From the IMG/VR virus record IMGVR_UViG_3300044731_002337, positions 62,001 through 126,000 of that record: a stretch of DNA of 64,000 bases. One strand, 5' to 3'. Made by a program: the position numbers and the translations under genes. The notes under the pieces are model-generated. The model worked only from the letters and a program-made list of their open reading frames with translations. It was not told the origin of the DNA and did no database searches. Shown here piece by piece: positions 1 through 64,000 of the stretch (its first letter is position 1; the number at the start of each line of letters is the position of its first letter).

Positions 1-40
1 GGATTTCGGACTAGATGTAAATCCCGGATTTCGGGCTGGA

Positions 41-791
41 TCACAAGAAGTCATCAAGCGCGTGTAAAAGCCGATAATCGCATAAAGGTGATTGTCTCAA
101 TGTGATGATGGCTTTAAGACGATGGGCTGATTTGAAGGCCGCCTACAATAACTTAATACCGTAAAAAAAATGAAAAAGAAAAAGTAGTACATGATCATAT
201 TGAAGGGAAGTTTGATGAAGAAAATTGGTCGCTGAGGGTAAAATCCATGCCATGTGTAATAAATCAAGGCGTGTAAGAAGATGATGTAAGAGTAATGAAA
301 AATCTTCCGGATAATATGTATCAGTATGATTGACTACAATTCCATATCGTCCACCTAAGAAACTATGAATAACGAAAAAAGGACAAGGTTCATTAAGAAA
401 AAATACCTTGAAGAAGATCACCAGAATGAAGAGTGATGTGTGATGTGCGACGAAATGTTAATAGAGGATAGACAAGAAGTTGGTGTAGTTTCAAGTCGCG
501 CAGATAAATGTGTTGAAGAGATTCTTTAGAGTGAGTGGCAACGTAATTGTAAAGGGCGTTAGTAAGGTCTTGACTATGTTGTGTAGCATAGTCTGGTAAA
601 GGTTCAGGTTGACAACATTTCAAATAAATGGCGGTAACAAATTCTTGAATGCTATACTTGGTAAGTAGTTCATTATTCCCAAAATGGATGAATTGGAATT
701 CACGATAAACATGAATGTCTAGCTTCACCATAAACTTCTCATGTTCTACTGCGAAAAAAAGTTCCGAACACACATCAAAGAAGTGAAACAT
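41..791 (-). CDS. Hypothetical protein, predicted 3 exons (791..407, 354..191, 142..41), about 216 aa
   Basis: ORFs 393..875 (from Met 791) and 143..421 join in frame across a 52-nt GT..AG intron (355..406). A 48-nt GT..AG intron (143..190) leads to a 33-codon open exon ending TGA at 41. TTTCCG motif lies 44 nt upstream of ATG 791. Confidence 0.55.
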
Positions 792-860
792 GGTTTTTGA
801 AACATAAACCCAAAAAAAAAGTAAGTTGAGACATCGGAAAGAAAAAAAAAGGAGAAGAAG

Positions 861-1097
861 ATGTCGGGAATGCAAATTTTTGTCAAGACGTTAACTGGGA
901 AAACCATTACATTGGATGTGGATTCAGCGGATACTGTTGCATCGATAAAGCAAAAAATTCAAGATAAGGAAGGGATTCCACCTGACCAACAGAGATTGAT
1001 ATTTGCAGGGAAACAATTGGAAGATGAACGTACTCTTGCCGATTACAATATTCAGAAGGAGTCGACTCTCCATCTAGTATTACGTTTACGAGGCTAA
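861..1097 (+). CDS. UBI: Ubiquitin variant ending LRLRG (lacks Gly76), with MSG N-terminal extension
   Basis: [17 protein letters not shown]...[41 protein letters not shown]; DNA reads tta cga ggc taa. Confidence 0.97.
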
Positions 1098-2435
1098 TTT
1101 GCCTACAAGACTTGAAATAAAAAGTAATCCATAAATTGGTAAAATGGTCCATAAATAACTATTGTCCGTGTGGATTGGCTTTGCACCTTGTTCATTCGTA
1201 GAGGTATTATAATCATTCGTAGAGGTATCTTGTAGTTTCTTACGACGACGAGGTAGTGGGTTTTGATTATTCGTAGAGGTATCTTGTGGTCTTTGAACAG
1301 AATTTGGTCTTGTTTGTGGTCTGTTGTTGTCGTCAAGCCTTGTTTGTGGTGCATGAGAATCACGTTCAATCACCTTCATATCCTTTTCTGCAATTCTCTG
1401 TTCTATGGCGAAGATTTTGGTAAATTCTTCGAAAAAAATGGTATAATTAGAACTTTTTTTGTTCAAATCTGAGTAGATAATGGTGTCAAAGTAGTTGGAA
1501 TACTGTTCAAGCATTTCCCTAATGATTCTCGCCATGAGTGCGCGGTATCTATCTTGTCGTTCTATTTTGCCATCAAACCAAGCAAATGCGCCACATCCAA
1601 TAGGACCAATAAAAAAATGTTTTGTACGTCGTGCTATAGCGGTGAGAAATATGGTAGTCCACATATCGACAATAGCCCATCTCGTTTCCTGTGTAACACA
1701 GCCTTTTTGGCGTTCGTCAAATTGACCCATTTTCACAACATAATCGATATAAGGTTTTTTATCATGAGCGAAGCATGGTGCAGCTGCAGCAATCATGGGT
1801 AGTTTCATAATAGGGTTTTCCGGATCTAAATGAAGGTGAGTCTTGTTTTTACCTTGGTATTCATACTTTCCATATACAGTCACATTAGGACTTACAATAC
1901 ATCTTTTAAAAGGAATAAACTTACGACTATTTGCATACACTGCCTTTTCAAAGTCTTGTTCATGATACAGTCCTTCACGCTGAATAAACTCTTTAGCGTT
2001 ATGTAATGAATAATTGTAGTTAGAACGTCGAAATAAATCTTCTTCTTGTGCGCTAGCTCCTCGACGATAACCTCCACCGACCTGATACGAATTTGCAAAG
2101 TTCAACACCAAACAATCCTCTTGCTTTGCGTTGGGGTTATTTCGTAGAAAGTCATTCACGACCTCAAATGTATCCCCTTCATACATTATAAATCTAGTGC
2201 CTGGCGCTTCTCGTTTACCATGCGGCTTTTCATATGTTTGTTTAGTATAAGGTTCGATAAGGTAGATTTTATCGTCGCGTTGCTGTAAATCATAGATATA
2301 GTATTCCTCACATCCCGTGAGTTCCATATTTGTGTCAACATATCGTGAAATGGCGGTTGATTCTCTTCCATGCTCGTCTACTTCTTCATAGTCTTGTTTA
2401 AAGCCGTGAAGCTTAATATTAAACGATTCAGGCAT
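1086..2435 (-). CDS. Microbial-type PARG / DUF2263 (TIGR02452)-like macrodomain protein with C-terminal hydrophobic anchor
   Basis: [30 protein letters not shown] matches the GGG-x7-QEE macrodomain-PARG signature. Hydrophobic C-terminus [17 protein letters not shown]. Likely start Met 2435, after an A-rich tract. Confidence 0.75.
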
Positions 2436-2491
2436 TCTCACCTTTTTTTTCTTATGGTGAGTTCCGATAACTTTGTGGGTATAGAAAAAGG

Positions 2492-4078
2492 GTGCAGATG
2501 ATACTGTGGGGTGCAAGTCAGTGGAAGTCGACCAGACCTCGAGCGAATGATCGTTATGTTATTGCGTATGAAAACGGCCTGTGGCGAAATGAGATTTACA
2601 TGTCTCCAGAAGGGCAAGTCGCATTGAATGAACAATATCCATGGGTAGACAAGATACGACCAACCATTTCTTTACCCATCAACTTGGAACATACCTTTTC
2701 TGTGATGGAGCGTTCATTGAATACTTTTTTGGAAAATCACGCGCAGACACCTGTAATCAATTCCATTGGAGTTTATGAGCCAAGTGTGGATAAGTTTTTA
2801 ACCTATTTACCAATGAAGCATTTATCCAAACCAAAAAAGGAACACTTGGTTTGTGGTGGCATTATCGTGGGCGCACCAAATACTGGGAGAACCACAAGCT
2901 TATTGCGATTTGTGCAAGGAAGAGGCAAGAGTTTGGTAATTTTGCCTACGTCGGATCGAGAGTTGTTACGTTATTTGGGGTATAATTTTTCAGTGTCATG
3001 GGATAATGAAATGGTGATTATGACGCCAAAAATGGTGAAGCGACATTGGCATGTATTGCAGAATATGGAGTGGCATCATATTGTGATGGATCAATGTTAC
3101 GTGGGCGGTTCATCATGGAAGACAAAATGTGTATGGATCGTATCGAATGACATGTCGCAAGTGAATGAGTGGTGTGAAGTGTTTCAATTGGATGCGGCGT
3201 TTGGAATTACCTTGGATCGATATTTGATGCAACATGCATTGGGAAGTTATGTGGTGTATCTTTGTGGTAAACGTCATCAACGTCACAATTGGCAACTACT
3301 ACCATGTCATTCCGTGATGAAGGATGATTATCCATTATCCTTGGTATTTCGTACAGTCACTCCTGTCGCCTGGTTATTTGCCCTGGAATATCATGAGGTG
3401 GATGAATATGAGTTTCGTAAAGAGTTGAATGGTATTACGTATGAAGTACAAGAGGAAGATACCATGGAAACGGAGTGCATGTTATGTAATGAAGTATCAA
3501 AGGATGTGGTAAATAATCGGGTATGTGAACATTGGATGTGTGGACCTTGCATGTACAAGATTGCGATCAAGTTTGGCAAGTGTCCTTTTTGTACCAAGTC
3601 TTATGATTCGGATGGATACCATGGACGGATGGGACCTCATATACCAACTCAACCTGAACGTCACGTTACCTATGATAAGACACTATTATTTTCCACCATT
3701 CAAGGTGTCGTAGGTCCAGTCGTGATTGTGGTGGATGTCCAAGAAGTACATGAACTCTACATCTTTATGCAATACATGTTGGAAGGACGAAAAGTCGTTG
3801 TAAATGACATTGGGGATATCATGTTAATTACCCCTCGAATACTACGTGAATTGCGACATGCGTTGAAGCCTTCCTTGGTGATTTGTTTAACGTTAAGCAT
3901 GGATATGTTATTTACACTGGAGTTTTACTTTCAATGTACGGTGTCATTTGTAGCGCCTGAACAAAGTTTATCTTCCGTGTTGATTCAACTCCATAATCAT
4001 AACAAGCTATTTGATATCAACAATCACGTTTTGCCTTCGGATATTCAATTATGGAAACTATTTAAACATCAATTTTAA
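2492..4078 (+). CDS. RING-finger protein with degenerate SNF2/RAD5-like helicase remnant
   Basis: C3HC4 RING: CMLC...VCEHWMCGPC...KCPFC. Decayed motif I (GGIIVGAPNTGRTT) and motif II (WHHIVMDQ). Confidence 0.6.
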   Translation: MQMILWGASQWKSTRPRANDRYVIAYENGLWRNEIYMSPEGQVALNEQYPWVDKIRPTISLPINLEHTFSVMERSLNTFLENHAQTPVINSIGVYEPSVDKFLTYLPMKHLSKPKKEHLVCGGIIVGAPNTGRTTSLLRFVQGRGKSLVILPTSDRELLRYLGYNFSVSWDNEMVIMTPKMVKRHWHVLQNMEWHHIVMDQCYVGGSSWKTKCVWIVSNDMSQVNEWCEVFQLDAAFGITLDRYLMQHALGSYVVYLCGKRHQRHNWQLLPCHSVMKDDYPLSLVFRTVTPVAWLFALEYHEVDEYEFRKELNGITYEVQEEDTMETECMLCNEVSKDVVNNRVCEHWMCGPCMYKIAIKFGKCPFCTKSYDSDGYHGRMGPHIPTQPERHVTYDKTLLFSTIQGVVGPVVIVVDVQEVHELYIFMQYMLEGRKVVVNDIGDIMLITPRILRELRHALKPSLVICLTLSMDMLFTLEFYFQCTVSFVAPEQSLSSVLIQLHNHNKLFDINNHVLPSDIQLWKLFKHQF

Positions 4079-4121
4079 ATTTGAAATTTTATTTCGTTTT
4101 TGTTTTTTTTTTGGTTTTCCG

Positions 4122-5231
4122 ATGGGCTTAGGGGGTAAAAGTGAAAAGTGCAAATTCCCAAAAAGACACAAAATGCAACGTTCCTTTACTTGTGGATCCG
4201 AAACGATGGGTGATCGAGTCAAGCAAATCATACCAAGAAGAGTGTTCATGTCTGGTAAAGTGACACCGGAAATCATCAAGTATTTGTCTCATCCCAAGTA
4301 TTCTGAAATTTTGTTTTCGTATCCTCCTTACAATCAATGTGATGAATTGGTTCAAGGATTGGAGTGCTGTGTCAAAAATGTTAAGGAACCTTTTTATACC
4401 ATTTCTCATCACGATACGATTGCCAAGTTGGTTCTTGATCCACAATTTGCGTCCTTTCGTCGGTCTGCTGGGATGAAGGAATTGAAGAGGGAAATGGATT
4501 TGACGGTCTTACTTCGGGCAACTGGAAATGATGGGAGGGATGGAAAAGTGGGCAAGATTGTTGCGTTGCGAGAGTTTTTGAAGTTGAAGGGGTATAAGGA
4601 GCATGCTGATTGCATCAAGGTGTATCAAGAGTACATGTCCAACATTCCAAAAGAAGTCACGGTAGATCTCAAGACGTGCAGTGAATGGCAATCGACCATT
4701 CCTGGAATTCATGCCGGGTTTCGCGACATGCTCGAGTATGATGACATTTTGGGTGTGTTTGGTCCTGGTCGAATTACGGTGGCAAAGTTGGTGGAAATGA
4801 AATTCTTGAATGGGAATGAACCGGAAATCAAGTCTACGTTGTCATGGTTGGCCAAAACATTTATTATCATTCGAGTACCTGGTTCGATGGTGGATTTGCT
4901 CAACTTTTTGAGAGCAATATATTCCACGACCAAGTTTGCAAATCTTTCCATGGAGGAGTTGATTGCCAAGATTATGGCGGATAAGTTTGTGCTTCCGGAT
5001 GATGCCTGGGTTCCAGATGAAGTGTTTGCGGATGGTGAAGTGGATGATGATTTGGCCATTCTACTTCGTCTCTTGGTGTCCAAACGTGAATTGATTCTTA
5101 CGTTGCAAGTACCATTGGATGCGCCATCGAGTGTCTTGGTGTTTTATGATCAGCTACCGAATACCAAGGTGACGAAAGTGTTTGATTCCAACTCCAAAAA
5201 TCTGGACAAGATTCTAGCCAAGGGTTATTAG
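4122..5231 (+). CDS. Hypothetical protein (start 4122 or 4173)
   Basis: Long ORF with globular composition. GGTTTTCCG at 4113..4121 is 52 nt before ATG 4173. Confidence 0.6.
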   Translation: MGLGGKSEKCKFPKRHKMQRSFTCGSETMGDRVKQIIPRRVFMSGKVTPEIIKYLSHPKYSEILFSYPPYNQCDELVQGLECCVKNVKEPFYTISHHDTIAKLVLDPQFASFRRSAGMKELKREMDLTVLLRATGNDGRDGKVGKIVALREFLKLKGYKEHADCIKVYQEYMSNIPKEVTVDLKTCSEWQSTIPGIHAGFRDMLEYDDILGVFGPGRITVAKLVEMKFLNGNEPEIKSTLSWLAKTFIIIRVPGSMVDLLNFLRAIYSTTKFANLSMEELIAKIMADKFVLPDDAWVPDEVFADGEVDDDLAILLRLLVSKRELILTLQVPLDAPSSVLVFYDQLPNTKVTKVFDSNSKNLDKILAKGY

Positions 5232-5246
5232 ATACTAAAAACACCA

Positions 5247-7031
5247 TTATTTTCTCTTCTTGTTTTCTAGTATAGTTGTTAACTCTTTGATGTACCTTTG
5301 AAATTGTTTATCCGTACCATAGCCACTTGATTCCACCAATGATCGATATACTTTTAGCGATTCTGAGGTCAACTTGTGAGGGTAATCTCTCAAGTGTTTA
5401 TACTTGTGACGTAACTGAACCCAATTCGCCTCTTGATTTACTTGTCTAAACTCTGATGGTCCAATAGCTATCTTCTTATTCTCTTTCTTCCTTTCTCTTG
5501 GTGGGTCAGAATTAGTTTCAGGCCTCTTTAATATGCTTTTAGGAATTTGGGGGCTAGGATCAAGATTAACTACAGGGCTTTTGGACTTGGCATTGCGAGG
5601 TTCAGGGTTAGGTTCAGGGTTAGCTTCGGGCCTCTTTGCTACGGGTTGAGGTAGTTCATCATGATTTTTTGGTTTTTTAGGTTTTGTTTTTGTTTTTTTC
5701 TTATCTTTTTTGGTGGGTAGCTTTTCTTTGGTTCGACTTCTCTTTTCAGATTTCGAAAGCCTGTCAGGAAATCTTTGTTGGGGATGTGCTCTGCGCCAAG
5801 TAGCAATAAGATCAATAATGGATTTGGTCAATCGAGTAGCTTTTGATTTAGTATTGGCTACAATATAGTCTGAGACTTCATTTAATAATTCTTCATCCTC
5901 TTCTTTGAAATCAAAATTAGTGAGTAATAGGTGGTATGCATTACCAGCCTTTTCATACTCCTCTTGTGTTGGCTCATGCGCAGGTACAGGTCTTTCTGCA
6001 GATTTAGGCTTCACTTGTTTTTGTGGTGATGATGATGATGATGATGGTGTACGCGACAATGTGACAGTATCTCGATCTGCAAGTTCTCTATCAATGATTT
6101 CGAGTAATGATTTGGATAAGGATTTATATTTGAATCGAGAAGTAGCGTATTGAGCAATAATACGGGCGATAATATCTAACTCCTCTTCCGTCGTTTCATT
6201 ACCATAGTAATCCTGAGCGAGAATGCGAGCCTGTGCTAGTTCGTCATCACTTGGCTCGTCACGACGTGGTAGGCGTAATGGTTTATCAGGCCATACATAT
6301 CCTTCCAATCCACACATCTCACATTCATTCAACTTATCTTTCATGGCAAGGCTCAACCTTTGAAACGTTGCATTCATGTTTGATTTTCGAACTAGGAAAT
6401 CGGTTGCCTCTTGATTATTGTGTACGCCATTAGCTTTGAGTAACCTTCTAGCCAACACTGGTCGTTTTCGTAGCTTTGTTTGTACCACTTGAATAATTGT
6501 AGGATAATCTATTAAATCTGTTAATGGATTGAGTTTATGGGTATTATTGTTCACCAGACGAAGTACTTCCAGAACAACTCTTTTGTATAACATGGGATCA
6601 TCCTCTTGGTTGATATATTCATTTACACGGAGTCGAATAACAGCCTTATATTTACGTGCAGTATCTCTATATTGAGCTAATCCTCTATTGAATTTTGTCT
6701 TTCTATTTTTCCACGTATTGTACACATGGAGTAGTGCAGCAGGTATAATTTCAAATTCATTGATCACTTGGTTCTGTGCATCCTCATCAAAACTCTTCTT
6801 GGGAAAATGAAAATCCTGTTCCTCAATACGGTCAAGTACCAGGTCATCACTGGTATTCAATTGAATTAACTTTTCAAATCGTTCCTTTTCTTCTCGTTTA
6901 ATCTGATTGAATAACCTATACTCTTCTAAATTGGATGGGTCTATTTTTCTCTTGGCATAAGTTTGACCCTTGACAAAGAAATCTGTTTCACTAACTTTGC
7001 CTTGACGAATAGCTTCACGCATTTCCTCCAT
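5247..7031 (-). CDS. Hypothetical Lys/Arg/Pro-rich protein
   Basis: 594-aa ORF with A-rich leader and a basic low-complexity C-terminal third; no family recognised. Confidence 0.7.
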   Translation of the reverse strand: MEEMREAIRQGKVSETDFFVKGQTYAKRKIDPSNLEEYRLFNQIKREEKERFEKLIQLNTSDDLVLDRIEEQDFHFPKKSFDEDAQNQVINEFEIIPAALLHVYNTWKNRKTKFNRGLAQYRDTARKYKAVIRLRVNEYINQEDDPMLYKRVVLEVLRLVNNNTHKLNPLTDLIDYPTIIQVVQTKLRKRPVLARRLLKANGVHNNQEATDFLVRKSNMNATFQRLSLAMKDKLNECEMCGLEGYVWPDKPLRLPRRDEPSDDELAQARILAQDYYGNETTEEELDIIARIIAQYATSRFKYKSLSKSLLEIIDRELADRDTVTLSRTPSSSSSSPQKQVKPKSAERPVPAHEPTQEEYEKAGNAYHLLLTNFDFKEEDEELLNEVSDYIVANTKSKATRLTKSIIDLIATWRRAHPQQRFPDRLSKSEKRSRTKEKLPTKKDKKKTKTKPKKPKNHDELPQPVAKRPEANPEPNPEPRNAKSKSPVVNLDPSPQIPKSILKRPETNSDPPRERKKENKKIAIGPSEFRQVNQEANWVQLRHKYKHLRDYPHKLTSESLKVYRSLVESSGYGTDKQFQRYIKELTTILENKKRK

Positions 7032-7073
7032 TCTTTTTTTTATTTCTATGGGAGAGAAAAAACAATTTTTTTT

Positions 7074-7418
7074 TTATCTTTTTTTTTTGGATACAAATAG
7101 GCTTGATGGTTTGCCTTTCAACTTTTTGCATGATTGTGGTGATGAATCGTCTGGACATCTCTTCCCCATTTGAGATTCAATGGCTAATGCCTTCTGGAGC
7201 ATTTCTTTTGGATTTGATACGCATTCATTAATAGATAAAAGACCAATACGTAGTCCTTGTTCAATGGATATGTCTTGATTTTGTAGACATCCCAACTCTA
7301 TTTGTCGTGTAATCATCTTGGTCGTCAATAATTCATTTCGATCAAGTAGAGGATCTAATGTCATGCGATGTTGGTTGAGCCAGTTGAGTGCCAGAGATCC
7401 GGTTAATTGTTCACACAT
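7074..7418 (-). CDS. Hypothetical protein with basic C-terminus
   Basis: 114-aa ORF; full TTTTGGATTTTCCG motif 44 nt upstream. Confidence 0.55.
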   Translation of the reverse strand: MCEQLTGSLALNWLNQHRMTLDPLLDRNELLTTKMITRQIELGCLQNQDISIEQGLRIGLLSINECVSNPKEMLQKALAIESQMGKRCPDDSSPQSCKKLKGKPSSLFVSKKKR

Positions 7419-7461
7419 TAGGTTTCAATTCAGACAAATAAAAAAAGTTTAGCTCGAGATA

Positions 7462-7475
7462 CGGAAAATCCAAAA
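7462..7475 (-). promoter_or_regulatory. Candidate promoter motif TTTTGGATTTTCCG
   Basis: Reverse complement CGGAAAATCCAAAA; 3' G is 44 nt from ATG 7418. Confidence 0.6.
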
Positions 7476-7489
7476 AAAAAAGTTTATGT

Positions 7490-8524
7490 TTATGAAACAT
7501 ATGGTGTGAGAAAAGTAATGCAATTATGTTGTCCAAAGCGTTGAGCATGACTAAGATATTGTTGAAATGCATGACATCCATGTTCTATCATGTATTGTAC
7601 ACAGTGTACATGTCCATGAGAAATAGCAGCAAGACAATCTACTTCAGAGATAAAGCATCCCTTTTGATGTATATAACGTAAACAATCTAAATGTCCATGT
7701 CTTGCGGCATAAAAAGTGAGTAACGCGTTCCAATTATAATTATGTTCCATGAGATAGGTCAATACGTGTAAATGGCCATTTGCGGCGGCATACAAGGATG
7801 TGATATAGCCGTCGACAGCACATCCTTCACTAATTAAGTATTGTAAGCATTCTAGCCAACCAGCTGCAGCAGCATAAGCACATAGAATGGTGTTTCCAGT
7901 ATGTCCTTTAGTTTTGAGAAATTGTAAGCACTGGATGACCTTGGATTCATTTACAGGTACACGACCCAATTTCCCATTAATACATTGTTCGTTCATTCGG
8001 TAGCATATTCCTTGATCATTGCAACATTCACATATAGGTCCCTCTTGATAAGCATAATTTAGGATGTCTATACTTCCGTGAATCATTGCTAACCATGTTA
8101 CGGAATAGTGGTGCGGTATCCTTGGAATTGCTAAAAAGTCGTGCTGGTGTTGGAATAATTTGCAACCTAATTCCAATGCCTTGATGTAGGCTGGTAAATG
8201 GTTACGTTTGATTGACATGTAAACAATATTTGTATTTGTCTTGAACTTCTTGGGGATTATCTCACAATCATTGTCTAGTAAACGGCAAAAGGAAGTAAAT
8301 GTGGAATATTTATCAAACACGGCCTGCACTAAAGGAATGTCTAGGTACCTATCCAGTTCCTGTAACTTCTTTCGTTGCGATGAAGAAAACTTTTTAGTAT
8401 GGTACTTGCTAAAAAATGTCTTGAGTAATTTTTTTTCATGATTAGAAAGTGTTGGCATGTCTCGTATAGTGATAAGTTTATCTTCGCATGCAACATACAT
8501 GGGACTATATTTGCCAAACTCCAT
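7490..8524 (-). CDS. Ankyrin-repeat protein (giant-virus type)
   Basis: Repeats CAYAAAAGWLECLQYL, YAAANGHLHVLTYL, AARHGHLDCLRYI, AISHGHVHCVQYM. Likely start Met 8524. Confidence 0.8.
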   Translation of the reverse strand: MEFGKYSPMYVACEDKLITIRDMPTLSNHEKKLLKTFFSKYHTKKFSSSQRKKLQELDRYLDIPLVQAVFDKYSTFTSFCRLLDNDCEIIPKKFKTNTNIVYMSIKRNHLPAYIKALELGCKLFQHQHDFLAIPRIPHHYSVTWLAMIHGSIDILNYAYQEGPICECCNDQGICYRMNEQCINGKLGRVPVNESKVIQCLQFLKTKGHTGNTILCAYAAAAGWLECLQYLISEGCAVDGYITSLYAAANGHLHVLTYLMEHNYNWNALLTFYAARHGHLDCLRYIHQKGCFISEVDCLAAISHGHVHCVQYMIEHGCHAFQQYLSHAQRFGQHNCITFLTPYVS

Positions 8525-8668
8525 TTGTTGGTTTGTTTTATTTTTGTTTTGTTTATTCAAGTTGGTTTTGTAAAGCGCATGAAAAGAGATGTTCATTCCG
8601 AGATACGGTCGATAAATTGTGGGATTTGGCGAAGAGCGTGATTGCTAAATGTCCAATGTCTTGTCATA

Positions 8669-9099
8669 TCACCTTGTTTGTTCAAGGCGAAAAAAAGTGA
8701 ATATAGTTCCACCTTGACCATTGAATTCATGCAATAGCTGTTGATCGACTCGGTATACTACTTCTGATTTGAGTAGTATAGCAAGGCATTCTGTACAATT
8801 GTTGTGCATTGCCATGTGAAGTGTTTCCACTGGAACGAAGTAGTTTATGACGACCTGAATGTGTACATGCAGCTCTCCAAAAATCACATCCAACCAGTAC
8901 TTGTAACTATAATAATAATACAATGAGGAAAAACATGTGTTACCCTATGAGGTGGAATGGGATGCCTCTGTAAATATTCCAACATGTAGTCCCACGCATT
9001 TTCGTAGCAAAGTTCGAGAATGGGTTTTTCTTTTTCCATTTCCATCTTGTCAATTTGGATGGCTAATCCCCAACTAGTGACGTGATGCATAGTCTCCAT
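8669..9099 (-). CDS. Small ankyrin-like protein, predicted 2 exons (9099..8944, 8899..8669)
   Basis: Overlapping ORFs in different frames join via a 44-nt GTAACA..CAAG intron (8900..8943): PPHR|YWLD. LHMAMHNNCTECLAILL is ankyrin-like. Confidence 0.5.
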
Positions 9100-9189
9100 T
9101 TCCTAAAAAATTTGATCCCATGTTTGGTGTCTTGGATGGAACATGGGGCTGACCCGGAAAAAAATAATTAGCCATTAAAAGAAAAAGAG

Positions 9190-9867
9190 ATGGGTACTAC
9201 AAATTCAGTTGATCAAAAATATGGAAAACTAAGTAATGGGAAAGATAACAGCTATCGGGTACCATCGAAATCAAGCCTACATCATAATGATACTACCGAA
9301 GAAGTCTTGGATTTGAAAAAAGTTAATATATATACGTTAGCTACACGACCACAAACAAACGGAGTAACAGAGCTTACAGTATATAATGTGTCAGAAGAGA
9401 CAATGTCACTTAGTCCAGAATTTATTATAGAAAATGATGGTGTGATCAAGTGTAATATACCATTGTATGAAGGCAAACCAATGAAGTTTACATCACAAGG
9501 CATATATAATAGTCAAGGTGATAGGATTCGTACACCTCGATACCCGGATTTTGTAACCAAGGTAATTATGTTGAGTAAAAAGCATGATCGAAATATATGG
9601 CATTATAAGGCAGTTCCAAGGGCGATAATAGTGTATATGCCTATATTGGATTATGATTTTGGTATAACATTGTATCGTAATGGGGATGAAAATCGAAATT
9701 GGGGACCATTCTTTGTTGGATTATACCGTGGTATCATTTCAAAAAGCTCAACCGAACATTATCATCCACAAACAGATCCATTAGCTCGTACAGCCACTAA
9801 TCCCTATTTTGATCGAAAAGCTTTTAAATACATGCTTGAATTTGCTAAGGATCCACCTGAGACATGA
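9190..9867 (+). CDS. Hypothetical protein
   Basis: 225-aa ORF with A-rich leader, begins MGT; no family recognised. Confidence 0.6.
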   Translation: MGTTNSVDQKYGKLSNGKDNSYRVPSKSSLHHNDTTEEVLDLKKVNIYTLATRPQTNGVTELTVYNVSEETMSLSPEFIIENDGVIKCNIPLYEGKPMKFTSQGIYNSQGDRIRTPRYPDFVTKVIMLSKKHDRNIWHYKAVPRAIIVYMPILDYDFGITLYRNGDENRNWGPFFVGLYRGIISKSSTEHYHPQTDPLARTATNPYFDRKAFKYMLEFAKDPPET

Positions 9868-10150
9868 TCCTTGAATATTCTGGGTTACGACTAAAGCTGG
9901 TTTCGAGCATGGCTTCCTTATTGATAGGGTAGTTAAGAGTAAGTAGGAATTGTAGACATTCCATGGCATCCCATCCAATCGCCAAAGCAATGGCTCGATG
10001 AGTACCGCGATATCCTAGGGAATGTAAGGTCTTCACCATGTCGTAACGATTCAATGTAATAGCATAATCAAAGTGATGAGGTGTAATTTTGTATTGACGA
10101 TGATATTTGGATACAGCTTCACAGTTATTATCAATTATGGCTTGTAACAT
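9845..10150 (-). CDS. Small ankyrin-like protein
   Basis: FDYAITLNRYDMVKTLHSLGY and AIALAIGWDAMECLQFLL resemble degenerate ankyrin repeats. Likely start Met 10150. Confidence 0.5.
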   Translation of the reverse strand: MLQAIIDNNCEAVSKYHRQYKITPHHFDYAITLNRYDMVKTLHSLGYRGTHRAIALAIGWDAMECLQFLLTLNYPINKEAMLETSFSRNPEYSRIMSQVDP

Positions 10151-10207
10151 TCCGATAACTAATTTGATGTGATTTCTTTTTGTTTGATTGATTGATTGAT
10201 TGAGTTG

Positions 10208-10802
10208 ATGGCTGAAAGGAAACGTGTGTGGAAGCATTCGGATCCAAAGAAGGAAACGAAGAAGAAGAAGAGAAGGAAGATAGAGGAGGCAAAGATTCCA
10301 ATGGAAAAGGGGGAGATTTATTCGGATGGAAATTGTTTGCGTAATGGTTATCCTGATGCAAAAGCGGGAACAGGAGTTGCTGCTATATTGAGTGATGGAA
10401 CATTGTTTGCATTGGGTTTAAAATTACCTGGAGTGAAGCAAACAAATAATCGGGCAGAACTATTAGGTCTTTTACTAAGTATGTGTATGGCAGATGATCA
10501 AGGTAAAACGAAAAGAAATGTAATGTGCTGATTTATTTTATTTTCTTTTTTGTGTAGTGGAAACCATGATTGTGTCGGATTCGTTATTATCGATTCAATT
10601 GGTAACGGGGGAAGCAAATCCAAAAGAAAATATCGATTTGGTGGAATCATGTCGAACTATGTGGAAATATAAGCCCAAAGTTTCGTTTCAATGGGTCAAA
10701 GGTCATGAAGATCATAAAGGAAATTTATTGGCAGACGAATTAGCGGATGAAGTTATCAGAGGTTCAGAACGTATTGTGCATCATGAACCCAAGGAACCAT
10801 AA
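10208..10802 (+). CDS. rnhA: Ribonuclease HI, 2 exons (10208..10502, 10558..10802)
   Basis: Catalytic motifs YSDG, TNNRAEL, SDS, WVKGH..GN..AD.LA are split over two ORFs and rejoined by a 55-nt phase-1 GT..AG intron. Confidence 0.9.
10503..10557 (+). other. Spliceosomal-type intron in RNase H (55 nt)
   Basis: CAAG|GTAAAA...GCTGATTTATTTTATTTTCTTTTTTGTGTAG|TG; removal restores the frame. Confidence 0.85.
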
Positions 10803-10819
10803 CAATACAAAAATCTGTT

Positions 10820-11545
10820 TTACTTATGTAACTTCTCGTTCATTCGAAGAGGTAACTTCTCGTTCATTCGAAGAGGTAACTTCTCGTTCATTCGAAGAGG
10901 TAACTTCTCGTTCATTCGAAGAGGTAAACTATTCTTCTTCTTTTTCTTCTTAGGTATGGTTGCTTTTGGGTCTTTACGTTTTCGTTTTTTGGTGTTTGGG
11001 GTCTTTTTCTGGTTAGGTATGGTTTCCTGTTGTTGGTCTCCATGATTTCGTTTTTTGGTGGTGGGATCATAGTATTTTGTTTTGATGGCTTTCAATTCAT
11101 CTGGAGAAGGGATACAGGTGATTTCGAGTTCTTGTTTGAGTTTTTCAATAGAAGTGATTTGTCGTAATTGGATACTACAGTTGATGATGCAGAGATTGGT
11201 CATACGTTCATCGCCTAAATAATTGGCAGAGCATAACATTTCGTTTAGTTTTTTGAGTGGAAATTGGGAGACCCATTGTAAATAGTTGCTGGGTATCATA
11301 TTTTTCAGAGTTTTTACATCATAGTGAGCAGGCTTCACAATGACATAAGGCTGTTGTTGGTGAAGTTTCCAAAATTCATAGGCGTGAAGCAAGTATTCCT
11401 TCTCTAGCATGGGTAAATGAATGGTCCTAACATCTTGATCACAACTTAGTGAAGCTTCTAAAAAACTGGATTGTTGTAGTAATTCCACATCGAGTTGTGG
11501 AACTTCTTGATCGCCTTTACAAATAATAGTTATCACTTTACTCAT
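10820..11545 (-). CDS. Skp1-like protein with basic, repeat-containing tail
   Basis: BTB/POZ-like N-terminus, then LNEMLCSANYLGDERMTNLCIINCS..ITSIEKLK (Skp1 ANYL motif). Tail has 4x LPLRMNEK. Confidence 0.75.
   Translation of the reverse strand: MSKVITIICKGDQEVPQLDVELLQQSSFLEASLSCDQDVRTIHLPMLEKEYLLHAYEFWKLHQQQPYVIVKPAHYDVKTLKNMIPSNYLQWVSQFPLKKLNEMLCSANYLGDERMTNLCIINCSIQLRQITSIEKLKQELEITCIPSPDELKAIKTKYYDPTTKKRNHGDQQQETIPNQKKTPNTKKRKRKDPKATIPKKKKKKNSLPLRMNEKLPLRMNEKLPLRMNEKLPLRMNEKLHK
10828..10923. repeat. Perfect tandem repeat, 24 bp x4
   Basis: GTAACTTCTCGTTCATTCGAAGAG four times without spacers; encodes LPLRMNEK on the minus strand. Confidence 0.95.
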
Positions 11546-11640
11546 TCTTGATGACTAACTACTTTTTGTAGTGGGAAAATTGTGTCATCGGAAGTTTTTT
11601 TGTTTTTTGTCCATGTGTTTTGGTTCGGAAATAAAATTTT

Positions 11641-11654
11641 TTTTGGATTTTCCG
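11641..11654 (+). promoter_or_regulatory. Candidate promoter motif TTTTGGATTTTCCG in divergent Skp1 / 11759 spacer
   Basis: Exact motif within a CCG-rich spacer. A minus-strand CTTCCG (G at 11589) is 44 nt from the Skp1 ATG. Confidence 0.55.
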
Positions 11655-11758
11655 CAATTCGGTGGAAACTTTTTTTTCGTCTTTCCGCAAGGATTCCCGG
11701 GGCTTTCCGATTTTCCCACCGGACTAGACGTAAGACCGCCAGAATTGAGAAATTGACA

Positions 11759-13242
11759 ATGGAAGACTCACAGTGGATTGACCAAGATGACATTGCCAAA
11801 CCAACATTGGATACATCTCAACCAGAGTTTGAAAAACCTACAACACCTAGCAATGAATCGGATGGGGAGGAAGAAGAAGAAGAAGAAGAAGAATTTGAAG
11901 CTCCTAGTGGGATGAATGTGGATGAGAATGATCCAAAGCCATTATCTCATCGAATTAACCATTTACAAGCGCCTTCAACCAAGATTGTACATGCAACACA
12001 AGATGAGACACCAATGATAATTGAAGAGGAAATCCATGAGAATGGAAAGGCGGAGGTGGAAGTGGTGGAGGAGGAGAAGGAAAAGCCTCAAGAAGAAGAT
12101 GTGGTGAAGCAAGTCAATGAAGTTCATTTGAATAAGCTGAAGCGAAAGAGCAAGGAAAAGAGCAAGGAAAAGGTGAAAAAACCCAAGAAACATAAGAGGG
12201 ATAAGGAGGCAAGATTTGACTTGTTGGAAAAGAGATTGGATGTGATGGAGAAAACGAGTCAAGCATCGGTGAAACATATGAATAAGACGAATGAGCAATT
12301 GGAGAAACTCATGGGGTTAATGACGCAATTATGTCACAAAATGATTGATGGACCAATGCGAGTTGCCGCATCCACATCAGCATCATCAGTACCAGCGATT
12401 CAACATGACGTGCCTATATCCCATTTGACTGTATCCAAGGAGCAATTGGTGGCATTGATGGCGACGATATTCAAGTTTGGATTTTGTTCCAAGACTGTAT
12501 GGTTGGAAGCATCCAAGGTCAAGGAGGTTAAGACCAATCAACCGCCTCGTGTGGGTCATCAAACATTGGAAGTGGTGATTAGTGCAAGACTATTATTTGT
12601 ATTGGCTTCCAAGTTTTGTTCTGGTGCATCCAATGTATTTGGTCTCAAGGTAAAAACTATGCAAAAAAAAATCATGTGACTAAGAATGTGTGTGTATAGA
12701 CATTTAAGAGGAAAATTACGGTCAAGGTGGCATCAGAATGGTTTTTAGCCATGTTTGGAGAGACATTGGATGAAAATCATACACTGGTTAAGATTCCAGT
12801 GCCTCGGTTTCTCGAGTGTTGTGTAGCAGTTGCCAAGTCGGCTGCTAAAGAAGTCAATGTGGTATTTACAAGGCTGGACAAGATTTCCAACATGTTCAAT
12901 ATGTTTCACAAGATTCAAGGAGAAACATCAATGGAGGGTACTGATGCCTACAAGAAGCGACAATTGAAGGCTGTGACCATTTCAAGCTTTGATTATGTTG
13001 ACCCCAAGATTATTGCCCTTTTGCGAAGTACCCGAATTGAGGAATACAGTCCTGAATGTGGATTTCGCAATTTCATTTTCGGTCAAAAAGTGGTCCCTAT
13101 GAAGTTGGCTAATATTCAGCAAGATGGTGAAAAGATTACTTTGACTGCATTTTGGGGAATCAACATTTCGGTCGATGATGATGACAAGGTCGAAGAAGCC
13201 GAAGAAGGTGGTGATGAAACCAATTCTGATGAAGAAGAATAA
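11759..13242 (+). CDS. Hypothetical acidic/basic protein, 2 exons (11759..12649, 12700..13242), about 477 aa
   Basis: Two ORFs join in phase 0 across a 50-nt AAG|GTAAAA..GTATAG intron (12650..12699): FGLK|TFKRKITVKVASEW. Confidence 0.7.
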
Positions 13243-13366
13243 AATAAATACATTTCAATTATCATAAGATGGTTACTGAAAAGTATGTTTATTCTATTTT
13301 TTTTTGGATTTTCCGGAACGGGTTTGGACCGGGTTTTTTGTATAGACCGGGTTTCAAATGATCTTT

Positions 13367-13380
13367 TTTTGGATTTTCCG
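13367..13380 (+). promoter_or_regulatory. Candidate promoter motif TTTTGGATTTTCCG (second copy at 13302..13315)
   Basis: Exact motif 44 nt before helicase ATG 13424. GACCGGGTTT direct repeat lies between the two copies. Confidence 0.6.
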
Positions 13381-13423
13381 CAAGAGCCGAACCCGTATTT
13401 GACCCGTCACAAGCCCGAACGAG

Positions 13424-14941
13424 ATGAAGCGTCCTTTACCAGCAAGGTTGGCAGTTCAAGGCCGTCAAGTGAAGAGAAAGTTGGTGCTGGTACCATGGGA
13501 AAAAGAAGAAGAAGAAGAAGAAGACAAGGAGAAAGTGGTAGTACCATTCGTTCGAAATCGAGATTATTTGAAGCCATTTCAAGTGGATGCATTGAATCGA
13601 GTTCGGGAGATGAATGTATCTTATGTATCGATGGAACCTGGTATGGGCAAGACTGTGATTGCTATGGAAATGGCGCTGGAATTACAAGGCCCTATTATGG
13701 TGGTGGCCCCTTTATCGCTGCATGATAGTTTCCGTCGAAGTTTATGTAAATTCCATGTACTGGAGAGTGATCAACACCGATTTACCTTTTGTACTCCAGC
13801 AAGTTTTCGATTGGGGTTTATCAAGAATCGAGAATTGGTGAAGGATTCAATTGTCATTGTGGATGAAGCTCATTGTGTTCGAACCAATATTCGTGCTGGA
13901 TTGGTGAAGAAGTTAAAGGCGCATGGATATCCGATGATGGAACTGGAGGATGTATTGCTTCATGTGGAAAAGTATCCTAATTTGGTGTCTGAGAGTTTGG
14001 CATTGATTGAAGCATGTCGTTTGGCGAAGAAGGTGATGTTCTTGAGTGGGACTCCATTAGTGAATGATGTATTTGACATTGCCAATTTTTTATCCTTGGC
14101 GCAAAACCGGCCAATTGAGGATGCGAAATCGTTTCGTCACAAGGTGTGGGACATGGTACATGAGTGGAAAAAGTATTTCATCTTTTATCATGAGAAGAAG
14201 AAGGATTCATCTGATTTCCCCAAGATTAACATAACGCAAGTGGTGCTGGCCGTCGATAAGGAGCAATGCGCAACAGTAACTCAAAGAAAGCAACTCAATG
14301 AGCACTACAAGGCACTACCCTTTCATGTGGGAGATCGTATGTGTGGCAATGCGATACCTTTCAAGTCAAACTACATTGGCAACATGATACTCTCATTACC
14401 TCCAGAGTACAAGATTTTGATTCATAGTACGTTTAAGGAAAATGGAGTGCATATAGTGGGTGAAATGTTACGCAAGATTCAAAGGAAGTTTGTGACCATT
14501 AGTGGCGATGAGGATGAAATGGAGAGGAGTCAAAACTTTCTGACTTTTTGTGATCCCAAGTCGAATGTCAATGTATGCCTCATTTCTCCTGCTGGATGTC
14601 AAGGCTTGGACTTTTGTGGTGTTCGGGCCATTTTTGTCATGGAGTCACAATGGAACAAGGCGACTATGAATCAAATTATTGGACGTGGAGCTCGACGTGG
14701 AAGTCATAATCACCTTCCTGAAGATCAACGTAACCTCAAAGTGTATCAAATGATGATGACGTATCCTGATGATGTCGAAGAGTCTGCTGATCAACGTATT
14801 CAACAACATTCAGACAAGAAATTTGTCATTTGTCAAAAATTATTAAATGCTTTATCATCCTATTACCATTGTCTGTTTTCTTGTTCTATAAAAAAAAGAA
14901 AGTTCCGATACGTGATAATTTTTTACCGGGAATTTCGGTAA
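13424..14941 (+). CDS. Superfamily 2 helicase, D6/D11 (SNF2-like) NCLDV type
   Basis: MEPGMGKT (I), VDEAH (II), LSGTP (III), GCQGLDF (V), QIIGRGARRGSHNHLP (VI, with the SH..LP tail typical of NCLDV D6/D11-like helicases). Confidence 0.85.
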   Translation: MKRPLPARLAVQGRQVKRKLVLVPWEKEEEEEEDKEKVVVPFVRNRDYLKPFQVDALNRVREMNVSYVSMEPGMGKTVIAMEMALELQGPIMVVAPLSLHDSFRRSLCKFHVLESDQHRFTFCTPASFRLGFIKNRELVKDSIVIVDEAHCVRTNIRAGLVKKLKAHGYPMMELEDVLLHVEKYPNLVSESLALIEACRLAKKVMFLSGTPLVNDVFDIANFLSLAQNRPIEDAKSFRHKVWDMVHEWKKYFIFYHEKKKDSSDFPKINITQVVLAVDKEQCATVTQRKQLNEHYKALPFHVGDRMCGNAIPFKSNYIGNMILSLPPEYKILIHSTFKENGVHIVGEMLRKIQRKFVTISGDEDEMERSQNFLTFCDPKSNVNVCLISPAGCQGLDFCGVRAIFVMESQWNKATMNQIIGRGARRGSHNHLPEDQRNLKVYQMMMTYPDDVEESADQRIQQHSDKKFVICQKLLNALSSYYHCLFSCSIKKRKFRYVIIFYREFR

Positions 14942-14950
14942 CTATTTTCT

Positions 14951-14960
14951 GGATTTTCCG
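14951..14960 (+). promoter_or_regulatory. Candidate promoter motif GGATTTTCCG
   Basis: 46 nt before ATG 15006, within a CG-rich spacer. Confidence 0.55.
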
Positions 14961-15005
14961 CGCACTTTTCCGAAGCGGTTTGAGCGGCGCACAATTTCAT
15001 CGGAA

Positions 15006-15986
15006 ATGGAGGACGATTTCTGGAGAGCTTTTCGTGGGGAGGAACCATTACATTCTGGGTCCATATTAGGTGTTCCTTTAGCTTTGGAACATCATGATGC
15101 ACCACCAATTCCATCTGTATCTGGAGGATTGTTTGGAAGTGGAGGTGAATGTTCTTCCAAGCGAAAATCAAAGAGTGCTTTGGTGAATCCATCAGCGCCT
15201 AAGGTGACAAGAAGGACAAATTTAAATCCAGGGTCAGTGTTGGATCGCCGTGTTCCCATACCTCAGAATTCGGGTCAAAGCATTGTGCGTGAAGTGGAAA
15301 ATATGGCTCGTGAAGTGAATGTCACATTGAATCATCAAGTGGTTCGAACACAAGAACATCAAGGCACAACCATTAATTACATATTACAACGATTGATGCA
15401 ATTGGAACAAAGATCGATGGTGAATACGCTTGAGACAAACTTGAGTCCAAAAGATCACAATTTGATTCCTTGGATTTGGGTACTGATGAATATGGGTCTT
15501 CAATTGCGTATGATACAAGTCAATATGGAGAATAGGTTATGTATTGATGAAGAGGCTGTTTCCAAGGTGGCAATCAAGGCCATGGATTTCCCGGCACGCA
15601 ATCCTCCATTTACCTTGTTACGGTATATTGATTTCAAGGGAAGAGTACGATCGGATCGAAATTCAATGCCAGCATGGAAGAAAAAGGCTGAACAATTATT
15701 TGGTGACATGTCTAGTGTGACTAAGGACTATATGTTGCAAAAAGCCCATCACATTATGACTCATCCAACCTATCATGCCTTTGGGGTGGATCTAGGTCAA
15801 ACATTTATGAGGGAGGCATTATCGCAAATGAGGGAAAGTCCAAATTATTATTTCATTTCCAAGACCATTTGGCAAACCGTGTATTTGAAACATGCGGAAG
15901 ATGTGAGACTCTTACAACACATGTTTAATATTCATCAACCAACAGTGGTGACCGTTTCAGATGGTTGGAAAATAAATGTAAATTAA
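15006..15986 (+). CDS. Hypothetical protein
   Basis: 326-aa ORF with the upstream motif; no family recognised. Confidence 0.65.
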   Translation: MEDDFWRAFRGEEPLHSGSILGVPLALEHHDAPPIPSVSGGLFGSGGECSSKRKSKSALVNPSAPKVTRRTNLNPGSVLDRRVPIPQNSGQSIVREVENMAREVNVTLNHQVVRTQEHQGTTINYILQRLMQLEQRSMVNTLETNLSPKDHNLIPWIWVLMNMGLQLRMIQVNMENRLCIDEEAVSKVAIKAMDFPARNPPFTLLRYIDFKGRVRSDRNSMPAWKKKAEQLFGDMSSVTKDYMLQKAHHIMTHPTYHAFGVDLGQTFMREALSQMRESPNYYFISKTIWQTVYLKHAEDVRLLQHMFNIHQPTVVTVSDGWKINVN

Positions 15987-16027
15987 CTATTTAGGCTGTA
16001 CCGAAAGACTCTCCTAATGTCGACATC
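15983..16027 (+). repeat. 45-bp dispersed element, copy A, starting at the stop codon of the 15006 gene
   Basis: TTAACTATTTAGGCTGTACCGAAAGACTCTCCTAATGTCGACATC; 40/45 identical to the reverse complement of 50639..50683. Confidence 0.85.
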
Positions 16028-16114
16028 CATGTTGACTCTCCTAATGTCGACATCCATGTTGACTCTCCTAATGTCGACATCCATGTTGACTCTCCTAATG
16101 TCGACATCCATGTT
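16007..16114. repeat. Perfect intergenic tandem repeat, 27 bp x4
   Basis: GACTCTCCTAATGTCGACATCCATGTT four times without spacers. Confidence 0.95.
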
Positions 16115-16224
16115 AAATAACATATTTTATTATAGAATAATAGGTTCTGCATTGCATAGTTTAAACATAATATTTTTTGATAAATTTCAAGGCTTTCTCA
16201 TTCGAAGTCCAATTTGAATTTTTT

Positions 16225-16238
16225 TTTTGGATTTTCCG
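16225..16238 (+). promoter_or_regulatory. Candidate promoter motif TTTTGGATTTTCCG
   Basis: 48 nt before ATG 16286; immediately followed by a second ATTTTCCG. Confidence 0.6.
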
Positions 16239-16285
16239 CATTTTCCGATTGGACAATTATCGGACTCTTGAAGAAAAAAACAATC

Positions 16286-17536
16286 ATGCGTGCAAAAAGG
16301 TCAATTCAAGAGGAGAAGAAGAGGAAGAGAATGGAAGAGGAAGGTAGTGGTGGTGGCCAAGAAGTCAAACAGAAGATTAAGAAGCCACGTATAAGTCGTG
16401 TAGAACGAAAGAGGAGAAGAGAGGAAAAGGAAGAATTGGCGAGACAAGTACGATTTGCCAAACAACAAGAAAAAATTGCAGCCCAAATTCGGAAAAAGCA
16501 AGAATATGATCTAAAGTTGCAAGAGATTCGGTATAATGAATTTTTATTTGAAGTGGAACCTGGAACTTTTGGATTACCTAGTATGGATGATGACAAGCCA
16601 ACACGATATCGTGATCGGAGAAAGGTTGGACTATTTGGACTACTCACATGTCTACTGTATGTGATATGTGTATAGGAAGCGGATTCTACTCAATGTCATC
16701 ATTGCTACAAGAGGGTTGCTGCTCATATCAAGTGTAGTCAAGTGTTTTACTGTGAGCATTGCATTTCTAGTTTTTATCCGGACAAGACGTCATGTCCTCA
16801 TTGCGATGGAACGTGTCGATGTATCAAGTGTTATTCACATGGATATTGTTCGTTTGGATGGTATTTGGAGGTGATCAAGGCGCATTATGCAAGGCCAAGT
16901 CGTGGAGATTATGGAGCTTGGTTGTTTGATTTGGTGAATGCCCTGTTGAGTTCAGTGGAGGCTTCTGACAATGTCAAGTTGATTCGTCAGCCTGAGAATC
17001 CGTTCAAGGTGTTGCGTGAACATATTATGGGCGAGGATGATGATCAGGGTGGCAAGTCCAAGAAATTGGTATCCAAGGTTAGCAAGTATCGAAGGCTACA
17101 GAATTCGGTCTCGTGTCATTTGTGCCATAAGGCGGAACCTGTGGAGATGATGCGATGTGATATGCCCAAGTGTGGTTTATTATTTTGTAAGCGCCTATTG
17201 ATGAGTCAGCATGGAGATGAATATAGTGGGGTAGACTTTTCAACCGAGCTATTTGAGTGTCCTCGATGTCGCAAAATCTGCAAATGTACCAAGTGCAGAA
17301 CAAATATGGCCAAGGATGTCTTGGTAACGGATCAAAAGACGAAAAGACAATGGATTTTCTATTATCTCATGAGTATTCATCAATGTCGATTGGATCCGAT
17401 ATTGTATCCCATTGTACAAGAGCAATTTGGAACGGGGAAGCTTGTTGCTAAACTCTCAACTTATATTATTCGTATGTTTGCTCCTCCAAGTTCATCCGAG
17501 GAACCAGTTTCTTCCGATCATGAATCTTTGGTATAA
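16286..17536 (+). CDS. Protein with two zf-4CXXC_R1 (CDCA7-like) zinc fingers and basic N-terminus, 2 exons (16286..16624, 16676..17536), about 399 aa
   Basis: A 51-nt phase-0 intron (16625..16675) fuses the ORFs and completes finger 1 (CHHC..C..YCEHC..CPHCDGTCRCIKC). Finger 2 is CHLC..C..C..FC..CPRCRKICKCTKC. Confidence 0.65.
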
Positions 17537-17554
17537 ATTTGCTGTAAAGAAGGA

Positions 17555-19053
<1,499 letters not shown>

Positions 19054-19104
19054 AAAAAATTTTCGACACCCCCTAAATAAAAAAAACACAAAAACCCAAA
19101 TCTC

Positions 19105-21642
19105 ATGGAAGTATTTCCACCAATTGCAAATCGTAGTGTTGATCAACTGTTAAGATGTAACCCATCTAATGCTCCAAACAGACCTCGTTTTGTAAGAAGA
19201 CTTAACGAACTAATTGCAGGGGAAGATAAACCGACTCCAAAACAAAGACAAGATATTATTGACCGACATGGTTTAAATGGAGTAGATCCTTTACCTGTCA
19301 AACCCAAAACGCAATCACCGGAAAAGAAGAGAGACCGCGCCCCAACCGAAGCTGATGATGATGATGAAGTTGCTGATGAAGCCCAACCTGCTCCTGTTGC
19401 CGCTGCTGCTCCAAATTCGGAAAAAGCGAGACGAAAAGCGTTACGAAAAGAGAAACGAGCTGCGTCTAAGGAAAGGGAGGCTGGGGCACAATCGGATAAG
19501 CATGGTTTTCTGAAGACGCATCCAGCAAAAGATAGGAAGCAAGGAAAGGTGCGTACTGAGGATGATTTTGAACAGCAAATGTACCGAGAATGGAAGCCTG
19601 TTCTGGACAAAAATAACCAACCAATAATTAATGAAAAAACTGGAAAACCTAAGATGGTTCCTTCTGGCAAATGGCTAAAATCACAGAGAAAGCGCCATTT
19701 ATTGAATGAACGGGATGAAGACGGTGAACGACTAGTAGGTGCGCGTGCAGGTCGTCCTCATCGTGAGACTTACACTTCTAATAGTGGTAAGCGTTTGGGT
19801 AGTGAGTTGACTACATCTGATTGGTTGGACATTGCGAAGAGACGTTTCGCAAATAAGAATAGTGTGTATAAGAAGATGATACCTATTCCCCGTCACGTTT
19901 TACCGACGACAGATGAAGAGCGTGAGGCTGATGGGTACAAGAAGGTGTTATCTAAAAAAGGGAAGTTTGCGGAACGTTGGCGACGTGCACCTTTGTACAC
20001 AAGTGTGGAAGGACGTCATCAATTCATGACCCAATTGTTTTCGATTAGTCCCAAATATTTACAATCAGATGAGTATTCTATGCATAAGGCTGCTATTCGT
20101 GACTTGGAGAATCGTATCATTGAACATATCATCAATGACAATCGTGTAACTCGAAGTGACTTTTATTTCGATGTGGAAAAGATGGCTGGAGTTACGGGTG
20201 ATGCGTCTCATCAGCGTTTGTTTACGTTGGATTGTAAGCGTGCCCCTTTGAAGATGGGTCAACCTGGTGATAGAGATGTCAAGAAGGTGATAAACAAGGA
20301 AACTGGAGAAAAGAAGGTGGTGAAGCATAAGATTCTATCTATGCCAAGCCATTTGGTGGTTGGTTTTACCATTTGGAGAAAGTTGAAAGGCATTAAGAGG
20401 CAGGAGGATATTGATCGACTGAATGGTCATCGATTAGCCAAGAAGTGGATGCAGGATCCTAAAAATAAGGATAAAATGATAAAGAATCCAAAGTATGATG
20501 ATCAACAGGAAGATCTGTATGCAAAAATGTTACAGATTGGTAGAGGTCTTGGCCTTGTGATGGGCGAAAAAGAACCTTTCGAAATTACAAATAGAGGATT
20601 GGTACGAAGTGCTGCTTTGTGGTGGAGTAAGGATGCATCTAGAACTTTGCGTAGCGCATCCGATCATTACGAAAAGCTTCTGGATAAGCGTAGCAAGCGA
20701 ATGAAAAAAACCAAAGAAGACCAAACAGCCCGCAAGACGGCACGAAAGAATTTAGTAGCTTCACGTCACAAGAGGAGAAATGTGTTGAAGAATACTCTTG
20801 AATGGTTTAAGAAGGAGGTTATTGCTAACCCTAAGCCACAACAGTTAGTCGATAATGTGGGTAAAGCTAAGGCACAACGAAAGAAGCAGTTGGCCCATGC
20901 TGTACTGACTCAAGACGAGGAAAATGGCAAACGTATACGAGAGTTGGGTAAACTTGTGAAAGCCTCGAAGGACAGAGAGCTGAAATATGAGATGGAGGGA
21001 AAACAGAGTGAGGCAGCAACTGAAAGGTTGAGCCAAAAACAGTGGGGGGATGAAAAGAAGGAGCTGCAGGCTAAGGGAAAAGCTTTCAAGCGCAACTACC
21101 TCGAAGCGCATGAACAGGCGACAAAAAGTGCAGCTAATGCATGGGCTGATGAACAGGCGCAAAAGAAACTTGAGAGACAACAGAAAAAGGGTAACTCCAT
21201 TGTTGCTGCTCGTAATAGGGGGTTAGCAGCTAAAAGAAAAGATCTTGTGGATGTGAACGATCCTAATCAAAAGCTTACAAATGCTCAAAGACGAGCTGCT
21301 ATGAAGTTAAAAGCGATTAAGACCAAGGAACGAAATGCTAAAGCTTCGAGACGGAGAAGTGCTGCAAAAAAGAGAGGGGAAGCTGGGGTTGGGCAAAGAC
21401 AATCCAACCGAAAGCGGGGGCGGCAACCCAGACAAAATGCAGCAGCCCAAGACGCTCCACATCAAGAATTTGTTCGCGCTCCAGCACATCTTAACTATGA
21501 TAGACCACAACCGATAAATATGGAGCAAGGACAATATCAACCTGATCTACCTTTTCCCAATGCACAACAACAACAACAGATACACATTCCGGTCCCACTT
21601 CGACCCGCCCAAATTGGCCCTTACAACTTGAATTTCTATTAA
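19105..21642 (+). CDS. Large, highly basic Lys/Arg/Ala-rich hypothetical protein
   Basis: 845-aa ORF with A-rich leader and predicted helical or disordered stretches; no family recognised. Confidence 0.75.
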   Translation: MEVFPPIANRSVDQLLRCNPSNAPNRPRFVRRLNELIAGEDKPTPKQRQDIIDRHGLNGVDPLPVKPKTQSPEKKRDRAPTEADDDDEVADEAQPAPVAAAAPNSEKARRKALRKEKRAASKEREAGAQSDKHGFLKTHPAKDRKQGKVRTEDDFEQQMYREWKPVLDKNNQPIINEKTGKPKMVPSGKWLKSQRKRHLLNERDEDGERLVGARAGRPHRETYTSNSGKRLGSELTTSDWLDIAKRRFANKNSVYKKMIPIPRHVLPTTDEEREADGYKKVLSKKGKFAERWRRAPLYTSVEGRHQFMTQLFSISPKYLQSDEYSMHKAAIRDLENRIIEHIINDNRVTRSDFYFDVEKMAGVTGDASHQRLFTLDCKRAPLKMGQPGDRDVKKVINKETGEKKVVKHKILSMPSHLVVGFTIWRKLKGIKRQEDIDRLNGHRLAKKWMQDPKNKDKMIKNPKYDDQQEDLYAKMLQIGRGLGLVMGEKEPFEITNRGLVRSAALWWSKDASRTLRSASDHYEKLLDKRSKRMKKTKEDQTARKTARKNLVASRHKRRNVLKNTLEWFKKEVIANPKPQQLVDNVGKAKAQRKKQLAHAVLTQDEENGKRIRELGKLVKASKDRELKYEMEGKQSEAATERLSQKQWGDEKKELQAKGKAFKRNYLEAHEQATKSAANAWADEQAQKKLERQQKKGNSIVAARNRGLAAKRKDLVDVNDPNQKLTNAQRRAAMKLKAIKTKERNAKASRRRSAAKKRGEAGVGQRQSNRKRGRQPRQNAAAQDAPHQEFVRAPAHLNYDRPQPINMEQGQYQPDLPFPNAQQQQQIHIPVPLRPAQIGPYNLNFY

Positions 21643-21719
21643 TTTCATAACTAATAAATGTTGTGTGATACATTGAGGTTAATGATTCGAATATTGTTCT
21701 TTTATATATAAAAAAAAAT

Positions 21720-22892
21720 ATGAGAGAGGTAGTAAGTGTACATGTTGGAGAGGCGGGGATACATATGGGGGATAAGATATGGGATACATTGCGATGTGAT
21801 GGACAGCATGAGACAATGTTTCGAGAGACGAATCGATCTGTAATGGTACCACGAGCAGTGTTTGTTGATTTGGATCCTTATGTAGTGGAAGAGATAAGAG
21901 GTAAGTATGATCCGTATTATGTATTGGGGGGTAAAGAGGATGCGTCTTGTAATTTTGCGAGGGGATATTGTACTGTGGGCCGAATGATGATTGATGTCTT
22001 ATGGGATCGTGTATGTCATATGATGGAGGCTTGTGATAGTATGCAAGGATTATTCTTAACGCATGCAGTCGCTGGAGGAACAGGAGGTGGAGTAAGTAGT
22101 TTATTAAGTGAGAAATTGGATGATCATTATCCCCGTTTAGTGAAAATGGGGATTCAAGTGATTCCTGCACCACAGATCTCGAGTGCTGTTGTAGAACCTT
22201 ATAATACCATGTTATGTCAGCATTATATGATGAATCAGATTCAGACAAAGATTATGGTGGACAATGAAGCGCTGTATGATTTGAGTATGATGAGGCGTGG
22301 AATTGAGAAGCCTGGGTATGCAGATTTGAATGAGATGGTAGCTCAAATGGTAATGTCTATGGATGTGTCGTTACAAGAGTATTATACGAATTTGGTACCT
22401 TATCCTCGGATTCATTATATGACGGCAGCGTATGCCCCCATGACGGAGAATATCTTTGCTACTCCATCGCCGTACGAAATGACGCGTGATGTCTTGAATT
22501 TACAGAACCGAATGGTAAAAGTGTATGGCAATCCAGGTAAATGGATTTCAGCGTATGTTATGTATCGTGGCGGTATAACAAGTCGTGAAGTGAATGAGGC
22601 ATTGACTAGGTATCGAGAAAAGAAACATGTGTTACCGTTTGTGGATTGGAGTCCTTTAGGTATGAAGTGTGGATTGAGACCAGAAGATAAACAAAGAGGT
22701 GTGGGGTTATTGGTGAATGATACAGTGATTAAGGAATTTATAGCAAGAAATAATAAGAAATTCGATATCATGTGGGATAAAGGTGCCTTTATGCATTGGT
22801 ATTTACAGGAGGGTTTAGAAATAAGTGAATTTATGGAGGCCAGGGAAAATATGGCGGCATTAGAAATGGATTACTTGGAAATTGTAAGCTAA
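21720..22892 (+). CDS. TUBA: Divergent, loop-deleted alpha-tubulin-like protein (390 aa)
   Basis: MREVVSVHVG, PRAVFVDLDP, GKEDASCNFARG, AGGTGGG, SAVVEPYN, DNEALYD, TNLVPYPRIH, FVDWSP, EARENMAALEMDY. These match alpha-type rather than beta-type diagnostic motifs. Confidence 0.95.
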   Translation: MREVVSVHVGEAGIHMGDKIWDTLRCDGQHETMFRETNRSVMVPRAVFVDLDPYVVEEIRGKYDPYYVLGGKEDASCNFARGYCTVGRMMIDVLWDRVCHMMEACDSMQGLFLTHAVAGGTGGGVSSLLSEKLDDHYPRLVKMGIQVIPAPQISSAVVEPYNTMLCQHYMMNQIQTKIMVDNEALYDLSMMRRGIEKPGYADLNEMVAQMVMSMDVSLQEYYTNLVPYPRIHYMTAAYAPMTENIFATPSPYEMTRDVLNLQNRMVKVYGNPGKWISAYVMYRGGITSREVNEALTRYREKKHVLPFVDWSPLGMKCGLRPEDKQRGVGLLVNDTVIKEFIARNNKKFDIMWDKGAFMHWYLQEGLEISEFMEARENMAALEMDYLEIVS

Positions 22893-22939
22893 TGCAATGG
22901 AGTATTTTCGGATTGGATGACGCCTGGCGGTTTAGAATG

Positions 22940-25900
22940 TTAATAAAATAAACCTGAAACTAAATTCCACAAGTATATTAAAACTCGAGTGGGATACCAA
23001 TGGTGGCTAGTTTCCTCTTGTGTGTAATGCTCTTCACTTGCTTTTAGGTTGTCACGAATTCGCTCGAAAGTCTTAATGGTTCCAAATAATTTTAATGTGG
23101 ATTGCGCGAGTTTCATATCATCTATTTTTGTGCATTTACCGTTTATACATAACTCACGTGTATCTGTTTTTAAATGAGCTGTAACCTTATGGTGAACTTG
23201 TTCTTTTTGTATACCATAATCTATTATATGTGTTGATCCAGTAGGTACTAATGAATCTAAATAACTTGATTGTTCCAAGGCTTGGCCTCGATCGACTTCG
23301 TGATATGCCTGTAAAATACTTGCAACAATACGTATTTGTTCGTCAGACAATGACAAGAAATTTTTCTTAAGCGTTTCTATGAGAAGGCCCCAATACTCAA
23401 TTTGCTGATCGAGACGATACGAGTAATATACTTCAAGATTCAGCTTCAGCACGCCCTCTAGTTCTCGTATATCAAGCACCTCACCACCAATAATAAGTTG
23501 TGTAGGGTTTTCCATCTTAGTGACTGAAACTCCAGTTACAATACGGTGTTTTATCGTATTCGTAGGTACTACTACAGGGTATAAATTGTTTTCATCGCCA
23601 TCAATATCATCATGTGTTGGTGAACCATGATCATGCAATGTTGTATTTGTATGTTTGGAGTGGGCTTTAGGATATTTTTTGACGCCTCGAACGGGGGTTA
23701 CTAGTGGTGGATTCTTACTGCCGCCCTTATTGCCCGGTGAACCATGATCATGTAATGTTGCATTTGTATGTTGGAGTGGAGCTTTAGGATATTTTTTGAC
23801 GCCTCGAACGGGGGTTACTAGTGGTGGATTCTTACTGCCGCCCTTATTGCCCCCACTGTGTAATGTCGCATTTGTAGAGTTTTGATGGCCTTGGGGTAGA
23901 GTTACCACAATTTGCGGTATACTAGAATTCCCTGTGTACTGATTAGCACTAATTTGTTGTACTGGTGGGTCTTCTTTTGCAAATAGACTTGAAGCTACTC
24001 CCGCTGCACTAATAGCTGCTAACTCTCCTGGAGTTGGTTTAGGATTAGGGTTAGGGCCAGTTGGATTAGGATTAGGACCAGTTGGATATTTTGGGTCAGT
24101 GTTTGGACCAGTTGGATTGGCTTGATCAGTATTGCCACCAATTTGGTTTACTGGGTTTTGAGGTTTTTCGGCGTTCAATTCTTCGATTCTATACTGTACT
24201 AGGTTGTTTATTTGGTCACGTAAAGGTAAATGTCCCCACCCTTTCGCCTTAATAATTTTTTGGTTTTCTTCCCACGTTTCTATAGAGCGTAGTATTTCCG
24301 GCGTTAGGGGGATTCCGTCTCGAATAAGTCGTTGCAATGTGGGATTAGGAAATAACCTATCAAGCACTGAATGATACTCTAAGTTTGCTTGAGTGTATAT
24401 AAGGGGGTCAGGTGCAACTTTCTTGGCAGGAGATATAACATGAGTAACAATATCTCCAGGTCTTTCTCCCAACCCAATATCATGATCATGTTTAAATAGC
24501 ACATCATGCATGGCCTTGTATTTTACAACCTGCATCCATTGCTCATACGTCTCATCCTTCTCCCTCTTGACCTGGGATTGTACTTCAAGCATACGTTGTT
24601 TCAGGGAGAAGGAGGAAAATACAATGGCATCCCTAAGTATAGGATCAACGATGGAATCTTTGGTATAATATTGGGTAGTCATTAGCTTGAATATTCCTTG
24701 ACCTAACGATGTCTTATTCAATGTATCGAGTTGATTCTCATGATTTAGTGCATGATAAGTAGTTTGTAAGGTCTTACGTAACCATTCATTGGTAATGTGT
24801 CCTTTAGGTGGATTGTTAAGAGCTACTTCTCGCAACGTTTGATCAAAGGCGTGTAATGAGGGGTCGTGCTGCACTTCAAAAACCGTTTGTCCAAATGATT
24901 GATAAAATTGGGATACACAATCTTGTCCTTGTAATCGTTTATCATCATTAAACATCTTTCGTAAACGGATGGCTTCACCAATGCTTTCTCTTTGCCCATA
25001 GAATGAAATATTAAACATGATATTGTTGCGAATGTCTTGGAGCATGAGGAGTATATTTTGAGCACCCATGATGCTGGATACGATGTTGCGAATGTCTGGA
25101 CATGAATACTGGTGAGAAGTAAAAAAACCAAGTAGTTTTTGAATGAATGAGCATATATATTCGAATAACCAATCATTCACGCGGGTAGTCAAACGTCCTA
25201 ATAAAGGATGATGATTTGAAGTAATGGTATTGAAGATCATGGAGGTACATGTTTGATAGACACAGGCGAAAGCGTATGACCAGTTATCTGATTTTTGTAA
25301 AATGCTCCACCCAAATTTGAGACCGTGTTCAGTTTGATCAAATAATGAAGCAATGCCTTTATCTGCTGCAGTGACAGTTGCAATAAAGTCGGCGTTGAAA
25401 TATTCTGTCGCATTTTCCCCTGTAATTGCACTGAGAAAACCAAATAAGGGAAAAAACCGAAGAATCATTTGACTGGTTGGCAGGTGCTTAATGTGATGTA
25501 AAATTTTGAAAGCACCATGAAAGCCTTTATCAATAAACTGATGGATGGAAGTCACAATACTGCGAAGCCAATTACCAATGATATACATGGCGCCGAAAGC
25601 AATCAGTTCAAACACATCAGTAGGGGAGGAAATGGTTTGTACGACAAAGAGTGCCAGTGAGATAGCACAAGAGGCATATCGAATCAGTGAAATGTACCAT
25701 GCAATAGTGTTGACGTATTGAAGTACGCTGTAGATAGAGTCTAATACAGCTTGTCGTTGTGCTTTGGTAATGTACAAGTTCCATTCTTTGGATACAGCTG
25801 TTTCTGGGATGTCAGGTTGAGCAAACATTTCGGTGAGGTGTTTATCCAAGTGTAGATGGTCACTGAAGCGTTGGATGTAAGCTAAGGATCGTGGAGTGAG

Positions 25901-26626
25901 ATGGGTATCGAGAAGTCGTCTAAGGATGGTAACTTGTACATGCCATTCATGTATTAGTTTAATAAAATGTGGGTCGATGAATTCGGGTATATGATCTTGA
26001 ATGAGGAGGTGATTTTGGATGTAGTCACGACCTGGAAAGGGTATTTTCTTGTCTTTGAATTTGAGGATATAAGGGAAAAGATCATCGATATGAAAGCACC
26101 ATAATTTGCCGTCCGGATCATAAGGGATAGGTATATGGAAAATTTCCCAAGAGAGATTACGTGAAGTGTGAGGTCCAATTGGAATGAAATAACAAAGTTC
26201 ATCTAGTCGACGGGGTGTTTGAGATATCGACCATCGTGTTTTACTAATAATATCATTAAGAATCTTTTCAGACTTGTCTGGCTCCGGATCTTTTGGTTGC
26301 CATTCAGGCGGGACATCTGATGAAGAAGAAATCATATCTGCTAATACCGGATCAGGTACACCCAATTGATGTAATACTTTATTTGTCATATACAACTCCA
26401 TCTTGGGGGATATATGTTTGGCCTTTTGAATCTTAGCATTATGTTCTAATGTCTTTTGAAATGTATCCAACTTACGATGTAACACAAAGATTTGATGTGG
26501 GGTAACATTTTTGGCTTCTTTGATAAACATTTGTCCTGATTTATTATTTTTTCCCAATACATTAGGTGGCGATGTTAATAAATCATTAATTTTTTTGGCT
26601 TCCTGTGAAATATCTGTCTTGTTCAT
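22940..26626 (-). CDS. Large hypothetical membrane-associated protein with internal 39-aa duplication
   Basis: 1228-aa ORF with hydrophobic segments around aa 300-400, PNPNPTG repeats, a duplicated GGSKNPPLVTPVRGVKKYPKA unit and a hydrophobic C-terminus. Confidence 0.75.
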   Translation of the reverse strand: MNKTDISQEAKKINDLLTSPPNVLGKNNKSGQMFIKEAKNVTPHQIFVLHRKLDTFQKTLEHNAKIQKAKHISPKMELYMTNKVLHQLGVPDPVLADMISSSSDVPPEWQPKDPEPDKSEKILNDIISKTRWSISQTPRRLDELCYFIPIGPHTSRNLSWEIFHIPIPYDPDGKLWCFHIDDLFPYILKFKDKKIPFPGRDYIQNHLLIQDHIPEFIDPHFIKLIHEWHVQVTILRRLLDTHLTPRSLAYIQRFSDHLHLDKHLTEMFAQPDIPETAVSKEWNLYITKAQRQAVLDSIYSVLQYVNTIAWYISLIRYASCAISLALFVVQTISSPTDVFELIAFGAMYIIGNWLRSIVTSIHQFIDKGFHGAFKILHHIKHLPTSQMILRFFPLFGFLSAITGENATEYFNADFIATVTAADKGIASLFDQTEHGLKFGWSILQKSDNWSYAFACVYQTCTSMIFNTITSNHHPLLGRLTTRVNDWLFEYICSFIQKLLGFFTSHQYSCPDIRNIVSSIMGAQNILLMLQDIRNNIMFNISFYGQRESIGEAIRLRKMFNDDKRLQGQDCVSQFYQSFGQTVFEVQHDPSLHAFDQTLREVALNNPPKGHITNEWLRKTLQTTYHALNHENQLDTLNKTSLGQGIFKLMTTQYYTKDSIVDPILRDAIVFSSFSLKQRMLEVQSQVKREKDETYEQWMQVVKYKAMHDVLFKHDHDIGLGERPGDIVTHVISPAKKVAPDPLIYTQANLEYHSVLDRLFPNPTLQRLIRDGIPLTPEILRSIETWEENQKIIKAKGWGHLPLRDQINNLVQYRIEELNAEKPQNPVNQIGGNTDQANPTGPNTDPKYPTGPNPNPTGPNPNPKPTPGELAAISAAGVASSLFAKEDPPVQQISANQYTGNSSIPQIVVTLPQGHQNSTNATLHSGGNKGGSKNPPLVTPVRGVKKYPKAPLQHTNATLHDHGSPGNKGGSKNPPLVTPVRGVKKYPKAHSKHTNTTLHDHGSPTHDDIDGDENNLYPVVVPTNTIKHRIVTGVSVTKMENPTQLIIGGEVLDIRELEGVLKLNLEVYYSYRLDQQIEYWGLLIETLKKNFLSLSDEQIRIVASILQAYHEVDRGQALEQSSYLDSLVPTGSTHIIDYGIQKEQVHHKVTAHLKTDTRELCINGKCTKIDDMKLAQSTLKLFGTIKTFERIRDNLKASEEHYTQEETSHHWYPTRVLIYLWNLVSGLFY
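23619..23852. repeat. Intragenic tandem duplication, 117-bp period x2
   Basis: GGTGAACCATGATCATG recurs at 23619 and 23736; a core of about 72 bp is identical. Confidence 0.9.
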
Positions 26627-26653
26627 GGTATTATTTTTTTTTTATTAGTCTTA

Positions 26654-26776
26654 CTAATCAGTAGGAGTAGTAACTTGGCGTCGAGCAGGAATATAAATTG
26701 TCATATACCATATATGGATCATGATGGAAGCAATAATCAATAATAAGGCAATGGCTACTGTAATGAGACTGATCAT
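26654..26776 (-). CDS. Small single-TM peptide (40 aa), below the ORF-track cutoff
   Basis: MISLITVAIALLLIIASIMIHIWYMTIYIPARRQVTTPTD-stop fills the gap between co-oriented genes. Confidence 0.45.
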   Translation of the reverse strand: MISLITVAIALLLIIASIMIHIWYMTIYIPARRQVTTPTD

Positions 26777-26783
26777 AGACTTT

Positions 26784-27264
26784 TCAAAAGTGGTTGTCAA
26801 CATTCTTTTTTGATGTTAGTTGTCTTTTTTTTTCTACTTGCGGTGTATAGTTTTTTACATGAAGATACATGGCATTATCCAAAGTTGATTGATATTTGAA
26901 CCCAAAACGAGTGTAAAGGGTAGAATGGAAAGGTAACACATTGTCCAAACAAATGGTATGAATGCGTTGACGTTTTGCTTTCAAGATGAGATCATGTAAC
27001 ATTTGTGAGGCAACACCAATGCCTCTATCATTTCGTGGAACATATAGGAATGCAATGTACCTGTGTAAAATACAATTCAATGTGGGCAAAAAATAAAAGA
27101 ATTACAAACATACCAAGAATGACGACGATAATGTCTTACGTCCATATAGAATTATCCGATGTGCTGATTTCAGAAAGTGGTAAATCGGGACATACTTCAA
27201 ACGAATGAATGAATACATTGTATGGTGTTATGTGAATTGTTCTAGACATGAAGTGTGGATTCAT
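26784..27264 (-). CDS. GNAT-family acetyltransferase, 2 exons (27264..27140, 27060..26784), about 133 aa
   Basis: YIAFLYV...DRGIGVASQML (motif A) and LYTRFGF. A 79-nt GTAAGA..TACACAG phase-2 intron (27061..27139) supplies the missing N-terminus. Confidence 0.7.
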
Positions 27265-27530
27265 ACATCTAGGTAAGAAATGATTTTTTTGTATTGTCTC
27301 ATTTGTGTAGTATGTGTGTAACCATTAAAGGGGGAGTTATGTGGGTGAATGGAGAAAAGATGGAGGATGAAGAAGACATTATGGATACATTTCAAATACA
27401 TCCAAGACTCTTATTATGGGAGAGATATGTAAATACACCAAAAGATCTACTACAACGTATACAACAGTTTGGCATGTATCCAGGTAAGACAAATGATGAA
27501 CATACGTTTATAACTTTTGGCGTAGAGTAA
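27205..27530 (+). CDS. Small hypothetical protein, possibly 2 exons (27205..27272, 27311..27530)
   Basis: Strong 38-nt AG|GTAAGA..TGTGTAG intron (27273..27310) joins ATG 27205 in frame. Could instead start at 27312. Confidence 0.4.
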
Positions 27531-27538
27531 ATGAAGAC

Positions 27539-30190
27539 TTATCTTCGCGAGAGGGAATAGCCGAGTATGGTTGCGACAAATAGAATGCCATGTCCAATTG
27601 GTAAATGGGTATATGCTGGAGCGTTTGTCCTTTTCACCTTGAGCCTAATACCATGTAATACAACTTTCAAAGCTTTCCATAATTCCTTCCATTCCACATC
27701 TTTTTCATTAAATCTTTTTCGGAGTAATTCAATAGGATTTTCAATTTTAGCATGTAAAGCGTCATTAATTTCTCGACGATTCCAAGCGCTTTGTTCGGCG
27801 TCTTCAGCTCTTTTTTCAGCTTCTTCCAATTTCTTCACTTTTTCACGTAAAAGGTCCTGTAATGATTTTAAAGCTAAGTGCAAGCCGAAAATGGAAGAGT
27901 CCAAGCAATAACTATTTACGCTAAGAATTTCATCAATTCGAGATTTTACCTGTTCTTGCTCAGCTATTCTATCTTGGTGTAATTGGTCAAGGTCACTTCG
28001 TAGTCTCGCGAGTGATTGTTGTAGTCCCTCAATGATCACATCTTTAGCTAGTACACATTGATCAAGTTCAGATACTTTTTGTCTGTGGGCATTCATGGTG
28101 TCTTGTTGTAATGCTAGGTGGGTTTCTCTTTGAACTTTTAATAATTCCTCATAATTAGATTGTCTTTCTGCTAATTGCTCTGAGTGATTGGATCTTAGTC
28201 TTTCCAATTGTTCGGATTGCTTTCGTTTAAATTCCTCTAACCTTTCAGTATACTCTGCATCTTTTTTTGTTATTTTGTCATTCAATTTCTGTGAGTATCT
28301 TTCTTTAGCGTCATTATAGTCAGATTTATGTTTGTCTATCTCTTCATCAAATTCAGAACGAATGGTTTGCAACTCCTTATCATATCGACCACGTTGTATT
28401 TCGAGTGCTTGCCATTGCCTTTGTTTCAAATCTACAATTTCTTGTGCATGATCTTTCTTTAATTGGTCTATCTGTCCTTGTAGTCTTAGTAATTCTTTTT
28501 TACCTTCATGCACATCTTTTACAAGTTCCCGTATTTGACTATTTAGCTGAACATTTTTTAGTTGTGCTTCTTCAAGACTTTGTGTTAAAGCATCATTACC
28601 GCTTGTCAAATCTTCTATTTCCTTTCGTAGACTGGTTTTTCGTTCTTCGGCCTCTTCTATTTCTTTATTTTTTTTACTCAATTCGGTATTCAGGTCAAGT
28701 TTCGCTGATTCTAAATTCGCTATTTTTTGTTTAGATTTGGTAATAGATGCGCGCAGTTCTTGTTCTTTTTGGGCATATTCGCTTTTCTGTGTTTCAAGTT
28801 GATTTTTCATGTGCTTCACAGATTCAGTATACTGTTGCTCCGAAGCTTGTAAATTTCCTTGATATTCTAGTTTTAGTTGTTGTTTAAGCGCCTGGTTTGT
28901 TTCCTCAAGTTCTGCCTCATGTAATGTTCTCATGCCCGCAATGTTTCGCGCATGTTCTGCAGTTAGTTGCTCTTGTGCTTTCTCTAATTTGTGTATTTTT
29001 TGCTCATGTTCAGTTTTCAGTAGTCTCATTTTAGTTAATTGTTGGGTTTCAAGCATGATCTGTTGCCATTTTGAAATGATATGTCTTTTTCGTACTAATT
29101 TTTCCAATTCCTTTTGGTTTTCAGTTAACCTATTTTGTGATTGTTTGTATTCTTCGTTAAGATCATGTATTGTTTTGGCATGTTGGGTTTTCAGTTGTGT
29201 CAATTCTTCATTTAAACGCTTATTAGTGGCTCTTTCTTCTTGTAATTTGGAACTGAAATCCCTTTCCATGGTAGCTACGTCACTTTCTAACTTACTGATG
29301 GTATTAGCTTGGTTGCCGAGCTGGTCGATAAGTTCCTGACTCTTGCCAAATAAATTTAATTTTTTCTCACCGAATATAATTATGATTGCTATGAGATGAA
29401 TGTTATCACATTTCTTTAGGGCGTTGAGAATGATGGCGACAAGAGCAGTTTGGTCTTTCTTGCCAAGTTCTTTTTCCAAAAGCTTTCGATCTTTTTCAAA
29501 GTGGAAAGTTAGAGTTTCGATATTAATATCAACCGATGTTTTATAATCACCACTGATAATACCGTAAGAGGTACGTAATTTAAGCAGTGCAAATACAAAT
29601 TGCCACCCTATTCTTTGCAAACTAGTTAAATATAATCCCACATATTGCTTATCTAGTCGCTCAACCTTATCGATTAACTCAATGTCATTTTTTTGTAATC
29701 TTTCTTGTAAGAATTTGCTGATTTGTACTCCAGAATCATTGAACAACATATTTTGTTGTTTATTGATTACATAATCAGGAAATAGAGTTTTACAATACAA
29801 ATAATGACTAGGAATAGGGTATATGTCAGCTGAAATCACCAACGTCAGGTTTGTTATGTAGCGAAGAACGTCAAACCTATTATCTTCGATGTTCATATCT
29901 TTACCATTGATGTTATTTAGAGTATAACGAATATGCTCGTCCACAATACTAAAATTGCTTGAACTACTTTTACGATGGGATTTTGGTTTCAATTCGAATG
30001 TATTTATAACATTCTGTAAAGCATCTTGTCCATTAAAGAATATGTTGTAATTCTGTTTACACAATTCAAAGTCCTGTTGTACACTATGTTTAATTTCTTC
30101 TGTGTGTTGATCTGTTGTCGCATTGTCAAGATGAAAAGGGTTATGCGTTTTAAGAAATTGTATAAATTCTTCATTTGAATTAAAAGTCAT
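27539..30190 (-). CDS. Long coiled-coil protein
   Basis: 883 aa, with about 550 aa of E/K/Q/L heptad-like sequence and a hydrophobic C-terminal end. Confidence 0.8.
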   Translation of the reverse strand: MTFNSNEEFIQFLKTHNPFHLDNATTDQHTEEIKHSVQQDFELCKQNYNIFFNGQDALQNVINTFELKPKSHRKSSSSNFSIVDEHIRYTLNNINGKDMNIEDNRFDVLRYITNLTLVISADIYPIPSHYLYCKTLFPDYVINKQQNMLFNDSGVQISKFLQERLQKNDIELIDKVERLDKQYVGLYLTSLQRIGWQFVFALLKLRTSYGIISGDYKTSVDINIETLTFHFEKDRKLLEKELGKKDQTALVAIILNALKKCDNIHLIAIIIIFGEKKLNLFGKSQELIDQLGNQANTISKLESDVATMERDFSSKLQEERATNKRLNEELTQLKTQHAKTIHDLNEEYKQSQNRLTENQKELEKLVRKRHIISKWQQIMLETQQLTKMRLLKTEHEQKIHKLEKAQEQLTAEHARNIAGMRTLHEAELEETNQALKQQLKLEYQGNLQASEQQYTESVKHMKNQLETQKSEYAQKEQELRASITKSKQKIANLESAKLDLNTELSKKNKEIEEAEERKTSLRKEIEDLTSGNDALTQSLEEAQLKNVQLNSQIRELVKDVHEGKKELLRLQGQIDQLKKDHAQEIVDLKQRQWQALEIQRGRYDKELQTIRSEFDEEIDKHKSDYNDAKERYSQKLNDKITKKDAEYTERLEEFKRKQSEQLERLRSNHSEQLAERQSNYEELLKVQRETHLALQQDTMNAHRQKVSELDQCVLAKDVIIEGLQQSLARLRSDLDQLHQDRIAEQEQVKSRIDEILSVNSYCLDSSIFGLHLALKSLQDLLREKVKKLEEAEKRAEDAEQSAWNRREINDALHAKIENPIELLRKRFNEKDVEWKELWKALKVVLHGIRLKVKRTNAPAYTHLPIGHGILFVATILGYSLSRR

Positions 30191-30219
30191 GTTTTTTTAT
30201 TTTATGTATCCATGAATTA

Positions 30220-31557
30220 TTAGGGAACTAATTGTCTCAAACTTGATACGTCAACGAGCTGAACATTTAATGGTATATTATCGAGTACCCCGTCACCACC
30301 TGGTAATTTATTCTCCTCAATGGTTTTGGATTTAGAAGATTTCTTTTTGTTGTTTTTATTCTTCTTATTCTTCTTATTCTTCTTCTTCTTCTTCTTTTCT
30401 GTATTTGTAGTCTTTTTATGGGGTTTTCGTGGTTTCTGGGAGGCTGGTGGTGGCGGTAAGACAATGGTAGAAGGATCTTGTGCGTAACATAGAGTGATAT
30501 AACAAGCTAAATGATATCGTTGTAAAAAGGCAAGAGTTTTCTTTTCGGTGATGGAATCCTGTACTATCATATAGCGTCGATATACACATGGAGAGATAGC
30601 ATGTTGGAATGAATCGACTCTCTGTACTGGAACATTACTTTGAGGTGAAATGGTTGCATGGGTGATTGTGACAGGTGTGGAGGAGGAAGGGTCGACTGAT
30701 AAAGGGCGAATGATAAGTGAAGGATCATAAATATACCCCTTGTACAATACATTGAGTTCTGGGTTGGGTATGGAAGTCATTTGTGTCATATAAGCAGGTG
30801 AAGAAAATACAATCACATCACCACTATAATCATCAGGTGAATCTTGAAGAAACTTCCACAAATCATCATCCGTCTTATAGGTTACCCTTTGTGTAGCGAG
30901 AGAAGAAAGATCATAACTCATAATGGGCGGTAGTGGCGAAAAGGGGACGATCATAGAAATGGGTTTTCTGGAATCTTGGGGTAAAGAGGAAATGTAAAAT
31001 AATGTGATTACCATATTAGGATCTGTGCCAGGTAATTCTGAAATAGGACTAAATTGATTCGTAGTACGCATATTATCGTAGCTATACCACTTATCTTCAT
31101 ATAGTACTAACGAAGTAAAATGATTTTCATTTTTGAATAACTGAACGGCGACTAAGGTCCAATGATCAATGTTAGGAAAGAGCTGCAAATTGAATGTTCT
31201 AGTTTGTAAATTGATGACACGTAGATTACAGTAGTTTTGGATCTTCATCTTTTCGGTAAGTTTGGGTGCATAGTCTTGGTTATTCACTTGGATACTGAAC
31301 CAAGTAAAATTTTGAGGGAAAAGCTTAATTAAGAACATGGAATAGGGTTGATAACGACCGTAATTTGAAATGTGAAAGTGTTTATATAATTCTTCATGTG
31401 TTTCATGGTTGTATTTGCAAATGTAATTAATGTCTGGGTTGGAGTCGAGTATGGGTATTCGGTAGTGTTGAACTAGTAAACGAAGAATGACACTAGTGGA
31501 GGCAATGAGGCAATTATTTTTATAAAGTGCATCTGCTGGTTTGAGTAGACTCTCCAT
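30220..31557 (-). CDS. Possible USP-like (peptidase C19) deubiquitinase domain with basic tail
   Basis: N-terminal KNNCLIAS resembles a Cys box. LVAVQLFKNENHFTSLVLYEDKWYSYDN resembles a His box. Confidence 0.45.
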   Translation of the reverse strand: MESLLKPADALYKNNCLIASTSVILRLLVQHYRIPILDSNPDINYICKYNHETHEELYKHFHISNYGRYQPYSMFLIKLFPQNFTWFSIQVNNQDYAPKLTEKMKIQNYCNLRVINLQTRTFNLQLFPNIDHWTLVAVQLFKNENHFTSLVLYEDKWYSYDNMRTTNQFSPISELPGTDPNMVITLFYISSLPQDSRKPISMIVPFSPLPPIMSYDLSSLATQRVTYKTDDDLWKFLQDSPDDYSGDVIVFSSPAYMTQMTSIPNPELNVLYKGYIYDPSLIIRPLSVDPSSSTPVTITHATISPQSNVPVQRVDSFQHAISPCVYRRYMIVQDSITEKKTLAFLQRYHLACYITLCYAQDPSTIVLPPPPASQKPRKPHKKTTNTEKKKKKKNKKNKKNKNNKKKSSKSKTIEENKLPGGDGVLDNIPLNVQLVDVSSLRQLVP

Positions 31558-31596
31558 CTATTATCTTTTTTTTTTCAAAGGCATAGTTAAAAATAA

Positions 31597-32253
31597 ATGC
31601 AACTAGAGGATTGGAATGAACGTTCGGGTGTATATTTTATTACCACGGATGACATTAGTTTAGGAAGACCCATTTGGGTGAAAGTGGGTATGGCCAAAAC
31701 ACGAATGGTTGAACATGAAAAAGTAGGTAAAGGTCTAGGTCGACGTATTGATTCCTATTTATTATATTATCCTCTTGGCTTCAAGGTGTTATGCATTATA
31801 ACTACATTAGCCAAGCATGCTGGGAAAGTCGAAAAGATGATTCATAATGTATTACGGTCTAAAATGAGACAAATGGAAACAAAGCATTCGCATTCTGGGG
31901 AATGGTTTACATTAACTCGAAATGATATAGAGGCAATATTTTATGGATTGAGTAGCATCACACCAAATTATATGATTAAATCAGCGTGTCATTTGCTTGT
32001 GGATCAACCATGGATTGTCTCTTCCAATTATCGTAGACCACAGCAAACTATACATGTCAAAATGGATAAGGTGACATTGCAACTACATAATACGGTTCGA
32101 TTAATTAAAACGACAAAAAGGAATCAACGAAAACTAGAAACCAAACTAGAGTATAATAAGGATATTCATAAACGATTAGATTTTGATGAATTTCAAGATA
32201 AACCTTCTTCTTCTTCTTTATCAAATGTCTCTGTTCATTCACAGGAACTCTAA
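31597..32253 (+). CDS. T5orf172/MUG113 (GIY-YIG-like) domain protein
   Basis: GVYFI...VKVGMA...RRI...EKMIH...GEWF pattern. Confidence 0.7.
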   Translation: MQLEDWNERSGVYFITTDDISLGRPIWVKVGMAKTRMVEHEKVGKGLGRRIDSYLLYYPLGFKVLCIITTLAKHAGKVEKMIHNVLRSKMRQMETKHSHSGEWFTLTRNDIEAIFYGLSSITPNYMIKSACHLLVDQPWIVSSNYRRPQQTIHVKMDKVTLQLHNTVRLIKTTKRNQRKLETKLEYNKDIHKRLDFDEFQDKPSSSSLSNVSVHSQEL

Positions 32254-32299
32254 ATGGTGGGTTATGTCAAAGTCGATGGTAAGAAAAAAAAAGACAAGA

Positions 32300-32962
32300 A
32301 TGGAAGTGGTAAATGCGTATGGTGTAATCTATCCATTGACCTGTGTGTTAGCTAAAGGTGGTCATGCTATTATTTATCGAACTGTGAATCCGCAAGTTGT
32401 GGCAAAAGTCGAGATACAGAAAGGTCCAGGTCAATTAGCTTTATTACGAAAAGAACAAGAGTTTATGAGAAATTTCAAAGGGGTTACTGGGTTAGCTCAT
32501 TCATTGGATGTATATTGGAATATTAAGTATTACAAGTCTGAGGTGTTGAATGTCATGTATATGCCATATTATCCTTTTGCATTGGAAGAGTTGCAGTGTT
32601 CATTAATTGACATTGCAAGACAATTGAAGAATGCCTTGTTAGAATTGCATAATAGAGGTTTAGTGCATCGTGATGTGAATCCTGGGAATATTCGAGGTAA
32701 AACGGCGAACGAATTGGTACTTATTGATTTTGGGTTATGTGCGGTAGAGTCAAGGTTACCAAATAAGACTAAGGTGGCAACAGGAACAATGCCGTTTATA
32801 TCTGAGTCGGTAGTGGAAGGAAATCGGTATCGGTTCAAGGATGATATGGTATCAGCATGTAAGGTGATTCATTATTTATCGAATCGTGATCATTGGTTGA
32901 CTACACCGTGTCCAAATGACATTCAAGTCTTTTTCCTGGGCGATCCCATGATGACAACATGA
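32300..32962 (+). CDS. Compact Ser/Thr protein kinase
   Basis: LAKGGHAIIY, VVAK, HRDVNPGN, LIDFG, GTMPF, DD. Start 32300 follows an A-rich tract. Confidence 0.8.
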   Translation: MEVVNAYGVIYPLTCVLAKGGHAIIYRTVNPQVVAKVEIQKGPGQLALLRKEQEFMRNFKGVTGLAHSLDVYWNIKYYKSEVLNVMYMPYYPFALEELQCSLIDIARQLKNALLELHNRGLVHRDVNPGNIRGKTANELVLIDFGLCAVESRLPNKTKVATGTMPFISESVVEGNRYRFKDDMVSACKVIHYLSNRDHWLTTPCPNDIQVFFLGDPMMTT

Positions 32963-32979
32963 ATACATAAATTTGTTCT

Positions 32980-33483
32980 TTAATCAAAATGTGTGGCCTC
33001 ATTAAGAATGGTGTAGACATATTCAATACCAAAAGAGGACAGTCCAGATTCTTTGGTGGTTTGATCGTCCCATACCACATAGTCATCGAGGTTGGGTAGA
33101 CTGTATAACCATTCATGACATTGATCAACGATATCGAGGAGAGATAAGGAAGTGAAATAGATGACTGCATTGGAGTGAAATGATTCGATTATGGTTTGAT
33201 GTAGGGTATCCAGTTGATGAATACGGTTGATGACTGGAACACCTTGAACAATGGAAAAGTTGAAAAAGACTTGTTTGATAAATGAGGCGAGTTTGGCGTC
33301 AGGTAGAGGTTGTAAACGTTCCCAATCCGATAGTCGTGATACAATAGTACGTCCTTTTGCATATTCTTCTTCGATTCTGGCAATTTGCTCACTTTGTAGA
33401 GGTCTAAGGGTCCGTTTGATTACTCGGGTATGAATACGGATGCGTGAGAGTTCTTCCTCGCATTGGGTGTAGGATCTCTTCAT
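32980..33483 (-). CDS. Hypothetical protein
   Basis: ORF from MKRSY; AAATTTCCG is 52 nt upstream. Confidence 0.6.
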   Translation of the reverse strand: MKRSYTQCEEELSRIRIHTRVIKRTLRPLQSEQIARIEEEYAKGRTIVSRLSDWERLQPLPDAKLASFIKQVFFNFSIVQGVPVINRIHQLDTLHQTIIESFHSNAVIYFTSLSLLDIVDQCHEWLYSLPNLDDYVVWDDQTTKESGLSSFGIEYVYTILNEATHFD

Positions 33484-33542
33484 GTTGTGTCTCTCTCTCT
33501 CTCTGTATTTAATCATCAATAAAAGATTTAGGATCGGAAATT

Positions 33543-34841
33543 TTATTCGGGGATGGATGAGTTGTGAAGTAGATCAAATAGGGATTGGGATTCTGAGTAT
33601 GACAATTGTTCTTTGATGTAGGGTATAGAGCTCCATTCCATCCATGAGATGTTGGCATGAATCTTGTATTGTAATAGTTGAAGTGTAGAAGTCTTTTTGC
33701 ACCATTGGATGTTGGGAGAGGAGTTATGATGATAAAGAATGGTACCTACAGCAATGTTGAATAGTGAATTGTAGCGTTGTTGGAGTTCTTGTTTGAGGGG
33801 ATCAGTATGTTCCAAGGTCGAAAAGATGGAAATACCAAAAGTCGATTGGCACCATTGTTCAAGAAATTGAGGGGTAATATAATGCGGTTTAGATGAGTCG
33901 AGTAAATGGAGGAGTTGATATTGTGATTGTGTCCATATTTCGGTGAGTTGTTGATGGATAGCGTGGGGGTCAAAATAGTTCATATGGTCAATTTGGGATA
34001 GATAGGTCAATGTAGGGAGTGTAAGGGATTGCAATCGAACTACAATGGAGGAAGTAGGAAGAGGTAGTTCAAAGCACCAGCAAGTGGAGTCAAATTCTTT
34101 AGGGGTGGATGGGCGAATAGGGAAAGGCCAGATTTTGGCAAAGATGCAATTGGAGGGGAAAGGTGTTGGATTGGGAGGTAATGTTGTAGGTAGACGTTTA
34201 TGATGTGGTTTTTTGGTAGCCAGACGTTTCAAGGTATCTTTGAGTTGATGATGTGTAATCCATGCTTGTTGTAAGGTTTGAATATCAGAATGAGAAATGA
34301 CAAAGGGTGTTTTGTGTATTAATATGGAGGAGAGTTGTTGTTCATGAAGTGGATAATAATAGGTGACAGGATGATGATGGGAGACAATATACATTCGGTT
34401 GTGTCGAATGGTAATGGTATGATGTTGATGGGTAGTTGAGCATGAAGCATGTTGACCATACACAATGATTTGGCGAACCCATGAATTAAGAAAGGAGTAA
34501 CTGGGTTCAAGGCTATAATAAGTTGTTCGAGCTGCTTGTAAGGTATGTAAATCTAAGCCGCATAAGAAGATGGAGACTAGAGATATGGGGACTGTATGAG
34601 CATAGCAAAAATAGAGGTACATTTTAAAAGTCGTTTCGTGGGTATGCCAAAATTGGGTTAAGAGAGATACGTGTTCCCATTCATGTACATCCGTAATGGT
34701 ATAAGATAAGTGGGGTGAAAGAGGGATGAGTAAATGACCTTGTGGAGAGATAGTTGCATTGGTAGTGGATAAGAGTTGAGATAACTCGAAATGTAAAGAG
34801 GAAGGTAGACTATTATTATTATGAGGAGGAGGAGTAGACAT
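33543..34841 (-). CDS. Hypothetical protein (His/Thr/Gln-rich)
   Basis: Long ORF; likely start Met 34841. Confidence 0.65.
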   Translation of the reverse strand: MSTPPPHNNNSLPSSLHFELSQLLSTTNATISPQGHLLIPLSPHLSYTITDVHEWEHVSLLTQFWHTHETTFKMYLYFCYAHTVPISLVSIFLCGLDLHTLQAARTTYYSLEPSYSFLNSWVRQIIVYGQHASCSTTHQHHTITIRHNRMYIVSHHHPVTYYYPLHEQQLSSILIHKTPFVISHSDIQTLQQAWITHHQLKDTLKRLATKKPHHKRLPTTLPPNPTPFPSNCIFAKIWPFPIRPSTPKEFDSTCWCFELPLPTSSIVVRLQSLTLPTLTYLSQIDHMNYFDPHAIHQQLTEIWTQSQYQLLHLLDSSKPHYITPQFLEQWCQSTFGISIFSTLEHTDPLKQELQQRYNSLFNIAVGTILYHHNSSPNIQWCKKTSTLQLLQYKIHANISWMEWSSIPYIKEQLSYSESQSLFDLLHNSSIPE

Positions 34842-34908
34842 TATTTTTATTGTATTATAACAAAATGAATTCATACTTAGTCCTCGTTCTCATCCAATGG
34901 ATTTTTTT

Positions 34909-37900
34909 TTAATTGGTAATGAGTTGGTATTTTTGGAGTAGATACAAGAGGTAATAAATGGCAAGGACTGCTACGTTTTCATATCCTTGTTGATTTACGG
35001 GTAATGTCTCTTGATCAAACCAGGAATGTACGCAGGATTCCATGGTATCTTTTTGTATAATAAAGTTGTGTTTGCTAACAAGTATTGTAATATCATTATC
35101 ACTGGAAGTATAGGGCTGATGTAATGTTTCATAGATGAGATTGACATGTAGTTTACGAATAGGTGTTTGATTGTTTCTCCATTTGAGGATACCAAAGTGT
35201 TCGATAAAGCGAGACCATTCATCACGGGCACTTTGTAATAGTTCTTCTAAGAGTGGGTTTTTAGTATTCTTTTTTGGTGCTTCTGGATTGTTAATATAGT
35301 TATTGATGTATTTTAATAATTGGTAAGCATCATTCATGAACAGGATAAAGTCAGTGGTGAGGAGTGTATCTCGCATATAGCGAAAGACATTAGATTGGAA
35401 CCACACATCGATGGCAGTATTGGGTTGAATGGACATGTGTATTGGTTGATTGGGAATATTCTGCGCATAATGATGGGTAAAAATGTGTTGAGGTAAATCA
35501 GGTATTTCATCGACTTTAAAGCCGTAGTGACTGAGTAGCCATTCTTTTGCGCGGTCATCCTTGGTAGTGAATTGATTGTGATGGTCTAGAAATTGGGGTG
35601 GAGGATTAATTTGGGAAGGTTTGATTTGTAGGTTAACAGTCTTGTTTTGGGAGGCTAATAGTTCGTTGCAGAGTTCAGTGTAGCTTGAGGTAGCTCCATT
35701 GTTGGTGCGATGGGGAAAACGTTTGCGGTGTCGTTTACGTATTGTCTCTACAAATTGTCCAGAGGTACAAAGGGCAAGATCCATGAAGTTGCGAACACTA
35801 TGGTTAGTTAATTCACTGACCCGCTTATAGACAGCGTGATGATCATTTCGATTGGAGGAGAGAAATAAAGATACAATGATGTAATCGGTTTCTGTGCTGT
35901 TTTCAATGAGTAGGTTGGCATGTTTAGGGTCGTTTTTGGGGAACATGATGTCTTGCGTATCGGGTAGTTCAGAGTTCCAAAAGGCGTCATGAATATCAAA
36001 TTTGTTTTGGGTGAGGGTGGTAAAAAGGGTTCGACGGTTAATAGGGATCATACCGCGAGATTGCATGAAGATAGCAGACCATAATTGGGTAGCTGGATGT
36101 CCACTACCTTGGATGAGGTCTTCTACTTGGATGTTTGTGGTAAAAGGTTCGGTGCCTTTTTCACCGTAGCAAATGACAACAAGTTCTCCTGGGATGGTGT
36201 ATGATAAAGTGACAAAACATCGCCGGGTGATGTTATGATGATCACATACACGTTGTAGAACCTTTTTTTCGAGGGTATACTTTTTGTCTTGTAAGTTGGC
36301 AATTCGTTCAACCATCATGAAAGGACATAACAGACCTTGATAATAAATCATATACAAAACTAGCAATCGCTTGTAGTTAAAAGGTAAATGGGAAGTGACG
36401 GTAAGATAGACTCGTAAGCTTGCTGTCCAATCTACTGGGGAGGTTTGTTTGTAGCAAGATTTCAGTGTGTGGAGAAAAGATGATACATTGGGATCTTTGA
36501 GTACCGAATTATCCAAATCCAGCCAAGCAAGAAAATAATGGACATATGCAAACCACTTGTCGCGTGAAGTATTGAGAAAAAAGGGGTGATTGGGTTTGAC
36601 TTTTGCCTGCTGCTGTGAATAGGTGGTTAGATCACGTTCAATGGGTTTGGTTGCTATGGGGACTACTAATTGCGATTTCGATTTCCGTTTAGGGTTTAGA
36701 AGGGTCTTATATTGTATTTGTAATGGACTCTGGCTATTAATAGTTGTAGGCCTTGTAATGTTACATGCTGTTTGTACAACATAGGTTGCTGCTAGTTGTG
36801 ATATTTGTTTGGTGATTATAGTATGGAGACTCGGTAAGGCTTTATTTCCTTTATTGTTCAATGGTTGTCCAATAAATGACCAAATGTCATTGGGGTAAGC
36901 TTCAATTCCTTTAGGCCTCTGCTTTCGAAGTGTATCTAAAAATGTCTCCTTTAGGTTTGGTATTTTTTGGAGATGTTCAAATAGTTTTTGAGGTGACGTC
37001 CAGCGATTAGGTATATTCTCGCGAATTGATTTAATAGGACCGCTTGAGTTGAATGTAGCATTGATTAATGCGTAATTAGTCTTACGTTTTTGGTCGCCCA
37101 TACGTTGTAAATACTCGACGAGAAGTAAAAAATCCAAGAGATCTAATTGAGGAAATTCCTGGTGATATTTGATAAGATCAAGGTCAATTTTTTTGGGTGG
37201 GTATGCCGTGTTAGTTGTGCCTCGTGGGTAATAGTGTATCCGGATGTGATGAGGCACTTCACTTAGATTCACAATTAATGGTCGATCATGACCCTGAAGT
37301 CGTAGTGTTAGGTTATTGTCAAATAGTTGTTTAGAGATTTCCTCGATCTGCTCATCAGAGCACCATAAATGATAATACGATTGTTTAGATAATTGTTGTA
37401 AATCCGTGAACAATTGGGAAGTAAGTGGTTGACCTTGAGCCCATAATGCTAATCGTCGAGACGTGTCCTCTAGATCAATATGCCATCCACCTTCAGCAGC
37501 TACTGAGACTAACCACTTGTTCAAAGCATTGGTGGGTTTGTATTGGTATGTATTTTTTTTCAATAAGTCTGTAATGTTTTGCCATCCGCCATATTCAGTT
37601 ACCAGAAATTGACCATAGATATCACTCTTATTAATCATTCGTATGATCTTGACATTCACTTTGTTACTCAGTTGTATATGATTTTGTATTGCAATATTAA
37701 TAAACCCAAAAAGAATGGTATGTTGTGGAGTAGTATAATGTTTGTTGTGTCGTATATAATAATCATACATCTCGAATAGTGTAATAGATTTGTTGTTGTG
37801 TGAATAATAGACATTTGCGTGAAGGGCGTTTTTTGAACTATTCGTTTTTTGCTCTAACCAATGCGAACACCATTGAATGACCTCAGTAACATAGGTATAA

Positions 37901-38679
37901 AAATCTTTACATGGAACAAAAAGCCCACGCAACTGATAAGAGGTATGGGTTATCTCCTCCTCTACAATACGGGGCGTCCTTCCATTAATCGAAATAAACA
38001 TTTCAGAGTTCTTATTTGTATCTGAAAAGATGTCTCGAATACTTTGAACTCGGCACGAATTAGGCAATACCATCCCATTATCGTAAATTCGCAATTTAGC
38101 CATTTGCAAAATACGGGAGTTTGTGGTAAGTAAAAACCGAATATAGGCATCAATATACTTGTACCAAGCAGGTTGTGGGTTACTATTTCGAATAACATAG
38201 CAGTACCACAACACCCACAATATGTACATGTAGGGAGTTTCAAATATATAGGTGGAATTATCCTTTACTAAAATGGGCAATGGGGCATGTTCACATGGTG
38301 TTGCGGGTTGGTTTTGACTTGAACAATCAATAACATGATTGAGTAAGATTTCAATTTCCCGCGGTAGTTTAAATTGATCATAACCAGTTTCGTACTTAAC
38401 TAATTTTGCAGTATTTTCGACAATCAATTGCTTTGTTATGTCGCCATCGTGATTGCAATACATTAATAGTGTACCTGGAGGTAATAAATCATTTGGTAAT
38501 TCAACTTTATAATGTGGTAATACATCATATAACATTTTATCTGAAAGTTGATGGGATTGGATCGGTTTATAATATTTACTAAATACTTGTTCTCCAGGGT
38601 CATCTACCAATGAAAGAGGTTTATCACTATAATTTTCCTGTATAAATGAGGCAATGGACCAATTCGTGGTAGCAGACAT
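34909..38679 (-). CDS. Large hypothetical protein (1256 aa)
   Basis: Uninterrupted ORF with A-rich leader; no family recognised. Confidence 0.8.
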   Translation of the reverse strand: MSATTNWSIASFIQENYSDKPLSLVDDPGEQVFSKYYKPIQSHQLSDKMLYDVLPHYKVELPNDLLPPGTLLMYCNHDGDITKQLIVENTAKLVKYETGYDQFKLPREIEILLNHVIDCSSQNQPATPCEHAPLPILVKDNSTYIFETPYMYILWVLWYCYVIRNSNPQPAWYKYIDAYIRFLLTTNSRILQMAKLRIYDNGMVLPNSCRVQSIRDIFSDTNKNSEMFISINGRTPRIVEEEITHTSYQLRGLFVPCKDFYTYVTEVIQWCSHWLEQKTNSSKNALHANVYYSHNNKSITLFEMYDYYIRHNKHYTTPQHTILFGFINIAIQNHIQLSNKVNVKIIRMINKSDIYGQFLVTEYGGWQNITDLLKKNTYQYKPTNALNKWLVSVAAEGGWHIDLEDTSRRLALWAQGQPLTSQLFTDLQQLSKQSYYHLWCSDEQIEEISKQLFDNNLTLRLQGHDRPLIVNLSEVPHHIRIHYYPRGTTNTAYPPKKIDLDLIKYHQEFPQLDLLDFLLLVEYLQRMGDQKRKTNYALINATFNSSGPIKSIRENIPNRWTSPQKLFEHLQKIPNLKETFLDTLRKQRPKGIEAYPNDIWSFIGQPLNNKGNKALPSLHTIITKQISQLAATYVVQTACNITRPTTINSQSPLQIQYKTLLNPKRKSKSQLVVPIATKPIERDLTTYSQQQAKVKPNHPFFLNTSRDKWFAYVHYFLAWLDLDNSVLKDPNVSSFLHTLKSCYKQTSPVDWTASLRVYLTVTSHLPFNYKRLLVLYMIYYQGLLCPFMMVERIANLQDKKYTLEKKVLQRVCDHHNITRRCFVTLSYTIPGELVVICYGEKGTEPFTTNIQVEDLIQGSGHPATQLWSAIFMQSRGMIPINRRTLFTTLTQNKFDIHDAFWNSELPDTQDIMFPKNDPKHANLLIENSTETDYIIVSLFLSSNRNDHHAVYKRVSELTNHSVRNFMDLALCTSGQFVETIRKRHRKRFPHRTNNGATSSYTELCNELLASQNKTVNLQIKPSQINPPPQFLDHHNQFTTKDDRAKEWLLSHYGFKVDEIPDLPQHIFTHHYAQNIPNQPIHMSIQPNTAIDVWFQSNVFRYMRDTLLTTDFILFMNDAYQLLKYINNYINNPEAPKKNTKNPLLEELLQSARDEWSRFIEHFGILKWRNNQTPIRKLHVNLIYETLHQPYTSSDNDITILVSKHNFIIQKDTMESCVHSWFDQETLPVNQQGYENVAVLAIYYLLYLLQKYQLITN

Positions 38680-38735
38680 TAGATTGCTTTTTTTTTCAAA
38701 CTTTTATTTTTTATTTATCATGGTAGATATGTTTT

Positions 38736-39137
38736 TTAGTAAAGTTTGGTAGTGTCTGGAGTTTTCTCAAAGGACTTGTAGTAGTATAGCAGGCCAATGA
38801 GGATGAGGAATACAGCGCCTACGCATATGATGATAATGGCCCATACAGGTAGTAATAATGAGGAAGAAGAGGTAGTATTTTGATGATTGGCTAAATAATT
38901 ATCACATGCTAATGCTTCTTGTAATTGGGGACAACAAAAACTCCCTGGTGTAACACTACATTCATATTGTAAACAAAATAAACATTGTTGTGTATAAGGA
39001 CGTTCTTTACAAGTGAAACAATTAGACTTGTGTTTGGAGATGCATTGATATCCTTCTGTAAAACAAGTTGAGGCTGTAGTGGAATCGGTAACCGTAATTT
39101 TTTGTTCCGTCATATACTTTTGTAATGCATCACACAT
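38736..39137 (-). CDS. Small Cys-rich membrane protein
   Basis: Ten Cys in the N-terminal part, then TM segment LLLPVWAIIIICVGAVFLILIGLLYYY. Confidence 0.65.
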   Translation of the reverse strand: MCDALQKYMTEQKITVTDSTTASTCFTEGYQCISKHKSNCFTCKERPYTQQCLFCLQYECSVTPGSFCCPQLQEALACDNYLANHQNTTSSSSLLLPVWAIIIICVGAVFLILIGLLYYYKSFEKTPDTTKLY

Positions 39138-39160
39138 GTTGTTGTGAAATTTGGTTTTTA

Positions 39161-39634
39161 TTATTGTGTGAATATAGATTGTATGGCATCAGAGGTGAAG
39201 GGAACTTTATCTGGGAATGATGAAGATGATGATGAGGATTGTGATATATTGACTTTGGCCTTATTAGGAATATCACAAAGTTGAGGGACAACAACTTTAG
39301 GCATAAGAAAGGAAATTGTCTTCTTTGGTGTTTCAATTGGCGTAGTATGTACATGTTGCTGAAATATGGTTCCCGCATTGACTTGATATTGTTTCTTTGG
39401 TTCTGGTTTATGTTTTGTTTTGGATTTCTTGGTGGAAATGGGACCTAAAATACGATGAATATCCGCAATCGTATCCATGTGTGGTCTCATTTCTGGTGGA
39501 AGATCTTCAGGATTAGGCATGGCTTGAGGTGTTTTACCAGCTCGTACATTTCCAGCATGTTGTATCCGTTTTCGTAATTTCATACGCAATTCTTCTTTCG
39601 ATAAGTTGGCATTGTTATTATTGTTGTGTAGCAT
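39161..39634 (-). CDS. Hypothetical protein
   Basis: ORF from MLHNNN with KEELRMKLRKRI and a basic middle region. Confidence 0.55.
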   Translation of the reverse strand: MLHNNNNNANLSKEELRMKLRKRIQHAGNVRAGKTPQAMPNPEDLPPEMRPHMDTIADIHRILGPISTKKSKTKHKPEPKKQYQVNAGTIFQQHVHTTPIETPKKTISFLMPKVVVPQLCDIPNKAKVNISQSSSSSSSFPDKVPFTSDAIQSIFTQ

Positions 39635-39675
39635 GGTTTCTTTAAAGGGGGTGAGATGGGTAGTGTGGTGATAAA

Positions 39676-39885
39676 CTAGACGCAAATTCTTTTTTTCCAT
39701 TCACAAATGTATTGAAAATGGTAAATGGCCCATACAAATAGAAACAGAATGACATTAATGATTAATAACATACGAAAGCTGAATATGGGGCTTGCCAAGG
39801 AATAGAATAAAGCAACACAAGTAAGGGGTATAAGTATATGGATTAACATAGGATCTTCTTTTTTTTCTTTATTATTATATTCCAT
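39676..39885 (-). CDS. Small two-TM membrane protein
   Basis: Two hydrophobic helices: LIHILIPLTCVALFYSL and LLIINVILFLFVWAIY. Confidence 0.5.
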   Translation of the reverse strand: MEYNNKEKKEDPMLIHILIPLTCVALFYSLASPIFSFRMLLIINVILFLFVWAIYHFQYICEWKKRICV

Positions 39886-40606
39886 ACTTCTTTTCGGAGA
39901 GGACTTGATCAATACCATGAATGTGTGAAATGTCAAGAAGGGCTTGAGGCATAGCAGTGTCTTTGGGTTCTTGTTTACCGATATCATTATAATTGTAGGT
40001 AGTAGCTTGTGGTGGAGTCACGGATTCCGGTTGATTGATGAGTGAAGAGGTAACATAAATGGTAGAGAATTCAGTTTGTGTGAAAGGTAGTTCATTAATT
40101 AATAAATGATTATGTTTTTGTAGAAATTCATCATATTGTGGCAAGGTCATGGTAGGTTGAGTAGCACCTATTTTTGTACATAAGATGAATGGGATGATCA
40201 AGTTTTGTGTTGTTTTACCTGGTGCGGGTATATGAAACATGTAACGTGGTGGTGGAATGGGGGTATTGGGAAATAATTCATGGAAAAGTCCTAATTGTTC
40301 ATATGCATTTTGTTCGGCAAGTAGAGTCCCAAGAACACAAGAAGGGGAACAGTGAGGAATAGGTGACCAAATAATGGTATTAAGAGGTTCTTTACGTGAT
40401 ACTGGAGTAAAATAGAGACGGGTAGAAGTAGGTCTTCGTGGGCAATAAAAACAAGGAAATGCCCCATTAGGATGTTGAATAGATTCTGGAGTATAATTAT
40501 GACCCACAGTGAAATGATAAACACTCGAATTGCCATGAGGCGCTTGAGTAGACAAATTGGCTTGTTCTTTGAAAACAGTAGAACGTGGAATGAAAGACGA
40601 CGTCAT
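39875..40606 (-). CDS. VLTF2 (poxvirus A1L)-like late transcription factor
   Basis: CFYC...HCSPSC zinc motif followed by PIPPPRYMF and MTLPQYDEF, the layout of NCLDV VLTF2-like proteins. Confidence 0.5.
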   Translation of the reverse strand: MTSSFIPRSTVFKEQANLSTQAPHGNSSVYHFTVGHNYTPESIQHPNGAFPCFYCPRRPTSTRLYFTPVSRKEPLNTIIWSPIPHCSPSCVLGTLLAEQNAYEQLGLFHELFPNTPIPPPRYMFHIPAPGKTTQNLIIPFILCTKIGATQPTMTLPQYDEFLQKHNHLLINELPFTQTEFSTIYVTSSLINQPESVTPPQATTYNYNDIGKQEPKDTAMPQALLDISHIHGIDQVLSEKKYGI

Positions 40607-40687
40607 ATATATAATGGTGTGTTCCGATAATGATGTAAATGAGAATGAAGACTTGAGAAAAAAAAAACAACAATAACAAGAAGAAGA

Positions 40688-41614
40688 ATGAAACGGGCAA
40701 GAGAAGCAAAAGATGATCGGGGGAATAAGAAGCTCAAAATGGAAGCTGTGAAAAGGGTATCGCGTTTATACCCTTTAGCAACTTTACCTTTGGAATTTGA
40801 AGTGACAACACCAAAGCAACAAAAGGAAAGAGCCTCACAATTAAAAGCGGCATGGATGAATCATGAACAACTACCCAGTTTACAATATGAAGTTGGAACA
40901 TGTTTACATTGCTTTGGAACCTGTTATATGAATCGTAAGAAATCAGAAATGTGTTGCCGTCGATGTGCTACAAGTAAAAGTGTAATCTCTTCCCTTGTGT
41001 TAAGACGAGAATATGATCGAGATGAGAGTATGTCGTTAGTAAATGTACCAGGAACAGCGGTGATGATGAATAATATGAAAAAGTTTGGGGAGCAATGGTC
41101 ATCCGGATTTACTCCCTTTTCACAAGACATTTTAGAGTTTATGTACCAGCAGTATAGAATATTTAGTCATACAACTGATCCATGTCGAGTACAGGCAAGT
41201 CGTACATGTAAATTAATTGATGAGAGTAAAAAAGTGTTGAAAACATGGTCCATGCAACCTGGGAAAATTAAATCATTACGAAATCTATTAAATTCAGTTG
41301 ATCGATTAACCAAGGAACTAAAAGGTGATGGAATCCCAGAGTTTCAACCCAAAGATTTAGATTTAATATACCATGTACGAAAGTCATTAGGTCCATTAGA
41401 TAATGATGATGATAAAGATGGGAAAAAGACATTGAGTAATGCCTTTTTTTTCAGACAAATTGCTAGAATTCACGGGTTAGGACAAGGGAGATTATTTCAG
41501 CATGTTAAAACTAGGCAGATATTCCTAAAACAATCTCGTGTATTAGAAAAAGCATTATTAGATCATGATAATGGCTCATGTAATATTCGGTGGCAAATGT
41601 TTCCATGCACTTGA
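40688..41614 (+). CDS. VLTF3 (poxvirus A2L)-like late transcription factor
   Basis: Zinc ribbon CLHC...CCRRC and C-terminal KTLSNAFFF..F..VKTRQIFLKQ..WQMFPCT, paralleling the VLTF3 C-terminus. Confidence 0.6.
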   Translation: MKRAREAKDDRGNKKLKMEAVKRVSRLYPLATLPLEFEVTTPKQQKERASQLKAAWMNHEQLPSLQYEVGTCLHCFGTCYMNRKKSEMCCRRCATSKSVISSLVLRREYDRDESMSLVNVPGTAVMMNNMKKFGEQWSSGFTPFSQDILEFMYQQYRIFSHTTDPCRVQASRTCKLIDESKKVLKTWSMQPGKIKSLRNLLNSVDRLTKELKGDGIPEFQPKDLDLIYHVRKSLGPLDNDDDKDGKKTLSNAFFFRQIARIHGLGQGRLFQHVKTRQIFLKQSRVLEKALLDHDNGSCNIRWQMFPCT

Positions 41615-41660
41615 TGATAAAAAAAATTAGGACAATTAAAATAAAATAAAAGAATAAGAC

Positions 41661-41921
41661 ATGGCCAAGGTGACAGTAAAAGATCATACATTAATTCCAA
41701 CCGTATTAGGTTCATTAGGTATGTTGGCAGCTTTTTCATTTACTTTTGCAGCCCAAAGGACATTTGATATTTTGGTAACGGCGGAAGTAAAATGGAAAAA
41801 GTTGATTCTGGTATGGGGATATGCAGCGATTATCTTTGCAGTGGTGATTATAGTGTTATGGCAATATGGTGATCATCCCGAGGATGAAGTGATCATTGAG
41901 GCTAAGAAGGGTGATCAATAA
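41661..41921 (+). CDS. Small two-TM membrane protein
   Basis: Two hydrophobic helices; AATAAA-rich leader. Confidence 0.65.
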   Translation: MAKVTVKDHTLIPTVLGSLGMLAAFSFTFAAQRTFDILVTAEVKWKKLILVWGYAAIIFAVVIIVLWQYGDHPEDEVIIEAKKGDQ

Positions 41922-41962
41922 ATAAAGAAAAAAAAAGAAGGAAGATAAAAAAAAAATTTTTA

Positions 41963-43453
41963 ATGAATGTGATTCCAGTAACACGTTTAGGAGCTCAAAT
42001 TCAATTGATGAAGGGTTATCCAGAGTTGATTGATCAGGATATTACGTATCGTGAATGGTGTCGACAGTATCATCGTATTGTAGAAGGAATAGTAGAGCAT
42101 GATCAAGATTTACCTAAAGTTAGATTACCTTATACGGAACGAACCAAGGAGGAACATTTTCAGGTCATTCGGCAGGTCATAGGCGATTATAGGTTAGAAC
42201 AGGTCCAAGCAGATGATGAGTTACTACTACGGAGTACATTGAGGGCAGCAGAGAATCGATCTAAAAAAACACAAAGTAATTGGTTGTATGATGTCGCATG
42301 GTATATATTGTATTTATTTTTAACGCAATATGGGATACGTTGGGAGCATTATTTCAAGGTACGTGAAAGGGCAAGGATATTGAATACTGAAGATAAGTAT
42401 CATCAAAATGCATTTAGGGCTTTATTATTTTATGATCCCAAGCCTTTATTGAAATTACGCCATGAGTTGGTAGCTGGATTACGGCGAATGCAACCTTTTA
42501 TGAATTTCTTGATTCGTCAATGTTTAATTCGAGAATGGAAACATACGTATACGGCAACTGATCGAAGAGCTCGTAATTATAATGATTATCATCGTATCTT
42601 GAATGGATTTACTTCAGATGTATTAGTGTATTGGTTAGATTTAGCTATGCGAATTGTAAATGTTCCTTGGAGTACAGGTCAGTTACAGGATTTAGTATTA
42701 TTTGAACCAAGTGGGATTGATGAAGTGCCTGCTCATGTACCTTGTATGTATATGAAATCAAGTCAAGATGGGGAGGAAATGCCACAATTTTTTCGTGAGT
42801 GGCAGGTCAAGTCTAAAGTGGAAAGGGAAAGTTATTTAGGGGAGCGAGTACGATATTCCTTAGGGTATACCATATCATTCTACATGTGGTTTTATTGGGA
42901 GTATGGATATCAAGCAGAAAGTCGACCTTATCGAGCCTATGTTCGAGAAGCAAGAGGAAAGTTTGTATTACAAGCTATTGACGAACGAAAAGATGAAGAA
43001 GAAGGACCTATCAAATTTTTAATGGGAGATCGAAATAAACGAATAACATCAAAGCAAAGGGAATTTATTCGTAATCATATGGGGTTATCAGCTGACTCAT
43101 TACACTACTTTGAAGCCCATAATCATTATTTATGTTTATTTTTGCAATATGTAGCCATGGCAGGTCATTTTTGGAGGATTGATCCGAATTCCACTAAGAT
43201 GCATGCATGGGTGGAGATGAATGATATGACGCTGGCAATTGATAATGAATTCTATACCTTTTGGCAAGTCCATTATAAACAAATGAGAGGCATGGAGGTA
43301 ATGAAAAGTGCATTACAAACTGCAAATGAGTATCGATTAGAATTGAATGATGTAGAGAAGAGAAGGGAATGGATTGATTTAGCACCTATCCCCAGAGAAT
43401 TAATAAATCTTGCGAGGGATGACATGAATGAGTTCACACCCTTTATGAATTGA
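41963..43453 (+). CDS. Hypothetical protein (Trp/Tyr-rich)
   Basis: 496-aa ORF; no family recognised. Confidence 0.7.
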   Translation: MNVIPVTRLGAQIQLMKGYPELIDQDITYREWCRQYHRIVEGIVEHDQDLPKVRLPYTERTKEEHFQVIRQVIGDYRLEQVQADDELLLRSTLRAAENRSKKTQSNWLYDVAWYILYLFLTQYGIRWEHYFKVRERARILNTEDKYHQNAFRALLFYDPKPLLKLRHELVAGLRRMQPFMNFLIRQCLIREWKHTYTATDRRARNYNDYHRILNGFTSDVLVYWLDLAMRIVNVPWSTGQLQDLVLFEPSGIDEVPAHVPCMYMKSSQDGEEMPQFFREWQVKSKVERESYLGERVRYSLGYTISFYMWFYWEYGYQAESRPYRAYVREARGKFVLQAIDERKDEEEGPIKFLMGDRNKRITSKQREFIRNHMGLSADSLHYFEAHNHYLCLFLQYVAMAGHFWRIDPNSTKMHAWVEMNDMTLAIDNEFYTFWQVHYKQMRGMEVMKSALQTANEYRLELNDVEKRREWIDLAPIPRELINLARDDMNEFTPFMN

Positions 43454-43488
43454 AGAAAAAAAAATAAATGGTAAGTAGATAAAAAAAA

Positions 43489-43968
43489 ATGCAGAATGCA
43501 GAAGAACGTTTGAATGAGGTTGTGAAACAGGTTGAATTTTGTAATAATATGACTATCGTATTATGTATCAGTTTTTACATGGTCATCTTAGCTGCATTAC
43601 TATGTAGTTATATCTTTATTCGTAGTCGTATGGATGATTTTGCTCGACGTCTTATGGTTCCTCCAAGTGTTACTGTTCACACTCCTCAAAACATCGAACT
43701 GGAACGTTTACTCGCAAAACTAATTGAACGATTACCTTTACCATCAAAGGAAGTTGTTGTTGCTCCAGCTCCGGCTCCGGCTCCAGAAGTTTCAGTAGCA
43801 GCAGAAGTTCCAGCAGCGGCACCAGCAGCGGCACCAGCAGTTGTTGTGTCATCGCCGCCAGTGGAGGTTACACCAGTCGAAGTAGAAGAAGTAACCATTG
43901 TTTCTGAGGTGACTAATGCGCCTACACCAGCTAAAATGGAAGGATTATCTAGACGAAACCGAAAATAA
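43489..43968 (+). CDS. Single-TM protein with Pro/Ala/Glu linker
   Basis: TM segment IVLCISFYMVILAALLCSYIFI; APAPAP and PAAAPAAAP repeats. Confidence 0.65.
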   Translation: MQNAEERLNEVVKQVEFCNNMTIVLCISFYMVILAALLCSYIFIRSRMDDFARRLMVPPSVTVHTPQNIELERLLAKLIERLPLPSKEVVVAPAPAPAPEVSVAAEVPAAAPAAAPAVVVSSPPVEVTPVEVEEVTIVSEVTNAPTPAKMEGLSRRNRK

Positions 43969-44016
43969 AATGTATTATTATGATTTGAAAAAAAAAGGGT
44001 TGTGAAAAGAAAAGAA

Positions 44017-45183
44017 ATGTCGAAAAAGGGTATTATTCACCATATGATTAATTTAGATCATAATGCCACAACGAATGTATATAAGGATGTAGTGAAATAT
44101 ATGCACAAATTATATTTAGATCAGTCTTTGGGTAATCCATCGAGTCGCCATTGTATGGGTGGACATAGTCGAAAGTTGTTAGAAGATGCACGTGAAATAG
44201 TTGCCAAGTGTTTAGGGGTTTCTCCATCCTATGTCATATTCACTTCTGGTGCAACTGAGTCGATTAATATGTTTATCTTGGGAAGAGCTAGACTTATTAC
44301 TCCAGATCAGCGGGTACGATTTGTGACCAGTAATGCAGAACATCCAGCAGTGACGAATACATTCAATTACATTCAACGTACGATGCATCCGCAGATTGAG
44401 GTGTGTATATTGCCGACCAAAATGGGATTAATGCAGCTGGAGGATGTTAGACAAGTGTTGGGGATGAAAGATCGAAAGGTAGAGTTGGTGAGTGTAAGTT
44501 ATGTGAACCATGAGTTGGGAAGTGTATTGACACGTTTGAGAGATATTTCTCGTATGTGTCATGAAGTTGGAGCGCTAGTACATTCGGATATGACGCAAGC
44601 GATAGGTAAAATGGAGGTTCGATTAGGTGAATTAGAAGTAGATGCTGTATCGTTTTCGGGTCATAAGTTTCATGGTCCAATGGGAGTAGGATGTTTGGTG
44701 ATGCGACCTGAAATCAAATTGGAGCAACTGATGTTTGGAGGTGATCAAGAGAATAAGAGGAGACCAGGAACAGAAAACTTGGTGGGCATTTGTGGTATGG
44801 TTACTGCCTTACAAAAGAGCCTACATGATTATCCAATACATCGTCAAAAGTATATTTATTTTCATCAATTGTTATTTGAATCGTTAGCTTCCTCCTCCGT
44901 TCCATTTCGCATTAATGCATGCCCGGATAAAATTGCTACCACCATTAGTATTAGCATTGGACATGTTGAAGCCAGTAAACTAGTAGAATTTCTGAACCAA
45001 AAGCAAATTTGTGTTAGTCGTGGAACAGCGTGCAAGGCGTATAGTACTGGTGGATCCAATGTCATTAAAAGTTTAGAGCTACCACCAGAGTATGCTAATG
45101 GTACTATTCGAATTTCATTAGGAGAAAATACAAGTGAACAGGACATCATAGCATTAGTGCAAGGTATTAAGGAGTTTTATTAA
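44017..45183 (+). CDS. nifS: NifS/IscS-type cysteine desulfurase (PLP, class V)
   Basis: LDHNATT, IFTSGATES, EHPAV, HSDMTQAIGK, SFSGHKFHGP (PLP Lys), GGDQE..RPGTEN, VSRGTAC (catalytic Cys), IRISLG. Confidence 0.95.
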   Translation: MSKKGIIHHMINLDHNATTNVYKDVVKYMHKLYLDQSLGNPSSRHCMGGHSRKLLEDAREIVAKCLGVSPSYVIFTSGATESINMFILGRARLITPDQRVRFVTSNAEHPAVTNTFNYIQRTMHPQIEVCILPTKMGLMQLEDVRQVLGMKDRKVELVSVSYVNHELGSVLTRLRDISRMCHEVGALVHSDMTQAIGKMEVRLGELEVDAVSFSGHKFHGPMGVGCLVMRPEIKLEQLMFGGDQENKRRPGTENLVGICGMVTALQKSLHDYPIHRQKYIYFHQLLFESLASSSVPFRINACPDKIATTISISIGHVEASKLVEFLNQKQICVSRGTACKAYSTGGSNVIKSLELPPEYANGTIRISLGENTSEQDIIALVQGIKEFY

Positions 45184-45185
45184 CG

Positions 45186-45974
45186 TCACCATCTATTTCC
45201 GTATCCATAATCATTATAACCTCGCAATGCACGTGTAGCGTTTCGAGAAATAAAACCTCCTAAACCATTGAATAATCCATTGTCTTTTTCACGACCTTTC
45301 TTGGTGAAGCGTTTGATTCGACCACCATTATTGTGACGAATCAGTTCGATAATATCTGATTTCATTCCGGGGTCAAGTCGAGATTGATTAACGGCATGTA
45401 TTTGTTGGAAGGGGTGATAAAGTTTTGCGACGATGATACCAAAGATTGTATCCTTATTCTTGAGCGCGGCTGGTAATTGGTTCAATTCATTGGCAATCTT
45501 TTCTACCATTTCATCACTTGATCGAATGTTGTTACGATTGTATTGATCAATGCTATCTCCAAATCGTGTAGTATAAAATATAATGAGACAAGAGGCAAGG
45601 CTACCAATGATCCACATAGCCCATACTTGTTCCTTTTCTTTGGCTGTGAATGGCACGGTATTATCATTGTCGGCACGTGTGGTGGGCGCCCGCTGAACAT
45701 ATCCTCCTGCTACACCCAATAGGATGACAATAACACCAATACAAAAGACATAGATGTAGTTTCTGGATTCGCTGAAATCATCACGGTCGCTCTTTGAGAC
45801 CATAATAGCTAATCCAAGGAAGGTGATGGCGAATAAGATACTGAAAAAGAAAAAAGTACCAGAGGAACTAGAATTTTCAATAATGGCGACAAGGCCAAAG
45901 ATGAGAATATAAACACCCATGCATGCAGCAAAGCGAGAAAATGGTTTAGCGAATAAATCACCAAATCCACCCAT
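45186..45974 (-). CDS. Multi-pass membrane protein
   Basis: Four hydrophobic helices in the N-terminal half. Confidence 0.7.
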   Translation of the reverse strand: MGGFGDLFAKPFSRFAACMGVYILIFGLVAIIENSSSSGTFFFFSILFAITFLGLAIMVSKSDRDDFSESRNYIYVFCIGVIVILLGVAGGYVQRAPTTRADNDNTVPFTAKEKEQVWAMWIIGSLASCLIIFYTTRFGDSIDQYNRNNIRSSDEMVEKIANELNQLPAALKNKDTIFGIIVAKLYHPFQQIHAVNQSRLDPGMKSDIIELIRHNNGGRIKRFTKKGREKDNGLFNGLGGFISRNATRALRGYNDYGYGNRW

Positions 45975-46042
45975 GACCTTTTTTTTTTTCTTTTAGTTCT
46001 TTTAGTTTTTTTGTCTTATAGTTTCCATTTGTAATTTTTTTT

Positions 46043-46870
46043 CTATCCCATTGTGAGCCAATTTGCATTGTAGATGCCATCCGTCTTGGACTTGAAATTA
46101 TCAGCAATGGTCTTATTAATCTTCACTTTCACATCACTTGCATCCAAAATACCTTGTCCAGCTTGACTAGTACATCGTTCAATGACGCGTGTATTTTCAG
46201 CCCAGGCTAATTGCCAAGTACAATAAAGAGCGAACACTAACTCATACAATAACACCAATATTATGCCTGACGTATTGGATTGCTTATTGGCCCCATGAAG
46301 GCGTAATATAGTACCTAACACAGCTATGGAACCAACATAAGATCCAGCTCGATACATCCGCGTCTCCCATTTTTGATCTTTTTTAATCATCTTTTCTAAC
46401 GCCCTCCAATCTGACTCATCCATCACTGTTGGATGGTTATGCAAGAGTCTTGAAAAGTCTCGCCATTCACGATAATGGAGCTTCATCAACCAACGACCTG
46501 TAAAGAACCATTTTACCCGATCCCATTTACTAGTATAAGCCTTTTTTTCCTCTCGAATTCCTCCATGTGCTTCCCATTTCTTTTCCAACAGTTTGTTTCG
46601 AATCTCGCTTCGTTTCCACCATTGATAAAGACTTGCGATAATAAGAAGTATGCCAATGATCATAAATACAGCCATAGTATCGACGGGTTTAAAATTGGAT
46701 GAGAAACACCAGATTGATACGGCAACAAAAAGAATACCATACGAAAACATATAATATTGTTCATCACTCATAAAGGTTCTAGCTTTGGAGTAGATATATT
46801 GCATCTCATCACTATCAATATCAACTGATGATGTCGATTTGGACATGTCTTTCTCTGTTTTTTTTCTCAT
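46043..46870 (-). CDS. Multi-pass membrane protein
   Basis: Two pairs of hydrophobic helices separated by a charged loop. Confidence 0.7.
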   Translation of the reverse strand: MRKKTEKDMSKSTSSVDIDSDEMQYIYSKARTFMSDEQYYMFSYGILFVAVSIWCFSSNFKPVDTMAVFMIIGILLIIASLYQWWKRSEIRNKLLEKKWEAHGGIREEKKAYTSKWDRVKWFFTGRWLMKLHYREWRDFSRLLHNHPTVMDESDWRALEKMIKKDQKWETRMYRAGSYVGSIAVLGTILRLHGANKQSNTSGIILVLLYELVFALYCTWQLAWAENTRVIERCTSQAGQGILDASDVKVKINKTIADNFKSKTDGIYNANWLTMG

Positions 46871-46968
46871 AAGGTTATCATTTTATTTTGGGTTACAACA
46901 AGGAAATCCTTTTTTTTTTTCGATTGATAAATGTTCCGATAGAGGGAATAGCTTTAGTCGATTTGGAA

Positions 46969-47937
46969 ATGTCGAAAAAGCGGGCTCGAAGTGAGTTGCC
47001 ATTAGCGGAACATGATTCGACCAAGTTGATTGAGGATACATTGGCGGCCATTGATAAGGCGAATCCAGAAATGTCTGTGCGTTTGAATAGTCTATCCATG
47101 TGGAATACAGTGTTGAAAATCATGACCAAAGCAAGTCCTCAATCCGTGTTTTTCCAATTTACCAAGGATGGTTTAACCATGATTGCATCAAGTAGTAGTT
47201 CCAATACGTGTATTTCCCATTGGAATAAGGATATGTTCCATGTGTACAAGATTACTGAAGAGTTTGCCTTTACAGTGACATCTAAAGAACTAGGTGATTT
47301 TCAAAAGACGATTCCGGTATAATGCATTTATTGTTGTATTGTGTTATTTATGGTGTAAAAATAGACAAGTGGAGGTGAATTGATTATTTCCACGTTGGGT
47401 CATGGTGAGATGGCGGACGATGCTCAAGCGTTTATCATGACGGTGATATCAAGACTTGGACCAGATTATCCAGCAGAAATTGTTGCGCATCGATTGAGTG
47501 TGGGTGATGCAGCTGAATTTGTGATGCCCAAGAATATTGAGTTGTACAATTCATCACCATTGGAAGTCTCTGTGAGTGCCGACTTGTTTAGTGGGACCAT
47601 TACCAAATTATGCCGTGGACATACAGTGGACAAATTGGTGATTCGAATCAATCAAAGTGTCATGTACTTTGAGACCTATAGTGAAGCCAAGACTAAGCCG
47701 GATGCAGTGAGTCAACATCAAATTCAATCTCAAGCCTCCTATCGTGGCGTCTTTCTTCCCGAAACAGTGATGAATGCGGCGAAGAAGGGAATCAATACGC
47801 ATGTTCATCTCAAGTGGATTCAAGACAAGGAGAAGCAAAGTTCTGTACTCACTCTAACTTATGATCTAAGTCCTAGAGAACATGAAATCAATTCACACAT
47901 TAGCTTTTATATTGCCGAAAAAATTGAAGTTGATTAA
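46969..47937 (+). CDS. Divergent PCNA/sliding-clamp-like protein, 2 exons (46969..47316, 47365..47937), about 306 aa
   Basis: A 48-nt phase-0 intron (47317..47364, GTATAA..AAATAG) fuses two ORFs. FQFTKDGLTMIA..F..Y..F.V pattern. C-terminal ISFYIAEKIEVD mirrors PCNA YYLAPKIE. Confidence 0.6.
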
Positions 47938-47974
47938 AAACCAATTGATTATGTACCTGAATTGACTTATGCAT

Positions 47975-49648
47975 TCACGGCTGTCCAACCATAAACAAAT
48001 TTGAACCTCCTGCTGTTGTTGTAGGTTTGGAAGCACGTAATGGAGTCGTCGGTTCTGGTGTATCTCTTGTACCTCTTCGCCTTCGATCTAAAGCCGTTTC
48101 AAGCTCGGTAGGTTCCTCTGTAATTGTTAATGGTTGTCGGGTGGGTGTACCAACACGGGTCAGATTCCCTCGCATATTTGTTTCTGGATAGACGTGTTTT
48201 TCCAATTCCCCATTGTTGTCTTGATAATTTTGCCCTTTTCGTGTTCTTTTAGGTTTACCATTAGGTTGTTCTGTTGGTTGTGGTCCATGATTTAGTTTGT
48301 GTAGGCAATCTTGATCATGTTTGTCAAGGTATACGGTGGCACATTCACCTGGTCCGAGATAGATGGGTTTCATAAAGAGTTTGAGAAGTTTACCGGGTTC
48401 ACCACTGAGACATGCATTGCGGTAATAATATTTAGGATTTCTTTCCATCACTAACGCACCAATGTGCATGAAAATCACAAAAAGGTTAATGGCGAGAACA
48501 ATAAATGCACCTGCACTTTCACCTGTAAGGGTTGAAGTACTTGATGATACAGCTACTGGGTCTGTATTATTTTTTACTTCTGGTTTAACTACTACAGGGG
48601 GGGGATCAGGTTTATTTGGGTCTCTTGGGTCTTTTGGGTCGTTTGGGTCGCCAGGTACTTCTGTGTGTATATCCTTGATGATATTAGCTTGTTCGGTGCT
48701 GAAGAAGTATCGAACATCATCACCGGACATGTCCATATTATTATAGGGTTCTTTATTGACTTCATCTGATCTCACAAGAGTAGGGTCGCCACTGAAATAT
48801 AAGATTTGCTTAGAGTTGTTATTAAAATTACTTCGGCTAGCATTGTATCGATCGACGTGAATGTTAGGGTACTTGTTTGGACCAGTTGGACCGAAATAAG
48901 GGCCTACACCACATGCTGTACCAAGTGCAAAGACTAGAGAACCGCCTTTACGATATTGTTTATACCATGGAACACGATCAAAGACAGATAAGTCTGATAT
49001 CCACGTATTAGGATTTGTATGATCACCAATAGTCCAAGGTGAGATGGCTACAAAAGTATACAAATGTCCTTGATATGATATTCCTTGATAAGCTAGTGGC
49101 ACAGGTAATCCAAATTGATCAGTCAAGTTAACAATAAATACCACAAACTTACCCCGCAATGCTTTATCGCGTATGATAAAATAGTCCTTCTCTGGGGTTG
49201 CAGCAAATTCAGGGTGTTGTTGAGTATATAATTGCAATAACTTGTCTAGGGCAGTATTAGCTAGGTAGGATGCAGGAACGGATGCACCAGCATTTGTAAT
49301 GTCTGTCTTATTCTTGCGTAATGGAGCTGTGATTTTAATAAAGCTTTTTTTGGTGTAATCATCAGTAGTCGCGACATCAGATACAGTGAGAATGGGGTAG
49401 TTGGAGGTAAGTGTTTCTTTGGTTTTGAAACTTTGAAATGTATTGTTGGAGGAGGCTGCATTAGTTCCACCAACAGGTCTGAGTGTGCCAGCGAATGCAG
49501 AGTTGAGTCGTTGTAGGTTGGCATTTAATTGGGCGGCTATAGAACCTAATCTTGTACCGGTTTGATCAAGGGCTGAGGCGGGTATATCTAGATTTGTTGT
49601 GGTGGTGCTGACCCAAACAAATTGTATCCAACTGTCAGTCTGGCTCAT
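47975..49648 (-). CDS. Probable virion or membrane protein with one TM and Pro-rich linker
   Basis: TM segment AGAFIVLAINLFVIFMHIGALV; DPNDPKDP linker; Thr/Asn-rich ectodomain. Confidence 0.65.
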   Translation of the reverse strand: MSQTDSWIQFVWVSTTTTNLDIPASALDQTGTRLGSIAAQLNANLQRLNSAFAGTLRPVGGTNAASSNNTFQSFKTKETLTSNYPILTVSDVATTDDYTKKSFIKITAPLRKNKTDITNAGASVPASYLANTALDKLLQLYTQQHPEFAATPEKDYFIIRDKALRGKFVVFIVNLTDQFGLPVPLAYQGISYQGHLYTFVAISPWTIGDHTNPNTWISDLSVFDRVPWYKQYRKGGSLVFALGTACGVGPYFGPTGPNKYPNIHVDRYNASRSNFNNNSKQILYFSGDPTLVRSDEVNKEPYNNMDMSGDDVRYFFSTEQANIIKDIHTEVPGDPNDPKDPRDPNKPDPPPVVVKPEVKNNTDPVAVSSSTSTLTGESAGAFIVLAINLFVIFMHIGALVMERNPKYYYRNACLSGEPGKLLKLFMKPIYLGPGECATVYLDKHDQDCLHKLNHGPQPTEQPNGKPKRTRKGQNYQDNNGELEKHVYPETNMRGNLTRVGTPTRQPLTITEEPTELETALDRRRRGTRDTPEPTTPLRASKPTTTAGGSNLFMVGQP

Positions 49649-49679
49649 TTTTTTATTAGGAGAATTGAAAAAAAAAATA

Positions 49680-50483
49680 ATGGAGATTAAAAAGGATGTA
49701 GGACCAGATAGTTACCATGTCATGGATATTTATAATGATTCACCCGATGCAATCAATACCATAATCATGGTTCATGGTGGTGGATGGCATTTCCAATCTA
49801 AATCATCTATGGTGGGAATAGCTCATGTCTTTGCTGAACAGAACTATCGTGTTGTCTGTGTATCTTACCCTTTACTCTCCTTTTCATGTGTTCAACTCTT
49901 ATGTATTTTGGCCATTTTAACTTTATTATTAGTATGGTTGTGTATTGAATCAGAACTCTTGTGGATTTGGGTAATATTCTTGGGTGTGATTAGTGATTAT
50001 CATGCTCATCATCCCTGGTTAACGGTGCGTGATCAAGTCGAGGCCATCAAGGTGCAGATTCAGTGGTTGCAATTGAAGAAAAAGTGTATTTTTTTAGGGT
50101 ATAGTTGTGGGGCACATTTAGCGACTATGGTAGCCATTCATACGCATCAGGTAGTGGAAAGTTGTGTGTTGATATCAGGAGTATATGATCGAAAAGTATT
50201 ATGTGAGATATGGGGTGGAAGACAGTTATGTTATGCTGGGGTGGATGAATTCCCTACTGACTATGCTACTCCTACAAAAGATATACGTTTTTTATTTCTA
50301 AATGCCTCGATTGATTTAAATTTGAAGAAACAAACCCATGTATATTATCATAAGCTAAAAGATGCGGGGTTGTATGTTAGGGCAAGAGTAATACCGCATA
50401 CGAATCATTGGACAGTTCATCGTCAATGGGGTGTTAGCCGTGCATGGGTTCGCGATTATGTATTGGATTTTATAAAAGGGTAA
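49680..50483 (+). CDS. Alpha/beta-hydrolase (HGGG esterase/lipase family) with internal TM hairpin
   Basis: HGGGW oxyanion motif, GYSCG nucleophile elbow, late His (HTNHW); hydrophobic insert at about aa 60-100. Confidence 0.8.
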   Translation: MEIKKDVGPDSYHVMDIYNDSPDAINTIIMVHGGGWHFQSKSSMVGIAHVFAEQNYRVVCVSYPLLSFSCVQLLCILAILTLLLVWLCIESELLWIWVIFLGVISDYHAHHPWLTVRDQVEAIKVQIQWLQLKKKCIFLGYSCGAHLATMVAIHTHQVVESCVLISGVYDRKVLCEIWGGRQLCYAGVDEFPTDYATPTKDIRFLFLNASIDLNLKKQTHVYYHKLKDAGLYVRARVIPHTNHWTVHRQWGVSRAWVRDYVLDFIKG

Positions 50484-50638
50484 GAGGGTTTTTTTGTGGT
50501 TTAACCTTCTAAACTGCCAGGAGTAATGAGAAGCCCTTGGAATTTATCAAAAAATATTGTGTATGAGCTCTGCAATGCAGAACGTATTAGAATCTTATGA
50601 ATTTGTTTATCCCATAATAACATCTGGTGGTCAGCATT

Positions 50639-50683
50639 GATGTCGACATTAGGAGAGTCTTTCAATACAACCTAAAAGGTTAA
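50639..50683 (-). repeat. 45-bp dispersed element, copy B, starting at the stop codon of the 50680..51198 gene
   Basis: Minus strand reads TTAACCTTTTAGGTTGTATTGAAAGACTCTCCTAATGTCGACATC; 40/45 identical to 15983..16027. Confidence 0.85.
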
Positions 50684-51198
50684 ACACCTCTTGCGGTAAA
50701 AAGAAAAGGTATTTCGAGAACGAGAATGCCCTTGTGTGGAGTATGGAATATGGAAGTATTGCGCCATTCATCTGGATCATTATTGGCGAGAACCCGTCGT
50801 TGTGCATGTTGGACAATGTAGGCTTCTGGAGGTAATACAACAACTGCTTGAGGTTCATCAAGGGAGATTCGTAATTGAGTGGAAATGTCATCGATGGTGG
50901 ATGCTAAGGAGGTGATGGTAGGTTGTCGTGCATCGGTTTCCAGTTCAAAGTGGAAGAAGAAATGTTTGGTGTAGGTGGGAGATTCTTTGCGGTGAGTGGA
51001 GGTCATGAACATGTCGTAAAGGATGAAGGATGAGGCTTGTGGGTATTCAGATTTCAAAGATTTTAAAAAGCTAAGTTTACAATGGTCATATTCTTGTACG
51101 AGTTCTTTGACGTTTTTGGTATGGGTATTGATTTTATCGATTTCTTCTTGGATGACTAGAGATAGATGTAAGATTCGGGCTTTAATGACGGCGGTCAT
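50680..51198 (-). CDS. Hypothetical protein
   Basis: 172-aa ORF with an N-terminal helical segment. Confidence 0.6.
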   Translation of the reverse strand: MTAVIKARILHLSLVIQEEIDKINTHTKNVKELVQEYDHCKLSFLKSLKSEYPQASSFILYDMFMTSTHRKESPTYTKHFFFHFELETDARQPTITSLASTIDDISTQLRISLDEPQAVVVLPPEAYIVQHAQRRVLANNDPDEWRNTSIFHTPHKGILVLEIPFLFTARGV

Positions 51199-52589
51199 GT
51201 TTTGTTTTTTATGTTAGGTGGCCGACTATTATGAAGAGTGAGGCTGTCGGTACCAAACGTGGAAGTATAATAGGCGGAATAAATCAAGGTGATGAAAAAG
51301 GATAATACGCATAGGAGAATTCCAATACCAATGATGATCCAGCCGATACGTGGTTTTTCACTAAACGTTTCATGAACGGTGATCTTCTTGGTAGTAACTT
51401 TTTCTATGGGTTGATTGGAGAAGTTGGTGGCAATAAACTTGGCTTTGGCTTCTTCATAGACGGATTTGGCGGAAGTGTTGAGTATATCCATTTTGGTTTT
51501 GATATCTGAGAATAAGGTGAGCATATCAAGTGGTATGGGAGAACATATCATGGTGCCTGAATTGGGGTCTATATTGTTTTGACGACAATCTGTATGTTGA
51601 CAAGTATTTTGGAGCATGGCGTTTGTCTTGTAGGCGCTAGCATTGAAGGCGCAACTATTTTTATACTTATCACTGTCAGTGGTATCCGTGGCTACGAGGT
51701 GCCCAAAGCAGAGAACGGAGATTTGGAGGTCTTGTGAGAACATGTTATCAAGGAGTAGTTGTTGGGCAAAACATTTACAGGATGCATCGGATGGGTTGAG
51801 TCGACAGAATTCGGTCATGAGTTGATCACAGGCTGAACTTTGGGGATAATAATAGTCTCGTAAATCATGATTCCCAATGAAAAGAGGTTTATTGGTGAGA
51901 CAAGTTTCACGTAATAATTGTTTGAATGGAGTGATAATTTCTACCACCCAATATTTAGTGATATGTCGAAGATTGGTATTACGACATATTTCAGCGATTT
52001 CATAATTAAAATCATCGACGCTAGGTTTGTTAGTGGTTTTTACCCATTGATCATACCAATAAGTGAATTGTAGTGCGAATCCAGTGGGTTGATTATTATT
52101 ATTTTCCTTGTAGTGAAAGAAGTAGCCTCTTGTACCGCGTAGTAGTTGATTTTGGTAGCATGTATCCACGACAAGTGTATTGGGTGAGAATACGAATTTA
52201 TTGTTGGTGGCTAGAGGTGTAGTGACGGGATTATTCTCATAGGCGGTGACTCGAACACCTGGAGGTACATAAAGGGAATGGATGATTTTTTGATATAATA
52301 CACTGGAAGAGTCATCCATGTGCATAACGTGTTGTGAAAAATTGAGGGTGGTATTCTCTCCATGTTTCACTTTAATGTTACTTTCATCATCGACAAAGGA
52401 AGGGATTTGTAAGCCGTCACTGGTGGTAGTGGTATTAAAGCCAACGCCAGCTGAACATTGGGGTTCAGTATAGAAGAGAGGTAAAGGTTGAAAGAGGGTA
52501 GAAGGATCACTAAGCGCTATAGAGTATACTTTTAAAGATTGTTGATCACATAATTGGGGATTCAATAAAGAACCTGCAGAGTAATACAT
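51195..52589 (-). CDS. A16/G9/J5-like Cys-rich membrane protein (entry-fusion-complex family)
   Basis: SACDQLMTEFCRLNPSDASCKC...C...C.....AY......C....C pattern with a C-terminal TM, as in NCLDV A16/G9/J5 homologs. Confidence 0.6.
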   Translation of the reverse strand: MYYSAGSLLNPQLCDQQSLKVYSIALSDPSTLFQPLPLFYTEPQCSAGVGFNTTTTSDGLQIPSFVDDESNIKVKHGENTTLNFSQHVMHMDDSSSVLYQKIIHSLYVPPGVRVTAYENNPVTTPLATNNKFVFSPNTLVVDTCYQNQLLRGTRGYFFHYKENNNNQPTGFALQFTYWYDQWVKTTNKPSVDDFNYEIAEICRNTNLRHITKYWVVEIITPFKQLLRETCLTNKPLFIGNHDLRDYYYPQSSACDQLMTEFCRLNPSDASCKCFAQQLLLDNMFSQDLQISVLCFGHLVATDTTDSDKYKNSCAFNASAYKTNAMLQNTCQHTDCRQNNIDPNSGTMICSPIPLDMLTLFSDIKTKMDILNTSAKSVYEEAKAKFIATNFSNQPIEKVTTKKITVHETFSEKPRIGWIIIGIGILLCVLSFFITLIYSAYYTSTFGTDSLTLHNSRPPNIKNKT

Positions 52590-52637
52590 ATTATATATAT
52601 TTTTTTCTTTTATAAAGTGAAGAATTCAAAATTTATT

Positions 52638-53948
52638 TTATGCATTGACGGTAACTTCGGTGGTAGTAGTGGTTTTACGACGCTTCTTCTTAGGGGCAGT
52701 GGAGGCTTGTCTTTTAGACGATTTGGCTTTGGTATTGGTAGTCGACTTGGTACGTTTGGGTTTAGTACTACTACTCTTGGCACGTGTTGACTTGACTGCT
52801 GGTTGTTGTTCCTCGGTAGTGGTTTCAGTGGAATTACCTTCAGTAGGGGGTTCACGACGTTTACGAGTTTTGACAACTGGAGGTGGAGGAATGGGAAGGC
52901 CTCTAGTAAGAGATTCAAAGTCTTGACCACGTTGATTGCACCATTCACGTAGAACTTCTAATTCGGCATTGTAAGCAGCTCTTTCCTTTTCTTCTTGTTG
53001 TTTGAAAGGTAAACGTTCTGCATCATTCAAAGTACCCCAATTCGGGCCATTAGGATTAGCGCTAGCATACAGATAATGTGCCTTGGTAGGTGTTTTAGGG
53101 ATTCTGGGTTGTTGTGAATAATATGCTGCGCGAGCTCTTTCATATTCTTCCTTGGCTAGTCTAGCGGCTTCTTCATAGGGTCTCTTTTGTTCAGGTGTCA
53201 TGGCTTTCCAAGCTGCACTAGGTTCACCCGAGAGAATGGGGCCTTTTACTGGCTGTCCTCCATTCTCGACATTGACCTTGTTTTGCACCCTCTTGTCTTC
53301 AAAAAAGGATCTCATGAACAATTGTCGTGCAATGATGGGTTTTTGTGGCTCATTGGCGCTTCTAAGACCAGACTGAATGTAGGAAAAGTTGTTCTGATAC
53401 TCGCGTAGTACAATATCACAAACTGGTTTGGGGACATTTCGTACACACTTCTTTTTGCGAATGAATAGGTAGCAAGGGCCATTAATGACTGCCACACCCG
53501 GTTCAATGAATAAAGGTTGTTTGGGTTTGTTGGGTGTGTATTCAACTTCTACGCCATTAACCTTCTTCTTTTGTGGTTCGGGTGCAGGTGCTGATTCCCA
53601 TGCATGCAACAACTCTTCATGAATTGCCTTATTGTGTGTGATGAGATGGGTGGCCATTGGATTCACAACATTCAATAGTGGGTTATTGGCTAGGACTTTG
53701 GGGTTCATGGAGACAATGGTACCAAATGAAGTCTTGGTGAAGACGTGATTATAACTGTTCAAGTCATAACGGGGCCACATACAGGTGAGATTGGCAATAA
53801 AGTTTTGGGGGTTATCACATTTCTGACTAATTACGCTAGGCGCTCGAAACAATGGAATCTGAACTACAGTTGAACGAAAACCACCAGACTTGGACTTGGA
53901 ACGACTCGCTTTACTCGAAGATACAACAGCAGTAGTAGTAGTAGACAT
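52638..53948 (-). CDS. Tandem HMG-box protein with basic Ser/Thr/Lys tail
   Basis: KPIIARQLF...AWKAMTPEQKRPYEEAA..KEEY, and PKTPTKAHYLY..NWGTLNDAERLPF..KERAAY; PKKKRRK NLS-like motif. Confidence 0.75.
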   Translation of the reverse strand: MSTTTTAVVSSSKASRSKSKSGGFRSTVVQIPLFRAPSVISQKCDNPQNFIANLTCMWPRYDLNSYNHVFTKTSFGTIVSMNPKVLANNPLLNVVNPMATHLITHNKAIHEELLHAWESAPAPEPQKKKVNGVEVEYTPNKPKQPLFIEPGVAVINGPCYLFIRKKKCVRNVPKPVCDIVLREYQNNFSYIQSGLRSANEPQKPIIARQLFMRSFFEDKRVQNKVNVENGGQPVKGPILSGEPSAAWKAMTPEQKRPYEEAARLAKEEYERARAAYYSQQPRIPKTPTKAHYLYASANPNGPNWGTLNDAERLPFKQQEEKERAAYNAELEVLREWCNQRGQDFESLTRGLPIPPPPVVKTRKRREPPTEGNSTETTTEEQQPAVKSTRAKSSSTKPKRTKSTTNTKAKSSKRQASTAPKKKRRKTTTTTEVTVNA

Positions 53949-54019
53949 CTTTTTTCTTCTTTTTTTTTCTTTAGGGGTAAAAAGTCAACAAGACCTTTAG
54001 AAGTAAACGCGTTTATGCA

Positions 54020-55225
54020 TCAATGACAAGTGCCAAAAATGTAATCGGAAAAGATTTCAAAGTGTCTCTTGAACCGAGGATTACTTTTACGACTAGTGTA
54101 GGCCAATTCAATAAGTTGTAATTGGAATCTTCCTTGGACTGTATTGTACCATGAAAAGGCGTCTTCAGGTAAGGAATTGAGAATAACGGATACATCACGT
54201 AAAGCTACTTGAGCTATAGTGGTAATAATTTCATAACGTTTGTTTGTCTTAATAATTCGTTGTGGTTCAGGAATGTTTTGCTGTAATTCTTGAGTGAAGA
54301 TAATGCATACTCGATATATGAAGAGAATGGTACTCCATTTATCTTTTTGCTCTAAATTGTTAAAAAGTTCACTGTTCATCCATTCCGTAACTTGGTTTTC
54401 GATTGGAGTTCTTTCTTCTATATTCTTTAAATTGTTCTTGTCTGGTCCTAAAAACCATTCGTAATATGGGTATACATATTTATTGAATTTTTTTGTAATC
54501 CACCACGAGTTTGAATCACTATTATCACCGTCCACAACAGGCTGTGGGTCGTTAGCATGCCTTACAAATTCTTCAATGAACTTGTTAATCTTTTCTATGA
54601 CCAATTCTTTAGTAGTCGAAAATGTAGGGATAGGATAAGCTTCATGTAATCGAGTCAAAAACTCTTTAGGATGTTTCTTGTAAATAGAAATGACTTCTTT
54701 GATTTGATCTGAATCCCATGACATTTCTTGGATTAAATCCCATTGAGGTGAATCAGAACATTCATGAAGCTCTGGATAATATGGTTTCATCATTTCATCT
54801 GGCCATAAGTTATATCTACCTGCTGAAAATGGGTCACCTTTGTATTTGGTGCTTAGCAACCCCCACTTAATAAGCCAAGAAGTAAACACATAATTTTTCT
54901 CCGCGTTTTGCTTTGTTTCAGGATGACTTCGTGTCCGATTAGTTACCCATTGAGAATGAATTTGTTTTAATGAAGTTGCAAAATCCACGCCTAATACTTT
55001 TTGCTCTTCTTCATTACGAAAACATGGTGGCTCATATGTACTGGGTAAATTAAAGTTGGGTCTATTTTGATCATCACGTATGGTTAAAGGAGCAACATAT
55101 AATGGTTTACGCACTTGAAATACCTCTACGGGTAAAGTCATTGTATCTACATTGGATCCAGATAAAGAATTGTTTATATCATCTATGGGCGGTGGCGAAC
55201 TAATAGTAAAGTGAAAACGTTTCAT
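54020..55225 (-). CDS. Hypothetical protein
   Basis: 401-aa ORF; no family recognised. Confidence 0.7.
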   Translation of the reverse strand: MKRFHFTISSPPPIDDINNSLSGSNVDTMTLPVEVFQVRKPLYVAPLTIRDDQNRPNFNLPSTYEPPCFRNEEEQKVLGVDFATSLKQIHSQWVTNRTRSHPETKQNAEKNYVFTSWLIKWGLLSTKYKGDPFSAGRYNLWPDEMMKPYYPELHECSDSPQWDLIQEMSWDSDQIKEVISIYKKHPKEFLTRLHEAYPIPTFSTTKELVIEKINKFIEEFVRHANDPQPVVDGDNSDSNSWWITKKFNKYVYPYYEWFLGPDKNNLKNIEERTPIENQVTEWMNSELFNNLEQKDKWSTILFIYRVCIIFTQELQQNIPEPQRIIKTNKRYEIITTIAQVALRDVSVILNSLPEDAFSWYNTVQGRFQLQLIELAYTSRKSNPRFKRHFEIFSDYIFGTCH

Positions 55226-55410
55226 GTGGTTGTTGCTTTTTTTTTCTATTAGGGGTCATGAATTGCATATTCCTCACCTTCATTAAATAATGTAAAATAA
55301 TATCGAAAACCAATTTGTATAGCTAAAAATGTACATGCAAAGATAAAATATAACCAAAACATTGGAAAATGAGTTTTTTTTTTGTTTTTTTTATGATGAT
55401 TCTTATTTCA

Positions 55411-57729
55411 TTATCGCTGCATATCAACTAATGCTTTGATGGCTGATTCTTTGGCTTGAATGTGTTTTCTCATTTCTTGACGACATTCATTCTTATCTTG
55501 ATTACGGGCATCATCTGTGTCACGTAAACGGTTAGTGAGATCCACAATCTTTTGTTGTAATTCTTTTATGGTAATTTCTTGTTGGGTAATTGATTGGGTA
55601 TGTTGAGCCACTAATGAATTCATATTGCGTTTTTCCTCATCATGAAGTTTCATGAGATCTTGGATGCGTCGATCTAGTTTATCTTGTTCTAGATGTGCTT
55701 CTTTTTGGGCGGTGGAGCATTTCTTGAGAAGTTCTTGCATCGAGGCTTTTTCAGATTTGGATTGAGTGGTACTAACTTGTAACGTGGAAATGGTATTTTT
55801 TAATTCCTTGATTTCAGCTAGATATTGGGATACTTTTTCCTTTTCCGTGGTTAGATCTTGTTTGATGCGGTCAGCATGTTTATGAACTAATTCGCTTTCG
55901 GCAAGTTTTTTGCGTAATGCATTATAATTGGTTTGGACGGAGGAGAGTTTAGTGTTGACATGTTTCAATTCATCGGCTGATTTCTTTTCGAGGGCTGCGA
56001 TTTGTTGATCACAGGTAAGACCGGTCTTGGTCGATACTAATAAGTTGCTTCGTAGATTTTCGACTTGAGCTCGAAGTTTCGACATTTCAGCAGATGCTTG
56101 ATCCCGTTCTTGCATCATACGTTGAGATTGAGCTGATGCGTCACTGGCTTTCTTACGGTAGGTTTCGACTTCACTCTTCGCCTTGGATCGAATTCCTTCA
56201 ATAATGGCATCATGAAATTTGGCCTGTTGTGCTACTGCTTCCAATTCAGACTCTTTCGTTTTCACTGCATCTTGATATTCTTCCAATTTACGTCGGGCAT
56301 TGGTAATGTCCTTTTCCATAGCATGCATACGTTCAGTGAGTTTAGTAATACTAATACGATCGAGTTGACGTTGATCATTCATAGCATCCTTCATATTTTT
56401 CATTTCCGTTTCTTTGGCTCGAATCAAGGCTTCCTTGTGTGCTAAATCTTGAACTGCATCGTTTTTGCTTCGACGCAAGTTTTCGACTTCATTATTAAGT
56501 TTGACCATGGCTTTTTCGTGCTTGGTGCGAAATTCAGCTTCTAATCCAACCCGCATATGGTTCAATCGTTCTGACTCGTTGGATTGCATGCGTTCAAAAC
56601 GTTCTTTATGGTATGCACTCTCAGCGCGGGTGGATTCCAGTTCTTGTCGAAGTTGGATGAGGTTCGCTTCCTGTTGAAGATTAATGCGCTCGAGTTCGGT
56701 CTTGAGTTTTTCATTTTTTTGGATGAGATCATTGTATTGGGAGACCTTGTTATTGTACATGCCTCGAATGGTATCTGCTTCCATTTTGCTCGTCTTGACT
56801 GATTGTTGCAATGTATTATTACTGGATTCCGTAATATCGAGTTGTTTGAGATGGAGGTTGGTGAGTTGAGATTGGACCTCTTGATATTGTTTCTTCCAAT
56901 TTTCAGAAGTGGTTTCTGTTTTTTTCAATTCTTGGGTAAGGTTCTCAATGATGATTTTCAGTTTGGATACAGTGATGTGTTCTACTCCCACAATAGCATT
57001 CACATGTTTGGCATCCACATTGGATTTTTTCAAGAGTTCTGTCGTTTCAAATAGATTTTGTTCGAGAGATGCAATTCGACGTTTCAGTTGAGTCTCTAAA
57101 GGGGATGACTTGGAATTACCACGTTGTTTATATTCCTCCTCAATCTTGCGTATATTTTCATCATACTGAAGTTTCTTTTGATGTAATTGTTTCATGTCTT
57201 CATCTTGTTTAGCAATGTCTTGTTCGAGTAGTTGTATTTGTTTACGTACTTCTTGTGTATGTTGAACTTCAGATTGCAATTGTTCCTGTACGAGTTTTAG
57301 TTGTTTGCTTACGGCTGCAATGTATTCTTCTGTACCTTGAGTCATTTTACTGAGCTTCTCATTACCATGATTGACTTCACGTGCGAGACGTTCAGCTTCT
57401 TGGGTATTACGTTGATCAATAGCCTTGATGGCTTGTAATTGGGCTTTAAATCCTTTCTGATTAAATACCTCTTCATAGTTAATGTCATCTGCATTTGGTA
57501 AAGCCGCTACCAGGGATTTAGATAGAATGTGTTGTAAGATTTGTACATGTTTGGGATTAGTGGTATCTTTGAGATGTTGATGTAAGAGAGTGACTACTTT
57601 TTCCTTATCTTCAATAGATAAATGTGGTAATATAGGTTCGGCTTCAGCTAAATCATTCCACATGACTTCAGGTGCAGCACGTGGTTGCAAAATGGTTAAG
57701 AGTGCTAGTAATTCTGAAGTAGTTTTCAT
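55411..57729 (-). CDS. Long coiled-coil protein
   Basis: 772 aa, almost continuous heptad-like E/K/Q/L sequence after a short N-terminal domain. Confidence 0.8.
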   Translation of the reverse strand: MKTTSELLALLTILQPRAAPEVMWNDLAEAEPILPHLSIEDKEKVVTLLHQHLKDTTNPKHVQILQHILSKSLVAALPNADDINYEEVFNQKGFKAQLQAIKAIDQRNTQEAERLAREVNHGNEKLSKMTQGTEEYIAAVSKQLKLVQEQLQSEVQHTQEVRKQIQLLEQDIAKQDEDMKQLHQKKLQYDENIRKIEEEYKQRGNSKSSPLETQLKRRIASLEQNLFETTELLKKSNVDAKHVNAIVGVEHITVSKLKIIIENLTQELKKTETTSENWKKQYQEVQSQLTNLHLKQLDITESSNNTLQQSVKTSKMEADTIRGMYNNKVSQYNDLIQKNEKLKTELERINLQQEANLIQLRQELESTRAESAYHKERFERMQSNESERLNHMRVGLEAEFRTKHEKAMVKLNNEVENLRRSKNDAVQDLAHKEALIRAKETEMKNMKDAMNDQRQLDRISITKLTERMHAMEKDITNARRKLEEYQDAVKTKESELEAVAQQAKFHDAIIEGIRSKAKSEVETYRKKASDASAQSQRMMQERDQASAEMSKLRAQVENLRSNLLVSTKTGLTCDQQIAALEKKSADELKHVNTKLSSVQTNYNALRKKLAESELVHKHADRIKQDLTTEKEKVSQYLAEIKELKNTISTLQVSTTQSKSEKASMQELLKKCSTAQKEAHLEQDKLDRRIQDLMKLHDEEKRNMNSLVAQHTQSITQQEITIKELQQKIVDLTNRLRDTDDARNQDKNECRQEMRKHIQAKESAIKALVDMQR

Positions 57730-57791
57730 AAAGTTTTATTTCTTTTTTTTTTATTGGTAATGCAAGGTAAAATATTTTATACAAATTGGAC

Positions 57792-59203
57792 TTACTTTAT
57801 TTTATGAAATGATTTGAGTAAACGTTTATGTCTTCTATCATAGATACGATTAGCCAAGTCATTCTTATATACTTCAGCTAATGGTTTAGTGTACTCGCGA
57901 AGATTAATAGGGGCAGCATTAAATTCTACAGTTGGCATAAAGGCTTCAAATGCAATGGTCTTTGGTGGTGGTTGTGGTGGTGTTACATCTATTTCTTCTA
58001 TGTGAATGGGTGTTGTAGTGTCTTCTATGGTTAGGGTTGAGTCAGGGGAATTTGTTTTTTTTTTAAGAGGGACGAGGGCATAGAATCGATGATGGCACTG
58101 CTGTTACGTTTTTTGAATTCATTCAGGGTAGCTTCCATAGCCGCAATAGGAGTTGCATCTGAAGCAAAAGAAGCATCAGAATCATCTGGTTCTTCTACGA
58201 TAGAGGCCATTCTTGGTTTGGGACGTTTTTCTTCCATTTCCTTTTCATGAGATTTACGGAAGACGCCAACGATGCTACTTCCCATATTAAACACGGGTGA
58301 GTCAAAGATGGAGCCGCGAATGTATTGTCCAAGTTCATCAAAAGTTGATCTATTCGTGGGTTCTTCTACAAATTCTTTCATAAATTCAGGAAGATATTTC
58401 GTGCCCATACTCGTAATGTGGAAACTGTTCAATGCGGTTGTTGCAAGTGCTGTAGTGTTTAATAAAAGTCCTTTGATTTTGGTGTATTGTAAATCGTCCA
58501 ATAAATTATCTTGTTGATAGAATTTACTGATTTCTTCTGGGGGCATATGTCGTTCAATGGTGGTCTTGACAATGGGTGGGAAATTATGTTTCTGCTGTTT
58601 ATTCATCTTCATGTTTTGAAATGCCTCATTAACTGCAATAGGTAATACGTGATCAGGTACAATTTGCATGGACTTGATCGTTTCTTCAATGGCAGCACGT
58701 AATTCATAATCATCCATTTCTGGTTTTTCCTGTGGTGGCTGTGGTGGCTGTGGTGTGAGTGGAGCTTCACCTGGTTCACTATGTCGATGACGGGAACGAT
58801 GGTGACGTCTAGGTTTGGACATGGATGAAGCCGAGGAAGAAGAAGCAGAAGAAGAGGAAGAACGAGATGGTTTACCACCTGATCGATAGGATTCAGTGGT
58901 AGCTACAGAACGTTTAGATTTTTCTAGAGCAGGTGGAGATGATAAATCGTCATTTTCTGAATCGGAGACGGCATATTTACCTTTCCCAATACGACGTTTA
59001 GATAGAACAATTTGATTCGTTTTGGAACGACGTGATGATAGAATAGGTTGTTGTGGTTGTTGAGGTGTTGAAGTGTTGACAGGAGCATATTGTTTTAATA
59101 ATTCTTGATATTTGTTTTTGGGTAAGGGTGGTGCTTTAGTGGCACTTCCATCAATACAATTTTGGAAACATGAATCATTGCTACTACCTCCATCTACAGA
59201 CAT
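57792..59203 (-). CDS. Ser/Arg/Pro-rich hypothetical protein; annotated ORF 58031..59203 probably continues in another frame to 57792
   Basis: An open frame of about 88 codons (..SPDSTLTIEDTTTPIHIEEIDV..LLKSFHKIK-stop) begins at an A10 run (58055..58064) just before the annotated stop. Confidence 0.6.
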
Positions 59204-59357
59204 GTTTTCTATTTTTTTTTATTTCCAACTATTGATTTTTTTTTCACATAAAGTGATAGGGGATACGCGCTTGTAGGTAGCAGATGATTAAATATCATGC
59301 ATGTTTTTTTTTCATTTTCATCCTTGATTTATAGAAAGAAAAAAAAGAAAAGGAAAA

Positions 59358-60227
59358 ATGGTGAAATCACAGGATATCATTCCAGACTTAAAGGATGCTA
59401 AAAAGGTATCTTTACAACAAGAGCTATTTATTACGAATGTAAAGTTTTGGTTATTTGTGAGTATAGTCTTGGCGGTATATTCCACTTTTTTGGTAACTTG
59501 GAATTTCTTTTTCCAGCATTTTGCACCGCATAGTGAGTTTGAAAGTGTCAAGAATAATGTATCATGGATAAAGCCTGGAGATTCCAAGACAGTAGCACCT
59601 TATGCCCGATTACAATTAGCGCAAGGTGATGTGAATAGTGGGTGGCTATTAGAACAATCAGGTTTGTTATACAATAGTTTTACTAAGCGTTGGTATTTTT
59701 ATGAGGGTGACGAGCCATTTCAAGGGACGGTACCTGTAAAGTTGGGTGATGTGTCATGTAAGAATCTAGAAGTGGAGGATGTGATAATCAAAGGTATGTT
59801 AACTTTGCCTGATGGAATCAATGTAGGTGGTAGTAGTGGATATGATGGTACTAATTTAATTCCTTCTGTATCGAATACTTATACTTTGGGATCATCAAAC
59901 TTCCAATGGTTACGAATTTGGGGGTCAAATTATGAAACGTCTGATATAAGGTTAAAAAAGGACATTAAGCCATGTTCATTAGGGTTGGATTTTGTATGTA
60001 AGTTGAATCCTATTGAGTATAAGATGAAAGGGGTAGATGAGGTCAAGTTGGGGTTGAGTGCTCAGGAGGTAGAGACATTGGTAGGGGCAGGTTTGAGTAT
60101 GGTCCAAAAAGATGAACAGGGATACTATAGTGTCAAGTATACCGAATTGATTGCACCTTTGATAAATGCCGTGAAAAACTTATCGGAACAAGTGGAACAA
60201 TTAAAGTTCAAATTGAATGCATTGTAA
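59358..60227 (+). CDS. Membrane-anchored fibre-like protein with C-terminal peptidase S74 (intramolecular chaperone) domain
   Basis: LIPSVSNTYTLGSSNFQW, TSDIRLKKDI (Ser/Lys dyad), LNPIEY, GLSAQEV, VKYTELIAPLINAVK plus coiled coil; N-terminal TM. Confidence 0.85.
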   Translation: MVKSQDIIPDLKDAKKVSLQQELFITNVKFWLFVSIVLAVYSTFLVTWNFFFQHFAPHSEFESVKNNVSWIKPGDSKTVAPYARLQLAQGDVNSGWLLEQSGLLYNSFTKRWYFYEGDEPFQGTVPVKLGDVSCKNLEVEDVIIKGMLTLPDGINVGGSSGYDGTNLIPSVSNTYTLGSSNFQWLRIWGSNYETSDIRLKKDIKPCSLGLDFVCKLNPIEYKMKGVDEVKLGLSAQEVETLVGAGLSMVQKDEQGYYSVKYTELIAPLINAVKNLSEQVEQLKFKLNAL

Positions 60228-62748
60228 TGGAAGCATAGGACCAATATATAGCATCGCCGTTTCCACTATTATTAAAACCGACATTACTTGGGGCATCCCA
60301 ACTTTGGTAATATAAAAATAGTTTATCACCAGGTACCATAGATGAAGCACCACATAAGTGAAAATTTTTGTTACCTTGGCCGTCTATATCTATAACCCCC
60401 ATAGAAATAGGAAGCCTGTTTGTTGTAGTATATTGGTTTTTCATGAACATCCATCGTAATCTGTGGTCAGCATCATCGGTCCTTCCTTGTAATGCTATAT
60501 CAAAGTCGAAACGGTAATAGCCTTCTGACGATACCTGTAAGCAATTGTCATAGTCTCGCCCAATTCCAGTCATGAAATTGGTATCGTCGTGAGGTACATT
60601 TTGAACAGTAATTAGTGCATTATTGCCGTATGTTTGTTGATGCGTGAATCCAAGCTCTGGAGTACCACCTGACAGACTAGTGTCTATATTTCGAATACAA
60701 AACACTCGCCACTTATCATTACTACTCGTGGCAGGGTTTTCGGTATTGAGAAGCGCCCGTATGTTGTCGGTAATACCTGCTGTCCAATTATATCCGGAAA
60801 TAAATCTTGTAAAAAAAGCTCGGGTAGCAAATGGCTCACCATTGTATCTAATGGTTTTCCTTACGGTTGAAGTACCAACTTCCAAATCGTCATTATGAAT
60901 TTGTACTCCACTATTATTCCACCTCATAATATCTTTAGATGTGGTGGAGAGAAGTCCACCTAGGTTACCTTTGATTTTAGGACCATCGACACTCGCATTA
61001 AAGGTAATCTCATGATTGGTGTCACCTGAACTTCCTAGCCGTATAGCACCAGATTGGTAATAAAAACTCTTTTCACCATTTTCCTGAACCTTCATTACAA
61101 AGTTATCATCCCTGTTTGTGATGTTCAGTGCTCTGTTTTCACGTAGAGGGATAAGCGTATTGACTGGTGTAATGGGACCACCATTTGATTTACATATGCG
61201 TATATTGGTAATGTCCTGTGTCGTTGCGTTACCACCACTCCATGCCCCAAATCCATAATAATCGTTATTCACGGACAGTTCACGACGGATATCTGTGTAT
61301 GGATAAAACGCCGGAACTATGAATTCATTTAGAGTTACCCAAAATTGATTCATGCAAAATATGATCTTGACACGAATCCAAGCATTACTGACAAGTGCTA
61401 ACTTAGGGTTATCTTGAGGTAAATCAGTGGTTCTTAACCATTGTCCATCCCAAAACAGTTGTAGTCTATCAGTAGTATTATCATTAAAAATATTAATAAA
61501 TAACGCATAGCCTCCTAATCCATAATCGGCAACCATATTGCTGGGCACGTTTCTTTGATTGAACATGAACCAAATACCATCAGCCATGTTTATATCGCCA
61601 AAACGAACGTCAAATTCTACCGTAAAGGAGTTTCCTGGATGACCTCGATAAATGAGTTGACCGGTTTTGTTTGATGTCCCAGGGACCAGTCGAATATATC
61701 CTGATTCTTTAGTTGCATGCCCTTGAACATAACCTGCCCGTAATGTAGGGCCTACTCCATCTTCCATTAGCATCACACTATTATAGGCACTTGGATTTAA
61801 AGGGGTATCTAATGCAGAATTACTTGATCCTTTAATCATCATTGTACCTACTACAGTGGTAGTTGAAGCACCATCACTAGTACCCATATTCACATTCCCA
61901 ATCAAGCGTGTATTCCCTGTAATTTGAGTATCTCCATTACTGGCAATGGAGAGTAAGGTGGTGGTATTGGATCCAATGGTGAGTGATGTGTTATTGGTGT
62001 GAAGATACCATTGACTACCCCATCTCAAATTGCCATTACTATGAACCGTGAATTGGGGTACTGTCTCTTGACAACATTGTAAAAACGGCGATGTATTACT
62101 ATCTTGGGCTAGGCGAATGCATGGTGAAACCCGTGAAGCAGTGGTATGAGTAAATAAATCCAAGACAGGTTTATCATAATACGAATGGAATATATGGGAT
62201 CCATCACCTGTTACACGATAGGTAGAGGCTTGATTACACATTAAATTTACAAAACAACCATTCAAAGGATCAATTTGTGTTTCGGTGGTTAAAGTGAGCA
62301 TAGATGTATTTCTGAGTTCGGTTGCAAATGATTTGAGAAAGATGAATGGTGAAGATAAACTATGTTCGATACGTAAAGTAGGGTCCTTTGTGGAGAAGGA
62401 TAGTATTGTATCGCCAATGGATAAGGATTCCTTCAAGTCTATGGAGTTGTATTGAATGCTATCTTTATCTAAATCAATACGTAAATCGATAGGTACGACT
62501 TGAAAGGCAGCATTCACACCTAATAGACGGTTACCATGTGTTGTGTTGAGAGTAAGGTTAGAGGTAGTAATCGATTTAAATGCGACATTATCTGTTGAAC
62601 TTAGGAATTGATCTGATTGGCGAAGTATTTCAAATTGTTTGTGTGTAAGGTCTTGTGTAGTATTGGGTCTGAAAAAATTCCATGATACCATAGTTGCTGC
62701 ATAAATAGCTATAATGGCTACAATAAATAAAGAATATTTATCATACAT
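60208..62748 (-). CDS. Membrane-anchored fibre or adhesin-like protein with a ConA/L-type lectin-like domain
   Basis: N-terminal TM; beta-rich Gly/Asn/Thr repeats; YIRLVPGTSNKTGQL..SFTVEFDV..ADGIWF lectin-like segment. Confidence 0.6.
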   Translation of the reverse strand: MYDKYSLFIVAIIAIYAATMVSWNFFRPNTTQDLTHKQFEILRQSDQFLSSTDNVAFKSITTSNLTLNTTHGNRLLGVNAAFQVVPIDLRIDLDKDSIQYNSIDLKESLSIGDTILSFSTKDPTLRIEHSLSSPFIFLKSFATELRNTSMLTLTTETQIDPLNGCFVNLMCNQASTYRVTGDGSHIFHSYYDKPVLDLFTHTTASRVSPCIRLAQDSNTSPFLQCCQETVPQFTVHSNGNLRWGSQWYLHTNNTSLTIGSNTTTLLSIASNGDTQITGNTRLIGNVNMGTSDGASTTTVVGTMMIKGSSNSALDTPLNPSAYNSVMLMEDGVGPTLRAGYVQGHATKESGYIRLVPGTSNKTGQLIYRGHPGNSFTVEFDVRFGDINMADGIWFMFNQRNVPSNMVADYGLGGYALFINIFNDNTTDRLQLFWDGQWLRTTDLPQDNPKLALVSNAWIRVKIIFCMNQFWVTLNEFIVPAFYPYTDIRRELSVNNDYYGFGAWSGGNATTQDITNIRICKSNGGPITPVNTLIPLRENRALNITNRDDNFVMKVQENGEKSFYYQSGAIRLGSSGDTNHEITFNASVDGPKIKGNLGGLLSTTSKDIMRWNNSGVQIHNDDLEVGTSTVRKTIRYNGEPFATRAFFTRFISGYNWTAGITDNIRALLNTENPATSSNDKWRVFCIRNIDTSLSGGTPELGFTHQQTYGNNALITVQNVPHDDTNFMTGIGRDYDNCLQVSSEGYYRFDFDIALQGRTDDADHRLRWMFMKNQYTTTNRLPISMGVIDIDGQGNKNFHLCGASSMVPGDKLFLYYQSWDAPSNVGFNNSGNGDAIYWSYASITMHSI

Positions 62749-62791
62749 TTAGTTTTGTTTTCTATCTCTTTTTTTTTTATTTGTGATTGGT

Positions 62792-63829
62792 TTAAATAAA
62801 TTCTCCAAGGTCGTGAATGATTGTGGTTGTATTTTCGGATTCGTTTTTTAATTGGGCGTAATCAGTTTCCTTCTTCTCAAAAAAGTTGGTTTTCCCAAGC
62901 AGTCCAATGCTCTTCATAAAGTCGAAGCGGTTTGAGGCATGAGGGTATAATATGGGAGCACCTATTGCGACTAAGAGGGTATTGGCTACACATTGAATGT
63001 ATTCGCACACATGGCGAAAGGGCAGTTGTGGAATGGGATCATCCGAATCCAATAGATGTTGAGCAAATTCACATTCAAATTCAACAAAGTCATGACAAAT
63101 AGCGTGAACTAGTGGGACTGTAAGTTTTTGATGAATTTCTTGGTAGATGAGAATCCAATTGACACAATGTTTGCCTTCATCCGCCATAATGTATTCGTTA
63201 CCTTCGACGAGGCCGTGGCATTTATTGTAAACGTAGCGAACCATGCATAGGTTGAGAAAGGAGGAAGAGAATAGGATACCTTCAGTGAAGAGCATGATGA
63301 CAACGCGAACAGGGAAAGGAGTCTTGTGAGTACAGAATTGTTGGGCCCAATTAAATTTCGGTTGAATGATGGGATCATGATAGACAGAGGAAAATAATAA
63401 TTCTCGTTCTTCAGGATCAGTTACTAATGTTTGAATGACTTGATTGTAGGTTTCAATATGTACCAACTCCATGGTAGCTGCATATTGAAGCATGAATCGT
63501 ATTTCGGGTACTTGAATGTCTTGTACTAGTTCATCAGCTAGACTTTCCAATACCAGGTTATCTGCATTAGCAAAGAAAGCCAAGGTTTTGAGAAGCATAC
63601 GTTGCACATTTTTGGGTAATGTAACAAAGTCTTGGCGATCAGAGGTATAATGAATCATATCTGCTCGCCATACAGATCGTTCTTGTGCCTTGTATTGATC
63701 CCATGCTTTAGGGTATTGAATAGGAAATAATTGGTAACGCTTTGCATGTAATAATGGTTCCAATTCTGGGTTAAAACGAAATGGATCAATGGGGGGTAAA
63801 GAATGGTTTTTGCGCTGATAGGAAAACAT
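62792..63829 (-). CDS. RNR2: Ribonucleotide reductase class Ia small subunit (R2)
   Basis: FFANAD, ELVHIETY (Fe ligands and radical Tyr), EGILFSSSF, DEGKH, KTNFFEK; ATTTCCG 55 nt upstream. Confidence 0.95.
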   Translation of the reverse strand: MFSYQRKNHSLPPIDPFRFNPELEPLLHAKRYQLFPIQYPKAWDQYKAQERSVWRADMIHYTSDRQDFVTLPKNVQRMLLKTLAFFANADNLVLESLADELVQDIQVPEIRFMLQYAATMELVHIETYNQVIQTLVTDPEERELLFSSVYHDPIIQPKFNWAQQFCTHKTPFPVRVVIMLFTEGILFSSSFLNLCMVRYVYNKCHGLVEGNEYIMADEGKHCVNWILIYQEIHQKLTVPLVHAICHDFVEFECEFAQHLLDSDDPIPQLPFRHVCEYIQCVANTLLVAIGAPILYPHASNRFDFMKSIGLLGKTNFFEKKETDYAQLKNESENTTTIIHDLGEFI

Positions 63830-63925
63830 GCCGTGTCTGTTTTTTTTCTTATGTTATGAGATATGACAAAAAAAAATTGGGATCGGAAATATTTTGCTTC
63901 TCATTACCCATGGCAGTATAACAGG

Positions 63926-64000
63926 TTAATGGGCATGATGTTCTATAAGGAGTTTCCTGCGTGATTTTTTGGTGGTTGGAGGTTTAATGGGTATCACGCC
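63926..64000 (-). CDS. Possible 3' end of a gene entering from the window edge
   Basis: Open frame GVIPIKPPTTKKSRRKLLIEHHAH-stop. Confidence 0.3.
   Translation of the reverse strand, partial: GVIPIKPPTTKKSRRKLLIEHHAH

Follow-up and report, generated by a model that had tools for sequence, protein, structure and literature searches.

Genomic context and identity of the virus

The region analyzed here (the window) comprises 64,000 nt, positions 62,001 to 126,000 of IMG/VR record IMGVR_UViG_3300044731_002337, and its genes include those specifying an RNase H, a zinc-finger (4CXXC-like) protein, a bifunctional DHFR-TS, a PCNA-like sliding clamp, a helicase and a GNAT acetyltransferase, several of which are interrupted by short inserts. 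The parent contig, a linear sequence of 295 kb obtained from a lake metagenome, has a GC content of 38%, lacks terminal repeats and carries a completeness rating of 55%. The virus is an uncultivated, deep-branching member of the Nucleocytoviricota from lake water, whose hallmark genes are represented by an A32-type packaging ATPase (a candidate with a score of 0.98 against the Pox_A32 clusters of Nucleocytoviricota), a D5-like primase, PolB, RPB1 and RPB2; the nearest match of PolB outside the small clade of the virus displays 31% identity. TAA, TAG and TGA each serve as a stop in this genome, an argument against hosts in which TAA/TAG or TGA encode amino acids, such as many ciliates.

Short GT-AG introns in the window

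The sequence-only reading of the window had explained its broken reading frames by about eleven tiny GT-AG introns (Table 1). In agreement with that reading, each of the 11 intervals has GT and AG ends, excision joins two open frames in every case, and donors are mostly GTA (10 of 11) and acceptors mostly TAG (9 of 11); for any one interval, both ends are read on one consistent strand. An intron was regarded as verified where a related virus possesses either an uninterrupted orthologue that aligns over the junction or an intron of different length at the same codon. The proposed set stood in part: five introns are verified and two are probable, whereas three are unproven and one was rejected.

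Table 1. Positions of the DHFR-TS gene and of the 11 candidate introns in the window (a slash marks the exon-intron junction)
Feature	Positions	Strand	Length (nt)	Phase	Sequence at ends	Gene and exons	Status
Intron	10503-10557	+	55	1	AAG/GTAAAA..GTGTAG	RNase H; exons 10208-10502, 10558-10802	Verified (comparative evidence)
Intron	16625-16675	+	51	0	AAG/GTTGGA..GTATAG	Zinc-finger (4CXXC-like); exons 16286-16624, 16676-17536	Verified (comparative evidence)
Gene	17555-19053	+				Bifunctional DHFR-TS; three exons, 464 aa spliced	
Intron	18329-18386	+	58	0	AAG/GTATTA..ACTAG	DHFR-TS, thymidylate-synthase half	Verified (comparative evidence)
Intron	18529-18574	+	46	1	CAG/GTAAAA..TATAG	DHFR-TS; splits Gly codon	Verified (comparative evidence)
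Intron	47317-47364	+	48	0	CCG/GTATAA..AATAG	PCNA-like sliding clamp; exons 46969-47316, 47365-47937	Verified (comparative evidence)
Intron	12650-12699	+	50	0	AAG/GTAAAA..GTATAG	ORFan; exons 11759-12649, 12700-13242	Probable (coding statistics only)
Intron	355-406	-	52	1	AAG/GTATTT..CTTAG	ORFan; exon A 407-791, exon B 191-354	Probable (coding statistics only)
Intron	143-190	-	48	In frame	CAT/GTACTA..TTGTAG	Exon B to 33-codon exon C (41-142)	Possible
Intron	8900-8943	-	44 (35 with GTT donor)			Small ankyrin-like repeat gene; exons 8944-9099, 8669-8899	Possible
Intron	27061-27139	-	79	2	GAC/GTAAGA..CACAG	Upstream of GNAT exon 26784-27060; proposed exon 1 27140-27264	Possible
Interval	27273-27310	+	38			Divergent intergenic spacer; proposed exon 1 27207-27272	Rejected as intron

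The three exons of the DHFR-TS gene map without gaps on solved DHFR-TS/TS chains, the junctions falling at residues 330/331 and 377/378/379 of 8dae_A and, again contiguously, at 86/87 and 133/134/135 of structure 6k7q. The spliced product is likewise gapless at both junctions when aligned with the uninterrupted 461-amino-acid orthologue of a related virus, L001, with which it shares 74% identity. Whether these introns were inherited or are new, a question raised earlier, is thereby partly answered, as their absence from the L001 orthologue places their gain or loss within this virus clade. Both exons of the RNase H gene match RNase H1/HI in the PDB, the DG and E motifs being located in exon 1 and the D and H..AD motifs in exon 2, and the E-to-D spacing over the junction amounts to 22 residues, the same as in Escherichia coli RNase HI. 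Structures, orthologue and motif spacing thus bear out the proposal that excision in these two genes restores enzyme motifs.

In the zinc-finger gene, homology and a coding score extend over the 117 codons that separate the acceptor from the first ATG, and the corresponding L001 gene is interrupted at the same codon by a 188-nt GT..AG intron (L001 positions 4155 to 4342), which there connects two different frames. The first exon of the PCNA-like gene weakly matches the N-terminal part of archaeal PCNA models (positions 7 to 81 of 246 to 249), and an uninterrupted homologue of 313 amino acids (P0166) can be aligned with the spliced product over its full length (45% identity). An intron is present at the same codon in two relatives, L019 and L020, and absent from a third, L021.

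The remaining candidates differ in standing. At the probable intron at 12650-12699, the acceptor is followed by 17 codons before the first ATG is reached; these are coding by score (p~0.025 against open non-coding windows), and no homologue was found for this ORFan. For the probable intron at 355-406, exon B has a coding score of p~0.02, and the unspliced gene would leave approximately 530 nt empty, compared with a median gap of 67 nt. Excision of 143-190 would merely remove an in-frame stop; the coding score of exon C is p~0.16, and a search for homologues of this gene found none. At 8900-8943, both exons bear the repeat motif of a neighboring gene family and the frames join, every GT-AG solution requires an unusual AAG acceptor, and the coding score of exon 2 is p~0.15. 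The GNAT exon possesses no start codon of its own and matches models only from profile position ~78 onward, so an upstream exon is needed; the one proposed is not coding by score (p~0.35). The interval 27273-27310 is a stretch of the spacer separating the GNAT gene on the minus strand from a 72-codon gene on the plus strand, which starts at ATG 27312, needs no intron and is coding by its own score. The exon 1 proposed for this interval has a poorer coding score than 99.9% of open non-coding windows, and the GNAT exon, encoded on the opposite strand, overlaps it.

Common features and stability of the inserts

The claimed introns measure 38 to 79 nt (median, 48 nt), typically follow the pattern AAG/GTA...TAG and have a GC content of 27%, compared with 38.6% for coding sequence. 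GT..AG ends are shared by the 11 claimed introns, by 6 additional introns of this genome and by 7 introns in relatives. Among 16 introns, the length classes modulo 3 are even (6/5/5), and YTRAY-like motifs (CTAAC, TTGAT, CTGAT) occur in 7, 5 of them inside the last 30 nt, with no clear common branch-point consensus; tracts rich in T are common, although the introns are AT-rich over their entire length. Splice-signal matrices did not discriminate between real sites and controls of reversed sequence, and such signals alone therefore prove nothing. Introners, intron-generating transposons that form families of introns with high mutual similarity, were also considered and discarded, the longest string common among the 16 introns being a low-complexity stretch of 13 nt.

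Independent samples carry the introns in their DNA, and no intron-less form was seen among their contigs. One contig of 1,954 nt, obtained in a different study, covers 16595-18548 with zero differences, and an independent sample has 18329-18386 without change. Within 6 kb, credible indel variants are confined to introns, namely, a 3-nt deletion within 18529-18574, on a low-depth contig, and a 1-nt insertion within 12650-12699, both in sample X3. The introns are not an assembly error: they exist in the DNA, and their exact excision restores collinear, conserved proteins.

Introns elsewhere in the genome and in related viruses

Across the genome as a whole, the sequence-only reading undercounted introns. 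The RFC gene adjoining the left side of the window contains four mini-introns, whose excision restores the GPPGTGKT motif and the RFC boxes, its last exon beginning at RFC profile position 104. RPB1 is interrupted by a 50-nt intron ahead of a zinc/CPGHFG segment that lies upstream of the first ATG of the long open reading frame, while PolB harbors a 42-nt intron which is in frame and stop-free. In PolB, RFC (all four introns) and RPB1, too, precise excision leaves an unbroken coding sequence that is conserved.

Three viruses carry the PolB intron at the same codon, with lengths of 42, 41 and 57 nt, and a fourth is without it, and the L001 helicase gene contains a 47-nt intron that is absent from the helicase gene of the window. 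Some intron positions are shared by viruses whose proteins are just 45 to 65% identical. Introns appear to be a long-standing yet dynamic feature of this viral clade, some positions being shared and others present or absent between relatives, and these positions, together with the intron-less orthologues, constitute a small natural system for studying viral intron gain and loss.

Proposed mode of intron removal

It is proposed that many genes of this virus contain very short spliceosomal introns of the U2 type (GT-AG). Self-splicing introns of group I or II depend on a catalytic RNA of a few hundred nucleotides, for which inserts of 38 to 79 nt are too short, and an Rfam scan of the window returned no family at gathering score. 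Because such lengths are combined with GT-AG ends and with no group I/II or other Rfam family, the spliceosome is the only known machinery that fits, and on these same grounds the core of the earlier idea, that spliceosomal introns call for nuclear host machinery, holds. The host spliceosome would excise the introns from the RNA, in or from the nucleus. Dependence on the host spliceosome is likely, and viral pre-mRNAs would have to meet it through either a nuclear phase or recruited nuclear splicing factors. The nuclear transcription phase that had been suggested is not forced, as RPB1 and RPB2 are virus encoded; access of the transcripts to a spliceosome is. The virus would thus encode its own RNA polymerase, yet the RPB1 gene itself would need splicing. 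No RNA-seq run was found among the runs matching the window sequence, and intron size, which had been suggested as a pointer to the host lineage, does not identify the host. Several intron-bearing genes lie downstream of a virus-type promoter-like motif, which fits transcription by a viral polymerase, in most giant viruses within cytoplasmic factories, and counts against the main explanation. We nevertheless consider it highly probable that the locus belongs to a deep-branching lake nucleocytovirus with many short spliceosomal introns, dependent on the spliceosome of its host.

Were the contig an endogenous or latent giant viral element in a protist genome, its introns could instead stem from adaptation to the gene architecture of the host, or from invasion by it, rather than from the lifestyle of a purely lytic virus. 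There is precedent in the punuivirus of Chlamydomonas, in which 61 of 506 genes contain spliceosomal introns with host-like features (bioRxiv 10.64898/2026.10.09.758095), and decaying endogenous elements are a listed exception among the intron-poor nucleocytoviruses (PMC12768974). Host flanks could lie past the ends of a linear contig that lacks terminal repeats and has a completeness rating of 55%, and the contig of one relative is found within a very fragmented NCBI assembly, GCA_013558295.1. Inspection of the contig ends, however, revealed no host-like flanks: ATG-initiated open reading frames of at least 90 codons cover 91% of the contig and reach both ends, leaving no large end gap. These frames are intact and conserved relative to related viruses at 45 to 75% identity, with no erosion seen, and near-identical sequence occurs in the lake metagenomes of at least 10 studies. 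That diverged viruses have intron positions in common suggests that these were inherited in a viral lineage under selection, and the introns reside in core genes of replication and transcription, not in a distinct set devoted to latency. The endogenous alternative, also raised in the sequence-only reading, thus gained no positive support, and we deem it unlikely.

The frame breaks might instead represent sequencing or assembly indels, or true frameshifts in decaying pseudogenes, with GT..AG ends arising by chance. Both dinucleotides are common, loose genome-wide searches for "introns" that join ORFs are as productive with control dinucleotides as with GT-AG, and one frame break elsewhere in the window, not among the claimed introns, coincides with an A10 run. 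Against this, the inserts are 38 to 79 nt rather than 1 to 2 nt long and are unchanged in independent samples, their excision produces gapless alignment with intron-less orthologues at the exact codon, and relatives carry different inserts at the same codons, each GT..AG ended. For the five verified introns this explanation is already refuted, and overall its probability is negligible. Alternatively, the inserts could be removed or skipped by self-splicing, by an archaeal-type endonuclease and ligase, or by ribosomal bypassing, given that the virus has its own polymerase, that cytoplasmic factories would be without spliceosomes and that the mechanism of removal is deduced here from DNA. Besides the length and Rfam evidence above, the invariant GT..AG ends, the AG/GTA exon-intron consensus and the representation of all three phases are hallmarks of spliceosomal introns, and bypassing would not maintain GT..AG ends across relatives with unrelated inserts; non-spliceosomal removal is, consequently, very improbable.

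Comparison with other intron-bearing viruses

Chloroviruses have few introns and are not known to carry RNA polymerase genes, whereas introns are frequent and polymerase genes are present in the virus described here. The PolB gene of chloroviruses PBCV-1/NY-2A, whose cycle includes a nuclear phase, nonetheless resembles its counterpart in possessing one short nuclear-type intron (cited in PMC5995976); that of the present virus is, as noted, in frame and stop-free. Pandoraviruses encode but do not package an RNA polymerase, and 7.5 to 13% of their genes are spliced (PMC5995976). Together with Mollivirus they offer a parallel as nucleocytoviruses with their own RNA polymerase genes and with GT-AG introns in about one-tenth of genes, for which a nuclear phase has been inferred. 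The present virus represents an unrelated lineage, as reflected in the PolB divergence; it also differs in its 38% GC content and much smaller genome, and its introns, deduced from DNA, extend to RPB1, PolB, RFC and the PCNA-like gene. In the latent endogenous punuivirus, approximately 12% of genes carry host-like introns, while other genes are under the control of a conserved viral promoter; a conserved promoter-like motif is present here as well. Punuivirus introns, however, average 176 bp and mark latency genes, whereas those described here are approximately 48 nt long and interrupt genes for replication and transcription, of which some immediately follow the viral-type motif.

Nucleocytoviruses are generally devoid of spliceosomal introns, with the exception of pandoraviruses, a few chloroviruses and decaying insertions, while the intron-rich mirusviruses (Okeanovirales and Styxvirales) harbor 0.18 to 0.2 canonical GT-AG introns per kb, at positions that differ between close relatives, and are inferred to reproduce in the nucleus (PMC12768974). 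These uncultivated aquatic large DNA viruses are thus comparable to the window, in which intron density is approximately 0.1 to 0.16 per kb. Mirusvirus introns peak near 80 nt, compared with the median of 48 nt here, where none encodes an endonuclease. Okeanovirales and Styxvirales are without PolB, PCNA, RNA polymerase and TFIIS and possess an HK97 capsid and a terminase; membership of the intron-rich Mirusviricota was rejected for the present virus, which has PolB, PCNA-like, RPB1 and RPB2 genes and an A32-type packaging ATPase.

Intron richness in mirusviruses has been tied to the loss of polymerase genes (PMC12768974). The present virus is a counterexample to this link, as RPB1, RPB2, PolB, RFC and the PCNA-like gene are kept, several of them needing splicing. 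We see about an even chance that it represents a free-living, deep-branching freshwater clade of nucleocytoviruses which is as intron-dense as the intron-rich mirusviruses, has retained its full replication and transcription machinery, carries introns in RPB1, PolB, RFC and PCNA-like genes and has gained and lost introns within the lineage. If so, the proposed link would be broken, and production of the viral polymerase would depend obligatorily on host nuclear splicing. The need to splice polymerase and replication genes also furnishes a testable prediction on the site of early gene expression. Gene calling of the prokaryotic type, the usual practice for metagenomic giant viruses, leaves at least one-tenth of the genes of this virus split or truncated and misses in-frame introns, such as that of PolB, entirely; public protein sets contain fragments of the split genes, for example, pieces of 185 and 436 amino acids.

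Evaluation of the proposed introns

The sequence-only reading had attributed the broken open reading frames (ORFs) of the window to about eleven tiny GT-AG introns with mostly GTA donors and TAG acceptors. Its description was accurate: all eleven intervals start with GT and end with AG, each on one consistent strand, GTA donors and TAG acceptors are found in 10 and 9 of them, respectively, and excision of any of them fuses two open frames. The intergenic spacers are equally short and AT rich (28% GC versus 27% for the proposed introns), and as spacers are intron-like and GT..AG pairs occur everywhere, frame joining alone constitutes weak evidence; independent evidence was, therefore, sought interval by interval. 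Coding potential was scored with a hexamer model, which was trained on the long ORFs of the genome and calibrated against equal-length open windows in noncoding frames. No paralogues of the spliced models were found within the genome.

The DHFR-TS exons (gene at 17555 to 19053), searched separately against solved structures, fall consecutively on one plant DHFR-TS chain (up to residue 330, 331 to 377, 378 as a split codon, and 379 onward) and on a TS chain (up to 86, 87 to 133, 134, and 135 to 292), with no missing or extra residues at the junctions in either. A related viral contig (L001), reached via the neighboring helicase, displays the same order of helicase, zinc-finger gene, DHFR-TS, ~900-amino-acid (aa) protein, and tubulin, and its DHFR-TS is one unbroken 461-aa ORF with 74% identity to the spliced window protein, gapless at both junctions. 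As DNA features, both introns can on these alignments be regarded as certain, and they were gained or lost inside the virus clade. In RNase H, the DG and E motifs lie on exon 1, while the D and C-terminal H..N..AD motifs lie on exon 2; splicing places 22 residues between the catalytic Glu and the next catalytic Asp, equal to the spacing in Escherichia coli RNase HI. The claim that intron removal restores canonical enzyme motifs thus holds for both genes.

The intron of the zinc-finger gene has a length that is a multiple of three, and its sole in-frame stop is the TAG of the acceptor itself, so that two separate genes represented a real alternative. This reading was settled against by the relative, whose zinc-finger gene is interrupted at the identical codon by a GT..AG intron of 188 nucleotides (nt), there joining two different frames, and by homology with that gene which reaches the acceptor, 117 codons ahead of the first ATG. 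For the PCNA-like gene, exon 1 shows weak similarity to archaeal sliding clamps over their N-terminal third, and exon 2, used in exhaustive profile searching, retrieved a 313-aa uninterrupted homologue, to which the spliced protein aligns end to end (45% identity) with one one-residue gap beside the junction. Two further relatives are split at the same codon by GT..AG introns of their own, and a fourth lacks the intron; both claimed introns were accordingly corroborated.

Assembly error as the source of the breaks is excluded by the presence of introns in DNA from independent samples. One contig of 1,954 nt, obtained from a different sample and study, covers positions 16595 to 18548 with zero differences, positions 12640 to 13157 and 18383 to 18600 were likewise matched in other samples, and no intron-less DNA form was seen among the independent-sample contigs compared. 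Within the 6 kb compared, credible indel variants are confined to introns, with +A at 12662 and a 3-nt deletion at 18533; this is only suggestive, since both derive from low-depth contigs.

Intervals without homologues

Six intervals lack homologues, and here the earlier proposal fared unevenly. Probable introns are those following exon A of the first gene (exon B coding score, P of ~0.02) and within the ORFan gene at 11759 (P of ~0.025 for the 17 codons from acceptor to first ATG). Three others are possible introns. The interval preceding exon C of the first gene only removes an in-frame stop (exon C, P of ~0.16). In the ankyrin-like gene, both joined exons bear the repeat motif of the neighboring family; an AAG acceptor is required in every GT-AG solution, and exon 2 scores a P of ~0.15. 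Exon 2 of the GNAT gene is an acetyltransferase fragment which begins at profile position ~78 without a start codon, while the proposed exon 1 looks noncoding (P of ~0.35); with the alternative frame of the minus strand and with a donor GTATGT at 27113, no combination proved compatible in frame with the acceptor. The interval at 27273 is rejected as an intron: its "exon 1" scores below 99.9% of noncoding windows and overlaps the opposite-strand GNAT exon, and the ATG at 27312 opens a coding-like 72-codon ORF without any intron, the interval representing the divergent spacer of 47 nt that separates these genes.

When exon 1 of the 11759 gene served as a protein query, only a self-match emerged among targets of 163 to 520 aa, a range in which an unsplit orthologue of 480 to 540 aa could be missed. 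Single-protein scans of IMG/VR yielded no relatives of the ORFan genes, and ESM Atlas gave nothing usable for a 1,256-aa ORFan and exon A of the first gene. Two small intron-less genes, encoding predicted membrane proteins, fill seemingly noncoding gaps; that at 26657 and the 3' terminus of the GNAT ORF have ~20 nt in common.

Further introns and genome-wide searches

While several of the approximately eleven claimed introns are real, the count did not capture further introns in the RFC small-subunit, RPB1, and PolB genes. The four RFC introns lie immediately left of the window (genome 61401 to 61780), and their splicing restores YRPKTF, GPPGTG/KTS, NASDENGID, and a Walker B exon; one intron divides the Walker A motif GPPGTG/KT, and the last exon begins at RFC profile position 104. 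In RPB1, the conserved zinc/CPGHFG segment lies ahead of the point at which the long ORF has its first ATG, and because the model match starts at ~53, a 39-codon first exon is needed. PolB reads as one intact ORF, and ORF-based annotation is thus blind to its intron; the segment is missing in one relative and replaced in two others by 57-nt and 41-nt introns at the same codon, which contain stops or shift the frame, and its removal renders the alignment gapless. Conversely, the helicase of the relative has a 47-nt intron which the window gene lacks.

Sixteen introns of the genome have a median length of 48 nt (38 to 79), a mean GC content of 27%, and modulo-3 length classes of 6/5/5; neither mutual sequence similarity nor a clear branch-point consensus was found among them. 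A census of ORFs joined via GTA..YAG with a codon-usage filter gave 60 loci versus ~36 expected from a control motif and missed known introns. Splice-site weight matrices trained on nine verified introns produced as many or more high scores on reversed-sequence controls, so splice signals alone are uninformative. A later census, applying the hexamer model to coding stretches before the first ATG, gave 230 GT-AG loci versus 185 to 322 for control dinucleotides, and it surfaced the RPB1 intron. Overall, none of these three scans outperformed its controls, and no defensible intron total for the genome emerged from them.

Features of the window and the genome
Feature	Position (window unless stated)	Strand	Remarks
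First gene, interval preceding exon C	143-190	-
First gene, intron following exon A (407-791)	355-406	-	probable
Ubiquitin gene	861-1097	+
Protein with TIGR02452-family domain	1086-2516	-	476 aa
Ankyrin-like repeat gene cluster	7490-10417	-
Ankyrin-like gene interval	8900-8943	-
RNase H intron	10503-10557	+
11759 gene (exons 11759-12649, 12700-13242) intron	12650-12699	+	probable
Zinc-finger gene intron	16625-16675	+
DHFR-TS introns	18329-18386; 18529-18574	+
Tubulin gene	21720-22892; L001 copy 9591-10784	+
Small gene	26657-26803	-	49 aa
GNAT gene interval	27061-27139	-
Rejected interval	27273-27310	+	spacer
Small gene	41662-41922	+	86 aa
PCNA-like gene intron	47317-47364	+
ORF break	57793-58110	-	390-aa ORF, 58031-59203
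RFC small-subunit gene	genome 61401-61859 (window -599 to -141)	-	five exons, four introns of 44-48 nt
RPB1 intron	genome 166942-166991	-	50 nt, near 5' end
PolB intron	genome 208527-208568	-	42-nt GT..AG, in frame, stop-free
Kinesin-like gene	genome 211946-213820; L007 7946-9820; L011 217-2061
Promoter-like element	11645, 13306, 13371, 14951, 16229	+
Promoter-like element	7471	-
Tandem repeats	10828-10927; 16007-16114; genome 1-110
Packaging ATPase, A32 type			score 0.98 against Pox_A32 clusters of Nucleocytoviricota
Primase-helicase, D5-like			present in genome
Family B DNA polymerase (PolB)			present in genome
RNA polymerase large subunits RPB1, RPB2			both encoded (HMM searches)

Identity of the virus

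The window occupies bases 62001 to 126000 of a single 294,773-bp contig of 38% GC, recorded in IMG/VR as linear with a completeness rating of 55%; another assembly of this virus extends to 299,086 bp, ~4 kb more than the contig. Near-identical DNA is present in lake and freshwater metagenomes from at least 10 studies, and no RNA library was found among the runs that contain it. Both strands are tightly packed with genes (91% of the contig inside ATG-initiated ORFs of at least 90 codons; median gap, 67 nt). TAA, TGA, and TAG all serve as stops (164, 67, and 27 uses, respectively), a standard usage that speaks against hosts in which stop codons have been reassigned.

The A32-type ATPase, D5-like primase, PolB, and RPB1/RPB2 identify a nucleocytovirus, and the ATPase and polymerases rule out a mirusvirus. 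A virus without RNA polymerase, as suggested by a search for the NADFDGD motif, was overturned by HMM searches. Three metagenomic relatives of PolB share 63 to 66% identity, the next tier ~30%, and beyond these only cellular polymerases were recovered; judged by these genes, the virus is a deep-branching nucleocytovirus. PHROGs and NCBIfam searches of most large ORFs returned no matches.

Probable splicing mechanism and comparison with other viruses

In length, the window inserts fall far below self-splicing introns, and no Rfam family matches them. Their invariant GT..AG ends, their AG/GTA junction, and the use of every intron phase suggest removal by the U2 spliceosome. A promoter-like element, consisting of 8 to 12 T residues followed by GGATTTTCCGC (also given as GGATTTTCCG[CG]), lies 41 to 57 nt, sometimes ~115 nt, upstream of the ATG at ~13 start codons genome-wide, including those of two intron-bearing genes; given this conserved element and an own polymerase, transcription may be viral. 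Even if produced by the viral polymerase, transcripts would have to reach the host spliceosome, and the RPB1 message would itself require splicing. The sequence-only reading had offered a nuclear transcription phase or an endogenous element; that the contig is a latent or endogenous element in a host genome is considered unlikely.

Chloroviruses carry a few spliceosomal introns. Nucleocytoviruses generally lack them, and two mirusvirus orders with very many introns have lost PolB and RNA polymerase (PMC12768974). The present virus resembles these intron-rich mirusviruses in density (~0.1 to 0.16 introns per kb in the window) but retains its replication and transcription genes, with introns inside them. 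Introns occur in 12% of the genes of a punuivirus latent in Chlamydomonas (bioRxiv 10.64898/2026.10.09.758095). Pandoraviruses are the best-documented parallel: the polymerase that they encode is not packaged, they begin in the nucleus, and 7.5 to 13% of their genes are spliced (PMC5995976). Among known intron-bearing large DNA viruses, this virus represents a new, unrelated lineage, less usual in its very small introns, in its mirusvirus-like intron density, and in the placement of introns within replication and transcription genes that it has kept.

Additional genes and sequence features

Public gene calls (protein entries P0001, P0044, and P0165) are unspliced pieces, such as a 185-aa part of the PCNA-like gene. 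The 390-aa ORF stops just past an A10 run, where a different frame continues, open for 85 codons but lacking a start codon; the break has two candidate explanations, a frameshift in the homopolymer, by error or slippage, and an intron of 110 nt (GTAACA..CATAG; 57998 to 58107). The tandem repeats are perfect and four-copy (unit of 24 to 27 nt), and the unit at 10828 is akin to that at the contig start (common CTCTTCGAATGAAC). Around positions 15997 to 16202, numerous contigs from metagenomes break off or diverge.

The genome encodes a eukaryote-like tubulin with the motifs GGTG[GS]G, KEDAxNNFARGY, and VVEPYN; the copy of the relative matches Pfam Tubulin and Tubulin_C and is 52% identical, and nothing specific was found in the literature on tubulin in giant viruses. 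Elsewhere, the genome specifies a kinesin-like motor whose P-loop reads GSGKTYTM, with Pfam Kinesin matching the copy of a relative. One related-virus contig, L011 (14 kb; JACCDN010783585.1), belongs to a highly fragmented NCBI assembly (GCA_013558295.1) and bears kinesin and an intron-bearing PolB; the organism of that assembly could be a host, or the sample could be contaminated.
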